From assembly GCA_964589175.1 (NCBI GenBank), contig CAZPRY010000015.1, positions 18,530-82,529 of the forward strand: 64,000 bases of DNA. The letters run 5' to 3'. The stretch comes from an uncultured bacterium. Its GTDB lineage: Bacteria; Fidelibacterota; UBA2242. Positions 1 to 64,000 of the stretch are shown in pieces. The notes beneath the pieces were generated by a model that did no database searches, had not been told where the DNA came from, and saw nothing but the letters and a program-made list of their open reading frames with translations. How positions within the stretch are numbered: the stretch's first letter is position 1; each line of letters opens with the position of its first letter. Position numbers and translations under genes: made by a program.

Positions 1-1171
1 AATCGATTTTGTGAAAAATATCAGTCCTACGACGGAAGTAATCGTCATTACTGCTTATGCGACCATCGAGACAGCTGTCAAAGCTATCAAATTAGGGGCC
101 TATGATTACATTTCGAAACCGATGCGGCGCGAAGAGATTATTCATACCGTTCAGAAAGCCCTGGAGAAATCCCGCCTGGTTGAAGAAATAAATATTTTAA
201 AAAAACAGGTGCGGGAGGAAAGTCTTCGGAATAGCATCATTGGGAAAAGTACACCCATGATGCAGGTCCTAAAATTGGTGAAAGAGGTCTCGAGCCTGGA
301 TGTGCCGGTGCTTATTTTAGGAGAAAGCGGAACCGGAAAAGAATTGATTGCCCGCGCGATACATAAACACAGCAATCGCAGCGAAAAATCTTTTATAGCT
401 ATCAATTGCGGTGCCCTCCCGGAAAATTTGCTGGAAAGCGAGCTATTCGGTCATGTGAAAGGTTCATTTACCGGTGCTTTTGAAAACAAACAAGGACTCT
501 TCAAAGAGGCCGATGGCGGTACATTATTTCTGGATGAAATTGGTGAAATGTCCTTAGCGGCGCAAGCGAAACTATTACGGACACTGGAATCGAATGAAAT
601 CAGGCCGGTCGGTGGAAATCAGACAATCAAGGTCAATACCAGGATTGTATGTGCCACGAATTGTGATTTGAAAAGAAAAGCTGAGGAGAAGAAGTTTCGC
701 AGTGATTTACTATTCCGGATTAATATATTTCCCATTACCTTGCCGCCGTTGCGAGAAAGAGTAACGGATATTAGGTTGTTAGCCAATTATTTCCTGGTAA
801 AATATGCGAAAAAATTCTCGAAAAATATCGGATATATAACCGAGTCGGTATACACCCAGTTTGAGAATTACGATTGGCCGGGTAATGTGCGCGAGTTGGA
901 AAATATTCTGGAACGGGCAGCTATTCTTACTAAATCCGACACAATCGATATCAAAGATATTTCCGCGGATATAACCGGAGTTGAGAATTCGAATATCGAA
1001 CATGTTGAATTCCATAATCCTACGAGTTTGTTAAATCTTGAGAGAAACGCTATCCGCCAAAAATTGCAGGAAAATGATTGGAATAAAACGGAAACAGCGA
1101 AAGCACTGGGAATTAGTACTACCACGCTCTGGCGGAAAATCAATAAATACAAACTTACTCCCGACGAATAA
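1..1171 (+). CDS. NtrC-family sigma-54-dependent response regulator (receiver-AAA+-Fis HTH), 5' end outside window
   Basis: Tail of a receiver domain (VIVITAYATIETAVKAIKLGAYDYISKP), Walker A GESGTGKE, GSFTGA (GAFTGA-like) loop, LFLDEIGE, WPGNVRELEN, C-terminal NKTETAKALGISTTTLWRKI HTH. The frame is open back to base 2, so the true start is upstream. Confidence 0.96.
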   Translation, partial: IDFVKNISPTTEVIVITAYATIETAVKAIKLGAYDYISKPMRREEIIHTVQKALEKSRLVEEINILKKQVREESLRNSIIGKSTPMMQVLKLVKEVSSLDVPVLILGESGTGKELIARAIHKHSNRSEKSFIAINCGALPENLLESELFGHVKGSFTGAFENKQGLFKEADGGTLFLDEIGEMSLAAQAKLLRTLESNEIRPVGGNQTIKVNTRIVCATNCDLKRKAEEKKFRSDLLFRINIFPITLPPLRERVTDIRLLANYFLVKYAKKFSKNIGYITESVYTQFENYDWPGNVRELENILERAAILTKSDTIDIKDISADITGVENSNIEHVEFHNPTSLLNLERNAIRQKLQENDWNKTETAKALGISTTTLWRKINKYKLTPDE

Positions 1172-1189
1172 CCTGATTTCATCGGTTCT

Positions 1190-1237
1190 CATTTCATTTT
1201 GAAATGCCAACACCTGGCAGTGTTTCAATCTGAAATG
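1190..1237. promoter_or_regulatory. Two inverted repeats, probable enhancer-binding-protein (UAS) sites
   Basis: CATTTCA-ttt-TGAAATG (1190-1206, perfect 7-bp arms) and TTTCA-atc-TGAAA (1223-1235); centres 31 bp apart; directly downstream of the sigma-54 activator gene. Confidence 0.55.
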
Positions 1238-1335
1238 TATTGAGATTGGACTATGTTGCAAATCCCCATCCGATTTGTCATCTGAAAAAATTATTATCTT
1301 CGAATATGCATCCCTAGCATTATGCATGACGTAGA

Positions 1336-1351
1336 TGGCATATTCTTTGAC
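1336..1351 (+). promoter_or_regulatory. Possible sigma-54 -24/-12 promoter (imperfect)
   Basis: TGGCATATTCTTTGAC: GG at 1337-38, 10-nt spacer, then GA instead of the consensus GC; 110-140 bp downstream of the paired palindromes. Confidence 0.35.
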
Positions 1352-1380
1352 TACTCTCAGAATTGATACTCGAAGAAATA

Positions 1381-1761
1381 ATGATGAAACAGACAGAAAA
1401 AAATATTTTGATTGTTGAGGATGAGCCCGGCTCTGCCGAGTCGCTGGCGATTGGACTCAAACGATCCGGGTACTTTCCGCAAATCGCAAATAGCGGTAAA
1501 GAAGGCTTACGGAAATTACATGAACGCGCGTTTAATTTTATCCTCTGCGATATAAATATGCCCGAGATGGATGGGTGGGAGTTTGCCGTAAAAGCCAAAC
1601 CACTTACATCGGCAGATTTCATATTTATAACGGCCGATTCTCGAACAAACAAGAAAGCGGAGTTTATTAGTTCTCCTTTATTGATTAAACCAATTGAATT
1701 GTACAGAATAATAGAATTACTAAATGAAAAAGGAGGGTATATAACGAAGGCTACGAGATGA
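1381..1761 (+). CDS. Stand-alone receiver (CheY-like) response regulator
   Basis: ILIVEDE, phosphoacceptor in ILCDINMPEMDGWE, FIFITA, LIKP; no output domain. Start could be 1363, 1381 or 1384. Confidence 0.9.
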   Translation: MMKQTEKNILIVEDEPGSAESLAIGLKRSGYFPQIANSGKEGLRKLHERAFNFILCDINMPEMDGWEFAVKAKPLTSADFIFITADSRTNKKAEFISSPLLIKPIELYRIIELLNEKGGYITKATR

Positions 1762-1807
1762 ATAAGATCCGGACGTTCCATGAAGAGTGTAACTTTAAAA
1801 GGAGGAA

Positions 1808-4345
1808 ATGATGAAAACGACTTTGTTATTTTGCAGGCTGATGGCATTATTCCTTTTGTTTTCTATGCCGTTGCTGCTACAAGCACAATTACCCAGTGAA
1901 TTTACCTTCACTGATCCGATCGGTGATACCGAACCAGCATGTGTAGATTATGTCGGGGGCTATTTCGTTCAGCAAGGAGATAGTGTGCTGGTCGGTTTTA
2001 CTATGAATGGTCCGTTCTCTGACAGGGTGTACGGGGAGAGTCTGAACTCATTTACTCTCGATACGGACAGCGATCCTAACACGGGACAGTATCGTGGTAA
2101 TGAAGACAATGTTGATTTTCATGACTACGGAGGCGGTCACTGGTTTGGAAGAATGTATTTAGAGTGGGATGGCACCGTAAATTCATTTATGACGAGAGCA
2201 GTTGTACCCGTTAAAGTAACCGAAGACGGCAAAACCATGTACTGGAAATTTTCTCTGGTCGGTACCGGTTGGGAGGAATTGGAGTACTTTCTCGATGGAT
2301 GGTACAAAGATGGTAATTATTGGCATCAGGTACCCCACTTTGGGGGGGATATGATGGAAGAGCCGGGCCTCTTTACTATCGATGTATCCCTGGTTGCACA
2401 GCTGACAGAAAAAGTCGGCACCAATTGCGTCATCGAAGTTCCGGAACTTTACTCCTCAACTGCAGATGCGAAAAATATTACCGGCGTAGTCGATGAGATG
2501 GTGGATCTGGTTAGATCCCAAATCGGTACTATTGCAGAGAGTGACAGGAAATTCCGGGTGGATTATGAGAATTATAACAGCTATGCAGCGCCTATCGTTT
2601 ATGGATCTGGTGGCGTCAATCAATTTGGCTGCCGTATTCCCGGACAGTATTGGGTGGATGAGCCCAATTGGTACGCAATGTTAGAAGGTGTTGTAGATCA
2701 AACTCTTTGCGCATTCAGCACTGGATTGAGAGAAGTAATGCTAACGCAGAAGAGTTATCAGCGACCGATTCCCGTCAACGGGGAAGGTTGGTATTGCACC
2801 CTTGAAGATAGTATAAATGGCTTTAAATGGGATGCCCACCATAAATGGACGATGAAAGCATTGCTGGCGAATGCCTATGAAAATTGCTATGTATACTATA
2901 TTGCGGAGAGCATGACGGATGGGGCTGCTAAAACCGCGATTATGAACAAGAAGGCGGATATACTCGCGGCCTGGAATAACTTTTCCGGTACAGCCCGAGA
3001 TTTAACTCCTGAGTTAATGACCGGCTTACTTCTCTCCCTGTCCGATGATCTGAGTTGGACGGCTACCGTGTTCGAAGAGATTATCCCGAATGCCTTCGAC
3101 ACCGCAGATTCCACAAATGCTTTCACCCAGATTGTGAATAATTACACACGTAATTCTGATTTTTCAATCAGCAGTTCGGATGATTTTCTGACCCAGGCTC
3201 ATCATAGATGGTATGGTGTAATTGCAGCGGTTCAAGCGGCAGCGATTGAGCTGGCTATGGGCGAAGATCTTTACAGTGTACTGGAAGGAATACCGGATTT
3301 TCCGATCGATCAGGCTGTATATGCAGATGTCAAGAGTCTCTTAGGTCCAGGCGAAGATCCCTATAGCATTGATGATACTGTCCCATATGTATGGAATGAC
3401 ATCAGCACAATTGGCACGGAAATACCACGCGCTGATTTTACAGCACCTTGGGCTACGGTTGATGTCGATGACGGCGGTACCAGTCCGATTGCGATGGGAA
3501 TGAGTTTTGACTTTTATGATGCCACATTCGATAGTATCCGTATCGGTATTAACGGTATATGTTCGTTTACCGATCCTATTGAGTGGATTACTTCAGGAAG
3601 CTACGGAACGACGATTCCCGGTATGGGTTGGGATAATATTTTATGCCCACTTGCGTGTGATATTATGGGAGACAAAGCATATAATTCTGCTCCATATAAT
3701 ACAGCGACAGGTGTAATTTATTACTACCATAATTCTACTGCCGGTACCTTTACCGTTCAGTATCATAATATGACCAATCATCATTACGTAACTGGTGAAG
3801 AGGGCAGTCAGGTATGTCCGGATACGACTCTAACATTTCAGATCGTTCTGGACCCCAGCGATGCCTCCATTACCTTCTATTACAAGGATTTGGGTATTGC
3901 ACCGGAACCATGCGCGAAGCGGGCAACTATCGGAATTCAACCCGGGAAAGACAGCGGTCTGGGGTGTCAGTATTATGGCAACAACCTACCGGCGGATGGT
4001 TATCCCCAAAATGAAACAGCGATCAAGTTTTATAAGGGGGGAGTGGCCATTAAGGATGTCAATGTGAATCGACCTGGCGAATTTTCACTGATGCAGAACT
4101 ACCCGAATCCGTTTAACCCGGTTACCAGTATAGCGTTTACCATCCCGATGCGTACCAAGGTGAGTTTGGTGGTGTACGATATGCTTGGACGTAAAGTCGC
4201 CGATCTGGTTGAGAACCAAGTTGTCGACAGCGGATATCACAGCTACTCCTGGGATGCTTCCAATCTGTCTTCAGGTATTTATTTCTATCGTTTAGAAGTT
4301 GATGGGCAGAGCAGTCTGACCAAGAAATGCGTTTTTATGAAGTAA
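1808..4345 (+). CDS. Secreted multidomain protein: DPxGD (DOMON/glucodextranase-like) domain, degenerate gluzincin-like domain, nidogen-like domain, C-terminal T9SS-type sorting domain
   Basis: Signal peptide; TDPIGD; aligns with 4444-6207 but has EGVVD in place of HELGH; DDGGTSPIAMGMSFDFY...INGICSF (NIDO-like); QNYPNPFNP...YDMLGRKV...SGIYFYRL...KKCVFMK CTD; RBS GGAGG. Confidence 0.75.
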   Translation: MMKTTLLFCRLMALFLLFSMPLLLQAQLPSEFTFTDPIGDTEPACVDYVGGYFVQQGDSVLVGFTMNGPFSDRVYGESLNSFTLDTDSDPNTGQYRGNEDNVDFHDYGGGHWFGRMYLEWDGTVNSFMTRAVVPVKVTEDGKTMYWKFSLVGTGWEELEYFLDGWYKDGNYWHQVPHFGGDMMEEPGLFTIDVSLVAQLTEKVGTNCVIEVPELYSSTADAKNITGVVDEMVDLVRSQIGTIAESDRKFRVDYENYNSYAAPIVYGSGGVNQFGCRIPGQYWVDEPNWYAMLEGVVDQTLCAFSTGLREVMLTQKSYQRPIPVNGEGWYCTLEDSINGFKWDAHHKWTMKALLANAYENCYVYYIAESMTDGAAKTAIMNKKADILAAWNNFSGTARDLTPELMTGLLLSLSDDLSWTATVFEEIIPNAFDTADSTNAFTQIVNNYTRNSDFSISSSDDFLTQAHHRWYGVIAAVQAAAIELAMGEDLYSVLEGIPDFPIDQAVYADVKSLLGPGEDPYSIDDTVPYVWNDISTIGTEIPRADFTAPWATVDVDDGGTSPIAMGMSFDFYDATFDSIRIGINGICSFTDPIEWITSGSYGTTIPGMGWDNILCPLACDIMGDKAYNSAPYNTATGVIYYYHNSTAGTFTVQYHNMTNHHYVTGEEGSQVCPDTTLTFQIVLDPSDASITFYYKDLGIAPEPCAKRATIGIQPGKDSGLGCQYYGNNLPADGYPQNETAIKFYKGGVAIKDVNVNRPGEFSLMQNYPNPFNPVTSIAFTIPMRTKVSLVVYDMLGRKVADLVENQVVDSGYHSYSWDASNLSSGIYFYRLEVDGQSSLTKKCVFMK

Positions 4346-4355
4346 AAAGCGCTTG

Positions 4356-4389
4356 CAAGGTCGGGTGGCTGGGCAGCCACCCGACCTTG
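4356..4389 (+). terminator. Strong hairpin: intrinsic terminator or transcript-stabilising stem
   Basis: CAAGGTCGGGTGGCT-gggc-AGCCACCCGACCTTG, perfect 15-bp stem 10 nt after the stop at 4345, followed by gttttgtggttttatt. Confidence 0.75.
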
Positions 4390-4443
4390 GTTTTGTGGTT
4401 TTATTCTCAATTATATAATGAAAAATGTGGATTTCAAGCTGCG

Positions 4444-6207
4444 ATGATTGGATCATATAAAAAGAACATTCTGATCTTGCTAATGGTGCTATTGGCTGCA
4501 GCGTTTCCAATAGTCTCACAGACCATTGAGGATCCAATCGGCGATGTTTCGACAGGCCATCCCGACTATGTGGATTTTGAAAAAGTAAAATTTTGGCAAT
4601 CCAGTGGTCAACCGGATGCAATGTATATTGATTTTTATACGAAGGGCGCCATCCCGAAAGGGAATCAGGCCGGAATTGGTGCAACTACAATCTTTGAAGT
4701 TTACATGGATGTTGATGATAACAGTAATACCGGCGTCAAGTTGGAGGATATCGGATACGATTATAAACTGTTTGCCAATCTCTACGATTGGAACGGGAAA
4801 AACTGGATCGACGGAACGGTTTACTGGGATTATGATGCCTCTGGCTCAGCGCATTCCCTGAGTGGATTTTATACTTTTGCCGAGGGTAATCCAAGATCTA
4901 CGGCGCCTTATCGATTCAGATGGGAATTTTCGCTAATCGGTTTGAAGTGTTCCCGGATCAAATGGATAGCAAGAACAAAATATGGCGTCTATTGGTCGGA
5001 TCAAATTCCCGATGAGGGACATGCTATCCTGGAGGTTGACACGACTGGTGTGGCGGATATTGATACCGTTCGGGGGGAACATATTGAATTCATTTGTCCA
5101 TCGACCTATAAAGAAGTCCTGGAGAGATGTGATGTCATCAAAGCCATTGACCTGGGAACTCAGATTCAGAGTCAGCTGTGTGGCACCGAATTTCACGGTA
5201 TCCAGGTTATCCAATATAATCCGTGGATGCATGGTGTCGCTTCTTGTGGCAATCCCGTAGATATGGGCTCATGGATGTGGAACGATAATCCGCCATGGTT
5301 TGTTGTTTTTCATGAATTAGGTCATAACTATACTCTGGCGGCGGATCGATTTAATAATCTATACCCTGCGCTTGGTTATGACACACTAATGGGGGGAGAT
5401 AATTGGGATTATGGAACGAACTATGTAGAAGCCTGGGCGAGCATGGTGGGCCTCTTTGCAGTCCATGAACTATTCAGCAAGAGTGGGCAGTATCAATTAA
5501 CAACCGAGGGTGCAGCAAGTCTGGAGCAGGGATTTAACGATCAAAAAAATTCATTTATGGGACAACTTCAAGGTTATGAGGAAGATCCCAATTTCCATAT
5601 TCTGACTCCCGATTTATTGGACGGTATGTTTATGTCTCTGGGGGAGGAGTACGGATATGAGATATTCCCTCGATTTTTCAGGATACTGCAGCCTCCGGAT
5701 CAATCCTGGGACGTTCTCACCGTTGTTAAAAATAATGTGAGAAGTAACTACGATCTGTCGAAAACGGTGGCAATGACTGTCACTTGTTGCGCCTTCAGCG
5801 TGGCAGCGGGAGCGGATCTCCGCACTCAGTTCAGGGATCAATGGGATTTCCCGATTGACAACGAGAAATATGAAGAGATCAAGCCGGAAATTGAGGCCAT
5901 GATGATGACCGGCGTCGACGAAAACCCGGGATTAGCGGATAAGATGCAGTTTAGGCTTTATCCCAACCATCCCAACCCTTTTAACTCGAGCACGATTATC
6001 AGTTACCAAATTGGACAACAATCAGAAGTAAGAATAAAAATTTATGACCTGTTGGGAAATCTGGTCAGGATTATAGATGAAGGTCATAGAAATGCCGGAG
6101 ATCATCATTTTATCTGGGACGCTTCAAATATTTCCAGTGGAATCTATATCTATTCTGTAGAAACCAACCAGGGGGTGAAGGCTAAAAAATGTGTATTCCT
6201 AAGATAA
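4444..6207 (+). CDS. Secreted gluzincin-like (HExxH) metallopeptidase with DPxGD domain and T9SS-type CTD
   Basis: Signal peptide from MIGSYKKNIL (the ORF-track start at 4327 overlaps the previous gene and hairpin); EDPIGD; WFVVFHELGHN plus downstream EAWA; PNHPNPFN...SGIYIY CTD. Confidence 0.8.
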   Translation: MIGSYKKNILILLMVLLAAAFPIVSQTIEDPIGDVSTGHPDYVDFEKVKFWQSSGQPDAMYIDFYTKGAIPKGNQAGIGATTIFEVYMDVDDNSNTGVKLEDIGYDYKLFANLYDWNGKNWIDGTVYWDYDASGSAHSLSGFYTFAEGNPRSTAPYRFRWEFSLIGLKCSRIKWIARTKYGVYWSDQIPDEGHAILEVDTTGVADIDTVRGEHIEFICPSTYKEVLERCDVIKAIDLGTQIQSQLCGTEFHGIQVIQYNPWMHGVASCGNPVDMGSWMWNDNPPWFVVFHELGHNYTLAADRFNNLYPALGYDTLMGGDNWDYGTNYVEAWASMVGLFAVHELFSKSGQYQLTTEGAASLEQGFNDQKNSFMGQLQGYEEDPNFHILTPDLLDGMFMSLGEEYGYEIFPRFFRILQPPDQSWDVLTVVKNNVRSNYDLSKTVAMTVTCCAFSVAAGADLRTQFRDQWDFPIDNEKYEEIKPEIEAMMMTGVDENPGLADKMQFRLYPNHPNPFNSSTIISYQIGQQSEVRIKIYDLLGNLVRIIDEGHRNAGDHHFIWDASNISSGIYIYSVETNQGVKAKKCVFLR

Positions 6208-6279
6208 CGAGATTCCATCATATAGATATATCCACAGGTTTGGCACAAGAAATATTTTATAACTTGGAGGTTCATCCAA

Positions 6280-9261
6280 ATGAAAAGCAAATATTTTAGC
6301 TATTTTCTAATCATCCTACTGATGATAACATCATCTACCCTAGTTTTTGCCGGTACAAAGGGCAAGATTGTCGGGCTTATTGTAGAGAAGGAGACCGGCC
6401 AACCACTGCCGGGCGCCAACATCGTTTTAGAGGGCACCTTGCTCGGCACAATGACCGACGTAGACGGACACTACTTTATCTTGAATATCCCGAGCGGAAC
6501 CTACTCCTTGAAAGTCAGCTATATAGGGTACAGCCCGGTAACCGTCAAGAACGTAGAAGTCATTCAGGATTTGCTTACCGAAATAAATGTTGAAATGCAA
6601 TCCAAGGTACTTGATATCGGTGTGGCGGTAGAGGTATATGCTGAACGTCCTCTGATCCATAAAGAGGTTTCTTCTTCCACCAGGACATTGTCTTCCGAAG
6701 AATTCGAAAATCTGATTGTGGAATCCGTTGGTTCAGTCATAAATACATCGGCGGGCGTTGTAGGCGGTAACTATATTCGGGGCAGCCGCTGGACAGAAGT
6801 CAGTTATATGGTGGATGGCCTATCGTTGACCAATCCGATTAGCGGCGGCATGATCACCGATATCAATAAGAATGCGGTGGAAGAGATTGTTTTACAGACG
6901 GGGGGATTTTCCGCAGAGTACGGAAATGCCATGGGCGGTATCGTCAATGTCGTCACCAAAGAGGGCGGTCCCGAGTACAGCGGGAGTCTGCGCTACAAAA
7001 CCGATAAAGTGAATTCGGGCAGTCAATTCTATCAGAACGCCAATATCTGGGATTTTACTTTTGGCGGTCCGATGGTAAAGAAGGGAAGAATATTTTTCAC
7101 CGGCTATCTGAATACCCGCGATATGAATTCCCAGCGAGAAGTGATCGCGCCGGACGGTACCAATCTCGGTCGCCATCCCCACGAAGGTTTTCAGGAATAC
7201 CGCACCAATTTCAAATATTCTCTGCCTGTCACATCCTCCCTGAAACTGAAAATGACCTGGTCAATGAACAGATCGCAAGGTCTCAACTATAATATGTTTT
7301 GGCGTTTTGGTGCCGATGAAAATCAATTGGATCGCTTGGGGGCCTGGTTGAATAAATCGAAATATGGCGCAATTATTCTGGAGCATGCCATCAGCTCCAG
7401 AGCCTACCATACGCTTAAAGTAGGGATGATGGATTGGCATTCGATCAGCGGACAGCGCGACCGTGCAGAATGGTCGGGGAATAAGGTAGGCGCCAATTGT
7501 GACTGGTGGAAAGATTTCACCTTCCGCAAACCCTTTATCGATCACAATTACCAGATACCCGGGGATGCCACCGGTACTCAATACAGTAAGTGGCGTTTGC
7601 GTGACAGTCAGGGCATAGATGATGTTTATCAGAGACGAACAACCGATTTGGTATCGCCAAGTAATCCTTATGGAATCACGGGCGGTATTCAAAATACAAT
7701 GGATGCTGATTATTTTGAAAATTTCATCTGGGCCGGCGATGGCGACTGGTTTTCAGAGAATCGAGACCGCAATTTCATCGTGAAATACGATCTGACCAGC
7801 CAGATCCATAAAAATCATGAGATCAAGGCTGGATTTGAGTTTAACAAGCACAACGTCAATCGCTTCGCGATCGGAGCAATGTCCGCTCTGAATGGTATCG
7901 GCGTCACTTACCCGCTTATCGATTTTTATGAAGAGTCGCCGAGCGATACGGCCTTGACAATTGAATCTGTCAATGATTTGGGTGATGGGTACCGGCCCCT
8001 GGAGTTCGCATCTTACGTCAACTACCAGCTTCAATTGGAGGGCATGTATTTGAATCTTGGATTGCGTTTTGACTATTTTAATGCAGTCACAGAATATCGT
8101 ATTGATCCGATTCAAAGCACTCCGTCAAATCCGTTTAAGCAAGACCGGACGAATCCCGATCCAAAATACCAATTAAGCCCGCGCTTAGGAATATCATTTC
8201 CGGTCACGGACAGGACGATGTTTAGATTTAACTACGGGCACTTTTTCCAAACTCCTCCGCTGGAACGGATGTTTGCGTACCTATGGTTTGATCGGAATCA
8301 GGCTGATTTAAACATGGGCAATCCTGATATTGAACCCCAAAAAACGATCGCCTATGAAGTAGGCCTCTCAACAATTTTAACCGAAAATGTCGCTTTGGAT
8401 CTTACTCTTTATCAGAAAAATATGTTTAACCTGGAAGGTTACAGGATCAGAAGATCTCCTACTTTAGACTGGTTTTTCCAGGCCTTCAATGAGGAATATG
8501 CTGAAGCCAAAGGCTTTGAACTCACTTTACGAAAGCGATACAGCCATTACTTTGGGGGCTCGATCAGTTATTCGTTCTGCACGGCTGAAGGTACTTCGTC
8601 CGATGTAACCCAAATTACGCGATACCCATTGCTGAGTCTCACCTATGCCAGACTATTGGGATATGAACCGCTTTATCCTCAGGATACTATGCCGATGGAT
8701 TTTGATCAAAACCACACGGTTTATATTAATCTGGACTTCAGAATCCCGTATGGCGAGGGACCTAGTATATTCAATAAAAAGCTGCTCTCCGGTTTTGGAG
8801 CAAATATCATGTCGACCTTTCATTCGGGCAGACCCTATACCCCGGTCACGGCATATACGATGAATGTCACCAGTGACCGTTTCAACTCAGCGCGTTATCC
8901 GTGGACATACACTGCCGACGGCAAATTTTACAAGGATTTTCGAATCCTGGGTCAAGAATTGACCTTGTTTGTAGAAGTATACAATCTGTTCAATTTACAA
9001 AAGCCGTTTTCCGTCTTTGAAGGTTCGGGCAATCCTGATCAGGATATGTACAATCTGACCGCAGGTTGTCTTTCCTCCGATACCTACCTGAAAGGAGAGA
9101 GTAATCTGTATTCCGAGTTGGCGGATTTGAATGGTGATGGCGCTTTGACGACGCAGGAGCGCGTAGTTGCATATCAGCGCTTTCGGGATGATATGTTGAA
9201 GTTCAAAAGAAATTATCCCAACCCCAGAACATTCATGATTGGCCTGGATATTAAATTTTGA
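6280..9261 (+). CDS. TonB-dependent receptor with N-terminal carboxypeptidase-regulatory-like domain
   Basis: Signal peptide, GKIVG...PLPGANIV...TDVDGHYFILNIPSGTY, plug (YIRGSR, YMVDG, GGFSAEYGNAMGGIVNVVTK), barrel motifs SPRLGISFP and GNPDIEPQKT, C-terminal NPRTFMIGLDIKF. Confidence 0.93.
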   Translation: MKSKYFSYFLIILLMITSSTLVFAGTKGKIVGLIVEKETGQPLPGANIVLEGTLLGTMTDVDGHYFILNIPSGTYSLKVSYIGYSPVTVKNVEVIQDLLTEINVEMQSKVLDIGVAVEVYAERPLIHKEVSSSTRTLSSEEFENLIVESVGSVINTSAGVVGGNYIRGSRWTEVSYMVDGLSLTNPISGGMITDINKNAVEEIVLQTGGFSAEYGNAMGGIVNVVTKEGGPEYSGSLRYKTDKVNSGSQFYQNANIWDFTFGGPMVKKGRIFFTGYLNTRDMNSQREVIAPDGTNLGRHPHEGFQEYRTNFKYSLPVTSSLKLKMTWSMNRSQGLNYNMFWRFGADENQLDRLGAWLNKSKYGAIILEHAISSRAYHTLKVGMMDWHSISGQRDRAEWSGNKVGANCDWWKDFTFRKPFIDHNYQIPGDATGTQYSKWRLRDSQGIDDVYQRRTTDLVSPSNPYGITGGIQNTMDADYFENFIWAGDGDWFSENRDRNFIVKYDLTSQIHKNHEIKAGFEFNKHNVNRFAIGAMSALNGIGVTYPLIDFYEESPSDTALTIESVNDLGDGYRPLEFASYVNYQLQLEGMYLNLGLRFDYFNAVTEYRIDPIQSTPSNPFKQDRTNPDPKYQLSPRLGISFPVTDRTMFRFNYGHFFQTPPLERMFAYLWFDRNQADLNMGNPDIEPQKTIAYEVGLSTILTENVALDLTLYQKNMFNLEGYRIRRSPTLDWFFQAFNEEYAEAKGFELTLRKRYSHYFGGSISYSFCTAEGTSSDVTQITRYPLLSLTYARLLGYEPLYPQDTMPMDFDQNHTVYINLDFRIPYGEGPSIFNKKLLSGFGANIMSTFHSGRPYTPVTAYTMNVTSDRFNSARYPWTYTADGKFYKDFRILGQELTLFVEVYNLFNLQKPFSVFEGSGNPDQDMYNLTAGCLSSDTYLKGESNLYSELADLNGDGALTTQERVVAYQRFRDDMLKFKRNYPNPRTFMIGLDIKF

Positions 9262-9345
9262 GAATGCAGTGTGCTGTAGATACAGATCACGAAATAGACT
9301 CCTGTTGGAGCTAGTGAAGTAGTTACAAAAAAGGGGAAGTGCATT

Positions 9346-12138
9346 ATGAGTTCTAAACAAATTACTAGATCAATTATGCCCGCGATTATGGTTCTTTTAT
9401 TTATTGGGCTGTGTATAAATGATTTGAGGATATGGGCACTGCCAAAAGACAACCGATCTTTAGATAAAATCACTATACATGATTTACGGCATATCTATGC
9501 CCGATATGATATTCCAATTGCTAATGACGGTCGTTTTGGCTGGGATCCGACGGCACAAACTCCCGGTGGCGGTATATGGCTGCGCGGAACCAATGAAGGA
9601 TATATTTTTGGCGCAGGCATCTGGATCGGTGCTAAAGTTGATGGGCGTAAACAGGTCACCGTCGGTTATAACACATCGAACTGTCAGACGGAATTGGTGC
9701 CGGGAAATCTTCCGAACGAACCGGGCTATACCGATCCGTCCGAAATTATTTTTGTAAGTACGGACTATCCCAATGCAGCTTTACCGCCATGGCCCGGTGG
9801 CTACGGCCAAGACGGGAATCCTATTGCTTTTTCCCAGATGGATTCCTGGTGTCAGTGTAATGATTTGGACGCTTCCCGGCAATTCGAGGCCGGCAAGCCG
9901 CTGGGCATTTTACTGACCGCCGAAACCTACTCCTGGACCAGCAGTTTCCGGGATGTGTGGGATATTGCCTTCGTTAAATATACCGTGAAAAATATCAATC
10001 CCGATCAGAAAACATTGGAAGACGCCTATATTGGTTTTGCTATGGATCCCGATATCGGTGATCCGACCAATGATTTGACAGGCTGCTTTCCCGATTTGAA
10101 TATTGGCTTCGCCTATAGTGCGGAGGAATTATCGGGCATAGAGAAAGACTTAGAGCATCCGCCCGGATATGTGGGCATCAAGTTTCTTGACGGACCGGCT
10201 AAGGATCCGGTTACCGGTGAGGCGAAAATGTCTTGCTTTCGTCGTTGGGCAACAGATCCCAGTACAGATGAGATGCGGTACGATTTACTGTCGGAAGAAT
10301 ATTATGATCTGGAAGATACCGAACCGGCTGACAAACGGATATTCTTATCCTCCGGTCCGTTCAATCTGGCCTATGGCGAATCGACCACCTTCGTGGTAGC
10401 GATGTGTTTCGCCTGGCCCATGTGGTACATCGATTCATCGGTCAAAGGGCAGCCGGAACATTACGCGGATTATCTGAAATTGGTCGCGGAAAACGCGCAG
10501 TTTGTTTATGATAATAACTATAGATTCCCACAGCCTCCGAATATGCCGCGGATTCGACTGAATCCCCAGGATCAGAAGATCATCGTGATCTGGGACAATA
10601 AAGCCGAAGAAACTGTCGAACGGATTCTCTCCTTGCCGGACTTCTCCGATTCATTGGACTTTGAAGGCTACAAACTCTGGAAAAGTACGACCGGCGATGA
10701 GGGCAGTTTCGAGATGCTGGGGCAATGGGACAAAGTAAGTTTTGACGATTTAGGCAATCCGATCGGTAAGAACACGGGCCTGGCGCACAGTTATGTCGAT
10801 GAGGATCTGATCAACGGGAAACTCTATTTCTACGCGGTCACTGCCTACGATAAGGGGGAATATCAACCGCTGGGCTATGGCGATCCCGAGTTCGAGGTTG
10901 TGCCTCCCATGGAAACGGGCACGGTTTTTGGCGTCAACCTGAACGCGGAGACTCCGAATTCACCACCCTCCAACTTCACCGAACCGCAGATGGAAGGATT
11001 GGAGCTAATCGCAGGCGACGCGGATGAGCTTCAGTTTATCGTCAGTCCCGAATATCTGATAGCGGACAGCGTGAAGAATAAGACCTTCCAGATACGATTC
11101 TCCGGTTTGCCGAGTTTCCGATACGATAAAGAAGTATCGGTTTACGGACCCGATATTTATCTTGTTAATACGGCAACGGAAGACACGGTCGTCAGCACCC
11201 TGAATTTTCCGATAGGCAGTCCGGCTGCAACGGTCAAGTCAGACCTGTTTGATGGGATGCTGTTGAGTTACACGGGTCCGAATATCCTGTTGAATGCAAT
11301 CGATACGGCCTACTTCAAGCAGGCGAAGACGGGCGTGACGATCCATCCGGAAACGGATTATGAGACCTATAATACCCCCCAAACAAGCATACCGCTGGAT
11401 TTACCGTACGGGGCCTATTTCCTACCGCATGAGTACTTGATCGAGTTTTATGAAGTTGCCGGTAAAAGAAGGGTGAATGTCTACGATCTGGACAACGGCG
11501 ATACATTGCAATACGAGGCCAAGTCTTTTGGTCGCGATTTTGCACTGGCCAGTTTTGAGAAGGTTGTCGCATCTGTGGATCCGGTTTCGGGGGATACGAC
11601 CTGGACCTGGTACAATAATCCGGTGGATTTCAGGAACAGTCTGTCCAATGAAGCGGGTGGTTACAAGATTTACGTACCGGGCGCCTTTATCTTTGTAGAA
11701 GACCCGGGTCATGAGGTGGTTGCGGGAGATTCACTGATTGTGAGACTTTCCGGGGTAAGTGCACCTCGGGGAGGGGATGTGTATCAATTTTCAACGGTGG
11801 CGAGCCAGGTGAATTATCATACCCAGTTGGATGTCAAAGTGGTTCCCAATCCCTATCTGGTGCGGGCGGCCTGGGATATCGATAATGATTACCAGAAGGT
11901 CCAGTTTATTAATCTGCCGACGGAATGCACAATCAGAATCTATACGATAGCGGGCGATCTGGTGCAGACAATCCATCACGGAGCACCGTACGGAACGGGC
12001 TTCGATAGTGAGACCGGGGGGACGGCCTTCTGGAATTTGATGACCCGTAATAATCAGAAAGCATCCACGGGAGTGTATGTCTTTTATCTCGATTCTCCTT
12101 TCGGAAAAGATGTCGGAAAGTTCGCAATCATTAGATAG
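9346..12138 (+). CDS. Large secreted protein with a fibronectin-III-like region and a VVPNPY-type C-terminal sorting-like domain; TBDR partner
   Basis: Signal-like N-terminus; DFEGYKLWKS...YVDEDLINGKLYFYAVTAYD (FN3-like); VKVVPNPY...FINLPTECTIRIYTIAGDLV...WNLMTRNNQKASTGVY...GKFAIIR. Confidence 0.7.
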   Translation: MSSKQITRSIMPAIMVLLFIGLCINDLRIWALPKDNRSLDKITIHDLRHIYARYDIPIANDGRFGWDPTAQTPGGGIWLRGTNEGYIFGAGIWIGAKVDGRKQVTVGYNTSNCQTELVPGNLPNEPGYTDPSEIIFVSTDYPNAALPPWPGGYGQDGNPIAFSQMDSWCQCNDLDASRQFEAGKPLGILLTAETYSWTSSFRDVWDIAFVKYTVKNINPDQKTLEDAYIGFAMDPDIGDPTNDLTGCFPDLNIGFAYSAEELSGIEKDLEHPPGYVGIKFLDGPAKDPVTGEAKMSCFRRWATDPSTDEMRYDLLSEEYYDLEDTEPADKRIFLSSGPFNLAYGESTTFVVAMCFAWPMWYIDSSVKGQPEHYADYLKLVAENAQFVYDNNYRFPQPPNMPRIRLNPQDQKIIVIWDNKAEETVERILSLPDFSDSLDFEGYKLWKSTTGDEGSFEMLGQWDKVSFDDLGNPIGKNTGLAHSYVDEDLINGKLYFYAVTAYDKGEYQPLGYGDPEFEVVPPMETGTVFGVNLNAETPNSPPSNFTEPQMEGLELIAGDADELQFIVSPEYLIADSVKNKTFQIRFSGLPSFRYDKEVSVYGPDIYLVNTATEDTVVSTLNFPIGSPAATVKSDLFDGMLLSYTGPNILLNAIDTAYFKQAKTGVTIHPETDYETYNTPQTSIPLDLPYGAYFLPHEYLIEFYEVAGKRRVNVYDLDNGDTLQYEAKSFGRDFALASFEKVVASVDPVSGDTTWTWYNNPVDFRNSLSNEAGGYKIYVPGAFIFVEDPGHEVVAGDSLIVRLSGVSAPRGGDVYQFSTVASQVNYHTQLDVKVVPNPYLVRAAWDIDNDYQKVQFINLPTECTIRIYTIAGDLVQTIHHGAPYGTGFDSETGGTAFWNLMTRNNQKASTGVYVFYLDSPFGKDVGKFAIIR

Positions 12139-12281
12139 AAAAGAGTCACCATTCTGGAATATTTTGACAGGAACAATATGATATTCGGGATACTCGAACG
12201 ACAATTAAATATTTTTCAGCGTGGTTATCCGGCAAGTCCCGGTCAAGGAAGATTACAATTTGTAAGAGAGTGAGGTACGAT

Positions 12282-13277
12282 ATGAGCGAAAGAATTAAAA
12301 TCATCGTCGCATTATTATTATTGTCAGTCCTGACTCCTGCCCGGCAGATAGATAATAAAGTCGGAACAGCGGGTTTTCAGTTTTTGAAGTTGGGAGTGGG
12401 AGCCCGGGAGATTGCATTAGGTGGAGCGAATACTGCAATGCCGGAAGGGCCAACAGCCATGTACTGGAATCCTGCGGGTATTTGCCTTGACGATAAAAAA
12501 AGCGCCACATTTTTCAACAACAGCTGGATTGCGGCTATTAATCACAATTTTGTCGGATTTAAATCACCTGTCTCCACCAGCGGATATTTCGGAGCCTCTG
12601 TTAATTTTATCACCATGGATGATATGGAAGAAACCACGATTCTACAACCCCAAGGTACAGGTAGAAAATTTACCGCATCTGACTTCGCGATTACGGCAAC
12701 TTATGGCCAACGAATCACGGATCGCTTCGGTGCGGCAATTTCCGCAAAATACGTCAATGAGACGATTTGGGATATGGTATCCGATGGGTGGGCTTTTGAT
12801 GTAGGCTTCATCTATAATTATAACAAATTACACATCGGGATGTCCTTCATCAACTTCGGAGTCGAAAAACAGATTTCGGGGGATCAGTTGCAATTGGAAT
12901 ATCAGATTTTCCCTGACTATAAGACGGATGATGTACTTTTAGAACATGTGGCGAACGAAATTCGTCTCCCCACCAGTTTTCGATTTGGGGCCGGATACGA
13001 TATCTTGAAAATGAACTATCACAAACTGGCGATAATGGGTAGTATCAACTACTTCAACGATATTGGACAAAATAGCAGCGCCGGTTTGGAGTATAAATTT
13101 ATGGAAAACTATATCCTGCGGGGCGGATATCAATTTAATCGCGATGGATTTGATTGGAGTGTGGGTGCAGGGGTTCGGTTTCATATAAAAAATACAGCCT
13201 TTGAGTTCGATTACGCAGCGCTGAACCTTCAGGATTTTGGTCTCCAGTCTCAGACCGGTCTATCGATTTCATTTTAG
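12282..13277 (+). CDS. PorV/PorQ-family (FadL-like) outer-membrane beta-barrel
   Basis: GTAGFQFLKLGVGAREIALGGA, AMYWNPAG, GLEY...LRGGY, FEFDYA, terminal aromatic F. Start set at the ATG after GAGG (ORF track gives GTG 12270). Confidence 0.88.
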   Translation: MSERIKIIVALLLLSVLTPARQIDNKVGTAGFQFLKLGVGAREIALGGANTAMPEGPTAMYWNPAGICLDDKKSATFFNNSWIAAINHNFVGFKSPVSTSGYFGASVNFITMDDMEETTILQPQGTGRKFTASDFAITATYGQRITDRFGAAISAKYVNETIWDMVSDGWAFDVGFIYNYNKLHIGMSFINFGVEKQISGDQLQLEYQIFPDYKTDDVLLEHVANEIRLPTSFRFGAGYDILKMNYHKLAIMGSINYFNDIGQNSSAGLEYKFMENYILRGGYQFNRDGFDWSVGAGVRFHIKNTAFEFDYAALNLQDFGLQSQTGLSISF

Positions 13278-13342
13278 CGACGAGTGATTATCGAACAAGG
13301 TCAACGAAAAACATAAACGTGAGAAAGTGGTAGCAATAAGAC

Positions 13343-14215
13343 ATGCAGAACAAACAAATAATGGATAAGATTGCCATCTCCGGAACCGAGTTTCCTTTCC
13401 GGCCGATCGAAGAGGTCTACGCCATGGCCAAGTATTTGGGCGTACCTAACCTGGAATTGTGGATTCCTCACAATTTTGAATATGCCGATCTCGCCCAGGT
13501 GAAATCAGATTTGGAAAGACTCGAACTGAGCACTATATGCGTCTCAACCTGGACGCAATTAAACCTGCCGGGTAACGTGAGCCAGAGACAGGCTCTGATA
13601 ATTCGCAGCATCAAAGCCGCAAAGGAACTCGGAGCTTCAATTGTAAACACTTATTTCGGCGCCGATTCCATGAAGACGCCGGAACAAGCCCTGCAGGCCT
13701 ATAAAGATAATATTTCTCCGTGCCTGGAATTGGCAGAGAAAGAAGATATTACGATTGTGCTGGAGAATGAATTCGATCCCAGCGGGGTCGATCCAACGCG
13801 AAGCGCAGATTTCGTTTTGGAACTTGTGCAGGCCATCAATTCAACGAAGTTCAGACTGACCTTCGATGGCTGCAATTTCTATTTTGCGGGTGAGGAACCT
13901 TACCCCTACGCCTATAATCTGTTACGGGACTATATAGGCTATGTCCATATTAAAGACGGAATGAAATACCATAAAGATCTCTATGCGGAACCTGGCGAAG
14001 GCTTCCTGTGGCAGGATAAATCCGGAGATTATATCTGTTGTGAGATGGGAACGGGAGCAATTCCGTATTCATCGCTTATCGAGCGTCTGCTGACAGATGG
14101 CTATGACGGATATTTGACAATGGAGCCACATATTCATCCCAATCAACTGAAAGAGATCTTCCAGAAAAACGTATCCAATATGATTCAAGTACTAAAACAA
14201 GGAGAATATCGATGA
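13343..14215 (+). CDS. Sugar phosphate isomerase/epimerase (xylose-isomerase-like TIM barrel)
   Basis: VLENE, LTFDGCN, YVHIKD, GTGAIPY, LTMEPH metal motifs. Confidence 0.88.
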   Translation: MQNKQIMDKIAISGTEFPFRPIEEVYAMAKYLGVPNLELWIPHNFEYADLAQVKSDLERLELSTICVSTWTQLNLPGNVSQRQALIIRSIKAAKELGASIVNTYFGADSMKTPEQALQAYKDNISPCLELAEKEDITIVLENEFDPSGVDPTRSADFVLELVQAINSTKFRLTFDGCNFYFAGEEPYPYAYNLLRDYIGYVHIKDGMKYHKDLYAEPGEGFLWQDKSGDYICCEMGTGAIPYSSLIERLLTDGYDGYLTMEPHIHPNQLKEIFQKNVSNMIQVLKQGEYR

Positions 14216-15204
14216 AAGCCGCAGTCCTGCACGAACCGATGCATTTGTCAATCGAAGATGTTCCGGATCCTAAATGCGGTCCGGATGAATTATTAATTAA
14301 AGTTCATCGTTCTGCAATATGTAACTCTACTGATACTCATATTTGGAATGGAACCTTTCGCCCCTATGCAACCCCTAAATTTCCGCATATTCTTGGTCAT
14401 GAGTGCTGCGGAGAAGTCGTGGAAGTGGGTAAAGAATGCACAAAGGATTATAGGGTAGGTGATCGTCTTGGATTTTGGGTCAAAATGACCGGAGGATTTG
14501 CTGAATACAATGCTATTAAACCAAATAGCCTCGGTATTTGTAAACTAAAGAATGATATGAGCTATGATGAGGGAGCGCTGTTAGAACTGGTATGCGGTAC
14601 GATTCGACTGGTCTATGATTCCGGTCTACATATAGGAGATAAAGTTTTAATGTTAGGGCAAGGACCAGCCGGTTTGTTTTTAGCTCAGGAAGCAAGATTA
14701 GCAGGTATCGATAAATTGTATACGGTGGATTTATATGCTAATCGTCTAGCTAAATCCAAAGAACTTGCAGCCGATGATACCTTGAATTTGGATGGTAAAA
14801 GTTATGGGGAAGCATTTGATATCCTCAGCCAGATGATTGGTAAGGTAGATGTCGTTATCGATGCAATGGGAGATAATAGGTGGACACAGGGAAATTCCAT
14901 TGATTTGGCACTGAATCTGTTAAAACGACACGGAAAATATATCATTTTTGGACATCGTGGTAAGAATGATTCTATTAATACCCAACTTATCAGTAATGAA
15001 GATATCACGATGAGAGGGTTTGAACCCGGATTAATTAAAACAAAAGAACTTACTGATTTCACTGTTGAATTAGTTTCATCGGGAAGAATAAGAGCCGCAG
15101 AACTCATCACCCATCATTTTCCCTTGGTTGATCTGGAGAAGGGTCTGCATAAATGTCTCCATGATTTGCATGAAACCATCAAGGTGATTATCAATATCGC
15201 ATAG
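14212..15204 (+). CDS. Zinc-binding (MDR) sugar/polyol dehydrogenase
   Basis: SAICNSDTH, LGHECCGEV, GQGPAG Rossmann motif, ITHHFPL; ATGA overlap with the previous gene; no 4-Cys structural-zinc loop. Confidence 0.88.
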   Translation: MKAAVLHEPMHLSIEDVPDPKCGPDELLIKVHRSAICNSTDTHIWNGTFRPYATPKFPHILGHECCGEVVEVGKECTKDYRVGDRLGFWVKMTGGFAEYNAIKPNSLGICKLKNDMSYDEGALLELVCGTIRLVYDSGLHIGDKVLMLGQGPAGLFLAQEARLAGIDKLYTVDLYANRLAKSKELAADDTLNLDGKSYGEAFDILSQMIGKVDVVIDAMGDNRWTQGNSIDLALNLLKRHGKYIIFGHRGKNDSINTQLISNEDITMRGFEPGLIKTKELTDFTVELVSSGRIRAAELITHHFPLVDLEKGLHKCLHDLHETIKVIINIA

Positions 15205-15272
15205 TTTTCAATCCGTGCATTATATCGACGGGTCTGTTTGAGATAAGTAAATAGTTTTTAAATTATACAAAA

Positions 15273-16178
15273 ATGGTACTCAGATTGTTTGGAACGAATA
15301 GTATTCAAAAAGAGAAAATTGCCGGTTATTGTTTTCTGTCTCCCAATCTGCTGGGATTCCTGATCTTTAGTTTTTTGCCAATAATTGCCAGCCTGTTTCT
15401 TACCTTTACCCGCTGGAATCTGGCCACTAATCCCAAATTTGTAGGGATTGAGAATTTCGTCAATGTCTTGAAGGATGAACTGTTCTGGAAATACCTCTGG
15501 AATACTTTTTATTATGCCATCGGGACCATACCGTTGACGATTATTCTGTCCTTTTTTTTGGCGTATATGCTGAACAGAAAAATTCACGGTGTAATATTCT
15601 TCCGCACGTTGTATTTTCTGCCCAGCGTAACCCTGCTGGTTGCCATTGCGATTGTTTGGTCATGGTTATATAATGCCGATTTCGGATTGTTTAATTATCT
15701 GCTTGGAAAATTAGGTATAACCGGTCCCCGCTGGCTGCAAAGCAAAACCTGGGCGATGCCGGCAATTATTATTATGAGTATCTGGAAAGGTACCGGCTAT
15801 TCCATGTTGATCTTCCTGGCCGGATTGCAGGGTATCCCGGAACGGTATTATGAAGCGGCCGAAATTGACGGAGCCAACTGGTGGCACAAAATAACTCATA
15901 TAACGATTCCGTTAATCTCACCCACGACCTTCTTTGTGCTGGTCACTACTTCGATTGGTGCCATCCAGGGTTTCGACCAATTTTACATCATGACCCGCGG
16001 CGGTCCTTCCGGGGCGACAACGACTCTGGTATATTATATTTTTCAAAATGCTTTCGAGTGGTTTAAAATGGGATATGCTGCCACGATCGCTTTGATGCTG
16101 TTCATCATCGTTCTGGGCTTAACTCTTTTCCAGTGGCGTTTCGCCCAAAAATGGGTTTACGATGAAGGGATGGAATGA
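15273..16178 (+). CDS. Carbohydrate ABC transporter permease (CUT1, MalF-like)
   Basis: FVGIENF, FFRTLYFLP, LAGLQGIP..YYEAAEIDGA (EAA motif), GYAA. Confidence 0.95.
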   Translation: MVLRLFGTNSIQKEKIAGYCFLSPNLLGFLIFSFLPIIASLFLTFTRWNLATNPKFVGIENFVNVLKDELFWKYLWNTFYYAIGTIPLTIILSFFLAYMLNRKIHGVIFFRTLYFLPSVTLLVAIAIVWSWLYNADFGLFNYLLGKLGITGPRWLQSKTWAMPAIIIMSIWKGTGYSMLIFLAGLQGIPERYYEAAEIDGANWWHKITHITIPLISPTTFFVLVTTSIGAIQGFDQFYIMTRGGPSGATTTLVYYIFQNAFEWFKMGYAATIALMLFIIVLGLTLFQWRFAQKWVYDEGME

Positions 16179-16184
16179 TCCAGT

Positions 16185-17027
16185 ATGCTGAATAAAAGTA
16201 CCTATAACAATATCGCCGATGGTTTTACTTATACGCTGTTGATTATTTTCAGCGTGATAGTGGTTCTGCCGTTTTTATGGATGATCCTTTCATCCTTAAA
16301 AACGGCCGGCGAGATCTGGACATTCCCCCCGGTATTTTTGCCTAAAAAGTTCCAATGGTCGAATTATCTGGAAGCCTGGAAAGCACTTCCGTTTGATCGG
16401 TTTTTATTTAATTCCCTATTTGTGACGGTCTGCGTGACGATCGGACAGTTGTTCACTTGCTCTCTGGGCGGATTTGCGTTCGCCCGCCTGCGGTTTCCCG
16501 GGCGCGATTCATTGTTTTTAATGTATATGGCAACAATGATGATTCCCTTTCCGGTATTGATGATCCCGCTTTTCATTATCATGCAGAACCTGGGGTGGAT
16601 CGATACTCTCAAATCCTTGATTATTCCCTGTCTGTTCAGTGCCTGGGGGACTTTTTTGATGCGTCAATTCATGATGGGAATTCCCCGGGCGCTGGAGGAT
16701 GCGGCGAAAATCGATGGTTGCAGCTACTGGGGACTCTATTGGAAAATTATTGTGCCTTTATGCAAACCGGTGTTTGCGACTCTAGGAATTTTCACATTTA
16801 TGGGAACCTGGAATCAGTTCTTCTGGCCCCTGATAATGATCAATACGATTTCGAACAAAACGCTGCCTTTGGGATTGGTGATGTTTCAAACCCGCATCGC
16901 GGCGGAAACACCCTGGCATTTTATCATGGCAGCTTCCTGCGCCACGATTTTACCGATCATCGTGCTTTTCATCATCGGCCAGAAATACTATGTAAAAGGG
17001 ATTGTCACCTCGGGGCTTAAGGGCTGA
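16185..17027 (+). CDS. Carbohydrate ABC transporter permease (CUT1, MalG-like)
   Basis: FAFARLRFPGR, LMRQFMMGIPRALEDAAKIDG, WNQFFWP, GQKYYVKGIV. Confidence 0.95.
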   Translation: MLNKSTYNNIADGFTYTLLIIFSVIVVLPFLWMILSSLKTAGEIWTFPPVFLPKKFQWSNYLEAWKALPFDRFLFNSLFVTVCVTIGQLFTCSLGGFAFARLRFPGRDSLFLMYMATMMIPFPVLMIPLFIIMQNLGWIDTLKSLIIPCLFSAWGTFLMRQFMMGIPRALEDAAKIDGCSYWGLYWKIIVPLCKPVFATLGIFTFMGTWNQFFWPLIMINTISNKTLPLGLVMFQTRIAAETPWHFIMAASCATILPIIVLFIIGQKYYVKGIVTSGLKG

Positions 17028-17074
17028 CCGCCAGTCAATGAAAACCTAAACCAGAATTTGCAGGGACTATTGAA

Positions 17075-18451
17075 ATGATCAGAAGAGATTTTTTAAAAAG
17101 GCTTGGACAGTTGGGAGTTGGTACATACGGTTTGTCGCTTTGGCGCTTATGCGGGAATGGAGACAAGTCCGAATTACGGAAGCCACTCAGCTTTGATGTC
17201 AAATACCCGCAGACCGAGTGGACAATGGGCGTTGTCGATCCGCAGATTTCCGGTGTTTTTAAGATTATGAGTTGGGAAAGTGCCTTCCAGTTCAAAAAGT
17301 GGAATCTGATCATCGATACATTTTTCAAAACCTATTATCCGAATCTGAAGGTGCAGCTGGACTGGGGAATCAGTTTCGGGAATTACAATACCAAACTGCC
17401 CGTACTGTTGGCAGGCGGCTCACCACCGGACCTGGTCTGGATGCATAACACTCGGGTGAAGTCGTTCGCCTCGATTGATTTGCTTCAGAAGTTGGATCCG
17501 TTCCTCGAATTTTTCAAACCGGAAGGCTGGCCGGAGGAATACTATGCAACGCAGGTAGGCGAATTTCAATACGAAAATAGTCAGTACGCTTATCCGTACG
17601 ATTATGCGACGGGCGGACTGTATATCAATCTGGACATGTATAAAGAGATCGACGAGGAATTGCCTAACGAAAACTGGACGTTTGACGATTTATTGCGGGT
17701 CGGGAAAAAGCTTAGCAAAGGTAATCGGCAATTCGGACTCAATTTCGGTAGCGAGGCGAGCGCCGAATATCAGTACTGGATCTTGCGCTCGTTCGGCGGT
17801 GACTGGTTTAATGCCGAGCGGACGGAGTCGAAATTCAATCTGCCCGAGACGATTGCGGCCTATCAATGGATGAATGACCTGCGCTGGAAGCATAAGGTTG
17901 CACCCTTACCCGAGGTTACCCAGGGCCGACCTCAACCTTTTGTCGATGGCGTTGTGGCGATTGATTTCAATCTTGGCGCGCCGGCTTTCGCGGATTTATT
18001 GGAAGATAAATTCAACTGGACCGTCGCTCCGACTCCCAGAGGAGACAAGGGACGCTTCCAGTTTATAGGAGGTTCGGCATTATCCATTCCGCAAAAAGCT
18101 GTTCATAAGCATATCGCCTACGAACTGATCCGCTATATGCTCAGCAACCCCGAGAATTTGAAGATTATCGGCAAGATGGGCAGAATGTTTGTAAGCCGGA
18201 TGTCGATGTATGAATATGGATTACCACAGGGCAAATTGGTTTCCAAATTGAGCAATTATAAAAAGGTATTTTATGATTTAGCCCGCCGCGATGGAGTTTC
18301 GGTGCCATTCATCAGCAAATATCAGGAATGGGAAAATATCTACAGGCGAAATATGGAATTGCTCTATTATGGTGAAGAACTCGACGCGAAAAAGGTCTGC
18401 CTGAAATTGCATGAGGCGACAAATAGATTCCTCGCAGATATGAATTCATAA
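17075..18451 (+). CDS. Sugar ABC transporter substrate-binding protein with Tat signal
   Basis: IRRDFLK twin-arginine motif, PPDLV, QYAYPY, LYINLDMY, WTFDDLL, GGSALSI. Confidence 0.9.
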   Translation: MIRRDFLKRLGQLGVGTYGLSLWRLCGNGDKSELRKPLSFDVKYPQTEWTMGVVDPQISGVFKIMSWESAFQFKKWNLIIDTFFKTYYPNLKVQLDWGISFGNYNTKLPVLLAGGSPPDLVWMHNTRVKSFASIDLLQKLDPFLEFFKPEGWPEEYYATQVGEFQYENSQYAYPYDYATGGLYINLDMYKEIDEELPNENWTFDDLLRVGKKLSKGNRQFGLNFGSEASAEYQYWILRSFGGDWFNAERTESKFNLPETIAAYQWMNDLRWKHKVAPLPEVTQGRPQPFVDGVVAIDFNLGAPAFADLLEDKFNWTVAPTPRGDKGRFQFIGGSALSIPQKAVHKHIAYELIRYMLSNPENLKIIGKMGRMFVSRMSMYEYGLPQGKLVSKLSNYKKVFYDLARRDGVSVPFISKYQEWENIYRRNMELLYYGEELDAKKVCLKLHEATNRFLADMNS

Positions 18452-18472
18452 AGGAAATCGTAATCTTTTTTA

Positions 18473-19984
18473 GTGACTAAAATGAGTAAAAAACAGAATC
18501 TTTTCATTTTCATGGTATTTATGGTTAAGTATTTATTCCTGACGGATGCAGCGGTGGCCCGGGACGCTGGCGGAGAAATCCGGGGTGCTTTTTTCGAAAA
18601 TGCCGATCCGTGCAGTTTGCGTATCAATATTCACAACGCGATTACCGGTTTGTATTTTGGCAAAACGGAGACGGACTCAAATGGTATTTTTGTGTTCTCG
18701 GATTTACCGTACGGCACGTACTATCTTATCACTCACCCCGCGGATGTCGGTGTGCGGATGCCGCTCCTATGGAAGACCGATAGTCTTGAGATAAGTGAAG
18801 AACGCCCGCAAAATGTTGTTCGGAAAGTGGATGGGTTTGCAACGCAAATAATCTACCCGCAAGATAGCGAGAGTATTGATCTGGAAAAAGTTACCGAACA
18901 AAATCCGCTGATTTTTCAATGGAAGCCATATTGTGATACCGCTGAATATGAGGTCGAAATCTACAGCACCGATAAGACTCAATATTTTAAGTCGGGACGG
19001 ATCGAATCACCGAGTTATTCTTTTAATGGTCTGTTTCCGGACGGATCACATTTCAGAAAACGATTGTATCGCTGGGAATTGAAAGTGTACCCGGAGGGGA
19101 CAGAATGGGTCGGAACCAGTAAGCCGCAGGATCTGGTCATCGGTGATTTAGGGGTGATCAAGTGCTACGAAGGCGAGTATATACAGCTGCAATTTCCCAA
19201 ATGGTACGAATCAACAATCGATTCGCTGGATTTGCTCCGGGTGCTGGACACCTGTTACCTGCTGGAAAGAGAACTTGCCGCGGGTCAGGTACCTACCCTG
19301 GGACCGCTGCCCGGCGAGAAACAGGCCTTTTTGTACGATCCGGCGATCACTTTTGCCTATAGCGGCAACCCCATTCATTTCGGCAAAACCCTTCTGAAAG
19401 AGAATAATTTTCCGTTCTTTCTCTCCTTTCATGAAGTGGGACATAATTTCCAGTTTGGCGGACTGCCGGGATTCGCTTATCTGCTGGGCGATGATAACTA
19501 TCAAAGGACGTCATTGACGTTCGGGTTCGCCGAGGGATTGGCGACCCTGGCGAGTCTTTATATTACCGAGCGAATCGATAAGGAAGTTTTAAAACCATCT
19601 GTTCAGAAGCTCTTCGAAGAAGAGAAGAAATCGATGCGTGAGAAATTCGGGACGGCCTTGGAATTCTATGAAGACCAGGAGCTGGACTGGACCCGCATCA
19701 CTCCGGATATCATCGATGGTATGTGCCTTCGTCTGGGTGACCGGTACGGCTGGGAAAAATTTCCCGTTTTTTTTCGCATTTTTTTAAAGAGTGACGTAAA
19801 CGATCAGATCTTGAACCTGGCCGGCGGTGACGATACCAAACGAACGACGATCTTCATTGCGGCCTTCAGCGTAGCGGTAGATGACGATCTCCGCGAACAG
19901 TTCCGCAAGTGGAATATACCGCTGGACGATCAGTATTATCAGGCAATATTGCCGCTGGTGGGGAAAAGTCTGAAAACGAGTTAA
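18473..19984 (+). CDS. Secreted gluzincin-like (HExxH) protein with N-terminal Cna-B/carboxypeptidase-regulatory-like and Ig-like domains
   Basis: TETDSNGIFVFSDLPYGTYYL; FHEVGHN...EGLA; C-terminal TPDIIDGM...AAFSVAVDDDLREQFRKWNIPLD matching 4444-6207; no CTD. Confidence 0.75.
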   Translation: MTKMSKKQNLFIFMVFMVKYLFLTDAAVARDAGGEIRGAFFENADPCSLRINIHNAITGLYFGKTETDSNGIFVFSDLPYGTYYLITHPADVGVRMPLLWKTDSLEISEERPQNVVRKVDGFATQIIYPQDSESIDLEKVTEQNPLIFQWKPYCDTAEYEVEIYSTDKTQYFKSGRIESPSYSFNGLFPDGSHFRKRLYRWELKVYPEGTEWVGTSKPQDLVIGDLGVIKCYEGEYIQLQFPKWYESTIDSLDLLRVLDTCYLLERELAAGQVPTLGPLPGEKQAFLYDPAITFAYSGNPIHFGKTLLKENNFPFFLSFHEVGHNFQFGGLPGFAYLLGDDNYQRTSLTFGFAEGLATLASLYITERIDKEVLKPSVQKLFEEEKKSMREKFGTALEFYEDQELDWTRITPDIIDGMCLRLGDRYGWEKFPVFFRIFLKSDVNDQILNLAGGDDTKRTTIFIAAFSVAVDDDLREQFRKWNIPLDDQYYQAILPLVGKSLKTS

Positions 19985-20007
19985 TGCAATGCAAATGGGA
20001 ACAGGAA

Positions 20008-21303
20008 ATGAGTATGAGTAAACGGTTAGATATATATACAGATATGAAAGAGGTCGTCGATACTTTACCAATTATCGAATCGCATGACCACTTTGCACCC
20101 GATCCAAACGGAGAATGGCCAAACTTCGATCTTTGCGATGTCCTTTTTCATAACCTGAATCCCGACCTGACGGCATCGGGAATGCCGGGCATCGGTACCC
20201 ACGCGCAAACGCCCTGGCCGCAGGGTACCCTGGAGGCAGCCAAGAAGTGGAGTGCCATTGCTCCCTATATGTGGCGAATCGAGAACATGGTTTCTTATCG
20301 GTCACTTTTACGCGGTTTCAAGACGGTTTACGAGTTTCCTTATGAGAACCTAGACGACAGCAATTGGGCGATGCTGAATGAACAGGTCGTCGCCGCCTAT
20401 CGACGGGAAGACTGGATCGATCATGTTCTTCGAACCAAAGCCAATATCCGTGCCGCTGTCGTGGATATGGATACGCTTGATACTGACAGGGAATATCTGC
20501 TGCCAAGTATGAAGATGGATTTTCTGATGATGCAGGGCAGTGATCCCACCGGTCTCAAAAAACTGGAAGAAAAGTACGACGTGAGTCTTTCCAAATTCCA
20601 GGATCTTCTGACGTTAATTCACCGCATATTCCGTCAATTTGTTGAAGGCGGAGCAGTGGCCATTAAGTCGGTAGCGGCGTACTATCGCTCGATTTATTAT
20701 TCGAATGTGGATGAGAACACCGCGAGCACTATTTTCGATAAAGGACTCGTCAATGCCTCAGCGGAAGAGCGATCGAAACTGCAGGATTTCATCATGCATG
20801 AAATCTGCCGATTGACGGCGGAGAGCGGTTTACCGATCCAATTCCATACCGGTAAGCTGGCCTGGAATTTTCAAAACGTTGAAAATACCAATCCGATGCA
20901 CTTGACCATTTTGTTGAAAAAGTATCCCAGACTACGCTTCGATATTTTTCATGGAGGCATTCCTTACACCGGCGAATTCGGAGTTATAGCGAATAACTAT
21001 CCCAATGCCTTTCTTGATCTTAACGGCATGTCCTGGACCTCTTTGGAGATACTCCGGCGTTGCCTGAGTGAATGGATCGAGATGGTACCGCAAAACAAAA
21101 TTTTATGGGGCGCGGATAGCTATCGGGTCTATGAAGGTACCCTTGGTCAGGTGCTCTATTTCAGGGAGATTTTAGCTGCGGTTCTGACTGAAAAGGTAAG
21201 CGGCGGTCTCTATGATTTTGATTTTGCCGTTGAACTGGCGAAGAAGATACTATTTGAAAATGCGTTGACATTTTTTGCGCTTCAGGAAAAAGTAAAAATA
21301 TAA
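20008..21303 (+). CDS. Amidohydrolase family protein (uronate-isomerase-like) no. 1
   Basis: IIESHDH (HxH), PIQFHTG, FDIFHGG, NAFLD, ILWGAD. Start may be 19984, 20008 or 20014. Confidence 0.85.
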   Translation: MSMSKRLDIYTDMKEVVDTLPIIESHDHFAPDPNGEWPNFDLCDVLFHNLNPDLTASGMPGIGTHAQTPWPQGTLEAAKKWSAIAPYMWRIENMVSYRSLLRGFKTVYEFPYENLDDSNWAMLNEQVVAAYRREDWIDHVLRTKANIRAAVVDMDTLDTDREYLLPSMKMDFLMMQGSDPTGLKKLEEKYDVSLSKFQDLLTLIHRIFRQFVEGGAVAIKSVAAYYRSIYYSNVDENTASTIFDKGLVNASAEERSKLQDFIMHEICRLTAESGLPIQFHTGKLAWNFQNVENTNPMHLTILLKKYPRLRFDIFHGGIPYTGEFGVIANNYPNAFLDLNGMSWTSLEILRRCLSEWIEMVPQNKILWGADSYRVYEGTLGQVLYFREILAAVLTEKVSGGLYDFDFAVELAKKILFENALTFFALQEKVKI

Positions 21304-21466
21304 TGGACAGGTTGTAATAATCGTCCATATTCTGGAATCCCGGTGCAAATAGAAGGTGATATGAATGGCAACTGGTAGGGAGTAATATGCTTAAATCGAT
21401 CGAATTTCCCGGTTTTTCATAATCGACTGAATGCCAACTTTGCTCCCGGTAGTTTGGAAAAGAAGG

Positions 21467-23038
21467 ATGAAAAAACTTATAGCTCTCGTTTTGCTGTTTG
21501 TATGTTACTCGACCGTAATCTATTCCCAGCAATCGTCCGGCGTGGTTTTATTACTGGTTGACTCAACTTTGGTAGAACAACTGGGTGATTCGTATCAGAC
21601 GTATAAACGCGATCTGATCAAAGAGGGTTACATCGTTTCCGAAGAGCTCGTGAATCCCAGCACACCGGCACCGCAAATAAAGACAATCATTCAGGAGTAT
21701 AGTACGAGTCTGAGCTCTGCCTCACTGAAGTTTGAAGGCGTGATCCTGATCGGCAACCTGAAAGCAGCTTATTCGATCGTAAGAAACGGAGATTACTCGA
21801 ATCCTAGTTCAGTGGAGTTATGGCTTTCACTTGATGCAACGGATATGTACTATGGCGATCTCGACGGAGATTGGGATTGTATTACGCCTGATGAATTTAA
21901 TGATATCGTCGATAATGCTCCTTCGTACGTGGCACAACTTCATAAAGAGCAAAGTTGCAGTGATTTTATCAATGAATATATCGTAGACCTGGAGAAAGAA
22001 AAGATATGGAATTACCAATCCATCAGCGATAAAAGTCAGTATTCGATTGAGATCTGGGTGGCCAGAATCATGGGGCACAACCTGTCCATATCCGGTAAAA
22101 CTGAAATTGATATTCTAAACGATTACTTTTCCTGGAATCATATCCTTCGCACCGGCGGATATAAAATCTCTGATACCTGCTATATGCTCAACGCTACCGG
22201 TTCCGGATGTAATGATCAGAGTATGGATTATTCATGGATCTTTGAGGAAGTTATCACAGCCGGGGATGTTACAAAACAGACCTATTTACCTTATTTGCAA
22301 GAAGAATCGGGAAGCAGACTATTTTATGCAACCATTCATTCATGCCCGGGATGGCATCAGTTCTCGGACGGTGCGCTACTTACAACCAACGAATTACTTA
22401 AAATAAAAAAGACAGGCGTGTTTTATCTGCTAAATTGCTGTTCAGGCTGTCGTTGGGATGAGTTTGTCGCGTTTCCGGCTAGTCCAAATTATCTTGGTGG
22501 TGTATATGTCTTTGACAAGTCTGACGATGGCGGAGGTTTTGGGGTAGGCGCGATCGGATTCACCGGTGTGGGTGGATTTAATAATCTGAATTACTTCACC
22601 GAACGTTATAATGATTTTCCCTTTGCAAATTATGGTGACATGTACGTTTACTGGTTCAACAAGAATCTGCAGATTAATTTCAGCACGCATAACTATGTAT
22701 TTCTGGGAGATCCGACGATCAGCCCGGATATGGCGTTCGAGGGCACTTCCGTTTCTGACAGTCCTGCTTTGATAAAAGAATTTCGTTTGTCACAGAACTA
22801 TCCTAATCCTTTTAATCCGACAACGACGATAAGTTTCTCCATTCCGGGTAATATGTTTGTGACATTAAAAGTCTATGATGCTCTTGGCAGGGAAATCGAA
22901 ACACTTGTCAGCGGGCATTGTCAGGCAGGAGAAAACCGAGCAGAATGGGGTACAAGCGGACTACCCTGCGGATTATACTTTTATCGTCTGGAAGCGGGCA
23001 AATTTTTGGCGACCAGGAAAATGATTTTAATAAGATGA
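21467..23038 (+). CDS. Gingipain-like (peptidase C25 fold) secreted protein with T9SS-type CTD
   Basis: Signal peptide MKKLIALVLL; GVILIG, DMYYGDLDG, WVARI, TIHS / LNCCSGC (candidate His/Cys dyad), YVFLGDP; QNYPNPFNP...CGLYFYRL...RKMILIR. Confidence 0.75.
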   Translation: MKKLIALVLLFVCYSTVIYSQQSSGVVLLLVDSTLVEQLGDSYQTYKRDLIKEGYIVSEELVNPSTPAPQIKTIIQEYSTSLSSASLKFEGVILIGNLKAAYSIVRNGDYSNPSSVELWLSLDATDMYYGDLDGDWDCITPDEFNDIVDNAPSYVAQLHKEQSCSDFINEYIVDLEKEKIWNYQSISDKSQYSIEIWVARIMGHNLSISGKTEIDILNDYFSWNHILRTGGYKISDTCYMLNATGSGCNDQSMDYSWIFEEVITAGDVTKQTYLPYLQEESGSRLFYATIHSCPGWHQFSDGALLTTNELLKIKKTGVFYLLNCCSGCRWDEFVAFPASPNYLGGVYVFDKSDDGGGFGVGAIGFTGVGGFNNLNYFTERYNDFPFANYGDMYVYWFNKNLQINFSTHNYVFLGDPTISPDMAFEGTSVSDSPALIKEFRLSQNYPNPFNPTTTISFSIPGNMFVTLKVYDALGREIETLVSGHCQAGENRAEWGTSGLPCGLYFYRLEAGKFLATRKMILIR

Positions 23039-23062
23039 GAAAACTCTTTAAAGGAAGATATA

Positions 23063-26000
23063 ATGTCCCAATCTAGTCTGGATAATCTTTTAAGATCAGA
23101 CGTACTGATCTGGTTTGTTAAGATCGGCTTAATGTCAACCTTTCTTCTGTTTGCTATTGCCAAATCCGCTGATAAAGCGATGCCGGCCCTGCGTCTCATT
23201 AAGATCGAGCCAACCGTGCTTTTTGTAAACGAGCAAGATCGCTTGCTGCAATTGGTGAAAATCTCAATTTCGAACGAACGCAGGGCTACTTCGATCCAGT
23301 TGGATATGCAGGTCGGTGAGTGGCAGCAATCGCTGAGTTTGGGGAAGGTGGTAAAAGGCGAATCGACTTTTGATGTCTTCGTTCCCGATATCAGCGCTCC
23401 GGCTTCAGCAGAATTCGTACTGAAAAGTGGCGATAAAATCCGGGATCGCCGCCAATTCGAGTTGCAGCCGCAGCGTCACTGGGAAGTCTTCATGGTTCCC
23501 ATTTCACACCACGATCTGGGCTATACCGATGCGATCGAAAATATTCTGCTCAGACACGATCGTTATTATGACGATGTTCTACGTTTCTGCGAAGAAACTG
23601 CGGATTTTCCCGATGAATCGAAATATCGCTATACCGCAGAGGTTGCTTGGTCCCTTCGGCATTTTCTCGAAAACCGGCCCAAAGAAGTCGTAGAAACAAT
23701 TGTAAAGTTCATAAAAGAAGGTCGAATCGAAGTTCATGCATTCCTGGGTAATGAGATTACCGGATTGTGCGGCCATGAAGAGCTAATCCGCCTGATGTAT
23801 CCCTCTTTCCAATTGAAACGGAAATATGGCATAACCGTTGGAGTTGGATCGGAAACCGATGTGGCCGGATTAAGCTGGGGCCTACCGACAATACTGGCTG
23901 GCGCGGGTATAAAGTATTTCTACGGCGGAATGCCCAATTACGGCGTCTTTTTCAAAAATGATGAATTTGCTTACTATCTCGATGAGAATGGAAACGATAT
24001 CCACCAGTTTTGGGATGAATCGGCAGTTTTGCGACACGGTCGCCAGCCCGAAGCATTCCGTTGGGAAGGTCCCGACGGAGAATCGGTTTTGTTCTATTAT
24101 GGCAGTACGGGTGGCGTCGGATGCTATGGCTGCTGGCGTCCCACCTCTTATGAAGATACCGCGAAAAATCTCCCCATTATGCTGAGGAAAATGGAGGATA
24201 ACGGCAGCCAATTTTCCGTCGTGCGGTATGGTACTTACGGCTGTTACGATAATGCGGCTCCCGAAATTCTTCCGAGTCTAATTGCCAGAGAGTGGAACAG
24301 TCAATGGGCCTATCCCAAACTCATCGTGGCAACGAGTTCCATGTTTTTTAAGGAATTGGAAAAGCAGTGCCAGGATGTGCGGGTGTTCCGCGGGGAGTTG
24401 CCGCACACCGATTATGTTCGGGGAGTCATGTCCACGGCCCGGGAAACGAGTATCAATCGCATCACCCATGACAAATTGACCACAGCGGAAAAATTCGCTA
24501 CAATAGCTTCGGTAATTAGCGATTATCCTTATCCTGCTGACGAGCTCCGCCAGGCTTATGAAAACATGCTTCTCTATGACGAGCATACTTGGGGCCTGGC
24601 GAATCCATCCGGGACGATCCAGGATTGGAACTGGAACGATAAAAGCCATTTTGCTTTGAAAGCCGCCGGGTTGACCGAATCAATTTTAAGCTCGAGCCTC
24701 GATAGAATTGCCCAGTCGATAGAGATTGAAGATGAAAATTCCCGCATCGTTGTTTTCAATCCGCTTTCGTTTTCGCGAACCGACTTGGTCCGGCTAAGCG
24801 GTTTTGATCGAAAAGAGCCATTCGAAATCAGAGATGCAGAAACCGGGCAGATAGTACCCCATCAAATTTGTGAAATCAATAGTCCCCGTGAGCTGATACC
24901 GTATGGCGGCCAGCGCTATGCGATGGGGCAGTTGAATCATTCGGAACTTTTTGATCTGATGTTTGTGGCGGAGAATGTTCCGCCTGTGGGGTACAAGACG
25001 TATCGTCTGATACCGATCGATAAAGCCACTACTCAGGCAGGTAATGTGGTAGTAGATAATACGATCATGGAAAATCGCTTTTTCAAAGTTGCGATTGATC
25101 CACATAGTGGTGCAATCGTAAGTATATATGATAAAGAACTCGATCGGGAAATTGTCGATAGAAACGCGCCCTATGCTTTGAACCAGTTCGTGACCCGGTC
25201 ATCCAAAACTCTTGAGCAACGGACCATCGAAAATGCGAAGATTATTGTGGGGCAAAATGGTTCCGTTTGCGGTAGTATTATCATCTCCGGTGAAGTCGTC
25301 GGCTGTCCGCAGATAACCCAGGAAATCATCCTCTATGATAAGATTAAACGGATCGATATCGCGAATAGGATTTTGAAGGATTACACGCCGCTTCAGGAGA
25401 TATATTTTGCTTTTCCGTTTGAGATGGACAATCCCAATTTTCGGTATGAAGGTTCCGATGCGGTCATTGAACCTATAGTAGATCAGTTTCCGGGTTCGAA
25501 TACCTGTTATTATGCAGTGCAACACTGGGCAGAAGTCAGTGACGGCAAGGTTGGCATCACGCTGTCGCCCGTCGAGTCGCATCTCCTCGAATTTGGGGGT
25601 CTGTGGCCATGTTATATTTCCCCAGGTATGCATATTGCGGTAATGCCTGACGACAGGTCCTGGCTTGATTCCATACCAACCTCATTTGATAAGGGGCATA
25701 TCTACGCCTATGTTCTGGACAGTAATTTTCGCACTAACTTTTCCTCCGCTCAGCAGGGTGATATGTTATTCCGTTATTCGATAACGACACATATGGACGA
25801 TTGGAAATCCGGGCAAGCACGCGATTTCGGCTGGGCGACCGGGAATCCGCTGATTGCGACGCTCCTGGATGGCCGAAATGAAGGTTCGTTGACCGAAAAA
25901 AGTGATTCTTTTATTCAAATAGACAAACCAAATGTCCTGGTTCTGACTTTAAAGCAAGCCGAAGATGAAGATGGATTGATTATCCGGTTGATCGAAACCG

Positions 26001-26170
26001 GTGGACAGGAAGTCAATGCCAGGGTCACGTTGCCCGGTTTGTCTATTCAAGGGGTTCGCGTGACGAACCTTGTCGAGGAAAATATCGGAGAAACGGCTTT
26101 CACCGAACATGAAATCGCAGTGCCGATCAGAGCTTTCGGGATTAGCACGGTTCGCGTGCAAACACAATAA
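23063..26170 (+). CDS. GH38-like glycoside hydrolase (alpha-mannosidase family)
   Basis: ISHHDLGYTD, FIKEGRIEV, FRWEGPDG, DEHTWG, VFNPLSFSRT, VPPVGYKTY, LKQAED...IRLIE. Confidence 0.85.
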   Translation: MSQSSLDNLLRSDVLIWFVKIGLMSTFLLFAIAKSADKAMPALRLIKIEPTVLFVNEQDRLLQLVKISISNERRATSIQLDMQVGEWQQSLSLGKVVKGESTFDVFVPDISAPASAEFVLKSGDKIRDRRQFELQPQRHWEVFMVPISHHDLGYTDAIENILLRHDRYYDDVLRFCEETADFPDESKYRYTAEVAWSLRHFLENRPKEVVETIVKFIKEGRIEVHAFLGNEITGLCGHEELIRLMYPSFQLKRKYGITVGVGSETDVAGLSWGLPTILAGAGIKYFYGGMPNYGVFFKNDEFAYYLDENGNDIHQFWDESAVLRHGRQPEAFRWEGPDGESVLFYYGSTGGVGCYGCWRPTSYEDTAKNLPIMLRKMEDNGSQFSVVRYGTYGCYDNAAPEILPSLIAREWNSQWAYPKLIVATSSMFFKELEKQCQDVRVFRGELPHTDYVRGVMSTARETSINRITHDKLTTAEKFATIASVISDYPYPADELRQAYENMLLYDEHTWGLANPSGTIQDWNWNDKSHFALKAAGLTESILSSSLDRIAQSIEIEDENSRIVVFNPLSFSRTDLVRLSGFDRKEPFEIRDAETGQIVPHQICEINSPRELIPYGGQRYAMGQLNHSELFDLMFVAENVPPVGYKTYRLIPIDKATTQAGNVVVDNTIMENRFFKVAIDPHSGAIVSIYDKELDREIVDRNAPYALNQFVTRSSKTLEQRTIENAKIIVGQNGSVCGSIIISGEVVGCPQITQEIILYDKIKRIDIANRILKDYTPLQEIYFAFPFEMDNPNFRYEGSDAVIEPIVDQFPGSNTCYYAVQHWAEVSDGKVGITLSPVESHLLEFGGLWPCYISPGMHIAVMPDDRSWLDSIPTSFDKGHIYAYVLDSNFRTNFSSAQQGDMLFRYSITTHMDDWKSGQARDFGWATGNPLIATLLDGRNEGSLTEKSDSFIQIDKPNVLVLTLKQAEDEDGLIIRLIETGGQEVNARVTLPGLSIQGVRVTNLVEENIGETAFTEHEIAVPIRAFGISTVRVQTQ

Positions 26171-26209
26171 TAGACGCAGCTCCATTTGGACAATTTGTAA
26201 GAGATCGAA

Positions 26210-27526
26210 GTGAAAATGAATGTAGCCCGAATATATCAAATATTGTTAACCGAGATCGGCCGGATTCCAATAACGGATACCCACGAGCACCTGCTCCCGG
26301 AGAGAGAATATTTACACAACAAGTCCGGTTTCTGGAATCTGTTTTTTCAACATTACGCGTCGAGCGATTTGGTCTCGGCTGGCATGGACAGTAAAACTCT
26401 AGAATATTTGCGGGTGAGCGACGATTCCTCCGAAAGGAAATGGCAAAAGTTTGCTCCTTTCTGGCAGAACATGCAGAACACCTCTTTCGCCCGGGTGCTG
26501 AAAATTGCAGCGCAAGATTTGTTTGAGATTGAGGAAATCGACGCAGATACGATTAATGATCTGTGTACGAGGATTCATGCTAGCTATAAACCGGGCTGGT
26601 ATGATTACGTGCTACGTGAAAAAGCCGGGATTGAGACGGTTTTCGTCAGAAGCACGATTGAAGGTATAAAGTCCTACCCCGATTATTTTTTGCCGATTGT
26701 GGCAAGCGATCTGATTCTGGACATCAGGTCCGCAACGGAAATCGCCCGGCTTGAAGAGGATTTGAAGGTTACCATCCATTCGCTGAATGATTTACTGATT
26801 GCGATCGAGAAATTCTACCGGCAAGCCAAACAGAATGGCGCCGTTGGAATAAAGATCACCCAAGCCTATAAGGGTAGCCTGAACTTCGAAAAACGAACGT
26901 TTTCCGAAGCAGAATCGACCTTTAATAAAATGTTTCGGGGAATGGGATTGGTGCCGCATTGGAATCAATTTACCGGTTTGAGTTATGAAGAACGAAAGCC
27001 GTTGTTGGATTTTTTGGTACATGCGATTGTCCGGCTGGCCGGTGAAATAGGATTGGTGGTTCAAGTCCATACCGGTTTTCAGGAGGGGCAGGGCAATTAT
27101 ATCACCAATGCCAATCCGACTCTTCTCACCAATCTTTTCCTGGAATACCGCCAAACCCGTTTTGACATCCTGCACTGCGGTTTTCCCTATTATCTGGAGC
27201 TCGCTTGCCTGGCTAAAAATTTCCCCAATGTCTACCCCAATATGACCTGGATTTATTGTATCGGCGATGCGGTTTCCAGGCGAATACTGGATGAATGGCT
27301 CGATATTATTCCGATCAATAAAATCCTCGGATTTGGCGGCGACTACCACTTTGTCGAGGGGGTCTACGGGCATGCGCAGTTAGCACGTCAATCTGTGGCT
27401 TGGGTGTTGGCGCAGAAGATTGCGGAAGGACTTTGCTCCGAGAAACAGGCGTTGCTTTACGGACGGAAATTACTGAGTGAGAATGCCGGGTCGGTTTATA
27501 ATACGGAAAAAAGGGGAACTTCTTGA
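26210..27526 (+). CDS. Amidohydrolase family protein (uronate-isomerase-like) no. 2
   Basis: ITDTHEH, VQVHTG, FDILHCG, NVYPN, ILGFGGD. Confidence 0.85.
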   Translation: MKMNVARIYQILLTEIGRIPITDTHEHLLPEREYLHNKSGFWNLFFQHYASSDLVSAGMDSKTLEYLRVSDDSSERKWQKFAPFWQNMQNTSFARVLKIAAQDLFEIEEIDADTINDLCTRIHASYKPGWYDYVLREKAGIETVFVRSTIEGIKSYPDYFLPIVASDLILDIRSATEIARLEEDLKVTIHSLNDLLIAIEKFYRQAKQNGAVGIKITQAYKGSLNFEKRTFSEAESTFNKMFRGMGLVPHWNQFTGLSYEERKPLLDFLVHAIVRLAGEIGLVVQVHTGFQEGQGNYITNANPTLLTNLFLEYRQTRFDILHCGFPYYLELACLAKNFPNVYPNMTWIYCIGDAVSRRILDEWLDIIPINKILGFGGDYHFVEGVYGHAQLARQSVAWVLAQKIAEGLCSEKQALLYGRKLLSENAGSVYNTEKRGTS

Positions 27527-27587
27527 ACCACCTTGGGGCGAATATCGTGAGGACATTTTCAATGAAATCGTCAAGGTGTGGGAGTAA

Positions 27588-28139
<552 letters not shown>

Positions 28140-28140
28140 A

Positions 28141-29337
28141 GTGGCGCAGAAAGAAATCAATGTAGTGGTAGCCGGACACATTTGTCTGGATATGTTTCCG
28201 GAATTAGTAGATACTGAGCGAGCGTTGTTTGAAGAACTGCTTGTGCCAGGAAAACTAACAAATGTAGGCGGGTTGAAAATTTCAACAGGCGGTTCCGTTT
28301 CAAACACAGGAATTGCGATGCAGGTTTTAGGGGCTAACACTTCTCTTATCGCGAAAGTGGGAGATGATTTTATTGGGAAAGCTATCCTGGACTTCTTGAG
28401 AAATAAATCCTCAGTCAAAGGCATAAAAATTGTTGAAGGAGAGTTTTCCTCGTATACGATCGTGATTGCCCCAAAGAATATCGACCGCATGTTTCTTCAC
28501 AATCCCGGCACAAATGATACCTTCGGCTATGATGATATCGATTTCGATTTGGTAAGAAATTCCAGATTGTTTCATCTTGGCTACCCCCCTTTAATGAAGA
28601 GGTTATACCAGGATGATGGAGATCAGCTGCAAAAGATTTTCAGGAAAGTGAAGGAATTCGGTGTCATTACATCATTGGATTTTGCGCTTCCAGATCCTAG
28701 TAGTCCTTCAGGCAAGGTGAACTGGAATACAATATTGAAAAAAGTTATGCCCTATGTGGATATTTTTCTTCCCAGTGTGGAAGAAGCGCAATTTGTGCTT
28801 GACAAAGAAAAATTCTTAGAGATACGTGAAAGAGCTAATGGGAAGGAATTGCTGCACTCATTTAGTGCAGAAGGGCTGACTCAGTTATCAAAAAAACTTC
28901 TCGATTATGGCGGTAAAATTGTTGGCTTGAAATGTGGCAGCAAAGGATTTTATATAAAAACAGCCTCGCGAGAAAAGCTAAATAATATTAGCGGTATCGA
29001 TCCGGACAACTGGTCGGAGCGTCAATTGTGGGAGCCGACCTACCATGTGGAGAATTTTGCTTCGGCTGCCGGTTCCGGTGATTGTGCAATCGCCGGATTT
29101 CTGGTTGCGCTGCTGAAAGGCGAGACAGTTGAACAGTGTCTTCGATATGCCTGTATGTGCGGCGCCCAGAATGTTCAGGCGTTAGACGCGATCGACGGGA
29201 TAAGAAATTGGGAGGAAACAACAAGAAAGATAAGAGGCGATTGGAAGAAAAATGTGTTAGAAATAAATGCACCGGGATGGGAATTTGACTTGCATGAAAA
29301 ACTATGGCACGGACCTGAAGATAAAAAATCGTCATAA
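28141..29337 (+). CDS. PfkB family carbohydrate kinase
   Basis: GGSVSNTG, KVGDD, LFHLGYP, SAAGSGDCAIAGFL (PfkB signature 2). Confidence 0.9.
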   Translation: MAQKEINVVVAGHICLDMFPELVDTERALFEELLVPGKLTNVGGLKISTGGSVSNTGIAMQVLGANTSLIAKVGDDFIGKAILDFLRNKSSVKGIKIVEGEFSSYTIVIAPKNIDRMFLHNPGTNDTFGYDDIDFDLVRNSRLFHLGYPPLMKRLYQDDGDQLQKIFRKVKEFGVITSLDFALPDPSSPSGKVNWNTILKKVMPYVDIFLPSVEEAQFVLDKEKFLEIRERANGKELLHSFSAEGLTQLSKKLLDYGGKIVGLKCGSKGFYIKTASREKLNNISGIDPDNWSERQLWEPTYHVENFASAAGSGDCAIAGFLVALLKGETVEQCLRYACMCGAQNVQALDAIDGIRNWEETTRKIRGDWKKNVLEINAPGWEFDLHEKLWHGPEDKKSS

Positions 29338-29394
29338 TTGGTCTATAAAGATTTTCAGGATGAAAAGGATAGATCTGAAAAAAGAGAAAATATT

Positions 29395-31497
29395 ATGAAA
29401 CTCGGTACACAATATTATCGTCCTCCGTTTCCGGAACAGAAATACTGGGAGGAAGATTTCACCCGCATCAAGGATTCCGGATTGAACACAGTGCAACTCT
29501 GGGTAGTGTGGGCCTGGGTGGAATCCAAACCGGGAGTGTTCAATTTCGACGACTATGATCACCTGGTCGAACTTGCCGACCGGAAGGGATTGGGCGTCAT
29601 TCTCAGCACCATTGCAGAAATCCAACCTTACTGGATTTCCCGCGTCGTACCCGAGAGTGAATTAGTCGATTACCTGGGGCGGAAAGTGATATCGACCAAT
29701 CGCGACGAATGCAATTTTGGACTCACACCTGGTGGTTGCACTGACCACCCCGGCGTTTGGGACAGAATGAAGAGCTTTTTAACCGAGGTCGTAACCCACT
29801 ATCGTTCGGCGCCCAACCTCCTGGGCTGGGATGCCTGGAACGAACTCCGCTGGAACGTGCAGGCTGACGGCTTGGTCTGTTTCTGTCCTCACACTTTAGC
29901 GGCTTTTCGGAACTGGCTGAACCGGAAATACGGTAGGCTTGACGGATTGAACGAAGCCTGGAAACGACGCTACGGTTGTTGGGAAGAGGTGATGCCCGGA
30001 AAACTTCCCGGTCGTCCCTACACCGAAATGATGGCATTCCAGCATTTCCTTACCTGGCGCGCGAATCAGCACGGTAAAAACCGGTACGACGTGATGAAAT
30101 CGCTGGATCCCGGCCATCCCATTACCGTGCATGCTTGCTATCCAAGCTCCCACGCCGGGGGCGACAGTCAAAACCATGCCGTAAACAGAGGCAACGACTG
30201 GTTCTTTGCCGACGACTTAGACGGAGTAGGATGTTCTTCTTTCCCCAAATGGTGGGGGCAGGACGACATCGGTTTCAGTATCCGGGTCGATTCGATCAAG
30301 TCTGCCGCCGGGAACAAATTGATCTGGTTGAGTGAGGTGCAGGGCGGACGTTCCAGTATAGGTTTTGATACGTTCAAAGCGGTCGATGCCCCTTCTCAAC
30401 AACGCTGGATCTGGAATGGTATTGCCTGCGGTGCCGATGCAATTCTTTTCTGGTGCTGGCGTGACGAGATTTTTGGCAAGGAGTCGTCCGGATTTGGAAT
30501 TATAGGCAATGACGGTCTTGCTCCGGAGCGGTTAGCCGCAATGAAGGTAACCGGTCGATTGATAGAAGAATATAAGGACATTATCTCAGCGTATAGACCG
30601 GAAAAACCTGAAGTGGGAGTGATGTTCAGCCCCCAATCCTACTATCTTTATTGGGCTCAGGAGGGCAGTGCCGGTCGCTCAATGCAGGCCTTCCAGGGCT
30701 ATACCCGCAGCCTGGTACGGAAATCCATACCCTACTCGGTCATAGAGGAGGAACATCTCGGTGCATTATCGGGGCTGAAGATATTATTCTTACCTCGTAC
30801 CATCGTGACTGACAGTGCGATTGAAAAAGCACTCGAGAATTTTGTTAAAGAGGGCGGTACTCTCGTCTGTGAATCGGAATGCGGTGCTTTCAGTTCGCAA
30901 GGCTTTTATCGCTATCCGAAAGACCGCTTCCTTTCCCGCCTGAGCGGCATCCATGAAATCGGAAGACGCGGTCTTAGCGACGATTGTATTATAGTGAAAA
31001 TTGGTGACAAGGAATTGAACCTGGGTGCAACACAATGGCTGACACCCTATTGTAAAGGCGATGGAGAAGTTTTATCTGAAGGTGAAGATGGACCTTTGAT
31101 GGTCGAGGTTCCGGTAGGCAAAGGAAAGCTGGTTCTTTGCGGAGCATATCTGGGAGACGCCTATCTGCACAATCGGACGGCGGACTTCGAGAATTTTGTC
31201 GAACTGACGGTCCGCCGGGCAGGCTGGCGGCCTGAGATTGAACTCGTCTCCCCCCTTCCCGGCATGGATTCTTTCGTTTATATAAAAAGCGGGCAATCCG
31301 GTGACAAGAGAGTTACGTTTGTTTTCTTCCCACCAGACTTGGATACGGCTCATCTCAGATTTAACGGAAATTTCTTTTCAGGAAGCCACGCAACGGACAT
31401 CATATCAGGTAAAAAAATAAATTTGGAAAAAAGAGGGTCCGGTCAGGAATGTACACTCACCGCTCCGGATTGGAGATTTTGTGTTCTGGTCGGGTAA
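29395..31497 (+). CDS. GH42-like beta-galactosidase family protein with trimerisation domain
   Basis: LGTQYYRPP, WAWVESKPGVFNFD, WDAWNE, CFCPH, WLSEVQGG, LFWCWR. Start set at ATG 29395. Confidence 0.85.
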   Translation: MKLGTQYYRPPFPEQKYWEEDFTRIKDSGLNTVQLWVVWAWVESKPGVFNFDDYDHLVELADRKGLGVILSTIAEIQPYWISRVVPESELVDYLGRKVISTNRDECNFGLTPGGCTDHPGVWDRMKSFLTEVVTHYRSAPNLLGWDAWNELRWNVQADGLVCFCPHTLAAFRNWLNRKYGRLDGLNEAWKRRYGCWEEVMPGKLPGRPYTEMMAFQHFLTWRANQHGKNRYDVMKSLDPGHPITVHACYPSSHAGGDSQNHAVNRGNDWFFADDLDGVGCSSFPKWWGQDDIGFSIRVDSIKSAAGNKLIWLSEVQGGRSSIGFDTFKAVDAPSQQRWIWNGIACGADAILFWCWRDEIFGKESSGFGIIGNDGLAPERLAAMKVTGRLIEEYKDIISAYRPEKPEVGVMFSPQSYYLYWAQEGSAGRSMQAFQGYTRSLVRKSIPYSVIEEEHLGALSGLKILFLPRTIVTDSAIEKALENFVKEGGTLVCESECGAFSSQGFYRYPKDRFLSRLSGIHEIGRRGLSDDCIIVKIGDKELNLGATQWLTPYCKGDGEVLSEGEDGPLMVEVPVGKGKLVLCGAYLGDAYLHNRTADFENFVELTVRRAGWRPEIELVSPLPGMDSFVYIKSGQSGDKRVTFVFFPPDLDTAHLRFNGNFFSGSHATDIISGKKINLEKRGSGQECTLTAPDWRFCVLVG

Positions 31498-31525
31498 TGA
31501 GAAAAAAAATAATGAGGGAAATTTC

Positions 31526-32860
31526 ATGAAACATAGCATTCTTTTTTTAGCATCGAGTATTATTATCATTCTTTTATTTGGCTGTCAATCTCATCCGGGG
31601 AGTCAAAAAAGTAAAATAACCTTCAATTACTCAAAGTTCATTTCCGACAAGGCCGCCACATTTTTTGCGTATGTCAAATCTGTGGATTATGATACCGGAA
31701 AAGTTATCATCGCCGGTGGTGACAAGCGCGAATCCGTTACGCCGTTTTCATTGCAATGGGGAGACGGTTCCGTCCAGGAAGGCTTATTTCCTCAGGAACA
31801 TGTCTATGCTGATCTGACAAAAAACTATAGCATTCGCGTAATCTCCCAGTATTCCGAGGATGAATCGGATACGGCAGAATTATTCATCCGTTTTGCAGCG
31901 CCGGTAATTATTCAGAAGGCTCTCCCGGCAAATATAATGGTCTCAATACCGGACTCCTTGGTTATGCTTGAAAGCAGGATGCCAAAAGTGGAAATGTACG
32001 AATTCTCAAAAGAGCTGGCCTGTTTTGGAGACCAATTTTTTCCTATCACACCCAGGACAACCATCGAATATATACTCAGCGTGGCAGCCGCAATCCAGAT
32101 GGATTTGGTCAACGATAATGTCTACATGGACGATGGTACATTTCGGCAGATTATGCTGAGAGACGCCGGATTTGGCGGAATGTATTCGCTCTGGTATACC
32201 AACCCGGTGAGCTTTGGTGTTGGTGATTGGGGCTTCCGGGGGGCGATTCAGTGGTCTTCGTTTTTTCATGAAATGGGCCACAATTTTACACTGAACACAC
32301 CGGCTGATTACTATTTCGGCGGAAAAACGGACGGCAACGCCAACGCGATATATTCCGAAGCAATGGCCCAGATATTTCAACATGTGACGGCATATGAGAT
32401 AATTAATAATTATAAAAAATATGGCTTAAGCGAAGACCTTGCATATGAAATAAGATTATCTGCAAATGCTTCTTTTTTTTGGACAGTAACATCATATAAT
32501 AGATATATCACTTCTGGAAAGAACTTCAGATCTTGGAATGATCCCAATGTTCCCCAAGATGAAACAGTTGGTACTTTCATGACTCTCGCATACAAGTTTT
32601 TTGAACATGCAGAACGCGAAAAAGCCGACTATCGTGCGACACTAAAACGGATGATGTCCTTTCTGCAAAATTTCAATGAAGATTGGCATCGTCAGTATGA
32701 ACCTGATAAAGACTCCGTGGAAGGTGAGAGTTTTCGGGCTACAATGATGGTGTCGGCATTGTCTTATGCGTTTGATAAAGATTTAAGACAAGAATTTAAA
32801 GATCTTAATTTCCCTGTAAATGATGATGTTTATTTGGAATTATTGGCATGTACAAATTGA
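31526..32860 (+). CDS. Lipoprotein with PKD-like domain and gluzincin-like HExxH domain
   Basis: Lipobox LLFG-C; LQWGDGS...QEHVY (PKD); FFHEMGHN...SEAMAQ; C-terminal DLRQEFKDLNFPV; no CTD. Confidence 0.8.
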   Translation: MKHSILFLASSIIIILLFGCQSHPGSQKSKITFNYSKFISDKAATFFAYVKSVDYDTGKVIIAGGDKRESVTPFSLQWGDGSVQEGLFPQEHVYADLTKNYSIRVISQYSEDESDTAELFIRFAAPVIIQKALPANIMVSIPDSLVMLESRMPKVEMYEFSKELACFGDQFFPITPRTTIEYILSVAAAIQMDLVNDNVYMDDGTFRQIMLRDAGFGGMYSLWYTNPVSFGVGDWGFRGAIQWSSFFHEMGHNFTLNTPADYYFGGKTDGNANAIYSEAMAQIFQHVTAYEIINNYKKYGLSEDLAYEIRLSANASFFWTVTSYNRYITSGKNFRSWNDPNVPQDETVGTFMTLAYKFFEHAEREKADYRATLKRMMSFLQNFNEDWHRQYEPDKDSVEGESFRATMMVSALSYAFDKDLRQEFKDLNFPVNDDVYLELLACTN

Positions 32861-32945
32861 AGTATATCAACATAATGGCAATTATTATCAAAATGACCGT
32901 GGAGACATTAAATAAATTCAAATAATCAATCCAAGGAGCAATTAG

Positions 32946-34265
32946 ATGATAAAAGCAAATAATTCTGTTTTTACTGAAATAAGAGAATATATAAGTGGTA
33001 TTCCATTAATTGATACACATGAACATTATCTAGGGATTACTGAACCGGTAAAAAATATCTGGAATTTTATTATGTCGGGATATCACGACTCAGATATGCA
33101 ATCAGCATCGTTTGGTAATGAAATTTATTATAAAAATATATTTGATAATACATTGTCATTTGATGAACGGTATAGTGCTTTTGAAAAAATATATAAAAAA
33201 ATAAAAAATACTGCATATGTAAAAGCATTTGAAATAGGATTAAAGAGATGTTGGGATATAGATGAAATCAATCTATCAACAATAAAAGATCTTTGTACGA
33301 AATTATTATCAAGAGAACAAAATTTTTATAATGCTTTAATAGAAAAGCACAATATTTTAATTAAGATTGTAGATGTATGTGATGCAGATAAATTTGTTGA
33401 AATAATTAACGGAACAAATAAAAACTATTCTAAATATTGTAGATTTGCATTTCCACTTCCATCTTTCCATAACATACATTCTTGTCAAGATATTAAAAAA
33501 TTGGAAAAGTATAATGAAGGAATGATAATTAAATCGCTGGATGATTACATCGATAATTTTAGTGTTTTACTAAAAAAAGCAGTTGATTTTGGAATCGTAT
33601 GCCTTAAAGATCAGACCGCTTATAGACGGATAATTGATTATAATAATCCAAGTAAAACTGAAGCGGAAAGTATTTTTAATAAAATAATATCAAATCCAAG
33701 AGACATTTTTTCATCAAATGAAGTTCGACCTCTTGATGATTGGCTTTTTCATAATTTTATTAATCTTGCGAAACAGTACAAATTACCAATACAAATTCAT
33801 ACAGGCCATATGGCTGGAATAAGAAATGATATTGTAAAAGCAAATGCAGCTCATTTAATAAAAGTAATAGAACTGCACTCGGATGTAGCTTTTGATTTAT
33901 TTCATGGAAATTGGCCGTATATGGGTGAATATTTGTTTATTGGTAAGAATTATCCAAACGCTTATCTTGATTTATGTTGGGTACAAACGATTGATCCCTT
34001 GTATTCTATAGAATTAATGAAAAGAGCAATTGTAACAGTACCACATAACAAAATAATGATATTTGGTGGCGATACAAACAAAATTGAAAATACTATAGGT
34101 TACTTAGAACTTGCAAAAGATAATGTTGCTTATGCTTTAAGTGAAATGATTGAAATGGATTATTTATCAAAAAATGAAGCAGGACAAATAGCAGTAGATT
34201 GGTTTTTTAATAATCCTAATGAACTATTTAATTTGGGATTAAAAAAACTAGAAAGAAAAATCTAA
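32946..34265 (+). CDS. Amidohydrolase family protein (uronate-isomerase-like) no. 3, strongly AT-rich
   Basis: LIDTHEH, PIQIHTG, FDLFHG, NAYLD, IFGGD; the sample line 33121-33180 is 12/60 G+C. Confidence 0.85.
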   Translation: MIKANNSVFTEIREYISGIPLIDTHEHYLGITEPVKNIWNFIMSGYHDSDMQSASFGNEIYYKNIFDNTLSFDERYSAFEKIYKKIKNTAYVKAFEIGLKRCWDIDEINLSTIKDLCTKLLSREQNFYNALIEKHNILIKIVDVCDADKFVEIINGTNKNYSKYCRFAFPLPSFHNIHSCQDIKKLEKYNEGMIIKSLDDYIDNFSVLLKKAVDFGIVCLKDQTAYRRIIDYNNPSKTEAESIFNKIISNPRDIFSSNEVRPLDDWLFHNFINLAKQYKLPIQIHTGHMAGIRNDIVKANAAHLIKVIELHSDVAFDLFHGNWPYMGEYLFIGKNYPNAYLDLCWVQTIDPLYSIELMKRAIVTVPHNKIMIFGGDTNKIENTIGYLELAKDNVAYALSEMIEMDYLSKNEAGQIAVDWFFNNPNELFNLGLKKLERKI

Positions 34266-35941
34266 TGATTAATAAAATAGATATGAAAAATTCAGCGGCA
34301 ATTTCGAAATTAAGATTTTACTTCTCACGAAACCTGTCCAGTATATCGTTAAGCCGAGCAATCATTTTAATCCTGCTTATAATAGCAATAAATCTAAATT
34401 TATACGCTAAAGAACAGGATGATCATTTTGATTTTAAAAAGTATCTATTTGGAGAAATTTCGACTTTATCTGTATATATACAGGATATTAATTATACCAC
34501 TGGTGAAGTTAATATCAGCGGATCTGATTCACAATGTCCTACTACTCCATTTACGTGGGATTGGGGAGATGGAACTATTAATGATGGATTTTTCCCTAAG
34601 CAACACACTTATTCCGATTTGACCAAAATATACAGTGTCAAGGTTACTGCACATTATTTTGATGGGGGAACGGATTCAGCGGAAATAACGATTCTTTTTG
34701 TTCCTCCTACTCCTCCTATCATTACTCCGGTATCTTTATCTCCAGATATAGCGATATCAATACCTGCTTCTAAGGTTACGCTAACAAGTAGACTATATGG
34801 TATCCCGAGCGGTTTAACTTACTTTGATGATAGTTTTTTTAATATCATCCCAAGATCAACAATTGAATATGTTTTAACGGCTGCAGCATCCATTCAAAGA
34901 GATTTTGTTAATGACGATGTATATCAAATCGATGGAGGTTTTAAACAGGTTCTTTTAAGATACCCTGGATTTGGCGGAATGTGTTCACTCTGGTATACGA
35001 ATCCTGTTAGTTTTGGCGTTGGGGATTATGGATTTCAAGGAACGATCCAGTGGTCATCTTTTTTTCATGAAATGGGCCACAATTTTACTTTGAATACGCC
35101 GGCCGATTACTATTTCGGAGGAAAGATTGATGGCAACGCGAATGCGATCTATTCCGAAACAATGGCCCAGATATTTCAACATGCCACGGCTTATGAGATC
35201 ATCAACAACGCCAGTAGCTATGGTCTAGGCGAAGATATCGTTGCGGATATAAAGGAGAGTGCCATTTCTTCCATCGCAATTGTCAGGAATTTCTACGAGG
35301 ACTATTGTAATTCCGGGATGAATTTTACTTCGTGGAACGATCCTATTACAGGTAGTGATGAGACGATAAAGATTTTCATGACTATTGCCTACAAATTCTT
35401 AGAACATGCTGAAAATTCGGATTTGGAATACCGAATTCCGTTGAAAAGAATGCTGACGCTTCTACAGGGATTTAATCAAGATCTCCGAAGTAGATATGAT
35501 CAAGCTAACAATACAATCGCTACCGATTTCTTCAGAGCGACCCTCATGGTATCTGCGGTCTCGTATGCTTTTGAGACTGACTTACGGGCGGAGTTCCGGG
35601 ATTTGAATTTTCCGGTGGATGATGAGACCTATGAAGAGTTGTTGAGTACGGTGACGGACGTTAGAGAATTCGATAATCCGGTAATGTCAAATTTTGAACT
35701 GCAACAAAATTATCCGAATCCTTTCAATCCAACGACTTCAATCGATTTTTCCATTGAAACCGGCAAAAAAGGAGTTCTTTCCGTTTTCAATATCAATGGA
35801 CAAATACTTGAGGTATGCAGATTTGATGAAGGAAATCACAGATTTTACTGGGATGGTTCAAAGTATGCCTCCGGAATTTATTTTTATAAATTGGAATCGG
35901 ATAATCGTTATGAAGTCAGAAAGATGTTAATGATATGGTGA
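34265..35941 (+). CDS. Secreted PKD + gluzincin-like HExxH protein with T9SS-type CTD; close paralog of 31526-32860
   Basis: WDWGDG...QHTY, FFHEMGHN...SETMAQ, DLRAEFRDLNFPVD, QNYPNPFNP...SGIYFYKL...RKMLMIW. Confidence 0.8.
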   Translation: MINKIDMKNSAAISKLRFYFSRNLSSISLSRAIILILLIIAINLNLYAKEQDDHFDFKKYLFGEISTLSVYIQDINYTTGEVNISGSDSQCPTTPFTWDWGDGTINDGFFPKQHTYSDLTKIYSVKVTAHYFDGGTDSAEITILFVPPTPPIITPVSLSPDIAISIPASKVTLTSRLYGIPSGLTYFDDSFFNIIPRSTIEYVLTAAASIQRDFVNDDVYQIDGGFKQVLLRYPGFGGMCSLWYTNPVSFGVGDYGFQGTIQWSSFFHEMGHNFTLNTPADYYFGGKIDGNANAIYSETMAQIFQHATAYEIINNASSYGLGEDIVADIKESAISSIAIVRNFYEDYCNSGMNFTSWNDPITGSDETIKIFMTIAYKFLEHAENSDLEYRIPLKRMLTLLQGFNQDLRSRYDQANNTIATDFFRATLMVSAVSYAFETDLRAEFRDLNFPVDDETYEELLSTVTDVREFDNPVMSNFELQQNYPNPFNPTTSIDFSIETGKKGVLSVFNINGQILEVCRFDEGNHRFYWDGSKYASGIYFYKLESDNRYEVRKMLMIW

Positions 35942-36014
35942 AATTAGAGCCAAAGCCCGAGTTACTATTTTAATGACGAGACAAAAAGAAATCTTTTAAG
36001 AAAGGGAGGAATAT

Positions 36015-37292
36015 ATGAATTCTATGTTCAGCGGTAAGAGAGCGTTCGAGTTTGTGAAAGAGATAGACTTTATGCGCCTGGGGGGAACCTTGGGGGAAAA
36101 AAAGGCTGCCGAAATTATCGCCAATCGCTTCCGGGAGATCGGTCTGGAAGCAGAGTATCACGACTTTCCATTGGCGACGAGTCATGAATTTTCTTCGAGC
36201 ATGAAAATTCTGAGTCCCTATGAGAAGGAAATCAGGATAACCCATCGCGTGATTTCGGGCGGGACAGCTCCGGAAGGTTTGACGGCTGATTTCAAATATA
36301 TCGATTCAGGCGGTGAGCGATTTTGCCAGGATATTGCCGGTAAGGTCGTTATGACGACCGGAAATGTGGATCGCATCCTCTACGAGAGATTGATTAGACA
36401 CCAGGCCGCCGCAGTCATCATTCCGATGGAACATAATAAGGAATTATTGAGCATACCGTTTAACGGCGATTATGTCGAGAAGTGGGGTAATTTACCGGTC
36501 TGTTATGTCAGTTATGACGACGCCCTGGAAATGATGAAGCGGAAGGCTTCGAAAGTGTTGCTGAAGATTCAGGACGAATCGGAACTGAAGGGTAAGGGGC
36601 GCAATGTCATCGCTGAAATCAAGGGATCATTTCGCCCTGAAGAAGAGTTCATATTTTGCGGGCACTATGATTCGACCTTGACTCACGGTATCTATGATAA
36701 TGCCGCCGGTACGGCGACGGTGCTGGAGCTGGCTCGTTTTTATCAAGCGCATCCACCCAAAAGAACGTTACGCTTTATCCTCTTCTCAGGCGAGGAATTG
36801 GGTTTGAGAGGATCAAAAGCCTATGTGAAGTCGTTGGGGGAATCGGAAGATGCTCTCAAGAAGATCAGAATGGTTTTCAACTTCGATCTGGGTGGGACGA
36901 TCCTGGGCAAAAACTGTGTGCGTGTAACGGCGGGCAAAACAGTTTATCATTACCTGGATGCCATTAACAAAATCGAAGATCTGGACCTGACGGTCGAGTA
37001 CGACATTTACTCCAGTGATAACATGCCGTTTTGCGGAGAGGGTATCCCGGCGGTCAATTTTTATCGCCAGGCACTGGGGTTGGGACATTCCTGGAACGAC
37101 ACGATTGAGAATATATCCCCGGAATCCTTTGAGTTCATCGGCAATTTCGGGTTGCGCTTTACTGCGGGAATCGTGAATGCCTCGGTTTTGCCTTTCAAGA
37201 GGATGATCGATAAAGATATGAAAAAGAAGGTCAGAGAATATCTGCGGAGATTCTCAGTCGAAGAGCCGGAACCGACGGAAGATGATGAATAG
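36015..37292 (+). CDS. M28 family metallopeptidase with PA domain
   Basis: CGHYDS, YDNAAG, FSGEELGLRGS, NFD, SSDNMPF, HSWND; no obvious signal peptide. Confidence 0.88.
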   Translation: MNSMFSGKRAFEFVKEIDFMRLGGTLGEKKAAEIIANRFREIGLEAEYHDFPLATSHEFSSSMKILSPYEKEIRITHRVISGGTAPEGLTADFKYIDSGGERFCQDIAGKVVMTTGNVDRILYERLIRHQAAAVIIPMEHNKELLSIPFNGDYVEKWGNLPVCYVSYDDALEMMKRKASKVLLKIQDESELKGKGRNVIAEIKGSFRPEEEFIFCGHYDSTLTHGIYDNAAGTATVLELARFYQAHPPKRTLRFILFSGEELGLRGSKAYVKSLGESEDALKKIRMVFNFDLGGTILGKNCVRVTAGKTVYHYLDAINKIEDLDLTVEYDIYSSDNMPFCGEGIPAVNFYRQALGLGHSWNDTIENISPESFEFIGNFGLRFTAGIVNASVLPFKRMIDKDMKKKVREYLRRFSVEEPEPTEDDE

Positions 37293-37365
37293 AAAGATCG
37301 AAAATAAGGCGCGGTTCTAAAGGAGCTGCTTTGGGCTGGAATTTGAAATAGGTTGGTAATTCGTC

Positions 37366-39393
37366 ATGAAAATAACGTGTGTAATAGCAATATTTTGTAT
37401 TGGAATGATGGGAAATGCTATGGGAAAAGTGAAGTTAACATACATTGACTTGGTCAAGAAACTGACTGATCTGGAAGGTCTTGCGGTGCTGCCGGTACCG
37501 GAAGAGAACTGTGCACAATGGTCGAGCTACGATCGGGCAAGTCAATATGATCCCGAGACTGACAAGTACATCGCCTGGGATGCCAACGCTGACGGGGATG
37601 GCATAATCAGGAAAGAAGGCGATGTTTCGGTTCTTGCTGAAATGGAAGGCCCCGGCTGTATATGGCGTATCTGGTCGGCAAAGGCGGGCAGCGGACATGT
37701 CAAGATTTACCTTGACGGTGCTGATGAACCTGCTGTTGACCTGCCTTTCAGTGACTACTTTAATTGTACGACTCCGCCTTTTATATACCGATCTCTGGTG
37801 CATTGCACTGCCAAAGGACTCAATTGCTATGTTCCCATTCCCTATCAGAAATCGTGTAAAATCGTTGCCGAGGGAGGCTGGGGATTGTATTATCACTTTA
37901 CCTACGCTTCGTACCCCAAAGATACGGTAGTCCCGATTTTCAAACTTGATCTATCTCCAGACGAAATGGCAGCATTGGAAGCTGCCGATGAATTTCTCGG
38001 AAATAAATTGGGGAACGATCCGGCAGGTAAACGTAAAGGTGAAGACACTGAATCGAAGAGCGTTTCGATTCCTGCCGGCAAGACGGTTACAATTGCCGAT
38101 CTAAGCGGAGAACGCGCAATCACCGCCTTGAAGGTTAAGGTGAATCGGGCATCCATTGGTGAAGATGAAATCGATATACTACGTGAATTGGTTCTGCGTA
38201 TCCGCTGGGATAATGAAGAAAATCCGAGTGTGTGGGTTCCGCTGGGTGATTTTTTCGGAACCACACCCGGAATAAACCAATACAAATCGTTACCGCTGGG
38301 GGTTACTGATGACGAGTTTTACTCTTACTGGTACATGCCGTTCGCACGTCGTGCCTTGATCGAGGTGGCCAATGATGGTAAGTCGGAACGTTCGGTTGAA
38401 TTCAGTATCACCCATGCGCCTCTTTCGTTCCCTGTTGAGCGACTTGGCCGTCTCCATGCGAAGTGGCATCGCGACGCATTTTTGCCGGTCGAACCGGAAC
38501 GTAAAATTGACTGGACGATGCTTAAAAGTCAGGGCAGTGGACGATACTGTGGGGTGATGCTTCATGTCTGGAACCCGAAAGGTGGTTGGTGGGGTGAAGG
38601 CGATGAGAAATTTTTCGTTGATGGCGAGAAATTTCCATCGACTTTCGGAACCGGATCAGAAGATTATTTTGGTTACGCCTGGTGTTGCCCCTCTTTATTT
38701 CAAAACGCATATCATAACCAAACCTTTAATAGTGGAGATAATCGCGGGCATATATCGTTAAACCGCTGGCAAGTTGCCGACAACGTTCCGTTCCAGACAT
38801 CCTTCGAGGGCGCCATTGAAAAGTATTTTCCCAATGATATAGCGACATTTTATGCCTGCACTGTTTATTGGTATCTGGCTTCCGGCGGCGTTGATCCGTA
38901 CAGACCAGTGCCAATTGAGGAGCGCATCGGGTACTGTGTGCAATCCCAGGTTTTTGAGGTTCCGGGTGCCCTGGAGGGAGAAAATCTGAGGATTCTCGAA
39001 AAAACGAAGGGAAGTCTACAAAAACAGGATATGTGGCAGTTTGGTCAAAATTGGAGCAACGATGCACAATTATGGTGGACCGGAGCAGAACCGGGCGACA
39101 AGATTGTTCTTGCAGTTCCCGTCGAAGACAGCGGTTGCTATGATTTAACAATGCAACTCACCAAAGCCAATGACTACGGCATTGTACAGTTTTTTCTGGA
39201 TGACGATAAAATTGGAGAACCAATCGATCTGTACAATACTTCGGTAATACCATCGGGAGTATTATCATTCGGAAAACATGAACTTAATAAGGGTGAGCAT
39301 AGACTGTCTGTTGAGATCATTGGCGCCAATTCTAATGCTATCAAAGAGTATATGTTTGGACTCGATTATTTGAAGATGGAATCGGATACTTAG
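37366..39393 (+). CDS. DUF2961 / GH172-like glycoside hydrolase with C-terminal CBM-like jelly roll, no. 1
   Basis: SSYDR, GPGCIWRIW, VPLGDFFG, GRYCG, WWGEGDEKFFVDGE..PS..GTGSEDYFGYAW; signal peptide. Confidence 0.85.
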   Translation: MKITCVIAIFCIGMMGNAMGKVKLTYIDLVKKLTDLEGLAVLPVPEENCAQWSSYDRASQYDPETDKYIAWDANADGDGIIRKEGDVSVLAEMEGPGCIWRIWSAKAGSGHVKIYLDGADEPAVDLPFSDYFNCTTPPFIYRSLVHCTAKGLNCYVPIPYQKSCKIVAEGGWGLYYHFTYASYPKDTVVPIFKLDLSPDEMAALEAADEFLGNKLGNDPAGKRKGEDTESKSVSIPAGKTVTIADLSGERAITALKVKVNRASIGEDEIDILRELVLRIRWDNEENPSVWVPLGDFFGTTPGINQYKSLPLGVTDDEFYSYWYMPFARRALIEVANDGKSERSVEFSITHAPLSFPVERLGRLHAKWHRDAFLPVEPERKIDWTMLKSQGSGRYCGVMLHVWNPKGGWWGEGDEKFFVDGEKFPSTFGTGSEDYFGYAWCCPSLFQNAYHNQTFNSGDNRGHISLNRWQVADNVPFQTSFEGAIEKYFPNDIATFYACTVYWYLASGGVDPYRPVPIEERIGYCVQSQVFEVPGALEGENLRILEKTKGSLQKQDMWQFGQNWSNDAQLWWTGAEPGDKIVLAVPVEDSGCYDLTMQLTKANDYGIVQFFLDDDKIGEPIDLYNTSVIPSGVLSFGKHELNKGEHRLSVEIIGANSNAIKEYMFGLDYLKMESDT

Positions 39394-39500
39394 CGTACCG
39401 AAGATATCCCTTTCCCATAGAGATTTTCCGCCCTGGCAGAGTCCCGGGCGAACTTCGAAACAAGATAATTCACAATTTGAAATAATGAAAGGATGGACAG

Positions 39501-40517
39501 ATGGAAGAAAAGTGGATAGGAAAATTGAAATCAAGTCCGGTAGTGACAAGACATCCGGCAAATCCCATTTTAAAAGAGAGCGATGTTCCATACAAGACAG
39601 ACCTGGTTTTGAATGCAGGAGTTGTAAAATATCAGGGTAAATATGTAATGGTATTCAGAAACGATGAGCGGGTCGATGAGTTTACGGTAGGCGAGGGCAT
39701 TAATCTGGGGCTTGCCTATAGCGATGATGGCATCAAATGGGACGTCGTTCCGAAGCCCTGTTTCGATATGAAAAATGATGAGTTCCTGAATACGTACGAT
39801 CCGAGACTGATGGTAATTGACGGTAAATGCTATATGACTTTTGCGATGGAAACCCGTCACGGTGTAAGAGGGGGCATAGCGGTTACCGAAGATTTTGAAA
39901 AATTTGAGGTCATCTCAATCGATGTTCCGGACAATCGTAATTTCGTCCTCTTAACCGAAAAATATAACGACAAGTACATACGCCTGGAACGCCCCTTTCC
40001 GATTTACGGTCGCCCGGGCTATCCCGAACGGTTCGATATATGGATTTCGGAATCACCGGATCTGGTGTACTGGGGCAAAGCGGATTTACTGCTGGGAGTC
40101 GAACATGTGCCGTTCGCAAACCTGAAAATTGGTCCGGGAGCGCCACCGATTAAAACGCCTAAGGGGTGGCTGACGGTTTTTCATGCCTCGGATTATAATC
40201 CTTCCCGGGAACGCAGAGGCTATGAAAGGACCTGGAAAAAAAGATATTGTGCTGGGATCATGTTGCTGGATCTGGAAGATCCGAGGAAAATCGTCGGAAT
40301 GAGTAAGCAGCCCTTATTGGCACCCGAAGCCGAATACGAAACCACCGGCGGTTATCGCAACGAAGTCATTTTTCCGACCGGTAATATCCTGGAAGAATCC
40401 GGCGAGTTTAAAATCTACTATGGAGCCGCAGATACGTACATGTGCCTTGCGACGGCGCATGTCGATGACTTGATCGGGCTGTGTACGGAATCGCGAGAAA
40501 GTCAGTCCGAATGGTAG
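39501..40517 (+). CDS. GH130 glycoside hydrolase/phosphorylase (beta-mannoside phosphorylase-like)
   Basis: NPIL, LNAGV, DPRL, PDNRN, RLERP, KIGPGAPPI, YCAGIMLLDL, VIFPTG, YYGAAD. Confidence 0.92.
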   Translation: MEEKWIGKLKSSPVVTRHPANPILKESDVPYKTDLVLNAGVVKYQGKYVMVFRNDERVDEFTVGEGINLGLAYSDDGIKWDVVPKPCFDMKNDEFLNTYDPRLMVIDGKCYMTFAMETRHGVRGGIAVTEDFEKFEVISIDVPDNRNFVLLTEKYNDKYIRLERPFPIYGRPGYPERFDIWISESPDLVYWGKADLLLGVEHVPFANLKIGPGAPPIKTPKGWLTVFHASDYNPSRERRGYERTWKKRYCAGIMLLDLEDPRKIVGMSKQPLLAPEAEYETTGGYRNEVIFPTGNILEESGEFKIYYGAADTYMCLATAHVDDLIGLCTESRESQSEW

Positions 40518-40578
40518 AGAAAAAAGTCGCCGGTGAACGAAGCCGTGAAGGTTGATTGTTAATTACACTTTAGGATGA

Positions 40579-41667
40579 ATGATGGCTGAAATTCAATATA
40601 AAAATGTTACGAAGTATTTCGGACCAACCAAGGTAATCGAAAACCTGCATTTACACGTTGATGACGGGGAATTTATCGTCTTGGTCGGACCGTCCGGCTG
40701 CGGAAAATCAACCACACTCCGGCTCCTGGCTGGCCTGGAAGAGATAAGCGCCGGTGAGATTCAGATTGACGGCAGGATTGTCAACGATATCGCTCCCAAA
40801 GATCGTAATATCTCGATGGTATTCCAGAACTACGCCCTGTATCCGCACATGACCGTCTATGATAATATGGCCTTCGGTCTCAAACTCAGAAAGTACAAGA
40901 AAGATGAAATCAGAAAATTGGTCAGAGAGACGGCAGAAATACTTGAACTGCAGAATCTTCTGTACCGAAAACCGAAGCAATTGTCTGGCGGCCAGAGCCA
41001 GCGAGTAGCCCTAGGTCGCGCCATCGTCCGTAAACCGAAGGTATTCCTCTTCGATGAGCCTTTATCCAATCTGGATGCAAAATTACGTACCCAGATGCGT
41101 ATCGAAATTAAAAAACTGCACGCGCGTCTGAAAACGACAATGATATACGTGACTCACGATCAAACCGAGGCAATGACAATGGGCGATCGAATCGTTGTTA
41201 TGAAAGACGGCGTCATCCACCAAATTGGTACACCAATAGAAGTTTACAATAATCCCTGTGATTTATTTGTAGCTGGATTCATTGGCAGTCCGAGAATGAA
41301 TCTAATTGAAATGTCGGTGACAGATAGTGGTATGCTAATCGCGGCAGACAGTGGAATTAAGTTAAACGTACCCGAGGAAGTATTCGTTAAAATTAAACAT
41401 CAGAACGTGAAAAAGGTTATTATAGGTATTCGACCGGAAGACATATATCTTAAGAGTAGAGAATCATGTTCCCACCCCATTGAAGTGAAAATTGATGTAC
41501 TCGAACCACTGGGAAATGAGACCCTGCTCTATGTGAATTCACGGGATGTCACATGTATCTGTAAAGAAGTAGGTTTTATCGAAGCGAAGCAGGGGGATTC
41601 TGTGTTAATTTATTTTAATCTGAAAAGAATAAAATATTTTAACGCTGATACCCAAAATGCGCTTTGA
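40579..41667 (+). CDS. ugpC: CUT1 sugar ABC transporter ATP-binding protein (MalK/UgpC)
   Basis: GPSGCGKSTT, VFQNYALYPH, LSGGQ.QRVALGRA, LFDEPLSNLD, YVTHDQ, FVAGFIGSP. Confidence 0.93.
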   Translation: MMAEIQYKNVTKYFGPTKVIENLHLHVDDGEFIVLVGPSGCGKSTTLRLLAGLEEISAGEIQIDGRIVNDIAPKDRNISMVFQNYALYPHMTVYDNMAFGLKLRKYKKDEIRKLVRETAEILELQNLLYRKPKQLSGGQSQRVALGRAIVRKPKVFLFDEPLSNLDAKLRTQMRIEIKKLHARLKTTMIYVTHDQTEAMTMGDRIVVMKDGVIHQIGTPIEVYNNPCDLFVAGFIGSPRMNLIEMSVTDSGMLIAADSGIKLNVPEEVFVKIKHQNVKKVIIGIRPEDIYLKSRESCSHPIEVKIDVLEPLGNETLLYVNSRDVTCICKEVGFIEAKQGDSVLIYFNLKRIKYFNADTQNAL

Positions 41668-41856
41668 AGATAAACTATAAATTTTGATATATCAAAGGGG
41701 TAGGAGACAATGATTTTGGCCAGTTTCTGGTAGGGGCGATATTTTTCCCTATATTGCCACATAAGTAATCAGCGATGATCGTAACCTATTGAAAATACGA
41801 GCCGATGCTGCCAGAATTGGAATGTGGTGCAAATTAATAATTTTCAAGGAGTATTA

Positions 41857-43197
41857 ATGAACCACTCAGACGAGGGAAATACCCTATATGTCTATTTTGT
41901 TTCAATCGTCGCCGCCGTCGGCGGTCTGTTATTCGGATTTGATACCGGAGTGATTTCGGGAGCTATCCCCTTTGTAACCCAGCATTTTGGCCTCAACGTA
42001 TATCAGGAAGGATTTACAGTCAGCGTCCTTATCATTGCATGTATCATTGGTGCAAGCGGTGTAGGTGCTTTAAGCGATAGATTCGGTGAGAAGAAGATTC
42101 TTATTTATATTGCGCTGCTTTTTACGATTTCGGCGGTTCTATCCGCTCTTGCCAGAACGCATCTGGAATTGATTATAGCCCGACTTATCGGTGGCCTTGC
42201 AGTAGGCGCATCATCGGTACTATCCCCGATGTATATTTCCGAAATATCGCCGGCACGAATACGCGGCCGTCTGGTCTCGCTCAATCAATTCACCATTGTT
42301 TTAGGAATCTTATTGACCTATATCTCCAACTGGCTTCTGGTGGATATCGGACCGAATAACTGGCGATGGATGTTTGCAGTCGAAGCCGTTCCGGCAGGAT
42401 TTTTTATCATCCTGCTTTTTCTTGTCCCCGAGAGCCCGCGCTGGTTGGCGAAAAAGGGTAATCAAAATGGTGCCGTGGCCATCCTTAGCAAAATCAGTGG
42501 TCGAAAACAGGCTGAGACAGAGATGAATGAAATAGCGACGGCGCTTAAAGGGGAAGAGGGTTCTTTTTACGAACTTTTACAGCCGGGGCTCAGGAAAATT
42601 CTGATTGTAGCCGTTCTTCTCGGTTTTTTCTCCCAAATTTGCGGCATCGATGCCGTAATCTACTATGCACCGAAAATATTTTTGCGGAGTGGTTATGCAA
42701 GCGCTTCTTCGGCATTTCTCGCCTCTGTAATGGTCGCAGTGATCAATTTTTTATTTACATTTATTGCCCTCATCTATGTTGACAAATTTGGCCGAAAACC
42801 GCTTTTACTGGTTGGTCTGGCGGGCATGACAATTTCGTTTATATTTGCCGGTTATGCGATGCAATCGGGCACTACCCGGACTTATCTGGTTTTAATCCCC
42901 TTTTTATCCTATATCGCATTTTTTTCGTTCAGTATGGGTCCGATTCCCTGGATATTCATATCGGAAGTATTCCCGAATAAAATCAGGGGGCGGGTGGTAT
43001 CCATCGCGACGATGGCATTGTGGGTTTCCAATTTTATCGTTGTTCAGAATTTTCCCTGGATGGTTGAGGCTATCGGTGGCGGGAGCTTCTATATCTTCTC
43101 ACTGGTTTGTTTTGTCACTTTTCTGTTTGTACTGCTGATGATAACGGAGACCAAGGGCAAGACGCTGGAAGAAATCGAACGTATGTGGAAGCGATAA
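41857..43197 (+). CDS. Sugar porter family MFS transporter
   Basis: GGLLFGFDTGVISGA, SDRFG, YISEISP..IRG.LV, PESPRWL, DKFGRK, SEVFP, ETKGKTLEEI. Start 41857 (ATG) or 41824 (GTG). Confidence 0.95.
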   Translation: MNHSDEGNTLYVYFVSIVAAVGGLLFGFDTGVISGAIPFVTQHFGLNVYQEGFTVSVLIIACIIGASGVGALSDRFGEKKILIYIALLFTISAVLSALARTHLELIIARLIGGLAVGASSVLSPMYISEISPARIRGRLVSLNQFTIVLGILLTYISNWLLVDIGPNNWRWMFAVEAVPAGFFIILLFLVPESPRWLAKKGNQNGAVAILSKISGRKQAETEMNEIATALKGEEGSFYELLQPGLRKILIVAVLLGFFSQICGIDAVIYYAPKIFLRSGYASASSAFLASVMVAVINFLFTFIALIYVDKFGRKPLLLVGLAGMTISFIFAGYAMQSGTTRTYLVLIPFLSYIAFFSFSMGPIPWIFISEVFPNKIRGRVVSIATMALWVSNFIVVQNFPWMVEAIGGGSFYIFSLVCFVTFLFVLLMITETKGKTLEEIERMWKR

Positions 43198-43234
43198 AAA
43201 TCCGTAGTATTGTACTTTCTAAATAGGAGAGGAA

Positions 43235-45058
43235 ATGACAGTCTATTATTCTGCTAAAAGTAGAACCGCCAACCGCCCTCAAGTCTCAAAAACAACCATT
43301 GATACCATAGTCGTTGGAAAACGGGAAGTCTGTGAATCAATTGTTGACTCAATAAGTGGACATCTTGATCGGAATAAAACTCCCTGCTTTTTAGCACTCG
43401 ACGGTTATTTAGGTATTGAATGGATGAAGATAATCCGGGAATTGAGCGATATTTTAGAAGAAAAACAGATAGCGATCAAGACCCTGGATATAGAATCATG
43501 TTTTAAGAAGCCTCACGAAATAGATGAGATGATTCAGCGCTACCTGGAATGCGATCCTGATTTCGGGTACGTATTTGACGGTCAGCTAGAACAATTTTTC
43601 GATTCGATTAAGTTAAATGATTTGGAAAAGGAGTTATACAATCTCAGACTGATCAGCTTAAAAAATCCAAAGACGGCAGTAATATGTTACGGGTGCGGTG
43701 CAGATTTAGAGCGGCTTAAAGTCTTATTTGACCGGATAGTGTATTTTGACTTGACACGGGAGGAACTATTCAATCGTTCCGAGATAAATTCGATTTCCTG
43801 CCTGGGCGCTAAGGACGGTGACTGGCCGGTGCATGCAAATCTAAAAAGATTCTGCTATGTGGATTCTCAGGTGCTGGACAAACATAAAAGAAGAGCTCTC
43901 AAAGAAATGGATTGCTACGTAGATGCTAACAGCACGGATGAACTAAAAATCGTCCCGCGCAGCTCTTATGAGGAGATTTTATCTGATGTTGCCCAGGCGC
44001 CTATCATTATGAAACAGCTGTATTGCCCGGTCGTCTGGGGCGGCAACTGGCAAAAAGAATTGAAGAAACTTTCCAAATCAATCACGAACTCGGGACAGGG
44101 TTCCATCGTACCGACCGAGAACAGTATCGAAATAGTCCTGGATAAAATTTGTCTGGACGTCACCTTTCAAAATCTCCTCTGGCAGGAACCCATCAGGATA
44201 TTAGGCGACTACGCATTTAAAATAACTCAAGGTAAGTTCCCACTTTGCTATTATTACGATGACGAGATCGACGGAGGCCACATGGCGATCCAGGTTCATC
44301 CGAATGATAGTTATATTAGGAAAAATTTCAACGAAGCGATGCGGCAGGATGAAAGTTACTATATCGTGCATACCGGACCCGGCGCCAAAACCTTCCTGGG
44401 TCTTAAAGAAGATGCCGACATCGACCAGTTTCAAAGAGATGCCGTCATGAGTGAAAAGGAAAACGTAGCTATTGATTATGAGCGCTACGTCGACAGTATC
44501 GAAACCAAACCCGGAGATTTTCTCTTAATCCCGGCGGGTACGCTGCACGCTTCGGGTAGAAATCAGATGGTTATCGAGATCGACTGGATCATTGCCGCTC
44601 ACACGCCCGGATATACATTTCACATATACGATTATATGAGACCCGATCTGGACGGAACTTTCCGAACGATGCACATCAAGCACTCTTTCAATGTCCTGAA
44701 AGAGGAGCGCAGAAGCAGCTGGGTGAAGGCGAATCTGAAACAAACTCCCAGGTTAATCCGCGAAGGAGAAGGCTGGGCCGAGTTTGTCATCGGCAGCCGG
44801 GAGGACATGTTCTTAGAAGTTCGCCGGCTTGAATTTCAAAAAAAGATTCACGACGAGACAGATGGGAGAAAAATGTTTCATGCTTTGACGCTGGTCGAAG
44901 GCGAAAGCGTTATCATCCAGTCTCTCGAAAATCCCGAAAGACAATGTCATCTGAATTTTCCTGACACGCTTATTGTACCGGCCTGCCTCGGCAAATATAG
45001 CATCATCAACCTGGGAAAGAAACCCTGTAAAGTCGTTAAGGCCCTGGTGAGATCGTGA
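43235..45058 (+). CDS. manA: Class I mannose-6-phosphate isomerase, long Bacteroidetes-type (N-terminal extension + cupin)
   Basis: VVWGGNW, MAIQVHP, RQDESYY, LIPAGTLHASG, EI...YTFHIYDY.RPDLDG..R..HI.H. Confidence 0.75.
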   Translation: MTVYYSAKSRTANRPQVSKTTIDTIVVGKREVCESIVDSISGHLDRNKTPCFLALDGYLGIEWMKIIRELSDILEEKQIAIKTLDIESCFKKPHEIDEMIQRYLECDPDFGYVFDGQLEQFFDSIKLNDLEKELYNLRLISLKNPKTAVICYGCGADLERLKVLFDRIVYFDLTREELFNRSEINSISCLGAKDGDWPVHANLKRFCYVDSQVLDKHKRRALKEMDCYVDANSTDELKIVPRSSYEEILSDVAQAPIIMKQLYCPVVWGGNWQKELKKLSKSITNSGQGSIVPTENSIEIVLDKICLDVTFQNLLWQEPIRILGDYAFKITQGKFPLCYYYDDEIDGGHMAIQVHPNDSYIRKNFNEAMRQDESYYIVHTGPGAKTFLGLKEDADIDQFQRDAVMSEKENVAIDYERYVDSIETKPGDFLLIPAGTLHASGRNQMVIEIDWIIAAHTPGYTFHIYDYMRPDLDGTFRTMHIKHSFNVLKEERRSSWVKANLKQTPRLIREGEGWAEFVIGSREDMFLEVRRLEFQKKIHDETDGRKMFHALTLVEGESVIIQSLENPERQCHLNFPDTLIVPACLGKYSIINLGKKPCKVVKALVRS

Positions 45059-45969
45059 GGCTTACAATTGAAAATGATTTTTATGTGACGCTGGATGTCG
45101 GCGGAAGTTTTGTAAAGGCCGCCCTGTTAAGCAGCGAATATGAAGTAGTCGCAGGCTCGTTTTCAAATACGCCGATCGATACAAGCGGGCCCTCAAAACA
45201 GGTAATCGATACGATAATTGCTGTGATTGCGGAAAAATTCCGGATAGTGAAAGCATTCGGGGAAGTCAAGGCAATCGGGCTCTGTTTCCCGGAATTCTCC
45301 GACTACAGCAAGGGTACAATCGCGATGATGAAGGATAAGTTTCAACAATGCTGCGGAATCGTGCTGAGGGACGAAATCATCAACGGATTGAGATTATCCC
45401 CTGATTTTCAGATTGTATTCGAAGAGGATTCGCTCGCCTTTATGAGAGGAGCGCTAAGACGGGGGAAGGCTGAAGCCTATGACCGGATCATCGGCCTTAC
45501 GCTTGGTACGGGCCTCGGGTCGGCCTTCATGGAAAAGGGAAAAATAATACGGAACGCTCCGGGCGTCCCGCCGGATGGCGAACTTGGCTGTCTTCCGTTA
45601 AAAGGTGGAATCATTGAAGACATCATCTCCATCAAAGGCATACTCCGGATTTACAGGGGAATTAGCAGAAAGCCGGAGAATGATGTAAAAACTATCGCTC
45701 TTCAGGCGCAAAAAGGGGATGCCGCTGCAATGCGAAGCTTCGACGAATTCGGAAAAACGATGGGGCAAATACTCAAAAAATACGTCGAAGACTTCAGGGC
45801 TGAGTGCATCATTTTGGGCGGCCAGATTGCCAAAAGCTTTGAACTTTTCGCGACGCCGTTGAGGAGCGAGTTGTCGGGCGTCGTCTCGCTTCAGGAAATC
45901 GTTCCGGCTGCATCGATTAATTTCAGTTCATTTTACGGTTTACTCAGCATGATAAAAGACGTACGATAA
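45055..45969 (+). CDS. ROK family sugar kinase
   Basis: LDVGGSFVKA, EDSLAF..G, LTLGTGLGSAF, GELG, IILGGQIA; GTGA overlap with the upstream gene. Confidence 0.9.
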   Translation: MRLTIENDFYVTLDVGGSFVKAALLSSEYEVVAGSFSNTPIDTSGPSKQVIDTIIAVIAEKFRIVKAFGEVKAIGLCFPEFSDYSKGTIAMMKDKFQQCCGIVLRDEIINGLRLSPDFQIVFEEDSLAFMRGALRRGKAEAYDRIIGLTLGTGLGSAFMEKGKIIRNAPGVPPDGELGCLPLKGGIIEDIISIKGILRIYRGISRKPENDVKTIALQAQKGDAAAMRSFDEFGKTMGQILKKYVEDFRAECIILGGQIAKSFELFATPLRSELSGVVSLQEIVPAASINFSSFYGLLSMIKDVR

Positions 45970-46020
45970 GGTACGCCCAAAGAGAACAGTGTTCATTTCA
46001 GTATCCTTTGGCGGCGGTTT

Positions 46021-46154
46021 CAGCTAACGTTCGGAACTATATGCAGTACGGGATTTCGGAGCAGTTTCCTATCGAGTTACACGATACTACTTGCGAGAAC
46101 CGCATTACGAATACAGATGCAACCCGTATTGACATATAGTTTTTGTTATGCCCA
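46021..46154 (-). mobile_element. attC-like integron recombination site (attC-2)
   Basis: Minus strand: TGGGCATAAC (inverse core, 46154-46145) ... GTTAGCTG (core, 46028-46021). Inner arms AACTATATG-CAGTACGGG (46035-52) and CCCGTATTGACATATAGTT (46123-41) pair with one extra base and one mismatch; about 130 bp; begins about 11 bp after the stop of 46165-46686. Confidence 0.75.
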
Positions 46155-46164
46155 GGCTTTTTTT

Positions 46165-46686
46165 TCAATGCCATCTATAATCTGTATCTTTTAAAGGGTC
46201 AATATTTTTAAAATCATTAAAATCTTTGTATTTGTTATTCTCCCACCAATCATAATAGGCTTTTGCAGCAATTGCATGAGATACACTATCTGTGACTAAA
46301 TCTAATTCATCAGAATCTCGGAGTGCCAATATTGGATTTTGAGAAGGAAATCTCATTATCAAGTATTCGCTATTAATTGATAATGCTCGAATCGATTCAA
46401 TAGTCCATAAAACATACATCCCTAATTTGCATTCAGGTGCATATAATGATGAAATAGGATTATGAGGAAAATTAGTAATAATTTGAGTTTCATTTCTATA
46501 CTGGAGCAAGACAGGGATGTCACTATAAGTAAATGACGGAAGATTTAATGAATCATATTGACTTGATTTTAATAACTCGATATAAGTCGGGACATCAAGA
46601 TTAATTGTTTCATCATTGTCTTTTTTATCACAACCTATCAAGCCGATCAAAGAAGTCAGAAAGATTAAAAATTTCAACGTTTTCAT
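46165..46686 (-). CDS. Lipoprotein, DUF4943-like; single-gene cassette
   Basis: Lipobox LIG-C, RBS AAGGAG; P.F...DIP.LL...FP.NPISS....C.LG...LWTIESIR pattern recalled from Bacteroidetes DUF4943 proteins. Confidence 0.6.
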   Translation of the reverse strand: MKTLKFLIFLTSLIGLIGCDKKDNDETINLDVPTYIELLKSSQYDSLNLPSFTYSDIPVLLQYRNETQIITNFPHNPISSLYAPECKLGMYVLWTIESIRALSINSEYLIMRFPSQNPILALRDSDELDLVTDSVSHAIAAKAYYDWWENNKYKDFNDFKNIDPLKDTDYRWH

Positions 46687-46757
46687 ATTTTACTCCTTAC
46701 GATTACAAAGCCTTTATAGGATGCTCAAAATGTCAATTGGTTGCGTTTTTTAAGCTT

Positions 46758-46892
46758 GGGCATAACGGTTGGCGGTATGAAATCGTTGGGGATTGCGGGC
46801 TACTTTCCCGTCCACGACGACTGAAGTTTGAGCGGTGCAGAATGCTTGAATTACCACTGAAACCCTTATTGCATATAGCCTTTGTTACCTGC
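46758..46892 (-). mobile_element. attC-like integron recombination site (attC-1)
   Basis: Minus strand: GCAGGTAAC (46892-46884) ... GTTATGCCC (46766-46758), 135 bp, with imperfect inner arms (GGCTATATGCAAT vs ATTTCATACCGCC). Confidence 0.7.
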
Positions 46893-46965
46893 TGGTTTTA
46901 ATTCTTTTTAATCTAAAAGTAGGGGAGTTCATTTATCTCATTTAATAGTAATACTATTTTCCACA

Positions 46966-48198
46966 TTACAACATATTATGCCGCTTAATTATATCCGTTG
47001 TTACAACATCAATGTTGCCATTAGTCACTGTAATATAACCATCAATGGTACCAAAAATACCGTCAACATCCCCGTAATCAGTTCTTAAAAACATTATTGA
47101 CTCATTATTTCTCTGATTCATTAAATCTCTGATTGCTCTCCATTCCAAACCACACCACTCTTTTACATTATATTTACTGCATAGACAAACAACTATTAAA
47201 TCAGACTCATCATGATAAAGTTTTTGTAAATGTGTATCTAAATTTGGTCTTGCAAATTCTGCACTATGAAATTCATCATATAGAATTTCATCTTTAGGAA
47301 AATGTGTTGTTAATTTGTTAGCAATCCCTTTAATAATTTTCCTGTATTCGCCGGGAAACGACAATGCAACTCTAAATCGTTTTTGTTTATTTTTCATTTT
47401 TGTATTTAATAAATTATCTATTTGATTTGCAATGTTTTTTACATTTGATTGCAAGTTTCTAAAACTCTTTGCTGATTCTTCGTATTTTATTTGACAATTA
47501 CCAGCCGTCTCACAGTTCTTTGTATCTATAAGTAGTTGTGAAAAAACTCTTTGTAAATTGTTTTTTTGTTCTTCTATTTTAGATTTTAATGATGATATTT
47601 CTCTTTTATCTTTCAGATTCAAATTGCCATCTCTACTCTTTTTATTCAAGACATCTAACAATTTATCGCATAAAGCAGTTAATGTGTCTTTTTCTTTGTT
47701 AGCATTATCTAAAATTTTACCTCTCTCTTTTATTCTTTCAAATCGTTTGAGTTCGTCTTCAACATTAATTTTAACACCCATTTCCGCTTGAAGAGGCTCT
47801 GAGGTTTCAACATCAAATACTCTAAAACAATGAGTGTATAAAGTTTTAATACCATGCCCAAAACAATCTTTGTCTTCTGCCAAGTTGTGCATATGTTGCC
47901 CAGTAGTAATAATAGTTTCGCAATCTTCTATCGCATCTTCTTTTTCATATTGAGCAACAAATTCATCGACAAAATCTTTGCCTAAAACTTGTTCTTTTTT
48001 TCTATCATATACTGTTTCACATTTGCCTTCCCATAATTTTATTTTGCGATTTTTAGCACATGCCCAAATTGTAAAAGGGGCTTCGTCTAAAAATGCTAAC
48101 TTCATTCTGTCTTCATAACTGACTGCCCTCTGACTGATTAAATTTATTATGTATTCAATCAGTTCTTTTTTACTCATTTTATTATAGTCTATATCCAT
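46966..48198 (-). CDS. PAS domain - coiled coil - TIR domain protein
   Basis: N-terminal PAS-like segment (FLDEAPFTIWAC...LWEGKCETVYDRKKEQVLGKDF), heptad-rich middle, C-terminal TIR (VALSFPGE, LYDEF, LDTHLQKLY, VVCLCSKYNVKEWCGLEW with the conserved Glu). Confidence 0.8.
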   Translation of the reverse strand: MDIDYNKMSKKELIEYIINLISQRAVSYEDRMKLAFLDEAPFTIWACAKNRKIKLWEGKCETVYDRKKEQVLGKDFVDEFVAQYEKEDAIEDCETIITTGQHMHNLAEDKDCFGHGIKTLYTHCFRVFDVETSEPLQAEMGVKINVEDELKRFERIKERGKILDNANKEKDTLTALCDKLLDVLNKKSRDGNLNLKDKREISSLKSKIEEQKNNLQRVFSQLLIDTKNCETAGNCQIKYEESAKSFRNLQSNVKNIANQIDNLLNTKMKNKQKRFRVALSFPGEYRKIIKGIANKLTTHFPKDEILYDEFHSAEFARPNLDTHLQKLYHDESDLIVVCLCSKYNVKEWCGLEWRAIRDLMNQRNNESIMFLRTDYGDVDGIFGTIDGYITVTNGNIDVVTTDIIKRHNML

Positions 48199-48217
48199 AA
48201 TAAATAAACTTTATACG

Positions 48218-49000
48218 TTACTCTTGAATTGTACGCCCCGATTCTCTCATAAATGTATAATCAACACAGTTAAAACCACCGTCAATTATATAGGTTGTAC
48301 CTGTTATAAAGGATGCTTTTTCGGAAGCCAAGAAACTCACTAATTCTGCTATTTCCTTCGGTTCTGCAAACCTGCCTAATGGAGTGAGTTGTGGGGCAAT
48401 TTTCCATGAAATTTCAGGTATCATATTGACATCTGTTTTAACCCAGCCGGGTGCTATTGCAACAACCCTGATATGCTTTTCATCATAACCAAAATTGATA
48501 GCCAAACTTTGCGTAGCATTTATTAACGCTGCCTTACTTGCCGCATAGGACATACTCGAAAACGAGCCTTTCAGCCCATCTGTACTTGCAATATTGATAA
48601 TTACTCCATTATCAATGAGCGAGTTTTTTAATCCTGTACTTATAGCGAAAGGTGCTGTTACATTTACGGAAAAAATGGTATCCCATATTGCCATGTCGTA
48701 ATTGTTGTAATCTTCGCCATCAGGGAAAGTACCAGCATTATTGACGATTAAACTGAAGGTTTCCTTTTTCATTTCGTCAATAAAAGCCATAAGCAGTTCT
48801 CTGTCGGTAAAATCGGCTTTGTGCATTTTGTACTTATTCGGATACAATTTTGCGAAATCTTTTTCACACAGATTTTCCGAATTATAAACTGCGTGAACGA
48901 AATAGCCTTCCGAAAGTAAATGCTTACAGATTGCAAAACCAATTCCGGTTGTTCTCGAAACACCGGTAACTAATGCTGTTTTTTTTACTTTTTGACTCAT
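48218..49000 (-). CDS. Short-chain dehydrogenase/reductase (FabG-like)
   Basis: VTGVSRTTGIG, VNNAG, INIAS, YAASK, APGW, GRFAEP.EIA..V.FLAS. Confidence 0.93.
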   Translation of the reverse strand: MSQKVKKTALVTGVSRTTGIGFAICKHLLSEGYFVHAVYNSENLCEKDFAKLYPNKYKMHKADFTDRELLMAFIDEMKKETFSLIVNNAGTFPDGEDYNNYDMAIWDTIFSVNVTAPFAISTGLKNSLIDNGVIINIASTDGLKGSFSSMSYAASKAALINATQSLAINFGYDEKHIRVVAIAPGWVKTDVNMIPEISWKIAPQLTPLGRFAEPKEIAELVSFLASEKASFITGTTYIIDGGFNCVDYTFMRESGRTIQE

Positions 49001-49007
49001 AATATAA

Positions 49008-50156
49008 TCATTTAAAATTATTTACAGGAACTTGTTGCAATATACAATGAACACCACCACCGCCTAAAAGTAATTCGCGTGACGGTATTGGTATAATTTT
49101 TCTGCCTTTAAAAACAGAGGCAAATATTTTGTATGCGTTTTCGTCATATTCCAATGTTATTTTGTCTTCGGCAGAAGCAAACGAAGGAATTAGAACTGCA
49201 CCATTACAAACATAAGAGTTCATGTATGAAGCTGGAAGTCTATCGCCAGGCAATCTTGGAATTGCATATTCAGAAGAATCTACTCCGATATGTTCTTCTT
49301 CTGTTGTACACTGAACAGGAGGTTGCGAAACTTTAATCACATTATATTTCTCGCCAAAAGCATTTTTAGCATTCACTAAAATTATGTATGCCTCAAGCGA
49401 AATATCATATTGAGGGTCTGTTTCATCATCGCACCAATTCATAAGAATTGTTTTTGAATCTGCAAAACAGCACATATTGTCAATATGTCCGTTGTTTTCC
49501 TCTATATATAAACCACGTTCCAACCAAATGAAATTTGTTACACCCAAATATTTGGTAAAAATTACTTCAATTTCTTGCAAAGAAAGATTGTTATTTCGCT
49601 TTAAAATACACTCTTTTGTTGCAATTAATGTTCCTTTGCCATCCACTTGAATTGCTCCTCCCTCCAAAACCAAAGGACAGCGGTAACGGTTAGCTTTCTC
49701 AATTTCCAAAACTTTTCTTGCAACCATATCATCTAATTTCCATGGAAAATAGGAGCCTGTTAATTCCCACGGATTTATATTGCTATTGCGCCCAATTCCG
49801 CCCCATGCATTAAAGTGCCAATCAACACCTCGTAGTTCTTTTTTATCATTTACGACAAAAGTTGGTCCTGTATCTCTAATCCAAGCATCGTCATACGAAA
49901 TTTCAACAACTCTGATACTTGGGTTTAATCTATTTCGTGAATTTTCATATTGGGATTGCGTAACTCCCACTACAACATCTTCATAATTAGCAATAGCATT
50001 CGCTATTTCAGCAAATATTTTTTGTGCGGGTTTGGCACCCAATCGCCAAATATCATTTCTTTCGGGCCACAGCATCCAAGTCGCTGAATGTTGTTCAAAC
50101 TCGGCGGGCATAAAGAAACCTTCAACATGAGGATATTTATCAATAATAGTCATCAT
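49008..50156 (-). CDS. aguA: Agmatine deiminase / peptidyl-arginine deiminase family protein
   Basis: MPAEFE.H..TWMLWP, DAWIRDTGP, LEGG, GHIDN, ASYMN, GGGVHCILQQVP with the catalytic Cys. Confidence 0.9.
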   Translation of the reverse strand: MMTIIDKYPHVEGFFMPAEFEQHSATWMLWPERNDIWRLGAKPAQKIFAEIANAIANYEDVVVGVTQSQYENSRNRLNPSIRVVEISYDDAWIRDTGPTFVVNDKKELRGVDWHFNAWGGIGRNSNINPWELTGSYFPWKLDDMVARKVLEIEKANRYRCPLVLEGGAIQVDGKGTLIATKECILKRNNNLSLQEIEVIFTKYLGVTNFIWLERGLYIEENNGHIDNMCCFADSKTILMNWCDDETDPQYDISLEAYIILVNAKNAFGEKYNVIKVSQPPVQCTTEEEHIGVDSSEYAIPRLPGDRLPASYMNSYVCNGAVLIPSFASAEDKITLEYDENAYKIFASVFKGRKIIPIPSRELLLGGGGVHCILQQVPVNNFK

Positions 50157-50659
50157 AAAATATTGTTTTTAATTTTTTCTTTCAAATATGTTGCAAAATA
50201 CTCAAAATATTTTTCTTGTATTTCTTTTAATTTCCAATCTCTTCCGGTTATAACTTTCCGACAATTAGTTGCCCCACAAGTACATCCAAAGGAATAATCT
50301 TCATTATCTAAAAAGGCGTAATCAATTGTAAGTTCGTCATCAATTTCAATGTCAAGTATGGCAACAAATGTAATTTCCCCTCTAATTCCACAGTTAGGAT
50401 TACATGAATGATTTACATATAGTTTAATCTTATCTTCTTCTTCAGCATTAGTGGCACCTAAATAATATGTATCATCAATAGGGTGATAACTATTGATAAC
50501 TCCAGAAGAAAATATTTGCTCTCTTTTAAGAATGTGTCCACCTTTTATAAACACTATTTCCCCTTTTTGAAAAGACTCTTTTGCAAACATTCCTTTTTTA
50601 TGAGTGCTACTTTCGCGAATTTCAACTTTGTCCGATAATATTGATTTTACCATATCCAA
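50153..50659 (-). CDS. SET-domain methyltransferase with post-SET zinc motif
   Basis: KGMFAK, NHSCNPN, ELTIDY, CTCGATNCR. Confidence 0.93.
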   Translation of the reverse strand: MDMVKSILSDKVEIRESSTHKKGMFAKESFQKGEIVFIKGGHILKREQIFSSGVINSYHPIDDTYYLGATNAEEEDKIKLYVNHSCNPNCGIRGEITFVAILDIEIDDELTIDYAFLDNEDYSFGCTCGATNCRKVITGRDWKLKEIQEKYFEYFATYLKEKIKNNIL

Positions 50660-50667
50660 AATAAATT

Positions 50668-51786
50668 TTATGGGTGCATATAATCAAATTTTTCAGACGC
50701 TCCAAGTTCTTTATACAAAGTCCGTATTGCTTTGCATGCAATCGGTATTTGTCCATCTAATTTACCTGTTTCGTTCATTACTTCACCAAGACAATATCCG
50801 CTACAATGCAATTTGGCAACACAAGTTTTACAATGAGCGATATTATCTACATTGCGGCTTTGCAATGCTTTAATCTTTTCTGGATAATATTCAAATTGCT
50901 TTGTCTGTTCGTCCCATTTGCCATAAATAAAACAATCCATGTGATTTGCATTTGCTCCAAGTACCACCAAATCACAGGCAGAAACATAACCATCGGGCGT
51001 TAAATGCGGAACAGGGGTACAGGAACGACAATTTATTTTTGCTTCGCCGTCGAAATTACAAGTCAGAAAACTACCGTAAAACACGCCTGTCTGTTTAGCG
51101 TATCGGTGTGCCTCAACAAAGTTTTGAATGTATGTGCCCATGTCAAAATGAAAGTTTGCAAGTTTTTCCTTGTCATCGCAAACGGGAATTTTATCCACAG
51201 CAGGAAATTCGGGGTCTGTCCAAATATATTTTATTCCTAAACTGTTAAAATAATCAACCATTTCTTTTTGTCGGCGTATGTTTAAGTCGGTCATCGTAAC
51301 CCTTACACCTACCATTAAATTATGCTTATCCCGATTGACAAACAACCATTTTATATTTTCTTCGATTTTGGGTGCGGAAGGTTTTTTGTGTGGGAAAGGT
51401 CGTTGTGTATTTTGAATATCGGGCGTTCCGTCAAACGACACCCATACGATATTTATGTTGTCCAAAATCCATTTCAGAACTCTCGGACTGAAAGCGCCGT
51501 TTGTTTGAAGTTCTGCCGTAACTTCGTTTCCGCCCTTTTGTCGGGCATAGTCGGTTATTTGCCGCATTAGGTCAAATTCTTGCGTTGGCTCACCAGGTCC
51601 GTAAAAACGGATATGCCTGCTTTTATTTTTAGCAAAATATTCATCTATCCCCGCCTTTGCAATTTCCAAAGGCAGAGACTTTTCTTCAAGTTCGCCTCTT
51701 TCCTTGCTGTTATAGCAATATATACAACGCAAATTGCATTTCGTTGTCAGAAAGAATGAAATCATTTGTTTATTGCAATGCGGCAT
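50668..51786 (-). CDS. Radical SAM protein with SPASM domain
   Basis: CNLRCIYC, GPGEPT, QTNG, VSFDG; C-terminal CRSC...ACD...CKTCVAKLHCSGYC...C auxiliary-cluster cysteines. Confidence 0.93.
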   Translation of the reverse strand: MPHCNKQMISFFLTTKCNLRCIYCYNSKERGELEEKSLPLEIAKAGIDEYFAKNKSRHIRFYGPGEPTQEFDLMRQITDYARQKGGNEVTAELQTNGAFSPRVLKWILDNINIVWVSFDGTPDIQNTQRPFPHKKPSAPKIEENIKWLFVNRDKHNLMVGVRVTMTDLNIRRQKEMVDYFNSLGIKYIWTDPEFPAVDKIPVCDDKEKLANFHFDMGTYIQNFVEAHRYAKQTGVFYGSFLTCNFDGEAKINCRSCTPVPHLTPDGYVSACDLVVLGANANHMDCFIYGKWDEQTKQFEYYPEKIKALQSRNVDNIAHCKTCVAKLHCSGYCLGEVMNETGKLDGQIPIACKAIRTLYKELGASEKFDYMHP

Positions 51787-51910
51787 AATTTTATCGTTTT
51801 TTCATAATATTTCTTCATTGGAGTCGTTATATATCCCTGTTACTTCCCAATTTTTTAGATAATAAAAACATTTTATTTCTTTTATATTGCTTTGGTTCTT
51901 TGTTAAACTT

Positions 51911-51928
51911 GCAGGTAACCATTGGCTA
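51911..51928 (-). mobile_element. Cassette 5' core site / possible attI-like or secondary insertion site
   Basis: Minus strand TAGCCAATG-GTTACCTGC. The 9-mer GTTACCTGC is the exact complement of the inverse core of attC-1; no partner inverse core is seen within 140 bp upstream. Confidence 0.55.
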
Positions 51929-51939
51929 AACGCATTTCG

Positions 51940-52019
51940 TACCCGCCTGACCCCCGACTGGTCGGGGCGGGCAGGTATCCTTCCAATTTGGCACGATATA
52001 CGTCCCGAAATTTCGGGAC
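51940..52019. repeat. Two GC-rich palindromic elements (REP-like)
   Basis: CCCCGAC-tg-GTCGGGG inside TACCCGCCTGA...GGGCAGGTA (51940-51977) and the perfect 18-bp palindrome GTCCCGAAATTTCGGGAC (52002-52019). Confidence 0.6.
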
Positions 52020-52211
52020 ATTTATTTTTCTTATGGATGATGCCTTGCCGCATCGATGGGATTGACAATCTTTCCCAATTTTTGTTTGCTGAAAGGGGTC
52101 TATATTTCAGTCGCATTTCCTGCCGAACTGTCTCGAAAAAGGCAAACTGTAAAACGCTTACGTCCAAGCCCTGGCTTTTCACTGGGTCAACATCCTTGTA
52201 CATTTGTCTGA

Positions 52212-52241
52212 ACTTTACGCATAAAAAACGAATAATGTCAA
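52212..52241 (-). promoter_or_regulatory. Sigma-70-type promoter facing the cassette array (Pc-like)
   Basis: Minus strand TTGACA (52241-36), 18 nt, TAAAGT (52217-12). Confidence 0.5.
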
Positions 52242-52290
52242 TCAAAATCATTCTTTTTACGGACAATTCCGCATTTTCTTCAATTTCCTG

Positions 52291-52319
52291 TTGACAATTT
52301 CGCGCCCAGCCCTTATTAT
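52291..52319 (+). promoter_or_regulatory. Near-consensus sigma-70 promoter, divergent from the previous one
   Basis: TTGACA (52291-96), 17 nt, TATTAT (52314-19). Confidence 0.7.
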
Positions 52320-52520
52320 CTTAATGTACACATAAACGCATTGCAGTTCGCCCTGGCGGCTGCCGCTTTTTGTCATTGCTTTGACAGCTTCCCTTATGGG
52401 CCTTATAGACCCGACTATAGAATCCGGCGGCGCATAGGCGTAATCCGCCGGTAAATCTCTGGGAGTAAGTGTAACATGGTCGGCCGGAGAGCCCGGCCCG
52501 CCGCAACCAAGGAGGATATC

Positions 52521-53207
52521 ATGCCCGGCAATTTCAAGTTCTCTTACAAAGTGGTTGAAATGCTCATCGGTGCGCGCGCCCTGTGCGACATTTTCGGGGA
52601 GAACAGGGAACCGCTCGTCGCCGCACGCAGCACCTGGGTAGACCCGTTCATCGATAATTACCGCACCCGCATCGACACCGCCATGGAGCAATATCTGGGG
52701 CACGACTTCCGGAAACGGCTGCGTGACGTCTCCCTGGAAGTCCGCACTATCATGGGCCTCGTCCTTCCCAAACTCGCGCTCTTCAAGAGCCAGATCGAAT
52801 ACGATTATAGCGGCGCAGCCCTGAAAAACCTGCTGGATTCCCTGGGATATTCCCGTTTCTACAAATCCGTACAGAACAAGAACCAGGAAGCGACAATCCA
52901 GATGCTCTACCAGTTCAGACAGAATATGACCGATGAACTGAAGGCCGAACTGGTCGCCAAAGGCATGGCCGCCGACCTGATCGATGGTATTATCAGCCAG
53001 ATCGATGCGCTCAAAGAGGCCGATACTCTCCAGGAAAGCCTGAAAGCCTCCGGCAGCGGATTCCCCCGGGAAGCAGTGGACGAATTCAACGCTATTTACA
53101 AGGAGGCCATCGGCATCTGTAAAATCGCCCGCCAGGTCTTCCGGGCCAATCCCGAAAAACGGGCCCTTTTCACCTTTTCCCGGCTGGTCAAGCGGATGAG
53201 CGCCTGA
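52521..53207 (+). CDS. Hypothetical all-alpha protein
   Basis: Strong RBS AAGGAGG 5 nt before ATG 52521; GC-rich, coding-like codon usage; no recognisable catalytic motif and no tyrosine-recombinase R-H-R-Y pattern. Confidence 0.8.
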   Translation: MPGNFKFSYKVVEMLIGARALCDIFGENREPLVAARSTWVDPFIDNYRTRIDTAMEQYLGHDFRKRLRDVSLEVRTIMGLVLPKLALFKSQIEYDYSGAALKNLLDSLGYSRFYKSVQNKNQEATIQMLYQFRQNMTDELKAELVAKGMAADLIDGIISQIDALKEADTLQESLKASGSGFPREAVDEFNAIYKEAIGICKIARQVFRANPEKRALFTFSRLVKRMSA

Positions 53208-53300
53208 ACCGTTAGCCTTTATGTGGGCCGGACACCGGTTTCCGGCCAAAGGAAGGACATTCCGGGACCCGCTTACGAATTTTGCTAAACGGGATAGGGA

Positions 53301-53495
53301 TTCCGGCGACTCAGATTCTCATTCCGGAACTTAGATATGTTTTCCGGTAACTTGGCTGTGGATTCCGGAATATGGAAACGGATTTCGGTAACTTAGATAT
53401 GCTTTCCGGCAACCTGGATAGCGATTCCGGAACATGGAAATGCTTTCCGGCAATTCAGGTGTGGATTCCGAAACCCGGACGCCCATTTCGAAAGC
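53301..53495. repeat. Degenerate tandem repeat, 20-21 bp period, about 9-10 units, core TTCCGG(N)AAC
   Basis: Core G positions at 53305, 53326, 53346, 53367, 53387, 53408, 53429, 53449, 53470; linkers partly recur (TTAGATATG twice, ATGGAAA twice, GTGGA twice). Confidence 0.8.
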
Positions 53496-53557
53496 AAAGA
53501 AGCCGGTTCCGGGCATCGCAGACTGAAGTTTAAAAACCGGACCAAAGTGAATTTCGA

Positions 53558-53700
53558 TCAATTTTTGTACAAATTAGCCTTCCTGTAATTGTATCTAAAC
53601 TCCAGTTCTTTGAGGTACGAATAAAAGTGATTTCTGCTAACTTCATGACAACTTCTTAAATGGTCTAAACACATTGATAATGAGCAACTTTCGGTAATGC
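53558..53700 (-). pseudogene. IS1595-family (ISXO2-like) transposase C-terminal relic
   Basis: HEVSRNHFYSYLKELEFRYNYR matches the family's C-terminal HGVS..H...YL.E..FRYN.R motif; the upstream part is degenerate. Confidence 0.7.
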
Positions 53701-54560
53701 TCAAAATGTCAGGGTTGGTGCAGAAATTGAGTGTTTTGAATAGCAAGGTACCGGAAAGCGGGTGACTATTAGGGGGAATAATAAATGGGATTACGTAGAG
53801 AGCATATATAGCAAAGCAGTTCTTTACAAGGAATCTAAGGAGTGCCCTTTAGCATATCGAATCTTTTTAGAAGACTATTTTTTCGTTCTATAGTATAGTC
53901 TTAAATGCGTTTGCACATATAAAGATTCAATGGCTGAGCCTATCAAGGTAATTGCTGATCCTTTAGCAAAGCGCAGGTGTCCCTGCTGCATGAGCAATAG
54001 ATGGAAATGGATTGAGACTGGTCATCGTCATTACTTTCGATTTTCTGGACCACGGCGTATAAGGCGATCTTGATACCATCCTGGTACGATTAATGTAGCA
54101 AAATCGCATGTTTTCTGATAGCCCCTGAATGTCATCCCGGCAGATAAACAATTTTAGGCCGATCGAGGTTTTTTCCGAATGGCAATCGTCAATAATAATC
54201 AGCCAATAAAAGAGAAAAATCCCAATCTTATCGGGTACAATTGCGACAAGTATTCTTATTAATATCGTTTAAAAATAGTATTTGCGAGTGCTTGGAGCAG
54301 TGCTATTAGTGTATCTGCAGGTTGCGATTGATAGGCTAATATGATATCTGTCTTATTCGCTGTGACCGTAGTTGCTGAACATATCCCGAGGAACATAGGT
54401 TGCGGAATATTGCTTAAAAAATTATCGTCTTATTGCCGAGCCAGAAGACAAACCAGATGAATTGCTTAACATGTTGTAATATATGGGGAAATAGCATTTG
54501 ATTCTATTAGATCCAGACCTTTTAAGACGGGAAAAACCAGAAATAAAATGCCATTTGTAC

Positions 54561-54589
54561 TTGACATTTGGAAAAATTATGTATAAAAT
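54561..54589 (+). promoter_or_regulatory. Sigma-70 promoter of the LacI-family gene
   Basis: TTGACA (54561-66), 17 nt, TAAAAT (54584-89). Confidence 0.7.
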
Positions 54590-54627
54590 GCAATCGTTTG
54601 CAGGAAACGTTTGCGGTAAACGTTTGT
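54589..54627. promoter_or_regulatory. Three tandem LacI-type operators
   Basis: TGCAATCGTTTGCA, GGAAACGTTTGC, GTAAACGTTTGT; central CG at 54595, 54608 and 54621 (13-bp spacing). Confidence 0.75.
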
Positions 54628-54663
54628 ACTGATTCGAATACTCGGAATAAAAGTGTCGATAAA

Positions 54664-55674
54664 ATGAAAAGTTCGCAGGTAACCATTAAAGATATTGCCG
54701 AAAAGCTGGGTATCTCAGCTTCGACGGTATCAAGAGCGTTGCGAGACCATCCCGATATCAGCCTTTCTACGAAAAAAATCGTCCACTCAGTCGCGGAAGA
54801 GCTGGATTATCATCCGGATTCTATCGCCCAGAGCTTAAAGCACCGAAAAACGAACCTGATTGGCGTCATCGTTCCCGAAATCAAACATAATTTTTTCTCG
54901 GCCGCGATCAGCGGAATTGAAGATGTTGCCTATAGCGCCGGTTACGCGATCATCGTGTCTCAATCAAACGAAAGTTATGAAAGAGAGTGTCTGAATATCA
55001 GTGCTTTAATATCGAATCGCGTTGCCGGATTACTCATCTCAATCTCAGAAACAACCACAAACGACGATCAATTCCGGCTTTTGGAACGTCAGGGAATCCC
55101 CTTTGTTTTTTTCGATCGGGTTTGCGAAAATATTGATTCTAGCAAAGTTGTTGTGGATGATTTCGGTGGAGCGTTTAAGGCCGTTGAGTACCTGATACTG
55201 TCAGGATACAAAAGAATCGCTCATTTCGCAGGCCCGAAACATTTATCCATCAGTCAACAACGGCTTGAAGGTTATCGGGCCGCTCTGAAAAAACACAAGA
55301 TTCCGTTCGATGGCCGGCTTGTCATCTACAGTGGGTTGAACGAAGAAGACGGGTACACCAGCTTTTCCCAACTTCTTGAGTTAGATCAACTGCCGGATGC
55401 CCTTTTCGCCGTTAACGATCCGGTTGCCATCGGGGCATTTGAAAATATCAGAAAACACGGCTTGAAAATCCCTGAAAATATTGCACTCGTTGGTTTTTCC
55501 AATAATCCCGTTTCCGAATTAATTGAACCTGCCCTGACCACCATAGAACAGTCCCCTTATCAGGTAGGGAAAATAGCGGCTCAGTTATTGATCGAACAGA
55601 TCAGCAATCCTGAAAATTTTATACCAAGGAAAGAGATACTAAGAACCGAACTGATTATTCGTGATTCTACGTAA
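54664..55674 (+). CDS. LacI family transcriptional regulator
   Basis: VTIKDIAEKLGISASTVSRAL HTH, IGVIVPE, FVFFDR, RIAHFAG, PDALFAVND, LVGFS, LTTIEQ, LIIRDS. Start set at ATG 54664. Confidence 0.96.
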   Translation: MKSSQVTIKDIAEKLGISASTVSRALRDHPDISLSTKKIVHSVAEELDYHPDSIAQSLKHRKTNLIGVIVPEIKHNFFSAAISGIEDVAYSAGYAIIVSQSNESYERECLNISALISNRVAGLLISISETTTNDDQFRLLERQGIPFVFFDRVCENIDSSKVVVDDFGGAFKAVEYLILSGYKRIAHFAGPKHLSISQQRLEGYRAALKKHKIPFDGRLVIYSGLNEEDGYTSFSQLLELDQLPDALFAVNDPVAIGAFENIRKHGLKIPENIALVGFSNNPVSELIEPALTTIEQSPYQVGKIAAQLLIEQISNPENFIPRKEILRTELIIRDST

Positions 55675-55884
55675 CAGGTTTTTAGAGAAAAAAAGGATAA
55701 GGAGAATGTTTCGGACCAGAAAGAGGATTTTACCGTTATGAAAGTCAATTTATTCGATCTATTTCCTGATATCGAGCTTGGGTGAATGAAACCGGGTTAA
55801 TTCCATTCGGTGCAGCAAAGGAAGTCTATTGCATAATTTAGCCAGGGAAGAAAACCGATGAGAAATACACGAAAATGCAAATTA

Positions 55885-55898
55885 TGCGAACATTCGCT
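55885..55898. promoter_or_regulatory. Possible LacI-type operator upstream of the catabolic operon
   Basis: TGCGAACATTCGCT, a one-mismatch palindrome resembling the sites at 54589-54627. Confidence 0.4.
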
Positions 55899-56009
55899 TT
55901 GGGATGAGAAATAGGAGAAGGCAGTGTATGATCTCGGATTTCTTCTACATCACTATAAGGATGTTTGGGTGTGAGGGATACTTAACAGATTACAAAGGGA
56001 GGCAAACCT

Positions 56010-58001
56010 ATGCTTTTCAGAAAAAGCAGGTTATTTCTTATTACAGTCCATATAATATTTACTCTTTTGATGAGCGGGCTGGCTCAGGAGAAGACTGTAC
56101 TGCAAACTCAACCGGATAATGAACTTCGAACCTATCCATCCTATGCACTTTTCGAAAGATTGATGCAAGTGCCCGGGCAAATCGCCGTCCGTCAATTTTC
56201 CAGTCATAACAAAAAAGGTATGAACAGTGATGAAAATTGGCCAGTTTACACAGATCCAAACGGAGATGAAGTTATTTTCGATGCGACCGGTCCCGGTTGT
56301 ATCCGGAGCATGTGGGCAACCTATCTTGATTCATCTGCGATTGTCAAATTTTATTTTGATGGTGAAAAAAAGCCACGCTACAGTATGAATTATATCGACT
56401 TTTATAAAGGGGAAAATGAAGGTTTTCCCACTCCACTTATTTCTTTTGAAAAACGGGGAACATGCTGTATCGAGGAACCTAATGCCGGCAATAATTTTAT
56501 CCCGATCCCTTATGAGAAATCATTAAAAATAGCCATTCAGGGACTGTCCCGGTTTTTCCATATAATCTATGAGGAATACCCGTATAAAACGCCCATAAAG
56601 ACATTTTCCGGTGCTGAAGATCTTTCGGCTTTAGAAGACTGTTTTAAACGATTTGGAGATGCTCCGCTGGATTCTGAGGGTTTGGATGTTTATGAAACCA
56701 CGCAGGAAGAAATCGCACCCCTGCAAGCGATTCCTCTTTTGAACTTGGAAAACACTGCCGGCATTATCCGCGAAATCGATATTGAGGCGGACGGCTCGGT
56801 GGAATTTTTTCGGGAAGCACGCATTCGCATGCGCTGGGATGGGCACTCACGCCGCGATGTGCTGGCGCCTATCGGGATCTTTTTCGGATCTGCCGTTGAG
56901 GCGGATGATATGCGTTCGCTGCCGCTGCGGGTAGAGAAACTTGAAAGCGGACGGGTACGACTGAGGTGTTACTTCCCGATGCCGTTCTGGGAAAAGGCCG
57001 AGATTGATCTGGTGAATTTATCCCGGCAACACAAGGGCCCGCTCAATGTGAAAATCTATGTCAGCCCCAATCCGCTTGAAAAATCTACGGGAACCTATTT
57101 CACGACCCTCTATCACGAGGGTGAAACGGTCTATGGCCATGATTGGTTGTTATTTGAAGGCAGCGGTTCGGGATGGTTTGTCGGGGTGGTTCAGTCGATG
57201 CAATATGAGCATTATTGTGAAGGGGATGAGCGCTTCTACATCGATGGCGCCATATCGCCTCAGATTAACGGAACCGGTACTGAGGATTACTATCTGGCCT
57301 GTTTCTGGTCGAATGTTGATTTTGATATGCCGTTCGGTTGCGTCGTCGGAGACATATTGAAAAAAGGCGGCGGTGATTGGCGGGGTACGTACTATGTTCC
57401 CAGCTGTTATAGCCGCTTTCACCTGGAGGCGCCCATTCCTTTTCATTCGTCCATCAATGCCCGTATCCAGCACGGAGGACTTAGCAATATCCGATCCGAC
57501 TACCGCAGTCTTGCTTTCTGCTATCTGAATAAACAGGAAATGATCCGACAAACCGACTTTATTGACGTCGGTAACGCGGCAAGCGAAAAAACGCATGCCT
57601 ACCGGGCGACAAACCAGGGCGATATCCGTAGCCTGGAAGCCTTCCCCGAAGGAGAATATTTCGAAACGTTGGTGAGGGACGATGGGCGCTATCATCAAAA
57701 AGGAGCGATTACTTTCAAAGTTGCCATCGATCCCGAAAATCAAGGCGTACGGCTGCGCAGGCGAATCGATCAATCTATACCATGCCAAAAAGCGCAGGTC
57801 TATGTCGATGGAAAGTATGCCGGTTGCTGGTACTACGGCTACCAAAATGAATATCTCCGCTGGTTTGATCTGGACTTCGCGATTCACCCGGATTTGACGC
57901 GGGGAAAGAATGCTCTCGAAGTAAAACTCGTACTGGAACCGGGTGAGGGCGTAGATACATTCACCGATTTTTGGTATGGCGTTTATTGCTACAGATTTTA
58001 A
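56010..58001 (+). CDS. DUF2961 / GH172-like glycoside hydrolase no. 2
   Basis: Signal peptide; GPGCIRSMW, APIGIFFG, GWFVG, CEGDERFYIDG..SP..NGTGTEDYY, SRFHLEAPIPF. Confidence 0.85.
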   Translation: MLFRKSRLFLITVHIIFTLLMSGLAQEKTVLQTQPDNELRTYPSYALFERLMQVPGQIAVRQFSSHNKKGMNSDENWPVYTDPNGDEVIFDATGPGCIRSMWATYLDSSAIVKFYFDGEKKPRYSMNYIDFYKGENEGFPTPLISFEKRGTCCIEEPNAGNNFIPIPYEKSLKIAIQGLSRFFHIIYEEYPYKTPIKTFSGAEDLSALEDCFKRFGDAPLDSEGLDVYETTQEEIAPLQAIPLLNLENTAGIIREIDIEADGSVEFFREARIRMRWDGHSRRDVLAPIGIFFGSAVEADDMRSLPLRVEKLESGRVRLRCYFPMPFWEKAEIDLVNLSRQHKGPLNVKIYVSPNPLEKSTGTYFTTLYHEGETVYGHDWLLFEGSGSGWFVGVVQSMQYEHYCEGDERFYIDGAISPQINGTGTEDYYLACFWSNVDFDMPFGCVVGDILKKGGGDWRGTYYVPSCYSRFHLEAPIPFHSSINARIQHGGLSNIRSDYRSLAFCYLNKQEMIRQTDFIDVGNAASEKTHAYRATNQGDIRSLEAFPEGEYFETLVRDDGRYHQKGAITFKVAIDPENQGVRLRRRIDQSIPCQKAQVYVDGKYAGCWYYGYQNEYLRWFDLDFAIHPDLTRGKNALEVKLVLEPGEGVDTFTDFWYGVYCYRF

Positions 58002-58097
58002 TGGACATGTTGATAAATCAGGGCAAAGCATTTTGTCTGTAACTTCGAACAGAGAGAACATCCATGGAAATCAGAATAAACGGGATCGACATACAGT

Positions 58098-59021
58098 ATG
58101 AATAAACTTTTCATCAATCTCGTTGCCGTCTGCATTTTTATCAGCATGCTGGAGGCCAAAGAGTACAAAGTGTACTACCTGGGCGGGCAATCCAACATGG
58201 AAGGCCTGGGGCGTGTCGAAGAATTGCCGAATGATCTGCCCTCTGCCGTAAAGGATGTAATGATTTTTCACGGTAATAGTGCCGCAGATGATTCGCCTGT
58301 GGACGGCCGGGGCTTATGGTCACAACTTTCGCCCGGACACGGTGATGGCTTTCATACTGATGGGATCAGGAATCTGTACACGGATAGATTTGGGATTGAA
58401 TTGACCTTTGCGCAGAAGATAAAGGAACTGACGCCGGAATATCCGATCGCGCTGATCAAATATTCTCGCGGAGCTACCTCGCTTTCTGAAGAAGCTGCCG
58501 GATCTGCCGGCTGCTGGGCGCCTGATTACCGTGGTTGTGATGGAATCAATCAATACGATCATTTTCTTGCGACGCTCAGGAATGCATTCTCTGTCAGAGA
58601 TATTGATTCTGACGGGGAAGAGGATGTGCTTATTCCCGCCGGAATTATTTGGATGCAGGGTGAGAGCGATGCCTCTTTTACGGAGGAAATTGCCGGTCGT
58701 TATGAGCAAAATCTGAAACGACTGATGGATTTGATCAGAGCTGCCTTGCGCGTCGATGATCTGCCGGTAGTGATAGGACTGATTACCGATTCGGGTCAGT
58801 ATGATGACGGTAAAGTGTGGGATTACGGAGAAATTGTACAGAAGGCCCAGGCATCCTACGTCGAACAGGATTGCTGTGCGGCTCTGGTTACCAGCACGAA
58901 GAATTATAGCTATTCGGATCCTTGGCATTATGACAGTCAAGGTTTTCTTGATTTGGGTCTCGAGTTTGCCAAAGAGGTGGTTCAACTCCAAAAACGCGCC
59001 GATAAGAAATTTAGCAATTAG
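58098..59021 (+). CDS. SGNH sialate-O-acetylesterase-like (SASA/CE6-like) esterase
   Basis: GGQSNMEG, IIWMQGESDA, DPWHY (DxxH); signal peptide. Confidence 0.88.
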   Translation: MNKLFINLVAVCIFISMLEAKEYKVYYLGGQSNMEGLGRVEELPNDLPSAVKDVMIFHGNSAADDSPVDGRGLWSQLSPGHGDGFHTDGIRNLYTDRFGIELTFAQKIKELTPEYPIALIKYSRGATSLSEEAAGSAGCWAPDYRGCDGINQYDHFLATLRNAFSVRDIDSDGEEDVLIPAGIIWMQGESDASFTEEIAGRYEQNLKRLMDLIRAALRVDDLPVVIGLITDSGQYDDGKVWDYGEIVQKAQASYVEQDCCAALVTSTKNYSYSDPWHYDSQGFLDLGLEFAKEVVQLQKRADKKFSN

Positions 59022-59035
59022 AAGGCGAAAGAACG

Positions 59036-60583
59036 ATGCAGCATGATGTTTACGTTTTGGGTATCGATTCGGGTACACAGAGCCTGCGCGCAGGGATTTT
59101 TGATTTACAGGGCAATCCGGTCATTTTCGCAACCAAAGAATACTCCATTTCCCACGCTCAGGTAGGCTGGGCTGAGCAGTCGGCGAACGACTGGTGGGAA
59201 GCTGCGAAAATCACGGTTAATGAATGCATGCAAAAATCCCGGATCGATCCCGAAAAAATTGTGGGAATGAGTGTCGACGGCACATCCTGCACAGTTCTTC
59301 CGGTTGACCGGCAGGGGAATCCGCTGCGGAATGCATTTCTTTGGATGGACATCCGGGCCCATAAAGAGGCGGAATTGGTAAACGCTACCGGCCATCCGAT
59401 TTTGAAGTACGTCGGTGGCCAGGAATCTCCTGAATGGATGATTCCGAAAGCATTATGGCTCAAAAAGAATGAGCCCGATATTTATAAATCAGCCTTTCGA
59501 ATCATCGAAAGTACCGATTGGCTTATGTTTAAACTAACCGGGCGCTGGACTGCTTCGAAGTGTAATGTCACCTGCAAATGGAATTATGCCTCTCCCGAAG
59601 GCGGCTGGGCCGATGATTTTTTGAAGGAAGTCGGTTTGGAGGATATCAGGGAAAAGTGGCCGACGGACGTATTGAATATGGGCGATTATGCCGGGGAACT
59701 TACGGAACAAACCGCCAAAGAGTTGGGGCTGAAAAAAGGTACCATCGTTGCTCAAGGTGGCATCGACGCCTATGCCGGGATGCTGGGTTTGGCTACGGTC
59801 AAGCCGGGACGCCTGGCTCTCGTGATTGGAACCTCTACATGTCATATGGCCTTTTCGGATAAACCGATCTGGGATTCCGGTGTCTGGGGTCCGTACCCTG
59901 ACGCAATCCTTCCGAATTCATGGGTGCTGGAGGGTGGGCAGACGGCGACCGGTTCTATCGTTCAGTGGTTCATCGATAATTTCGCCTATAAAGAGAAATT
60001 TGAAGCCGAAGCAAAAGGAATCAATATATATCAATTACTTGATCAAAAAGCGGCGGAAGTCGGAATCGGCGCTGAAGGATTGGTGCTGCTGGATTATTGG
60101 CAAGGGAACCGGACTCCGATAAGAGACTCATTGTTAAGGGGCGCTATCTGGGGGCTTAGCCTGAAGCATACCGGCGGACATATTTTCCGGTCCATTTATG
60201 AGGGAACTGCCTTCGGCACCAGGGATATACTTGAGAATCTTGACCAGCATGGATTTAAGGCCCGGCAGATCTATGCCTGCGGAGGAGGAGCCAAGAGCGA
60301 TCTCTGGTTACAGATTCACGCCGACGTATGCAACGTGCCGATCTACCTGACCAAAGTCTCGGAAGCCGTTGCCTTAGGAACAGCTATCTGCGCGGCGGTA
60401 GGCGCCGGGAAATTTACGAATTTGGTTGAAGCTGCGGAATCCATGGTCCAGATATCGAAGAAAATCGAACCCAATCCCGACAATCAAAAGGCGTACGATT
60501 TCTATTTTGATAAATACAAAAGGACCTATCCAGGCCTGAAAGATTTAATGCATGAAGTAACTCAAAAAGTGGAATCGATGTAA
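59036..60583 (+). CDS. FGGY family pentulose kinase (ribulokinase-like)
   Basis: LGIDSGTQSLRAG, WAEQ...DWW, WMDIRA, IDAYAG, GTSTC, EGGQTATG, DYWQGNRTP, GGGAKS..W.QIHADV. Confidence 0.9.
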   Translation: MQHDVYVLGIDSGTQSLRAGIFDLQGNPVIFATKEYSISHAQVGWAEQSANDWWEAAKITVNECMQKSRIDPEKIVGMSVDGTSCTVLPVDRQGNPLRNAFLWMDIRAHKEAELVNATGHPILKYVGGQESPEWMIPKALWLKKNEPDIYKSAFRIIESTDWLMFKLTGRWTASKCNVTCKWNYASPEGGWADDFLKEVGLEDIREKWPTDVLNMGDYAGELTEQTAKELGLKKGTIVAQGGIDAYAGMLGLATVKPGRLALVIGTSTCHMAFSDKPIWDSGVWGPYPDAILPNSWVLEGGQTATGSIVQWFIDNFAYKEKFEAEAKGINIYQLLDQKAAEVGIGAEGLVLLDYWQGNRTPIRDSLLRGAIWGLSLKHTGGHIFRSIYEGTAFGTRDILENLDQHGFKARQIYACGGGAKSDLWLQIHADVCNVPIYLTKVSEAVALGTAICAAVGAGKFTNLVEAAESMVQISKKIEPNPDNQKAYDFYFDKYKRTYPGLKDLMHEVTQKVESM

Positions 60584-60586
60584 AAG

Positions 60587-61027
60587 ATGCTGAAGTACAA
60601 GTTGACTAATCCTGACATCATCTCGGCGCTCGCCGCTGCCGGTCACGGGGCAAAAGTGCTGATTGCCGATTCGAACTATCCGGCAAGTACCAAAATTGGC
60701 GAAAAAGCGCAACTGGTCTATTTAAATGTGACAGCGGGAATTCCTTCGGCTATGGAGGTACTGAAGGTTCTGCTTGATGCAATTGAGGTTGAATCCGCTC
60801 AGGTAATGCAGCCCGACGACGGCAGTGAACCGACGATTTTCAAAGAATTCAGAAACATTCTCCCTAACAAGATTCAAATTGAAAAGTTGGCAAGGAATGA
60901 ATTTTATAACGCCGTTTACAGTCCGGATACCTGTCTGGTAATCCAAACCGGCGAACAGAGACTATATGCAAATTTGTTAATAACAATCGGCGCAATTGCC
61001 CTCAATGAAAAGGAGAATAACCGATGA
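60587..61027 (+). CDS. RbsD/FucU family mutarotase/pyranase
   Basis: MLK, AAGHGAKVLIADSNYP, FY, VIQTGEQRLYANLLITIG. Confidence 0.92.
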   Translation: MLKYKLTNPDIISALAAAGHGAKVLIADSNYPASTKIGEKAQLVYLNVTAGIPSAMEVLKVLLDAIEVESAQVMQPDDGSEPTIFKEFRNILPNKIQIEKLARNEFYNAVYSPDTCLVIQTGEQRLYANLLITIGAIALNEKENNR

Positions 61028-62580
61028 AAATGAAAGTTGGCGTATTTTCACCGAATGATCCCAGGCCCTGGGTTAGGGAAGAAAATATTGAAATGATGTT
61101 GTCTCATGAAAAGTCCCTTGTGGACACCCTGGAAGGAGAAGGGATAGAGGTAGTGCGCGGAGGAGAGGGATTTCCACGTGAAGATCAGATAGCCTGGAAT
61201 ACCGGATTGGTCAGGGCGCAGGTCAAGAATATCGCCAGGACAAAGCCGGATGCCCTGATTATAAATCAAGGTTCGTGGACATTTCCCTATGATTCGGTGG
61301 ATGCCGTGAAAGCATTTATGCGTGAGACCAATGATATTGCCCGTGTAATCATGTTTTCTTATAAAGATACGCAATATCCCGGATTAGTCGCCGGCATGGC
61401 TGCCGGAGGTGGTTTAAAGAGAATTGGTATTCCATTTTCATCGTGTTATGGCATTATTGATAAGGACCCGGAGACCAAAAAATGGCTGCTCGACATTTTG
61501 AGCTTTTATAAGAGAAGAGCCGAATCGGAAAAGGTAGTGAAGGATGCTATCTACAAATTAGGAGATCAGAAATACTTGTCGTTGGGCGGAATGGCTTTGA
61601 AAATGTCAACGACAACCGCCGATGTTGATCTGTGGCAAAAACTATTCGGGATCAGCTTTGAGACGCTTGATCAATCAGAGATGACCATCCGCGCATTAAA
61701 GATGGTCGATTGGGAGGGAAAACCGGGCGAAAGCGATTATTCAATTAAAGACAGCCGGGTAAAGGCTGCTATTGATTACATTTGGGTGAATAAACACGGC
61801 ACATTTGATTTTTCCCGTGACAAGCTCAAAAATATTAACAAATTTATCTACCAGATGTCGTTTTATTATGCAGCCTTGGATCTGGTTGCTGAATATGGAA
61901 TTACTTTCCTGGGCGTTAAATGCCAGGATGAAATATCGGCTCGTGAATGCACAGCCTGTTTGGTGACCTCGTTTATGAGTAATGATGTCGGGCCGGATGG
62001 CTGTCGGAAACAGATTATTCCATCCGCCTGTGAAAACGATATGGATTCGGCTTTAACTCAGCTTTGGCTGAACTTGTTATCGGGTAAACCGGCCGGATTT
62101 GGCGATTTTCGTGATGTCGATGGGGATATTCTGGCGATTGTCAACTGCGGCCAGCATCCTCCGTACTTTTTCGGCGGGCCGGAAGAAGATTCGGTGAAAA
62201 AACTGGATAATGTGGAATACATGGGACAGGAAATATTCTATGCTGCCGGCGGTTCTTCGGTTCGCGGTAGGACACCCGGTGGGCACAAGATGACGATTGC
62301 GCGGCTGGGCAGAGAAAATCTCCGCTATCAGCTTGTCGCTACGGTAATGGATACGATTAATGTATCTCCTGAAGAACATAATAATTATGATTTTTCATGG
62401 CCTATTATCCGGGGAAAAGTGCCGATCCCTGGAAAGGTTTTGATTGATATCTGGCCATGCAATCATTTAGGTTTTGCGTTTGGTGATTACACACCGCAAC
62501 TGGTGGAAATGGCGCAGCAATTGGACATTGGATTCAGGATATATGATGAAAAAGGCCGCGAGTACTACAAAGCGACCTAA
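61024..62580 (+). CDS. L-fucose/D-arabinose isomerase-like protein
   Basis: GVKCQDE, ACENDMDSALT, NCGQHP, GHKMTIARL, WP...G, NH..FAFGD; ATGA overlap. Confidence 0.75.
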   Translation: MKMKVGVFSPNDPRPWVREENIEMMLSHEKSLVDTLEGEGIEVVRGGEGFPREDQIAWNTGLVRAQVKNIARTKPDALIINQGSWTFPYDSVDAVKAFMRETNDIARVIMFSYKDTQYPGLVAGMAAGGGLKRIGIPFSSCYGIIDKDPETKKWLLDILSFYKRRAESEKVVKDAIYKLGDQKYLSLGGMALKMSTTTADVDLWQKLFGISFETLDQSEMTIRALKMVDWEGKPGESDYSIKDSRVKAAIDYIWVNKHGTFDFSRDKLKNINKFIYQMSFYYAALDLVAEYGITFLGVKCQDEISARECTACLVTSFMSNDVGPDGCRKQIIPSACENDMDSALTQLWLNLLSGKPAGFGDFRDVDGDILAIVNCGQHPPYFFGGPEEDSVKKLDNVEYMGQEIFYAAGGSSVRGRTPGGHKMTIARLGRENLRYQLVATVMDTINVSPEEHNNYDFSWPIIRGKVPIPGKVLIDIWPCNHLGFAFGDYTPQLVEMAQQLDIGFRIYDEKGREYYKAT

Positions 62581-62600
62581 AGAGGAATGAAGCGAACACT

Positions 62601-64000
62601 ATGCTTTCCATGAGGGGTGTTACCAAAGAATTTTCCGGGATATTTGCACTTCAAAATGTCGATTTTGAAGTGCTGCCCGGTGAAGTCATGGCTCTTATGG
62701 GCGAAAACGGCGCCGGCAAATCCACCCTAATGAAAATTCTGGCAGGAGTTTACACAGATTGGGGTGGCAAAATATCAGTTGACCAAAAGGAACTGCGATT
62801 TAAAAATACCCGGGAAGCGGAAGATGCCGGAATCGGGATTATTTACCAGGAACTGAATCTGGTACCGGAACTTACGGTAGCTGAGAACATGTTTTTAGGG
62901 CGAGAGCCAACCCGATTCGGCACAGTGATCGATTTTCCTCAAATGAACAGAATGGCTAGTGATATTCTCACTGAATTGCATTTTACGGAACCGGTGATGA
63001 CGCCGGTGTCACGATTGCGGGTTGGGCGTCAACAGCTAGTGGAAATTGGTAAAGCGCTTTCATTAAATGCCCGCGTTCTGATTATGGATGAACCGACTTC
63101 GGCGCTCTCTGAAAAAGAATCCCAAATCCTTCTGAAGGTAGTAAAACAGCTCCGGGATCGGGGCGTTTCGATCATCTATATTACTCATCGGATTGCAGAA
63201 GTATTTGAGATTGCGGACCGGGTTACGGTTTTGCGGGATGGATGTCTCGTGGCAGTAGAGGCGATTCAGAATATGGACCGTCAAAAACTGATCCGGCTGA
63301 TGGTTGGCCGGGACTTTAAGAAGTTCTATTTCAAAGCTGGAAAACCGAAAGATGATGTATTGGTCAAGGTTACGAACTTGACCAGGAAACATACCAATCC
63401 ATCACGAAAACCGCTGGTTGATAATGTCAGTTTTGAAGTGCGCAAAGGGGAGCAATTTGGGATCGCCGGGCTTCTGGGGGCCGGGCGAACAGAATTGCTT
63501 GAGACCCTTTTTGGCGTCGATCCGTCGCACACTACTGGAACCATCGAGATGAACAGTGAGGAAATAAGATTATCGAATCCCAAGCAGGCGATTGAGGCGG
63601 GAATCGGATTCATAACGGAGGATCGCAAAGGCAGTGGCCTTGTGCTGAGTATGGATATTTGCCAGAATCTGACGCTGGCAGCCCTTGATTCACTCCTGCA
63701 ATATTCAATTCTTTCAAGGAAAAAAGAAAACGCCGTTGTCGATCAATACATCGATCAATTGTCGATCCAAACCAAGAATCCCAAAAATTCAATCAATTCG
63801 CTTTCCGGCGGAAATCAGCAGAAAGTACTCTTGGCGAAATGGCTGGCGACTGAACCCAAATTGCTCCTGCTGGACGAACCGACCCGCGGCATCGATGTGG
63901 GCGCGAAACATCAGATTTATGTGTTACTGTCCGAACTCGCCAACCAGGGAATTTCAATCATTATGGCATCTTCTGAACTACTGGAACTGCTTTCAATCTG
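62601..64000 (+). CDS. Monosaccharide (CUT2) ABC transporter ATP-binding protein, RbsA/MglA-like; runs off the window end
   Basis: Not in the ORF track. Read manually: MLSMRGVTKEFSGIFALQNVDF...GENGAGKSTLMK, MDEPTSAL, second cassette LSGGNQQKVLLAKW...LLDEPTRGIDVGAK. Confidence 0.93.
   Translation, partial: MLSMRGVTKEFSGIFALQNVDFEVLPGEVMALMGENGAGKSTLMKILAGVYTDWGGKISVDQKELRFKNTREAEDAGIGIIYQELNLVPELTVAENMFLGREPTRFGTVIDFPQMNRMASDILTELHFTEPVMTPVSRLRVGRQQLVEIGKALSLNARVLIMDEPTSALSEKESQILLKVVKQLRDRGVSIIYITHRIAEVFEIADRVTVLRDGCLVAVEAIQNMDRQKLIRLMVGRDFKKFYFKAGKPKDDVLVKVTNLTRKHTNPSRKPLVDNVSFEVRKGEQFGIAGLLGAGRTELLETLFGVDPSHTTGTIEMNSEEIRLSNPKQAIEAGIGFITEDRKGSGLVLSMDICQNLTLAALDSLLQYSILSRKKENAVVDQYIDQLSIQTKNPKNSINSLSGGNQQKVLLAKWLATEPKLLLLDEPTRGIDVGAKHQIYVLLSELANQGISIIMASSELLELLSI

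Follow-up and report, generated by a model that had tools for sequence, protein, structure and literature searches.

A putative M60-like paralog family in the mannose-utilisation locus of an uncultured Marinimicrobia-type bacterium

The M60 (PF13402) O-glycopeptidases, which include BT4244, ZmpA/B/C, IMPa, AM0627, BcM60s and EfmM60, are the nearest known relatives of the proteins described here. M60 enzymes cleave only beside O-glycosylated Ser/Thr and often carry CBM32, CBM5_12, CBM51 or BACON modules. Their motif has been published as HEXXHX(8,28)E (PMC3267712), and the Trp of the M60 sequence WXXXHEXXH contacts O-linked GalNAc (PMC13580078). Svx proteins of Pectobacterium and Dickeya are secreted gluzincins with the motif HEXXHX(22)E and are predicted glycopeptidases acting on plant extensins (PMC10815107).

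A 64,000-nt stretch of DNA from an uncultured Marinimicrobia-type bacterium, hereafter the window, contained five colinear paralogous ORFs, designated HEx0 to HEx4, all on the + strand and within one 44-kb mannose-utilisation gene cluster. A preliminary description had read them as a possibly unnamed family of glycan-dependent peptidases. We lean, with slightly more than even confidence, towards far-diverged M60-like paralogs serving a dedicated glycoprotein pathway, which would cut glycoproteins into importable glycopeptides.

The five paralogs and their modules

HEx0, nt 1808-4345, + strand: T9SS-sorted type, dead paralog; DPxGD N-terminal module, M60-like domain without HExxH, Por_Secre_tail
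HEx1, nt 4444-6207, + strand: T9SS-sorted type, active-type paralog; DPxGD module; Glu368 at nt 5428-5430
HEx2, nt 18473-19984, + strand: Sec signal without sorting tail; prealbumin-like N-terminal domain; Glu354 at nt 19532-19534
HEx3, nt 31526-32860, + strand: lipoprotein type (LLFGC lipobox); PKD and catalytic domains; Glu293 at nt 32357-32359
HEx4, nt 34265-35941, + strand: T9SS-sorted type; PKD and catalytic domains; Glu298 at nt 35156-35158; GC content low (37.6%)

The four active-type paralogs HEx1 to HEx4 possessed F-HExGH-N, with F before and N after HExGH in each: HELGH at aa 329 (nt 5311-5325), HEVGH at aa 320 (nt 19430-19444), HEMGH at aa 263 (nt 32267-32281) and HEMGH at aa 268 (nt 35066-35080), respectively. 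The candidate third zinc ligand, a Glu, followed the second His at distances of 34, 29, 25 and 25 residues (E368, E354, E293 and E298), and all four proteins carried the C-terminal motif S/A-x-A-x3-DLRxxF...FP[IVL][DN], which was DLRTQF...FPID in HEx1 (nt 5791-5874) and still recognisable in HEx0 as EDLYSVLEGIPDFPID. The HExxH motif, the downstream Glu and the C-terminal motif of the four ORFs had been reported in the preliminary description and were confirmed. In HEx1 to HEx4, the two His and the downstream Glu are predicted to bind zinc, with the HExxH Glu as general base. Among 44 homologs, the H, E and H of HExxH were invariant; the downstream Glu, which lay within a predicted helix at residues 150-170 of the AlphaFold catalytic-domain model, was near-invariant in the HEx3/4-centred alignments, and E354 was invariant across the HEx2 subfamily. 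The gluzincin type proposed earlier was thus borne out, as it was by the folds described below.

Pairwise comparison gave E 9e-163 and 54% identity for HEx3 and HEx4, E 5e-31 and 29% identity for HEx1 and HEx2, and E 3e-8 for HEx1 and HEx3, while HEx0, with its sorting tail left out, matched HEx1 at E 6e-11 with 22% identity over 532 residues. On this sequence evidence the five genes are one paralog family, with similarity far above chance. That the motifs are shared by chance or low complexity and the five ORFs form no family, a proposal favoured only by the shortness of HExxH itself, has next to no probability and is refuted by pairwise E-values down to that of HEx3 and HEx4, by colinearity across 300-500 residues and by profile-profile probabilities of 94-96%. 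In the 4.43-Mb assembly, the family profile matched HEx1 to HEx4 only, all inside the window, HEx0 being too diverged in sequence to score.

HEx0, previously described as a degenerate fifth member, indeed proved colinear with HEx1 but lacked HExxH (LEGVVDQ, nt 2681-2701), and it carried an extra insert of ~250 aa. At least 34 orthologs were found in at least 3 phyla, and HExxH and the third Glu were absent in 16 of the 16 aligned, the replacing residues being varied. Judged from its residues, HEx0 is a catalytically dead paralog that has lost every catalytic residue, yet is conserved across phyla. It was encoded directly upstream of the active-type HEx1 and a TonB-dependent receptor.

All five N-termini were of signal or lipobox type. 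The HEx1 ORF was open from nt 4327 and the HEx3 ORF from nt 31481; translation probably starts at nt 4444 and 31526, where an internal Met opens a signal peptide and a lipoprotein signal, respectively. Por_Secre_tail (PF18962/TIGR04183) was detected on HEx0, HEx1 and HEx4 with E 1e-9 to 1e-11 (PF18962 on HEx0, E 1.7e-10), and the Pfam/NCBIfam profile search found no such domain in HEx2 or HEx3. HEx1 and HEx4 are predicted to be exported by the type IX secretion system and HEx3 to be a lipoprotein; HEx2 probably passes via Sec to the periplasm, beside the ABC solute-binding protein. Of the differing N-terminal modules noted before, the PKD domain of the HEx3/HEx4 type was upheld by a Foldseek match to PKD domains at probability 1.0 and by Pfam PKD_4 in 20 of 44 homologs, and the DPxGD module was found in common in HEx0 and HEx1, with no match among Pfam models or PDB sequences; the Cna-B/Ig reading yielded SpaA and CarboxypepD_reg matches, all sub-threshold.

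Relation to the M60-like superfamily

The catalytic domain of the five proteins was covered by no Pfam or NCBIfam model. Compared with the PF13402 gathering score of 25.8 bits, HEx2 reached 17.3, and HEx0, HEx1, HEx3 and HEx4 gave no match. Within the HEx2 subfamily (n=21, the window protein and 20 orthologs), PF13402 was matched at E<=0.1 by 18 of the 21 members, with 3.5e-6 as the best E-value; a precomputed match to it existed for 3. When aligned by hhalign with 21 canonical M60 domains, chosen for W at -4, the HEx2 subfamily gave a probability of 95.7% (E 8.6e-9, 267 columns), with HExxH, the third Glu and the C-terminal DL..F..W/FP motif in register. The HEx3/4 subfamily gave 94.4% (E 8.5e-8) with the HEx2 subfamily and, with canonical M60 directly, 8.9% in an alignment confined to the HExxH surroundings; its link to M60 is transitive, by way of the HEx2 subfamily.

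AlphaFold models of HEx3 had pLDDT of 86.7 at full length and 89.8 for the catalytic domain. A Foldseek search of the PDB with the latter, a structure prediction of the kind proposed beforehand, placed the M60 enzymes ZmpC, ZmpB and ZmpA best (probability 0.99-1.0), with modest fold similarity (TM 0.37-0.41, E 2e-3), followed by M61, M4 and M1 gluzincins. Enzymes of M60, M61 and M4 took ranks 1-6 and 8-13, as befits the thermolysin-like fold of gluzincins (clan MA, subclan E), and an uncharacterised protein came at rank 7; TM over these matches was only 0.31-0.44. Profile-profile match, borderline PF13402 matches and fold agree with the M60-like character suggested earlier, and place the proteins as strongly diverged branches within the known M60-like (enhancin-like) gluzincin superfamily. 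With HEx2 matching canonical M60, HEx3/4 matching HEx2 and M60 folds nearest, they constitute neither a wholly new family nor a separate one within clan MA. The earlier term "possibly unnamed family" holds in that no Pfam or NCBIfam model names the proteins, but not in that they branch from a known superfamily.

A Trp was located at -5 from the first His in HEx1 (WFVVFHE) and HEx3/4 (WSSFFHE), and a Phe at -4 in HEx2 (FFLSFHE). Of the His-to-Glu spacers, that of HEx3 and HEx4 falls inside X(8,28), whereas those of HEx2 and HEx1 fall outside. The Pfam scan found no CBM32, CBM5_12, CBM51 or BACON modules in the window proteins; the 44 homologs had one CBM_4_9 match and one BACON_2 match. Neither 61 genomes of the phylum nor 8 with clade B (see below) contained canonical PF13402, so the known M60 family cannot fill the role there.

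The mannose locus, its neighbours and distribution

The locus consisted of 29 co-directional genes with short gaps, including those for GH38, GH42, GH130, DUF2961, an isomerase and kinases; the five paralogs lie among glycosidases, as the preliminary description had stated. Its regulation appears to be sigma-54 dependent. Neighbours of the HEx genes were as follows.

nt 6280-13277, + strand: uptake module after HEx0/HEx1 (Pfam), made up of the next three genes
nt 6280-9261, + strand: TonB-dependent receptor (Pfam)
nt 9346-12138, + strand: unk930, a secreted protein of 930 aa without family match
nt 12270-13277, + strand: PorV-like barrel (Pfam)
nt 15273-18451, + strand: ABC permeases (two) with solute-binding protein, next to HEx2 on its upstream side
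nt 19909-21303, + strand: Amidohydro_2/UxaC-like gene, directly after HEx2
nt 26210-27526 and nt 32946-34265: Amidohydro_2/UxaC-like paralogs, the second between HEx3 and HEx4
nt 23063-26170, + strand: GH38 alpha-mannosidase with N-terminal signal or anchor
nt 36015-37292, + strand: M28 aminopeptidase, directly after HEx4
nt 37366-39393, + strand: DUF2961 protein with signal peptide
nt 39501-40517, + strand: GH130 mannoside phosphorylase

A PUL in the strict sense has a SusC-like gene next to a SusD-like one; here no SusD-family match was found among the scanned locus ORFs, the 930-aa gene after the receptor having no Pfam match. The secreted enzymes were the HEx proteins, a C25-like protein, GH38 and DUF2961.

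Much of this arrangement recurred elsewhere. The order receptor-unk930-PorV-like was kept in the Ignavibacteriaceae locus L018; homologs of unk930 and the PorV-like protein were present in L005 and L076, and one of the PorV-like protein in L042. HEx2 adjoined a solute-binding protein gene in L004, L005, L042 and L076, an amidohydrolase gene adjoined a HEx gene in L001, L003, L004, L036, L040, L042 and L062, and GH130 did so in L003-L005, L008, L036, L040, L042, L062 and L076. M28 followed the HEx3/4-type gene in L003, L004, L005, L008 and L042 (Marinimicrobia, Caldithrix). In Kryptoniota L040, an M61 aminopeptidase and an amino-acid permease lay between the HEx1-like gene and GH130, and Bacteroidota L036, L062 and L064 had same-sized genes at that position. 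The conservation of aminopeptidases (M28 or M61) and an amino-acid permease in this locus type adds support that the preliminary description had not drawn on.

In the tree, HEx1 fell in clade A (1808, 4444 and 18473 types) and HEx3 and HEx4 in separate subclades of clade B (PKD-fused). Clade A lay inside this locus type in 10 of the 10 loci seen, down to 40% identity. Clade B was scattered over >15 phyla; its FCB-lineage members were co-encoded with CAZymes, whereas most homologs outside the FCB group stood alone among housekeeping genes without carbohydrate context. The co-encoding with CAZymes claimed earlier is thus true of clade A and of FCB-lineage clade B, and the lack of enrichment near CAZymes, named at that time as refuting the claim, applies by half to clade B because most of its homologs stand alone.

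This scatter agrees with a different reading, in which the proteins are ordinary glycan-independent secreted metalloendopeptidases for protein scavenging and sit in a sugar locus through common regulation or export and not through a common substrate. We consider it unlikely, though a serious contender. In its favour, the window proteins had no detected carbohydrate-binding module, the Trp that contacts GalNAc in M60 is out of register (PMC13580078), and many plain secreted proteases, e.g. PrtV and collagenases, have PKD domains. On the other hand, M60 enzymes leave unglycosylated proteins uncut (PMC13580078). The confinement of clade A to this locus type, the position of HEx2, wedged between an amidohydrolase gene and the gene for a solute-binding protein of sugar type, and the graded localisation of five paralogs, which suggests a dedicated pathway, likewise argue against scavenging.

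Animal TCAF proteins employ the M60-like fold for binding. A role of the HEx proteins in binding, or in hydrolysing bonds of a mannose-rich polymer other than peptide bonds (for instance an amide or ester substituent, or the linkage of a glycan to an amino acid), would accord with the conservation of the certainly non-catalytic HEx0, with the repeated pairing of HEx genes with Amidohydro_2 genes and with the absence of a recognisable secreted endo-glycanase from the locus. We regard such a role as very improbable, since the HExxH...E set is kept throughout the four active-type subfamilies and, to our knowledge, serves peptide-bond hydrolysis in every characterised member of clan MA; the aminopeptidases and amino-acid permease, moreover, point to peptide products.

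Proposed pathway and comparison with known systems

A glycopeptidase function is plausible for the active-type paralogs. In the glycoprotein pathway that we favour, surface enzymes would first cleave the backbone of a glycoprotein that bears mannose and galactose, HEx0 serving as a substrate-capture subunit, and the glycopeptides would enter through the TonB receptor. In the periplasm, HEx2 would trim them together with the GH38 and DUF2961 proteins, both of which bear signals, and the products would be imported by the ABC system. In the cytoplasm, GH130, GH42, the M28 aminopeptidase, amidohydrolases, mannose/lyxose isomerase and kinases would finish the sugars and peptides.

More tentatively, as a possibility that we doubt, the locus may represent a glycopeptide-utilisation system of SusD-less FCB bacteria, in which far-diverged M60-like peptidases would recognise a protein glycan of mannose type (non-GalNAc), the displaced Trp would be the sign of an altered glycan subsite and the dead paralog would be a surface capture protein that feeds the TonB receptor; the widespread clade B would be a glycoprotease of sediments and soils, extracellular, horizontally mobile and so far unrecognised, in bacteria and archaea. 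If true, no M60-type enzyme set before it would have been devoted to non-mucin glycoproteins of the environment.

The HEx proteins share with M60 enzymes the gluzincin HExxH...E site, a colinear catalytic domain including the C-terminal DL..FF..WG-type motif, the nearest solved folds, and an extracellular, multi-paralog occurrence beside glycan-degrading genes. They differ in being below the Pfam threshold or invisible to PF13402, in having Trp at -5 (HEx1, HEx3 and HEx4) instead of -4, in the longer spacers of HEx2 (29) and HEx1 (34), beyond X(8,28), and in modules, which are PKD, prealbumin-like or DPxGD versus CBM32, CBM51 or BACON. Their hosts are free-living sediment or groundwater-type FCB bacteria, their locus is mannose-centred (GH38, GH130) in place of the GalNAc/mucin loci of M60, and their set includes a conserved dead paralog. 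Baculovirus enhancins (M60, PF03272) belong to the same superfamily, VEF-2 being a weak Foldseek match (rank 6, E 0.39, TM 0.35), but their similarity to HEx is very weak, and they are viral and target insect mucin.

As in Bacteroidota PULs with surface glycan-binding proteins, a surface enzyme and a proposed non-catalytic binding partner are encoded beside a TonB-dependent importer, and trimming enzymes of periplasm and cytoplasm follow. Unlike those PULs, the locus has no SusD homolog, the receptor partners being the unannotated 930-aa protein and the PorV-like barrel; a dead peptidase paralog is proposed as the binding partner, an ABC system serves for uptake across the inner membrane, and regulation is apparently of the sigma-54 type. 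Svx differs in its acyltransferase-like second domain and as a virulence factor of plant pathogens, but by its description provides a precedent for a gluzincin fold acting on non-mucin, non-animal glycoproteins (PMC10815107).

Five paralogs and their superfamily

The five paralogous ORFs of the window were located as follows.

1808-4345, + strand: HEx0, ORF of the catalytically dead copy
4327/4444-6207, + strand: HEx1, ORF with HExGH at aa 329 (nt 5311)
18473-19984, + strand: HEx2, ORF with HExGH at aa 320 (nt 19430)
31481/31526-32860, + strand: HEx3, ORF with HExGH at aa 263 (nt 32267)
34265-35941, + strand: HEx4, ORF with HExGH at aa 268 (nt 35066)

Translation and alignment confirmed the preliminary description in that HEx1, HEx2, HEx3, and HEx4 possessed F-HExGH-N, a Glu situated 34, 29, 25, and 25 residues downstream of the second His, respectively, and a common C-terminal A-x-S-x-A-x3-DLRxxF...FP[IVL][DN]; the starts it had chosen for HEx1 and HEx3, 4444 and 31526, were likely the true start codons. 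The ORF at 1808, described there as a degenerate fifth member, was indeed colinear with HEx1, sharing 22% identity over 532 residues (E 6e-11) as measured outside the shared sorting tail. In pairwise comparisons, HEx3 and HEx4 were the closest (54% identity, E 9e-163), followed by HEx1 and HEx2 (E 5e-31) and HEx1 and HEx3 (E 3e-8). When the family profile was searched against the 4.43-Mb, 114-contig assembly, matches were confined to the window's own family genes. Of the N-terminal modules proposed earlier, PKD was borne out for HEx3 and HEx4, with a Foldseek probability of 1.0 to the PKD domains of PrtV and collagenase and PKD_4 matched by Pfam in 20 of 44 homologs; the DPxGD module obtained no identity from Pfam or PDB sequence searches.

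Scans of the five proteins against Pfam-A and NCBIfam detected no catalytic-domain family over threshold, the clear match being a T9SS sorting tail on HEx0, HEx1, and HEx4, with otherwise weak PKD- and prealbumin-like matches. HEx2 matched PF13402 (Peptidase_M60) below threshold (17.3 bits, E 0.0036) in the C-terminal quarter of the model. PF13402 was found at E<=0.1 in 18 of the 21 members of the HEx2 subfamily (best 3.5e-6), and three of the 21 carried a precomputed match. With 21 canonical M60 domains gathered from Bacteroidota genomes as the reference set, hhalign aligned the HEx2-subfamily profile at 95.7% (E 8.6e-9, 267 columns), whereas an earlier comparison with only two canonical sequences was not significant (E 0.15). 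In the alignment with the 21 domains, three elements kept register, namely HExxH, the Glu of the third ligand, and the C-terminal DLTDFFxxWGF / DLRxQFxKWdFP; what had been noticed as a C-terminal helix motif is thus the signature conserved at the C-terminal end of M60 domains. The HEx2 and HEx3/4 subfamilies aligned at 94.4% (E 8.5e-8, 235 columns), HEx1 and HEx2 having been taken out of the target alignment. Since the direct comparison of the HEx3/4 subfamily with canonical M60 was not significant (8.9%), its link to M60 is transitive.

Because PKD and Ig matches dominated the whole-protein Foldseek search, the catalytic domain of HEx3 was modelled and searched alone. Against the PDB, the AlphaFold2 model (pLDDT 89.8, pTM 0.91) matched M60 domains best, those of ZmpC, ZmpB, and ZmpA from C. 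perfringens (probability 0.99-1.0, E 2e-3 to 3e-2, TM 0.37-0.41), and M61, M4, and M1 gluzincins came next. Searches of the PDB by sequence and profile detected no related solved structure, and viral models yielded only weak matches to enhancin and uncharacterised proteins. Four lines of evidence thus place the family in the M60-like gluzincin superfamily, an assignment that we regard as well supported and hold with high confidence, and the HEx enzymes are likely peptidases. The earlier suggestion of a possibly unnamed family stands insofar as no Pfam or NCBIfam catalytic model matched, but is an overstatement in view of the M60-like placement. The family is an un-modelled and environmentally widespread branch of the M60 superfamily, whose features include a pseudo-peptidase partner that is itself conserved and a locus centred on mannose.

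Phylogeny, distribution and the dead paralog

In a maximum-likelihood tree with canonical M60 as the root, 98 catalytic domains separated into two clades. Clade A (SH-aLRT 99) comprised HEx0, HEx1, and HEx2 together with HEx1-like genes from Bacteroidota and Kryptoniota, the HEx0 stem being very long (5.0 substitutions per site). Within clade B, the PKD-fused HEx3/4 type, internal branches were short and phyla were intermingled throughout, with at least 9 changes required for Bacteroidota and 6 changes for the 6 Planctomycetota rows, and an archaeal group (Thermoplasmatota and Bathyarchaeia) was nested within it. This pattern of short branches, mixed phyla, and nested archaea indicates frequent horizontal transfer. 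The archaeal members (L009, L012, and L071; Thermoplasmata and Bathyarchaeia) formed a small group sharing about 50% identity with the bacterial proteins, and their nesting implies transfer between domains. HEx3 fell in a lipoprotein subclade of Marinimicrobia (Fidelibacterota) and HEx4 in another subclade; the two are not recent duplicates.

Clade B members shared 45-55% identity across more than 15 phyla and bore the sorting signal suited to the host, that is, a T9SS tail, PEP-CTERM, or dockerin. Tandem double catalytic domains were observed in some of them, such as the 1228-aa protein of locus L028 (259-3945), which has two HEMGH sites; proteins P0176 (1041 aa) and P0177 (1532 aa) each had two matched stretches. 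Of 1.84 billion cluster representatives searched with the profile, 251 matched at E<=1e-30 and 628 matched at E<=1e-10, the looser counts possibly taking in PKD-only or tail-only matches, so that the branch amounts to some 250-600 clusters (50% identity), mainly from uncultured environmental bacteria and some archaea. Cultured carriers of clade B include Runella zeae DSM 19591, Spirosoma terrae KCTC 52035, and Dyadobacter sp. CY261, which opens the question to experiment. PF13402 was found in none of 61 genomes of the window's phylum and in none of 8 clade-B-carrying genomes, which suggests complementary distributions of canonical M60 and the branch described here. In sampled Bacteroidota it was rare (2 of 121).

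In HEx0, LEGVVDQ occupied the position of FHELGHN in HEx1. Searching with the non-tail part of HEx0 revealed at least 34 orthologs, among them records named Marinimicrobia and KSB1 and one on a Caldithrix-type contig; Ignavibacteriaceae (locus L018) provided a further one. A T9SS tail was present in 33 of the 34 (precomputed Pfam), and many contained an additional insertion of some 250 aa. Neither HExxH nor the third Glu was retained in any of 16 aligned orthologs. The residues at the lost site differed (LEGVVDQ, LNGVVDQ, LSGLQNM, LFGLENM, and others), indicating that there is no conserved alternative metal site. A re-engineered acidic metal site (H->E, H->D) was considered and rejected, as the two positions varied among E/N/D/H/S/F/L and D/N/Y, and Gly stood in place of the general-base Glu. 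In both the window and L018, the gene order was sigma-54 activator, HEx0, active HEx, TonB receptor, unk930 (a 930-aa secreted protein), and PorV-like barrel. HEx0 is thus a conserved pseudo-peptidase, with a putative role in substrate binding.

The mannose locus and its relatives

The five genes belong to a run of 29 co-directional genes with short gaps, extending from 1808 to 45969.

Gene order of the mannose locus
HEx0, HEx1, TonB-dependent receptor, unk930, PorV-like barrel
Xylose-isomerase-like TIM barrel, Zn-ADH, two ABC permeases, solute-binding protein
HEx2, Amidohydro_2 gene, C25-like T9SS protein, GH38
Amidohydro_2 gene, lyxose/mannose isomerase-like gene, PfkB kinase, GH42
HEx3, Amidohydro_2 gene, HEx4, M28 aminopeptidase, DUF2961, GH130
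ABC ATPase, MFS sugar transporter, unknown protein, ROK kinase

N-termini read by eye suggest that HEx0 to HEx4, the C25-like protein, GH38, DUF2961, and unk930 are exported, while GH42, GH130, M28, the amidohydrolases, isomerase, and kinases appear cytoplasmic. The TonB-dependent receptor, unk930 (without a Pfam match), and the PorV-like barrel formed a module after HEx0 and HEx1 (6280-13277), beside which no SusD homolog was found. The T9SS-sorted protein of 535 aa (21431-23038) showed a partial match to Peptidase_C25 (gingipain-like, E 1.7e-7) and may represent a further exported protease encoded here. Near the locus end, a 607-aa ORF without a Pfam match (43235-45058) lay between the MFS sugar transporter and the ROK kinase.

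Three Amidohydro_2/UxaC-like paralogs were present (19909-21303, 26210-27526, and 32946-34265), and such a gene directly adjoined an HEx gene in the window and in L001, L003, L004, L036, L040, L042, and L062; that its substrate is a glyco-amino-acid remnant is speculation. GC content was 27% in the amidohydrolase gene at 32946-34265 and 37.6% in HEx4, against about 45% in the rest of the locus. Relatives also differed here: in L003 and L004, the HEx3-type gene was followed directly by M28, and in L001 by the counterpart of the gene at 32946-34265. These observations suggest that foreign DNA entered the operon recently at 32946-35941.

The locus recurred in Marinimicrobia (L001-L005 and L008), Ignavibacteriaceae (L018), Kryptoniota (L040), Caldithrix (L042), Bacteroidota MAGs (L036, L062, and L064), and a metagenome contig (L076). 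The solute-binding protein gene always adjoined HEx2, down to 40% identity; the order TonB receptor, unk930, PorV-like was kept in L018, and homologs of the latter two occurred again in L005 and L076. M28 followed the HEx3/4-type gene in the Marinimicrobia and Caldithrix versions. In Kryptoniota (L040, 5469-8784), an M61 glycyl aminopeptidase with PDZ and an amino-acid permease lay between the HEx1-like gene and GH130, where the three Bacteroidota loci had genes of the same sizes (matched by size). Genes handling peptides and mannosides therefore travel with HEx genes, as the recurrence of M28, M61/permease, and GH130 shows; of the arguments from context, this one speaks most strongly for a glycopeptide substrate. 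In one lineage group, the branch is hard-wired into a mannose/GH130 catabolic locus with aminopeptidases.

The expectation that homologs lie near CAZymes held for clade A, whose genes were restricted to this locus type (10 of 10 loci seen), but not for clade B elsewhere. Outside the mannose-locus lineages, the 67 co-directional neighbours of clade-B genes were for the most part other T9SS cargo (11), proteins of the BNR/sortilin type, and unrelated enzymes, and sugar-related members of the 25 listed neighbour families were only GHL10 (2) and a few others. On four inspected long contigs, the clade-B gene stood alone amid genes of phosphate uptake, fatty-acid synthesis, signalling, or topoisomerase. 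A Pho-regulon association, raised by phosphate-uptake genes in 2 of 4 inspected contexts, was rejected, the total being 2 of 75 loci, which was treated as chance.

Proposed function and comparison with known systems

Overall, a five-step use of glycopeptides is the most likely mechanism, and our confidence in it is moderate. HEx1, HEx3, and HEx4, at the surface or extracellular, would cut a mannose- and galactose-bearing glycoprotein with the assistance of dead HEx0; the TonB receptor would carry the glycopeptides over the outer membrane; HEx2, GH38, and DUF2961 would trim them in the periplasm; the ABC system would import the products; and GH130, GH42, M28, the amidohydrolases, isomerase, and kinases would finish them in the cytoplasm. 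That the HEx enzymes depend on glycans, and that the substrate is a glycoprotein bearing mannose and galactose, is proposed more tentatively. Cutting beside mannose-type or other non-GalNAc glycans, if true, would account for the feeding of SusD-less FCB bacteria on environmental (algal, fungal, or S-layer) glycoproteins, widen the specificity range of glycoproteases as reagents, and offer a clear case in which a pseudo-peptidase was recruited to serve as a binding subunit.

To our knowledge, M60-type O-glycopeptidases, which serve as glycoproteomics tools, have been found almost solely in host-associated mucin degraders. In the published enzymes WXXXHEXXH is conserved, and its Trp contributes to the binding of GalNAc (PMC13580078); compared with this motif, the HEx sequences WFVVFHE and WSSFFHE have Trp at -5, and FFLSFHE has Phe at -4 and -5. 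The M60 definition comprises HEXXHX(8,28)E and frequent CBM32, CBM51, or BACON modules (PMC3267712), whereas the His-Glu spacers of HEx2 (29) and HEx1 (34) exceed this range and the HEx proteins lack these modules. The HEx locus also differs from characterised M60 systems in possessing GH38 and GH130 and no GalNAc- or mucin-type genes. The Svx peptidases, gluzincins for which an action on non-mucin glycoproteins has been predicted, offer a published precedent (PMC10815107).

What the first reader, a model, noticed from the sequence alone, without database searches (positions are those of the whole stretch)
6280..13277. SusD-less uptake module: TonB receptor + CTD-bearing partner + dedicated PorV-like barrel
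Seen: the TBDR is followed not by a SusD lipoprotein but by a 930-aa protein with no lipobox and a PNPY-type C-terminal domain, then a PorV/PorQ-family barrel. Four more CTD proteins lie in the same locus. Established: PorV binds T9SS CTD cargo at the cell surface in Bacteroidetes. Inference: a locus-specific PorV tethers the CTD protein as the lid or capture subunit of the transporter, an alternative PUL architecture I know of no experimental description for.
Basis: partly seen in the sequence, partly recalled or inferred. Interest (0 to 1): 0.62.

Follow-up and report, generated by a model that had tools for sequence, protein, structure and literature searches.

The report
SusD-less TonB receptor, partner, PorV-like barrel
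Three adjacent genes (an outer-membrane TonB-dependent importer, an unannotated 920-residue all-beta secreted protein with a special secretion-type tail, and that protein's own PorV-like barrel) form a unit that is repeated about 24 times in this genome and conserved across many relatives of the Bacteroidetes, and it probably does the sugar-capture job that SusC/SusD does in Bacteroides, though nobody appears to have described or tested it.

Summary
Window 6280-13277 encodes three genes:
- T, a 993-aa TonB-dependent receptor.
- P, a 920/930-aa secreted protein with no Pfam domain, no lipobox and a PNPY-type C-terminal domain.
- V, a PorV/PorQ-family barrel.
Four ordinary type-A CTD proteins lie in the same mannose/glycoprotein-type sugar locus. 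The genome has no SusD.

T-P-V is a conserved module, not a chance neighbourhood.
- This genome has 24 such receptors, all with a P-family gene beside or near them, and about 20 with a barrel in cis.
- The three parts diverged as units (Mantel r 0.6-0.8).
- The same order recurs in every complete foreign locus I read. Those loci carry MAG labels of Neomarinimicrobiota/KSB1, Caldithrix, Ignavibacteriaceae, Eiseniibacteriota, Zixibacteria, WOR-3 and Rhodocaloribacter.
- A 0.97-Mb genome keeps exactly one triad, next to GH109, a symporter and a sugar kinase.

The P tails form their own CTD subclass. The barrel is closer to PorV than to FadL in sequence and fold. SprA and PorU are present.

Best reading (0.55): the T9SS exports P, the private barrel holds its uncleaved tail as PorQ holds PorZ, and P captures substrate for the receptor. 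Physical contact and a "lid" role are untested. I found no paper describing it.

The parts
6280..9261 (+). T: TonB-dependent receptor, 993 aa. Signal peptide, N-terminal CarboxypepD_reg-like extension (aa 30-112), Plug (aa 128-221), large barrel ending in ...GLDIKF.
   Evidence: Pfam and NCBIfam. It is one of 24 paralogs of this subfamily in the genome. SusC/RagA TIGR04056 scores only 56 bits against a cut-off of 368.
9376..12138 (+). P: 920-aa secreted all-beta protein (an alternative start at 9346 gives 930 aa). No Pfam family, and a signal peptide without a lipobox.
   Evidence: AF2 model: pLDDT 84, pTM 0.68. Foldseek finds FN3 arrays, the N-terminal beta-sandwich of GH116/GH94-type enzymes and PorU. 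At least 4,375 clusters at 50% identity match the family profile at E<=1e-30.
9478..10515 (+). P N-terminal beta-sandwich domain (about aa 35-380 of the 920-aa form). It carries the most conserved body motifs (W139, D163, D233, GPF.L..G) and is the candidate ligand-binding part.
   Evidence: Secondary structure and pLDDT. Invariant columns. Local fold matches to non-catalytic N-domains of GH116/GH94. In a recent tandem P duplicate on contig C4, only the N-terminal half has diverged.
10543..10875 (+). P fibronectin-III-like domain (DFEGYKLYKS...NG.LYFYAVTAYD), conserved in all paralogs.
   Evidence: Consensus of A1 and A3. FN3 matches.
11812..12135 (+). P C-terminal sorting-type domain, about 108 aa. 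It is a PNPY-type variant of the T9SS type-A CTD with two low-confidence insertions.
   Evidence: A subclass HMM scores 88-131 bits for all 28 P-family proteins and at most 43 bits for more than 100 ordinary CTD proteins. Pfam Por_Secre_tail hits 0 of 16. There are weak matches to the PorZ and PorU C-termini.
12282..13277 (+). V: PorV/PorQ-family outer-membrane barrel, 331 aa (a GTG start at 12270 gives 335 aa).
   Evidence: NF033709 scores 157.9 bits against a cut-off of 90. The PorQ equivalog scores 89 and the PorV equivalog 59, both below their cut-offs. AF2 model: pLDDT 88. Best fold matches are PorV 8gl6_F and 6h3i_F, TM 0.69.
1808..4345 (+). Type-A CTD protein, 845 aa, upstream in the same locus. 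Presumed ordinary T9SS cargo.
   Evidence: Por_Secre_tail E 1.7e-10.
4327..6207 (+). Type-A CTD protein with an HExxH motif. The true start is probably downstream of the hairpin at 4356-4389.
   Evidence: Por_Secre_tail E 3.2e-10. Hairpin.
21431..23038 (+). Type-A CTD protein with a weak C25-peptidase match.
34265..35941 (+). Type-A CTD protein.
   Evidence: Por_Secre_tail E 2.7e-9.
13343..45058 (+). Downstream catabolic genes that give the sugar-locus context. They include a xylose-isomerase-like TIM barrel, a Zn-ADH, ABC sugar permeases with a binding protein and a MalK-type ATPase, GH38, GH42, GH130, DUF2961, a lyxose-isomerase-like gene, a PfkB kinase, an M28 peptidase, amidohydrolases and an MFS sugar porter.
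2..1171 (+). Sigma-54-dependent response regulator at the head of the locus (5' end cut by the window).

Best explanation
T, P and V are one outer-membrane uptake module, the counterpart in these SusD-less lineages of the SusC/SusD core of a polysaccharide-utilisation locus.

Proposed mechanism, with the status of each step:
1. P crosses the inner membrane by Sec. This follows from its signal peptide without a lipobox, seen in the sequence.
2. P's C-terminal sorting domain takes it through the T9SS translocon. This is inferred: SprA and PorU are present, and SprA is present in all 15 triad genomes tested.
3. P is not handed to the general PorV/PorU route and clipped. Instead its tail, a private CTD subclass, stays bound to the locus-encoded PorV-like barrel V. 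V thereby anchors P on the cell surface. This is inferred by analogy with PorQ holding the uncleaved CTD of PorZ, PorV holding that of PorU, and PorP/SprF barrels serving type-B cargo (PMC10202324).
4. P's non-catalytic beta-sandwich and FN3 body binds the locus's substrate and presents it to T, which imports it with TonB energy. Here the substrate is probably a mannose-rich glycan or glycopeptide. This step is inferred from gene context only.

What is shown: the three genes are inherited, duplicated and diverged as a unit, across several named lineages and about 24 times within this one genome.
For: - Copies in this genome. There are 24 T paralogs, all with a P-family gene beside or near them. 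About 20 have a V in cis, in the orders T-P-V, T-P-P-V or T-V-P.
- Co-divergence. Distance matrices of 17 triads correlate: T~V r=0.81, T~P body 0.78, V~P tail 0.60, each with p<=2e-4.
- Synteny elsewhere. The order is kept in all complete foreign loci, whether reached from P or from V (Zixibacteria, WOR-3 and Rhodocaloribacter).
- Spread within the phylum. The P family is in 121 of 121 genomes and 53 of 53 genera sampled.
- Minimal case. A 0.97-Mb single-contig genome keeps exactly one triad. It lies directly after GH109, an SSF symporter and a galactokinase-like kinase.
- Private tail. The P tail is a distinct CTD subclass: 88-131 bits against at most 43 bits for ordinary CTDs. The numbers fit one barrel per module: 28 such tails and about 20 triad barrels, against more than 100 ordinary CTD proteins and one PorV candidate.
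- Nature of the barrel. V is PorV-like, not FadL-like. Its best fold match is PorV in the CTD-bound T9SS complex 8gl6. The triad barrels sit apart from the genome's PorV, PorQ and PorV2 candidates.
- Nature of P. It has no catalytic domain. The model is all-beta, with sandwich and FN3 folds.
- Genome background. There is no SusD. SprA and PorU are present, and SprA is found in 15 of 15 triad genomes tested.
- Neighbours. Genes next to the triads are CAZymes, sugar regulators, sugar transporters and type-A CTD proteins.
Against: - There is no direct evidence of any T-P, P-V or T-V contact. No multimer prediction, proteomics or expression data could be obtained.
- Co-divergence shows co-inheritance, not binding. 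The partial correlation of V with the P tail, after removing T, is weak (0.19).
- Three T-P pairs in this genome lack a barrel in cis.
- Loci with two P genes share one barrel, although their tails can be only 37% identical. Strict one-tail-one-barrel specificity is therefore doubtful.
- The Zixibacteria and WOR-3 triads are not obviously in sugar loci, so the cargo may not always be glycan.
- T is not a SusC/RagA member by the curated model.
- PorL, PorM and PorN were not found. The GldM model was silent, and a weak GldK-like hit lies at a contig end.
- The support for a single clade of triad barrels is moderate (78/87).
Confidence: 0.55

Rival explanations
1. V is only a dedicated secretion adaptor. 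It acts as a private shuttle that takes P out of the SprA translocon, as SprF does for SprB. P is then released or attached elsewhere and works as a free or LPS-linked binding protein or enzyme. T is merely co-regulated with it and forms no complex.
For: - Cognate PorV-like barrels for particular T9SS cargo are an accepted idea (PMC10202324).
- PorU is present.
- Several T-P pairs lack a barrel in cis.
- Two P genes can share one V although their tails have diverged.
Against: - T and P are the tightest pair of the three genes. Every T has a P-family gene at hand. Gaps are 20-40 nt in many loci, for example in L078.
- T co-diverges with V even more strongly than P does (r=0.81). That is hard to explain if T is only a co-regulated neighbour.
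- More than 100 ordinary CTD proteins in this genome manage without a private barrel.
Confidence: 0.2
2. The triad is an export or display machine rather than an importer. [quoted passage not shown] V receives P at the surface, independently of the T9SS.
For: - T has the Oar architecture: a CarboxypepD_reg extension, a Plug and a barrel, with PF25183 over its cut-off.
- The P tail fails the curated T9SS CTD models.
Against: - SusC-type importers share the same N-terminal architecture (PMC6434023), so it does not tell export from import.
- SprA is present over its cut-off in 15 of 15 triad genomes tested, including six genomes of about 1 Mb.
- The P tail is homologous to type-A CTDs. Its HMM picks up more than 100 C-terminal CTDs.
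- The loci carry inner-membrane sugar transporters and cytoplasmic catabolic enzymes, as expected for import.
Confidence: 0.08
3. P is a new kind of surface enzyme, a glycanase or peptidase with an unrecognised active site, rather than a binding subunit. T imports its products.
For: - P has invariant acidic residues (D163, D233, E411).
- Its N-domain resembles domains attached to glycoside hydrolases and phosphorylases.
- In the recent tandem duplicate, the N-terminal half is the part that has diverged.
Against: - The fold matches are to the non-catalytic N-terminal sandwiches of GH116 and GH94, not to their catalytic (alpha/alpha)6 domains.
- No family model of any enzyme matches P or 16 of its paralogs.
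- The loci already encode separate secreted type-A CTD enzymes.
Confidence: 0.12
4. V is an ordinary FadL-type channel for a hydrophobic or small solute and has nothing to do with P's tail.
For: - PorV belongs to the FadL superfamily.
- FadL and TodX appear among the fold matches (TM 0.52-0.57).
- Some V homologues carry faint Toluene_X hits.
Against: - PorV is the only PDB sequence match and the best fold match (TM 0.69, E 2e-14, against about 1e-8 for FadL).
- The NCBIfam PorV/PorQ family model is passed.
- V is always next to a protein with a sorting-type tail.
- About 20 copies of a fatty-acid channel, each beside a receptor, would be hard to explain.
Confidence: 0.03

Closest known systems
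SusC/SusD (RagA/RagB) core of Bacteroidota polysaccharide-utilisation loci
   Same: - A TonB-dependent receptor with a CarboxypepD_reg-type N-terminal extension is followed directly by the gene for a surface-exposed partner.
- The pair is embedded in loci with CAZymes, regulators and inner-membrane sugar transporters.
- It is present in many paralogous copies per genome.
   Different: - The partner is not SusD. No SusD_RagB is found anywhere in the genome.
- The partner is not a lipoprotein and is not alpha-helical/TPR. It is 600-1,300 aa of beta domains.
- The anchor is proposed to be a separate PorV-like barrel plus a sorting-type tail, so there are three genes instead of two.
- The receptor fails the SusC/RagA model (56 bits against 368).
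PorQ-PorZ and PorV-PorU pairs of the T9SS attachment complex
   Same: - A PorV-family barrel is paired with a T9SS cargo whose C-terminal domain is retained and used as the anchor (PMC10202324).
- P's tail gives weak matches to the PorZ and PorU C-termini.
- V scores higher on the PorQ model than on the PorV model.
   Different: - Here the pair is not part of the secretion machinery. It is multiplied about 20-fold and wired to nutrient receptors.
- V passes neither the PorQ nor the PorV equivalog cut-off.
- The genome has separate PorV and PorQ candidates.
PorP/SprF-family barrels encoded next to type-B CTD proteins (e.g. SprF-SprB of Flavobacterium johnsoniae)
   Same: The principle is the same: a locus-encoded, cargo-specific PorV-like barrel next to the gene of its cargo, whose CTD is probably not cleaved (PMC10202324).
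   Different: - The barrel family differs. The PorP_SprF Pfam match of V is only E 0.008.
- The tail class differs: it is type-A-like, not type B.
- No TonB-dependent receptor is involved in the SprF-SprB case.
Oar of Myxococcus xanthus (TonB-dependent transporter required for PopC secretion)
   Same: The receptor domain architecture is the same, and PF25183 matches (PMC6434023).
   Different: Oar has no P-like or PorV-like neighbour described, and Myxococcus has no T9SS (from my own knowledge). The direction of transport here is unknown, and context favours import.
BamG-BamH of the Bacteroidota BAM complex
   Same: A 14-stranded FadL-superfamily barrel serves as a permanent platform for surface-exposed proteins through its extracellular loops (PMC12578637).
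   Different: BamG holds lipoproteins and sits on BamA. It ranks well below PorV as a fold match to V (TM 0.47).

Membership tests
SusC/RagA TonB-linked outer membrane protein (TIGR04056) | Whole-protein score over the curated cut-off (368 bits) | tested here: not met
   56.1 bits, matching only aa 30-230 (the N-terminal extension and Plug).
SusC/RagA TonB-linked outer membrane protein (TIGR04056) | A SusD/RagB-family lipoprotein gene immediately downstream | tested here: not met
   The downstream gene has no Pfam family. PF07980 gives 0 matches in the whole genome, while the control rings in B. thetaiotaomicron.
TonB-dependent transporter with Oar/SusC-type N-terminal extension | CarboxypepD_reg-like domain, Plug and a 22-strand-type barrel | tested here: met
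   PF13715 and PF13620 (aa 30-112), PF07715 (128-221), PF00593, and PF25183 at 61.6 bits against a cut-off of 30.
PorV/PorQ family (NF033709) | Score over the curated cut-off (90 bits) | tested here: met
   157.9 bits. 23 loci in the genome pass.
PorV proper (NF033710 equivalog) and PorQ proper (NF033711 equivalog) | Score over the equivalog cut-offs (250 and 220 bits) | tested here: not met
   PorV 59.4 bits, PorQ 88.9 bits. Other genes are better candidates: C7:65501-66724 for PorV (192 bits) and C1:199253-200173 for PorQ (153 bits). These also fall below the cut-offs.
PorV/PorQ family | PorV-type fold rather than a FadL-type transport channel | tested here: met
   AF2 model with pLDDT 88. 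Foldseek gives PorV 8gl6_F (E 2.3e-14, TM 0.69) and 6h3i_F (TM 0.69), against FadL/TodX at E about 1e-8 and TM 0.52-0.57. The only PDB sequence hit is PorV.
PorV/PorQ family | Binds the C-terminal domain of a T9SS cargo | not testable with these tools
   No multimer prediction or experimental data were available.
T9SS type-A C-terminal sorting domain (PF18962 / TIGR04183) | Match to the curated domain models | tested here: not met
   No hit for P at E<=0.01. 0 of 16 P-family paralogs hit PF18962.
T9SS type-A C-terminal sorting domain (PF18962 / TIGR04183) | Homology to type-A CTDs, a position at the extreme C-terminus, and the PNP...G.Y...K motif order | tested here: met
   An HMM of P tails picks up the C-termini of more than 100 ordinary CTD proteins at 12-43 bits. 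There are weak matches to the PorZ and PorU C-termini. The motifs are visible.
T9SS cargo | A T9SS is present in the same genome | tested here: inconclusive
   SprA is present (806 bits summed) and PorU scores 772 bits, over its cut-off. PorV and PorQ candidates exist. The GldM model was silent, and only a weak GldK-like hit was found, at a contig end. SprA is present in 15 of 15 other triad genomes.
Polysaccharide-utilisation locus (functional sense) | An outer-membrane receptor and a surface partner co-located with CAZymes, a regulator and inner-membrane sugar transport | tested here: met
   GH38, GH42, GH130, DUF2961, an ABC and an MFS sugar transporter, kinases, isomerases and a sigma-54 activator lie in one same-strand block. 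Other triads sit beside GH43, GH13, GHL10 and LacI/GntR regulators. A minimal version with GH109, SSF and a kinase is in L078.

The most novel reading that the evidence does not exclude
The triad is a stable three-protein outer-membrane machine and a previously unrecognised class of TonB-dependent importer. The T9SS delivers its capture subunit. A private PorV paralog docked to the receptor then holds that subunit permanently by an uncleaved, dedicated sorting domain. This would be the general SusD-independent form of glycan and nutrient capture across these SusD-less relatives of the Bacteroidota, from 1-Mb streamlined cells with one copy to this genome with about 24. It would also show that PorV-like barrels serve widely as surface-protein anchors, replacing lipoprotein export.
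Probability: 0.35. Interest if true: 0.85.

Novelty: new variant of a known kind. Interest (0 to 1): 0.68.

Why it matters
Models of how bacteria take up polysaccharides rest on SusC/SusD of the Bacteroidota. Large, environmentally abundant sister lineages lack SusD yet carry many CAZyme loci. Going by the MAG labels of the loci read here, these include Marinisomatota/KSB1-type, Calditrichota-, Ignavibacteria-, Zixibacteria-, WOR-3-, Eiseniibacteriota- and Rhodothermota-type bacteria.

If T-P-V is their capture-and-import core, several things follow.
- It supplies a marker for finding their utilisation loci. The P family alone has at least 4,375 clusters at 50% identity and no Pfam model.
- It gives the T9SS a second role: installing permanent parts of importers.
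- It extends the idea that a cognate PorV-like barrel keeps a CTD uncleaved from two machinery proteins (PorZ, PorU) to a very large protein family.

This genome is a good place to study the module. It holds about 24 diverged copies side by side, which allows specificity-swap experiments and co-variation analysis.

Tried and rejected
I used the single protein instead, which found 12 orthologous loci, and reached distant taxa through the look-up of encoding contigs.
No expression or co-transcription evidence could be obtained.
- The GldM model gave nothing anywhere, including the controls, so it says nothing about absence. The GldK model gave only a weak hit at a contig end. The motor and ring genes are unresolved.
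- Foldseek on the whole P model gave only local, low-TM matches. These are enough to say 'beta-sandwich plus FN3, no catalytic domain' but not to name a ligand.
- The promoter and terminator scans were at chance level, so they give no operon evidence beyond same-strand close spacing.
- Rejected: V as a plain FadL channel.
- Rejected: P as a lipoprotein. The residue before the lone Cys is Leu, and the N-terminus is not conserved among orthologues.
- Rejected: the EF-hand-like loop DLNGDGALTTQE of T as a general docking site. It occurs in this receptor only, not in the 23 paralogs.
- Rejected: strict 1:1 tail-barrel specificity.
- Genome counts of P per genome across the phylum could not be correlated with V counts, because the tool scores only 7 candidates per genome.
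- Seven full-text literature searches found no description of the triad.

Full report
THE OBSERVATION

ORF listing and family scans confirm the three genes, all on the + strand.

T (6280-9261, 993 aa) has a signal peptide, a CarboxypepD_reg-type N-terminal extension, a Plug and a TonB-dependent barrel. PF25183 is over its cut-off. T matches the SusC/RagA model only in its first 200 residues (56 bits against a cut-off of 368).

P (9346-12138) matches no Pfam family. The copy in the protein database starts at Met11, i.e. 9376, giving 920 aa. Its only NCBIfam hit is a weak match of aa 819-920 to the C-terminus of PorZ. The signal peptide has no lipobox. The tail carries VVPNPY, FINLP.ECTIRIYT.AGDLV, GVYVFYL and GKFAIIR.

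V (12282-13277) passes the PorV/PorQ family model (158 bits against 90). It passes neither the PorV nor the PorQ equivalog.

Four further proteins of the locus carry ordinary Por_Secre_tail domains: 1808-4345, 4327-6207, 21431-23038 and 34265-35941.

The rest of the same-strand block is a sugar-catabolic locus headed by a sigma-54 activator. It holds GH38, GH42, GH130, DUF2961, lyxose-isomerase-like and PfkB genes, ABC and MFS sugar transporters, peptidases and amidohydrolases. The whole genome has no SusD_RagB match, while the control genome B. thetaiotaomicron rings.

IS THE TRIAD A UNIT?

The window lies on contig C15 of a 4.43-Mb, 114-contig genome that is 93.5% complete. That genome has 23 loci over the PorV/PorQ cut-off.

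Iterative searches with the window's three proteins against all ORFs gave the following:
- 24 receptors of the T subfamily.
- 29 P-family proteins, one of them cut by a contig end.
- 25 V-family barrels.
- Every T has a P-family gene at hand. In 23 of 24 cases it is directly adjacent.
- 19 T have a V in cis, and a twentieth V is cut by a contig end.
- Three T-P pairs (C1b, C9, C67) have no V nearby.
- The gene orders are T-P-V, T-P-P-V, T-V-P and V-T-P.

For 17 complete triads, the pairwise distance matrices of the parts are strongly correlated, although the copies are old (mean identity 22-36%). The values are T~V r=0.81, T~P body 0.78, V~P body 0.68 and V~P tail 0.60, all with Mantel p<=2e-4. 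The modules therefore duplicated and diverged as units. This shows co-inheritance, not contact. The partial correlation of V with the tail, given T, is only about 0.19.

SYNTENY ELSEWHERE

P has 812 word-index relatives. All are 'hypothetical' and none has a Pfam domain. A full scan of 1.84 billion cluster representatives gives 4,375 at E<=1e-30.

I read the neighbourhood in four distant homologues' contigs, and all four show T-P-V. One of them sits among GH16, GH2 and GH3 genes.

Twelve orthologous loci from species-representative genomes all show T-P-V or T-P-P-V wherever the contig allows. Their labels are Neomarinimicrobiota, Caldithrix, Ignavibacteriaceae, 'Bacteroidetes bacterium' and one mis-binned 'archaeon'.

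I then started from V instead (35-38% identity). Contigs labelled Zixibacteria, WOR-3 and Rhodocaloribacter each have T, a 986-1,161-aa P-family protein with the same tail subclass, and V.

Within the window's own phylum, the P family is present in 121 of 121 sampled genomes and 53 of 53 genera.

A streamlined 0.97-Mb single-contig member has exactly one triad, with gaps of 30 and 22 nt. It follows GH109, a sodium:solute symporter and a galactokinase-like kinase, which amounts to a minimal sugar-utilisation locus. MAG labels are unreliable, so I name no phylum for the window. Its closest labelled relatives are called KSB1 and Marinimicrobia.

THE PARTS

P. An AlphaFold2 model built on 63 homologues is confident (pLDDT 84, pTM 0.68) and almost entirely beta. 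In the 920-aa numbering it reads:
- a large N-terminal sandwich, about aa 35-380;
- a helix, then an FN3-like domain that is conserved in all paralogs;
- further beta domains, absent from the roughly 700-aa paralogs;
- a C-terminal sandwich of about 108 aa with two disordered insertions.

Foldseek finds FN3 arrays, the non-catalytic N-terminal sandwiches of GH116- and GH94-type enzymes, and PorU. It finds no catalytic fold. No enzyme family matches P or 16 of its paralogs.

An HMM of the P tails separates two populations cleanly. All 28 P-family proteins score 88-131 bits. More than 100 ordinary CTD proteins of the genome score at most 43 bits, and their matches lie at their C-termini. The tail is therefore homologous to type-A CTDs but forms its own subclass. 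The curated type-A models miss it (0 of 16).

V. The only solved structure matching by sequence is F. johnsoniae PorV (E 2.5e-8). The AF2 model (pLDDT 88) matches PorV best. The top hit is chain F of 8gl6, the CTD-bound T9SS complex (E 2e-14, TM 0.69). FadL and TodX follow at TM 0.52-0.57, and BamG at 0.47.

The genome also has a better PorV candidate (C7), a PorQ candidate (C1:199253) and two PorV2-like genes, one beside a second PorU-like gene. In a tree the 19 triad barrels fall on one side of a branch, with moderate support of 78/87.

The T9SS. SprA (2,092-aa frame, 806 bits summed) and PorU (772 bits) are present. PorL, PorM and PorN could not be settled. SprA is over its cut-off in 15 of 15 other triad-bearing genomes tested. 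These include six genomes of about 1 Mb and the Zixibacteria- and Eiseniibacteriota-labelled genomes.

MECHANISM

The best-supported reading is an uptake module.
- P is exported by Sec and the T9SS.
- Its dedicated tail remains on the locus's own PorV-like barrel, which anchors P at the surface.
- P's beta-sandwich and FN3 body captures the substrate for T.

The anchoring step has a precedent in the literature. PorU keeps its CTD and stays on PorV, and PorZ keeps its CTD and stays on PorQ. A review proposes that cognate PorV-like barrels protect CTDs from cleavage, as also suggested for PorP/SprF with type-B cargo (PMC10202324). A FadL-superfamily barrel acting as a permanent platform for surface proteins is also seen in BamG (PMC12578637).

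Shown here: the modular inheritance, the tail subclass, the PorV-like nature of V, the absence of SusD, the sugar-locus context, and the presence of SprA and PorU.

Inferred: T9SS dependence, retention of the tail, every protein-protein contact, and the direction of transport.

The word 'lid' is not supported. P does not look like SusD.

Points against a strict version of the model are the three T-P pairs without a barrel in cis, two P genes sharing one barrel with tails only 37% identical, and non-sugar contexts in Zixibacteria and WOR-3.

RIVALS

(a) V is only a private secretion adaptor, and P is then released. This is possible, but T co-diverges with V more strongly than P does.

(b) T exports P, as Oar is needed for PopC secretion (PMC6434023). 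The N-terminal architecture does not discriminate, because SusC-type importers share it. SprA always co-occurs with the triad, and the loci carry inner-membrane importers.

(c) P is an unrecognised enzyme. No catalytic fold or family supports this.

(d) V is a FadL-type channel. Sequence, fold and context all count against it.

NOVELTY

Seven full-text searches found no paper that describes a TonB-dependent receptor coupled to a CTD-tailed partner and a PorV-like barrel.

Earlier notes of this scan describe the same trio in at least 28 other genomes and reach similar readings. They are AI notes and I did not use them as evidence. Everything relied on here I tested myself.

What this window adds:
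- the largest in-genome expansion I know of, about 24 modules, which allowed the co-divergence test;
- the clean separation of the tail subclass;
- the one-copy minimal locus in a 1-Mb relative;
- the SprA co-occurrence test;
- the fold test of PorV against FadL.

VERDICT

The feature is real and widespread, and to my knowledge it is undescribed. Its parts are of known kinds, combined in a new architecture. My confidence in the proposed mechanism is 0.55, and my interest score is 0.68.

Noticed in passing
window 4356-4389: A perfect 15-bp, GC-rich hairpin followed by a T-rich stretch lies just after the stop of the 845-aa CTD gene. It sits inside the mechanically called start of the next ORF (4327). 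It is probably a terminator or attenuator, and the true start of the second HExxH/CTD gene is probably further downstream (MIGSYKKNILIL...).
   Followed up: partly
window 9124-9159 (T aa 949-960): The EF-hand-like loop DLNGDGALTTQE near the C-terminus of the receptor occurs only in this copy. None of the 23 paralogous receptors has such a motif. It is therefore not a general docking site for the partner protein.
   Followed up: yes
own genome C4:118986-125581 (L035:5987-12582): Two tandem P genes are 100% identical from about residue 520 to the end, tail included. They are only 63-87% identical in the N-terminal half. This could be a recent duplication or gene conversion with divergence confined to the N-terminal sandwich, or an assembly collapse. 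If real, it points to the N-domain as the part that sets specificity.
   Followed up: partly
own genome C31:23742-29731 and C90:7746-8864: There is a second PorU-like gene (1,660-1,671-aa frame, 237+99 bits on the PorU model) directly beside a PorV2-like barrel, and another PorV2-like barrel on C90. This may be a second sorting or attachment system.
   Followed up: no
own genome C1:12504-14346, next to SprA at C1:18823-24831: Two tandem, divergent PorV/PorQ-family barrels (303 and 306 aa) lie a few kb from the SprA translocon gene. Between them and SprA is a 523-aa protein with a CTD-like tail.
   Followed up: no
L078 (G071:C1:58000-77000), 2007-13833: A 0.97-Mb single-contig genome of the same phylum keeps one triad in a compact block of GH109, SSF symporter, galactokinase-like kinase, T, P and V. 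It looks like a minimal GalNAc/galactose-type uptake locus and a simple test system.
   Followed up: partly
own genome C1:142757-148007, C9:46880-52111, C67:6253-11536: Three T-P pairs, all of the roughly 700-aa P subgroup with the IFTERGDL tail motif, have no PorV-like barrel downstream. Unrelated genes follow instead: an MFS-like gene, a methyltransferase-like gene, an XdhC-like gene and a regulator. They may borrow a barrel encoded elsewhere.
   Followed up: partly
own-genome triad flanks (L035-L054): PPIC-type rotamase (SurA-like) genes flank two triads. LacI- or GntR-type regulators flank several others.
   Followed up: no
window 46000-52000: A low-GC block (0.32-0.36) with reversed GC skew lies on the minus strand and interrupts the sugar locus.
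   Followed up: no
long P paralogs, e.g. L038:2495-5782 and L039:8670-12275: The P paralogs of about 1,100-1,300 aa carry runs of acidic repeats of the DGIDNDGD / DNDDDW / GEGDG type in the middle of the protein. These resemble thrombospondin-type-3 calcium-binding repeats. They are absent from the window's P.
   Followed up: no

What the first reader, a model, noticed from the sequence alone, without database searches (positions are those of the whole stretch)
46021..51919. Integrase-less integron-type cassette array containing a giant 5.15-kb, five-gene cassette
Seen (minus strand): cassette A starts at GTTACCTGC (51919-11) and its attC opens with the exact complement GCAGGTAAC (46892-84). 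Cassette B starts at GTTATGCCCA (46766-57) and its attC opens with TGGGCATAAC (46154-45). Both sites are about 130-135 bp, attC-2 has paired arms with an extrahelical base, all genes are co-oriented and AT-rich, and the array sits between two GC-richer sugar loci. Established: complementarity between a cassette's leading core and its own inverse core is the signature of IntI-mobilised cassettes, which are usually single genes under about 1 kb; attC clusters without intI are CALINs. Inference: a whole enzymatic operon moves as one excisable circle.
Basis: partly seen in the sequence, partly recalled or inferred. Interest (0 to 1): 0.82.

Follow-up and report, generated by a model that had tools for sequence, protein, structure and literature searches.

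The report
Bacteroidota integron-like gene cassette array
Two mobile gene cassettes, one of them a 5.15-kb five-gene operon, sit in a Bacteroidota chromosome between folded ~125-nt recombination sites of a widespread family, and elsewhere arrays of this family start next to a Xer-like recombinase rather than a classical integron integrase.

Summary
On the minus strand, cassette A (51918-46766, 5,153 nt, five tightly packed genes) and cassette B (46765-46028, 738 nt, one lipoprotein gene) each end in a ~125-nt repeat (attC1, attC2). Each begins with the reverse complement of the bases that open its own repeat.

The repeats belong to a large metagenomic family. Its 17-bp stem covaries at 15 of 17 pairs. 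In 72 of 92 adjacent site pairs all six bases after GTT are complementary to the next site's start, against 1.6% in controls. Identical cassettes occur between different neighbours. The same five-gene operon (78% nt identity) is one 5.65-kb cassette in an unrelated array, and its two ends have changed together.

Cassettes of 5-9 kb make up about 10% of this family, so "giant" is not exceptional here. There is no recombinase in the window. Elsewhere the arrays start about 100-130 bp after a XerA/XerD-like tyrosine recombinase that lacks the IntI-specific domain. That architecture matches the rAID-1 systems of Bacteroidales, whose mechanism is undescribed in the papers I could read.

attC1 is chimeric and pairs poorly, and the array is identical in all 15 contigs, so present-day mobility is unproven. 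Verdict: a real, integron-like system and a new variant of a known kind.

The parts
51911..51919 (-). Left recombination core of cassette A, GTTACCTGC. The cassette is taken to start at TT, 51918.
   Evidence: Read. It is the reverse complement of 46892-46884, fits the family's cassette-start consensus and lies at the GC step. The match alone is not significant.
46766..51918 (-). Cassette A: 5,153 nt, five genes plus attC1.
   Evidence: no internal site; homologous single cassette in L151/L152.
50668..51786 (-). Radical SAM/SPASM-type enzyme, 372 aa.
   Evidence: Pfam PF04055, E=1e-11. Weak matches to SPASM peptide maturases, far below their cut-offs. At least 820 homologues, the top 120 at 61% identity or more.
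50153..50659 (-). SET-domain protein (168 aa from the TTG start; 166 aa from ATG 50653, as called in the metagenome contigs).
   Evidence: PF00856, E=4e-14; gene calls.
49008..50156 (-). Agmatine deiminase family (PAD_porph), 382 aa.
   Evidence: PF04371, E=1e-105. TIGR03380 scores 451.8 bits, above its cut-off of 381.8.
48218..49000 (-). Short-chain dehydrogenase/reductase, 260 aa.
   Evidence: PF13561 and PF00106.
46966..48198 (-). 410-aa protein with an unassigned N-terminal part and a C-terminal TIR domain.
   Evidence: PF13676 TIR_2 on residues 277-377, 27.8 bits against a cut-off of 28. The homologues in L149 and L151 also carry TIR_2.
46763..46892 (-). attC1. The extended R'' is 46892-46884 and the model match is 46887-46763. 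It is chimeric: the 5' arm is of the family-consensus type and the 3' arm is of the L151 type.
   Evidence: 93.3 bits, with 8-9 of the 17 L-stem pairs non-canonical. Poor fold. Comparison with the L151 attC.
46028..46765 (-). Cassette B: 738 nt, one gene plus attC2.
   Evidence: 6 of 6 core complementarity.
46165..46686 (-). DUF4943 lipoprotein, 173 aa, with a signal peptide and lipobox Cys.
   Evidence: PF16301, E=7e-42; sequence.
46025..46154 (-). attC2. The extended R'' is 46154-46145 and the model match is 46148-46025. The stem is well paired with one bulged base.
   Evidence: 78.9 bits; bottom-strand fold z=-3.1.
51920..52000 (-). Left flank 'up0': a ~75-nt GC-rich imperfect hairpin that ends at the cassette A core. 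It is not a family attC (no AAC R'') and not the family's attI-like motif.
   Evidence: No model hit at E<=10. Folds have z=-0.25 and -0.79. Manual analysis. No similarity in any locus.
52002..52029 (+). Terminator-like hairpin plus T run on the plus strand, just outside the array.
   Evidence: This is a consensus match only.

Best explanation
The region is a two-cassette array, with no recombinase nearby, of a Bacteroidota-type integron-like system.

Each cassette is a promoter-distal unit that runs from G|TT to the next G|TT and carries its own ~125-nt recombination site at its 3' end. That site is used as a folded single strand. It has:
- an R box, formed by AAC plus about 6 cassette-specific bases pairing with GTT plus the first about 6 bases of the same cassette; this pairing is only possible in the excised circle;
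- an asymmetric unpaired spacer;
- a 17-20-bp L stem with a conserved A.C (top strand) = G.T (bottom strand) position;
- a central part of about 70 nt that is conserved in sequence.

A tyrosine recombinase exchanges strands at the invariant GTT. Recombination between two sites excises a cassette as a circle. Cassettes are inserted at a conserved junction, (A)GATAAGNNA|GTTA, about 100-130 bp downstream of the recombinase gene.

Shown: the site family, the structural covariation, the end-to-end complementarity, the movement of identical cassettes between contexts, and the five-gene operon as one cassette in two unrelated arrays.

Inferred: that the adjacent XerA/XerD-like recombinase, which lacks the IntI-specific domain, is the enzyme; that the bottom strand is the substrate; and that the window's array arose by insertion at a secondary GTT site between the ROK kinase gene and a terminator-like hairpin, and is now sedentary.

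The cargo of cassette A (radical SAM/SPASM, SET, agmatine deiminase, SDR and a TIR protein) is a conserved horizontally spread module. I guess at about 0.4 that it is a defence or stress system. Cassette B encodes a small lipoprotein of the size of an orphan immunity protein.
For: Site family:
- A 19-base pattern taken from attC1/attC2 hit at least 120 metagenome contigs (sequences).
- The model R1 finds 2-7 co-oriented sites per contig.

Structure:
- 15 of 17 L-stem pairs show compensatory changes.
- 91.7% of cells are paired, against 71% in shuffles and 30-41% in slid controls; 0 of 500 shuffles reach the observed value.
- The A/C position is conserved in 33 of 35 sites, and the bottom strand is more stable in 25 of 35 (p=2e-4).

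Cassette signature:
- 72 of 92 adjacent pairs have 6 of 6 complementary bases, and 78 of 92 have at least 5 of 6. Controls give 1.6% and 5.9% (earlier version).

Mobility:
- A 2,389-nt DUF262 cassette is 99.8-99.9% identical in four contigs with four different left and four different right neighbours, with breakpoints at the GTT.

The operon as one unit:
- L151/L152 were found through the rSAM protein, not through the repeat. They carry rSAM-SET-PAD-SDR-TIR at 78% nt identity as a 5,652-nt cassette between family sites, with different neighbours.
- Its ends are GTTGTATGC...GCATACAAC; the window's are GTTACCTGC...GCAGGTAAC.
- There is no internal site, and gene gaps are at most 19 nt.

Not vertically inherited here:
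- Relatives with 84%, 64% and 63% ROK identity keep the upstream synteny but carry other co-oriented genes after ROK. Homology to the window stops at 45953-45998.

Recombinase:
- Homologues adjoin array starts in L036, L118, L126, L103, L042, L068 and L149.
- Of four loci chosen from the protein side, all three that could be assessed (L155 with 7 sites, L157, L159) show the same junction and signature.
- These proteins score at or near the NF040815 cut-off, score below the integron-integrase model TIGR02249, and match it in two stretches.
- Against VchIntIA (2A3V) the alignment skips IntI residues 202-243.
- All nine aligned members lack an insertion between KGxKDR and HxLRH.

Large cassettes:
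- Nine verified cassettes measure 4.9-9.0 kb. One is a complete type I restriction-modification system.
Against: - No recombinase of this or the IntI type is in the 64-kb window, and the rest of the genome could not be examined.
- attC1 is a chimera with 8-9 of 17 stem pairs broken and no significant fold.
- The left junction has neither an attC nor the attI-like motif, and its 9-nt core match is at chance level on its own.
- All 15 contigs that carry these genes, from more than 10 samples, show the identical arrangement at 99.7-100% identity. No circle junction or alternative context was seen.
- The link between recombinase and array rests on adjacency only.
- The strand preference is modest (-18.4 against -17.1 kcal/mol).
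- The family-consensus site has no extrahelical base, unlike canonical attC.
- IntegronFinder could not be run.
- Homology to the rAID-1 recombinase of Bacteroides fragilis could not be tested.
Confidence: 0.8

Rival explanations
1. It is an ordinary integron remnant (a CALIN). The sites are canonical attC sites served by a true IntI encoded elsewhere in the genome, and the neighbouring Xer-like recombinases in related loci are bystanders.
For: The sites have the attC plan: AAC...GTT, an imperfect palindrome, a length of about 125 nt, and structure conserved more than sequence. The cassette-end complementarity is the integron hallmark. Integrons and IntI genes have been reported in the Bacteroidetes/Chlorobi group (PMC9024848, PMC2426708).
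Against: No IntI-type protein was seen in about 150 related loci. The only recurrent recombinase is the XerA-like family. Its position is fixed: its stop codon, then about 100-130 bp, then a conserved junction, then cassette 1, in at least 8 independent loci. The family-consensus site lacks the extrahelical bases that the IntI domain reads.
Confidence: 0.12
2. The ~125-nt elements are non-recombinational intergenic repeats (REP/MITE-like elements or terminators), and the core complementarity is coincidental.
For: They are palindromic, lie downstream of genes, and have a central part conserved in sequence. Rfam has no matching family.
Against: 78% of adjacent pairs have a perfect 6-nt match, against 1.6% in controls. 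Identical cassettes sit between different neighbours with breaks exactly at the GTT. Homologous cassettes show compensatory end changes. There are no target-site duplications. The sites are linked to a recombinase and a conserved junction.
Confidence: 0.03
3. The array, or the chimeric attC1, is an assembly artefact produced by joining contigs at a repeat.
For: The central ~100 nt of the repeat is nearly identical between copies. One contig starts inside attC1 (L009, at 46859).
Against: The same junctions were assembled in 15 contigs from ENA and JGI samples. The same chimera type occurs with other cassettes (L024/L074).
Confidence: 0.02

Closest known systems
Integrons, including sedentary chromosomal integrons and CALINs (IntI / attI / attC)
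   Same: Co-oriented cassettes each end in a folded imperfect palindrome with invariant AAC...GTT. The cassette start is complementary to the start of its own site. Identical cassettes are shuffled between arrays. In complete relatives a recombinase gene and a simple insertion junction sit at the array head. Cargo is rich in restriction-modification and other defence genes, as reported for Vibrio chromosomal integrons (10.1101/2024.07.02.601686).
   Different: The associated recombinase lacks the IntI-specific additional domain, which the literature treats as defining and necessary (Messier & Roy 2001, as cited in PMC9668308 and PMC2426708). It is usually co-oriented with the cassettes. The R box extends to about 9-10 bp and has two conserved mismatches. 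The spacer is asymmetric (2-3 nt against 5-8 nt). The family-consensus site has no extrahelical base but a conserved A.C/G.T position. The central part is conserved in sequence. About 10% of cassettes are 5-9 kb multi-gene units.
rAID-1 (recombinase-associated acquired interbacterial defence) clusters of gut Bacteroidales (Ross et al. 2019, bioRxiv 10.1101/471110)
   Same: [quoted passage not shown] The host phylum is the same. Complete relatives of the window's array (L155, L157, L159, L126) have exactly this layout.
   Different: rAID-1 was defined in gut Bacteroidales by orphan T6SS immunity genes of 100-300 codons. The papers I could read describe no attC-like fold, core complementarity or cassette boundaries, and a 2025 preprint calls the mechanism of rAID biogenesis unknown (10.1101/2025.05.03.651265). 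The loci here come from lakes, sediments, digesters and sludge, and carry restriction-modification systems, helicases and operons of up to 9 kb. Sequence homology of the recombinases to BF9343_RS08045 was not testable.
Vibrio cholerae repeats (VCR) of the superintegron
   Same: A ~125-nt attC family that is highly conserved in sequence within a lineage and separates hundreds of cassettes (my own knowledge).
   Different: VCRs are served by VchIntIA, which reads extrahelical bases through its extra domain (PDB 2A3V, hit). The family here spans many metagenomes and hosts.
Xer-dependent mobile modules (IMEX, and pdif modules of Acinetobacter plasmids)
   Same: Xer-type tyrosine recombinases move discrete DNA modules (my own knowledge).
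   Different: Those use double-stranded dif-like 28-bp sites and host XerC/D. Here the sites are 125-nt folded palindromes whose ends pair across the cassette, which points to a single-stranded substrate.

Membership tests
Integron in the strict sense | An adjacent intI that encodes a tyrosine recombinase with the IntI-specific additional domain | tested here: not met
   There is no tyrosine recombinase in the window (tblastn; family HMM at E<=10). In 11 related loci the array-head recombinase scores 162-220 bits on TIGR02249 (cut-off 265), matches it in two stretches, and lacks IntI residues 202-243 of 2A3V.
Integron in the strict sense | attC sites: imperfect palindromes R''-L''...L'-R' with conserved AAC/GTT, maintained as structure | tested here: met
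   15 of 17 L pairs covary and 91.7% of cells are paired. AAC occurs in 200 of 202 model hits and GTT in 189 of 200. Both window sites score E<=5e-15.
Integron in the strict sense | The cassette start is complementary to the inverse core of its own attC, with crossover at G|TT | tested here: met
   Window cassette B matches at 6 of 6 positions and cassette A at 6 of 6 (9-nt core). Across the family 72 of 92 pairs match fully, against 1.6% in controls. Breakpoints of identical cassettes lie at the GTT.
Integron in the strict sense | Extrahelical bases on the '' arm that set strand choice | tested here: inconclusive
   attC2 has one bulged base on the L'' arm. Most family members have none, but 33 of 35 keep an A.C (top) / G.T (bottom) position.
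Integron in the strict sense | An attI insertion site next to the integrase at the array head | tested here: not met
   The window's left junction ...GCCAATG|GTTACCTGC follows a GC-rich hairpin and does not match the (A)GATAAGNNA|GTTA junction seen in L155, L157, L159, L126, L103 and L068.
[quoted passage not shown] | At least 2 attC sites detected by the IntegronFinder covariance model, with no intI nearby | not testable with these tools
   IntegronFinder and its attC model are not available. With my own family model the window has two sites 739 nt apart and no recombinase.
rAID-1 (Ross et al. 2019) | A 5' XerD-like recombinase more than 44% identical to BF9343_RS08045 | not testable with these tools
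   The reference sequence is not in any collection I could query. The window has no recombinase. Relatives carry a 5' XerD/XerA-like recombinase.
rAID-1 (Ross et al. 2019) | At least 2 co-directional downstream genes with GC <=41% and repetitive intergenic motifs | tested here: met
   There are six co-oriented genes, GC is 30-39%, and there are two homologous intergenic repeats.
MITE / REP-type repeat | Terminal inverted repeats with a target-site duplication, inserted independently of gene boundaries | tested here: not met
   The flanks are not duplicated. Each flank is instead complementary to the far end of the adjoining cassette. All sites are co-oriented with the genes.

The most novel reading that the evidence does not exclude
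Bacteroidota carry a second, very widespread lineage of integron-like gene-capture systems, of which gut rAID-1 would be one branch. In it a XerA/XerD-like recombinase without the IntI extra domain recombines folded single-stranded attC-type sites. Strand and register would be set by an extended R box, an asymmetric spacer and a conserved G.T position instead of extrahelical bases. The system routinely captures whole multi-gene systems of 5-9 kb, including type I restriction-modification systems and the rSAM-SET-AguA-SDR-TIR module, which may itself be an undescribed defence system.
Probability: 0.5. Interest if true: 0.85.

Novelty: new variant of a known kind. Interest (0 to 1): 0.72.

Why it matters
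Integrons are defined, and searched for, through IntI's extra domain. Surveys built on that definition report few integrons in Bacteroidota (one complete integron among Bacteroidetes in PMC9024848).

If these arrays are served by a recombinase without that domain, three things follow:
- A major gene-capture system of a dominant environmental and gut phylum is invisible to the standard tools.
- The undefined mechanism of rAID biogenesis gets a concrete, testable model, with explicit sites, crossover point and junction.
- The supposed need for extrahelical-base reading in single-strand attC recombination can be tested against a natural alternative.

The data also show that cassettes can be whole operons or defence systems of up to 9 kb. 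They flag a conserved five-gene rSAM/TIR module that has spread across phyla.

Tried and rejected
- The single genome-contig scan, run with the ROK protein, returned only a 31% Paenibacillus hit, so the host genome and an empty site were not found.
- Rfam at E<=1 gave only a chance miRNA hit.
- PADLOC gave only weak radical-SAM (pVip) matches and nothing for the other cargo genes.
- tblastn of the cassette proteins against the 120 repeat-bearing contigs found no second copy of either cassette. The second copy came later, from the protein search.
- 'up0' (51920-52000) was tested as a third attC or an attI. It has no model hit, no AAC R'', no significant fold and no relative in any locus, so this was rejected.
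- A second 6-of-7 partner for attC1 at 54683 was considered as the start of cassette A. It was rejected because it lies inside the LacI gene and fits the start consensus poorly.
- The idea that the L' of one repeat pairs with the L'' of the next was rejected for the window (reading).
- The low-GC block at 33-36 kb was considered as a second island and rejected, because it is conserved in relatives.
- L072 and L106 recombinases were checked as possible IntI genes. They are generic tyrosine recombinases.
- Eight literature searches found no description of this site family or of the five-gene module.

Full report
**1. What is in the window.**

The coordinates below are on the minus strand.

| Feature | Coordinates | Note |
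|---|---|---|
| Left core GTTACCTGC | 51919-51911 | start of cassette A |
| Radical SAM/SPASM gene | 51786-50668 | |
| SET-domain gene | 50659-50153 | |
| Agmatine-deiminase-family gene | 50156-49008 | |
| SDR gene | 49000-48218 | |
| 410-aa gene ending in a TIR domain | 48198-46966 | |
| Repeat attC1 | 46892-46763 | opens with GCAGGTAAC |
| GTTATGCCCA | 46766-46757 | start of cassette B |
| DUF4943 lipoprotein gene | 46686-46165 | |
| Repeat attC2 | 46154-46025 | opens with TGGGCATAAC |

- The five genes of cassette A are separated by gaps of 8, -4, 7 and 19 nt.
- With the integron convention (crossover at G|TT), cassette A is 5,153 nt and cassette B is 738 nt.
- GC is 30-39% across the array and 42-50% on both sides.
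- The flanks are a mannoside-utilisation locus (GH38, GH130, GH172/DUF2961, MFS transporter, ROK kinase, LacI) with two proteins sorted by the type IX secretion system. I therefore take the host to be a member of the Bacteroidota.

**2. The two repeats are homologous and belong to a large family.**

- attC1 and attC2 align along their whole length.
About a hundred of these carry a nearly identical ~124-nt element, TAAC-AAAGGCTATATGCAATAAGGG...CCCTTACTGCATATAGCC-TCAACC-GTTA. The sequence is variable immediately outside TAAC and GTTA.
- A profile, and then a covariance model (R1, built from 35 diverse copies), found 2-7 co-oriented copies per contig. Many of these are strongly diverged in sequence.

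**3. The family is maintained as a structure.**

- In the 35-sequence alignment the arms next to TAAC and GTTA form a 17-pair stem, and 15 of its pairs show compensatory double changes.
- 91.7% of cells are paired, against 71% after shuffling and 30-41% when the partner is slid by 1-3 columns. There are 143 doubly changed cells against 45 in shuffles. None of 500 shuffles reaches the observed value.
- One position inside the stem is A opposite C in 33 of 35 sites. That is a mismatch on the coding (top) strand and a G.T wobble on the bottom strand.
- The bottom strand is the more stable in 25 of 35 sites (Wilcoxon p=2e-4).
- The spacer between the AAC/GTT box and the stem is asymmetric: 2-3 nt on the 5' side and 5-8 nt on the 3' side.
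- The central ~70 nt is conserved in sequence, and no conserved pairing was found there.

**4. The integron signature holds across the family.**

- I took all 92 adjacent co-oriented site pairs defined by the model. In 72 of them the six bases after the GTT of site n are fully complementary to the six bases before the xAAC of site n+1. In 78 of them at least five of six match.
- Pairs drawn from different contigs give 1.6% and 5.9%. A first version with profile hits gave 17 of 25 against 2.2%.
- This complementarity joins the two ends of one cassette, so it can be read only in the excised circular form. That argues for a folded single-stranded substrate, as in integrons.
- The cassette start has a further consensus, GTT R NNNN (C/T) A A, with A at position 11 in 94% of starts. 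Opposite it lies ...ACCAG NNNN TAAC, which leaves two conserved mismatches at the outer end of the R box.

**5. Cassettes move.**

- A 2,389-nt cassette that encodes a DUF262 protein is 99.8-99.9% identical in four contigs.
- It has four unrelated left neighbours and four unrelated right neighbours, and the breaks fall exactly at the GTT.
- Nine contigs share its attC, each followed by a different downstream cassette start.

**6. The five-gene operon is one cassette.**

- Model R1, run with filters off, finds no site inside cassette A, and the gene gaps leave no room for one.
- The radical SAM protein has at least 820 homologues. The closest ones lie in contigs L151/L152 from two other metagenomes.
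- Those contigs carry the same five genes in the same order at 78% nt identity over 4.8 kb. The operon lies between family sites as a single 5,652-nt cassette, with different neighbours: a DUF2971 cassette upstream and two other cassettes downstream.
- The ends in L151 are GTTGTATGC...GCATACAAC; in the window they are GTTACCTGC...GCAGGTAAC. Both ends have changed, and they have stayed complementary.
- This is the strongest single argument that selection acts on the circle formed by the entire operon.
- Large cassettes are not rare here. The median of 78 verified cassettes is 1.2 kb, but nine are 4.9-9.0 kb.
  - One 7.5-kb cassette holds a complete type I restriction-modification system (HsdM, HsdS, HsdR) plus a Schlafen-like gene.
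  - One 9.0-kb cassette holds a 1,351-aa SF1-type helicase protein with two further genes.

**7. The array is not ancestral at this position.**

- The three closest ROK homologues that could be placed on contigs (84%, 64% and 63% aa identity) keep the upstream order MFS transporter, 607/581-aa protein, ROK.
- Downstream they carry other co-oriented genes: Aminotran_5 or Amidohydro_2. Nucleotide homology to the window stops at 45953-45998, just before attC2 ends at 46025.
- No empty site with the window's right-hand partner was found.
- Within the source population the array is fixed. Fifteen contigs from more than ten samples match the window at 99.7-100% with the same arrangement. One contig carries a 1-nt indel that splits the TIR gene.

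**8. Weak points in the window.**

- attC1 is a chimera.
  - Its first ~100 nt are of the family-consensus type.
  - Its last ~25 nt (CCCCAACGATTTCATACCGCC) are the 3' arm of the attC that the homologous cassette carries in L151. There that arm pairs with GCGGTATAAAACATTGGGG.
  - As a result 8-9 of attC1's 17 stem pairs are non-canonical, and the fold is no better than shuffled sequence.
  - Similar chimeras occur elsewhere (L024/L074, L044, L048, L052). I attribute them to homologous recombination within the conserved central part; this is inference.
- The left junction is atypical.
  - Cassette A follows a ~75-nt GC-rich hairpin that has no AAC box, no model hit and no relative in any locus.
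  - Its 9-nt core match is at chance level by itself.
  - A plus-strand terminator-like hairpin lies just beyond it.
  - A plausible reading is insertion at a secondary GTT site between the ROK gene and its terminator region. Such off-site insertion has been shown for IntI (10.1101/2022.09.11.507474). For this window it remains inference.

**9. The recombinase.**

- There is none in the window. tblastn with four family members, and a family HMM against all six-frame ORFs, gave nothing.
- Among the repeat-bearing contigs the only recurrent recombinase is one family of 283-375-aa tyrosine recombinases, plus a 623-aa form with a duplicated N-terminal part.
- It lies at the array head. It is co-oriented in L126, L103 (a pseudogene) and L042, upstream and co-oriented in L036 and L118, inside the array in L149, and divergent and next to a tRNA gene in L068.
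- The first cassette starts about 100-130 bp after its stop codon at a conserved junction. Examples: GCAGATAAGTAA|GTTATGCG, GTAGATAAGCGA|GTTATAGC, TATATAAGTAA|GTTAGTAG and GGGAATAAGCAA|GTTAGGCG.
- As an independent test I started from the protein.
  - The family has at least 7,877 members at E<=1e-40. Source names include 'site-specific tyrosine recombinase/integron integrase [Bacteroidia bacterium]'.
  - I chose four members only for their long contigs. In each, the recombinase sits at the border between housekeeping genes and a run of small co-oriented genes.
  - L155 has seven family sites downstream, and L159 has two. L157 has sites that the model missed but that show the stem and the end complementarity. 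In L161 the contig ends too early to judge.
- These proteins score 188-232 bits on NF040815 (XerA/'integron integrase', cut-off 220). They score only 162-220 bits on the integron-integrase model TIGR02249 (cut-off 265), and always in two stretches that break at model position ~178.
- Their best solved relatives are archaeal XerA (5HXY, 4A8E).
- Against VchIntIA (2A3V) the alignment jumps from IntI residue 201 to 244 while the query advances by two residues. The skipped region is, from my own knowledge of the 2A3V structure, the IntI-specific domain that contacts the extrahelical bases.
- All nine aligned members have the same short spacing between KGxKDR and HxLRH.

**10. Relation to what is known.**

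- The sites and the cassette logic are those of integrons.
- The defining integrase feature is absent, so I do not file this as an integron in the strict sense. The literature treats the extra domain as defining and necessary (PMC9668308, PMC2426708). Surveys built on it report few integrons in Bacteroidetes (PMC9024848).
- The overall layout matches the rAID-1 clusters that Ross et al. found in 226 of 423 Bacteroidales genomes and described as 'reminiscent of integrons': a 5' XerD-like recombinase, co-directional low-GC genes, a motif after the stop codon and repetitive intergenic motifs (10.1101/471110).
[quoted passage not shown] It does not mention attC, cassettes or hairpins (10.1101/2025.05.03.651265).
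- I could not test sequence homology to the B. fragilis recombinase.
- My reading is that the window holds a recombinase-less outpost of an environmental branch of the same kind of system. The site anatomy worked out here is the missing mechanistic description. Because I could only search open literature, an existing description elsewhere cannot be excluded.

**11. Cargo.**

- The agmatine-deiminase-family protein passes the TIGR03380 cut-off.
- The radical SAM enzyme resembles SPASM peptide maturases only weakly.
- SET, SDR and TIR are domain-level calls.
- PADLOC knows no such system, and the literature search found none.
- The module is conserved and mobile.
  - A variant, rSAM-SDR-x-GNAT-TIR-x, sits in an array with a group II intron and a family recombinase on a 6.2-Mb contig (L149).
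  - Another variant, rSAM-x-x-SDR-PAD-SET, sits in a Firmicute mobile element among toxin-antitoxin, caspase-like and primase genes (L153).
- A defence or stress function is my best guess (about 0.4). It is not shown.
- The DUF4943 lipoprotein has the size and location expected of an orphan immunity protein. This is speculation prompted by rAID.

**12. Verdict.**

- It needs correcting on three points: the enzyme is probably not IntI, a cassette of this size is not unusual in this family, and the present-day competence of attC1 is doubtful.

Noticed in passing
window 53260-53520: A tandem array of ~20/41/62-nt units built on TTCCGGAA-like motifs. It lies between an unassignable 243-aa ORF (52476-53207, plus strand, 50% GC, no Pfam, NCBIfam or PADLOC hit) and a possible IS1595 transposase C-terminal fragment (53558-53746, minus strand; PF12762 E=0.0078, below its cut-off).
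   Followed up: partly
window 52002-52029 (+) and 51920-52000: A terminator-like hairpin with a T run on the plus strand, preceded by a GC-rich hairpin, directly outside cassette A. Together they look like the 3' end region of the ROK operon, separated from it by the inserted array.
   Followed up: partly
L007:173-1404 (= window 48198-46966): In one metagenome the TIR gene carries a 1-nt indel that splits it into 319 + 42 aa, while the rest of the locus is 99.97% identical.
   Followed up: no
L057, L075, L105, L121 (DUF262 cassette, 2,389 nt): The same cassette is 99.8-99.9% identical in four arrays with different neighbours on both sides. L114 holds an 82%-identical variant.
   Followed up: yes
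L024:12406-12530, L074:2959-3083, L044:7267-7390, L048:468-591, L052:10367-10490: Further chimeric sites, with the family-consensus 5' arm joined to a non-matching 3' arm. This suggests frequent homologous exchange within the conserved centre of the repeat.
   Followed up: partly
L149:4680-9608: On a 6.2-Mb contig the array holds a 623-aa recombinase of the same family with a duplicated N-terminal part, followed by a group II intron reverse transcriptase just upstream of the rSAM-module cassette. From my own knowledge, group II introns are known to target attC sites in integrons.
   Followed up: no
L130:1581-1699 and L085:2042-2162: The repeat is truncated at about position 100 by an element that begins ...AATAGGTTTACA(A/C)AAAA..TGTAAA. 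In L130 a family recombinase gene lies convergent to it. This may be a second element that targets the site.
   Followed up: no
L068:14233-14330: A stretch that reads like a tRNA gene (not checked with the tRNA tool) lies directly beside the divergent recombinase at the head of this array. A complete type I restriction-modification system is one 7.5-kb cassette in the same array.
   Followed up: partly
window 32946-35941: The lowest-GC stretch of the window (28-32%) encodes an amidohydrolase-like protein and a T9SS-sorted protein. Both are conserved in relatives (L141), so this is not an island.
   Followed up: yes
L153:8230-13558: A Firmicute (Anaerosporobacter) mobile element carries a rearranged version of the module (rSAM-x-x-SDR-PAD-SET) with 68% rSAM identity. 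This shows spread of the cargo across phyla.
   Followed up: no
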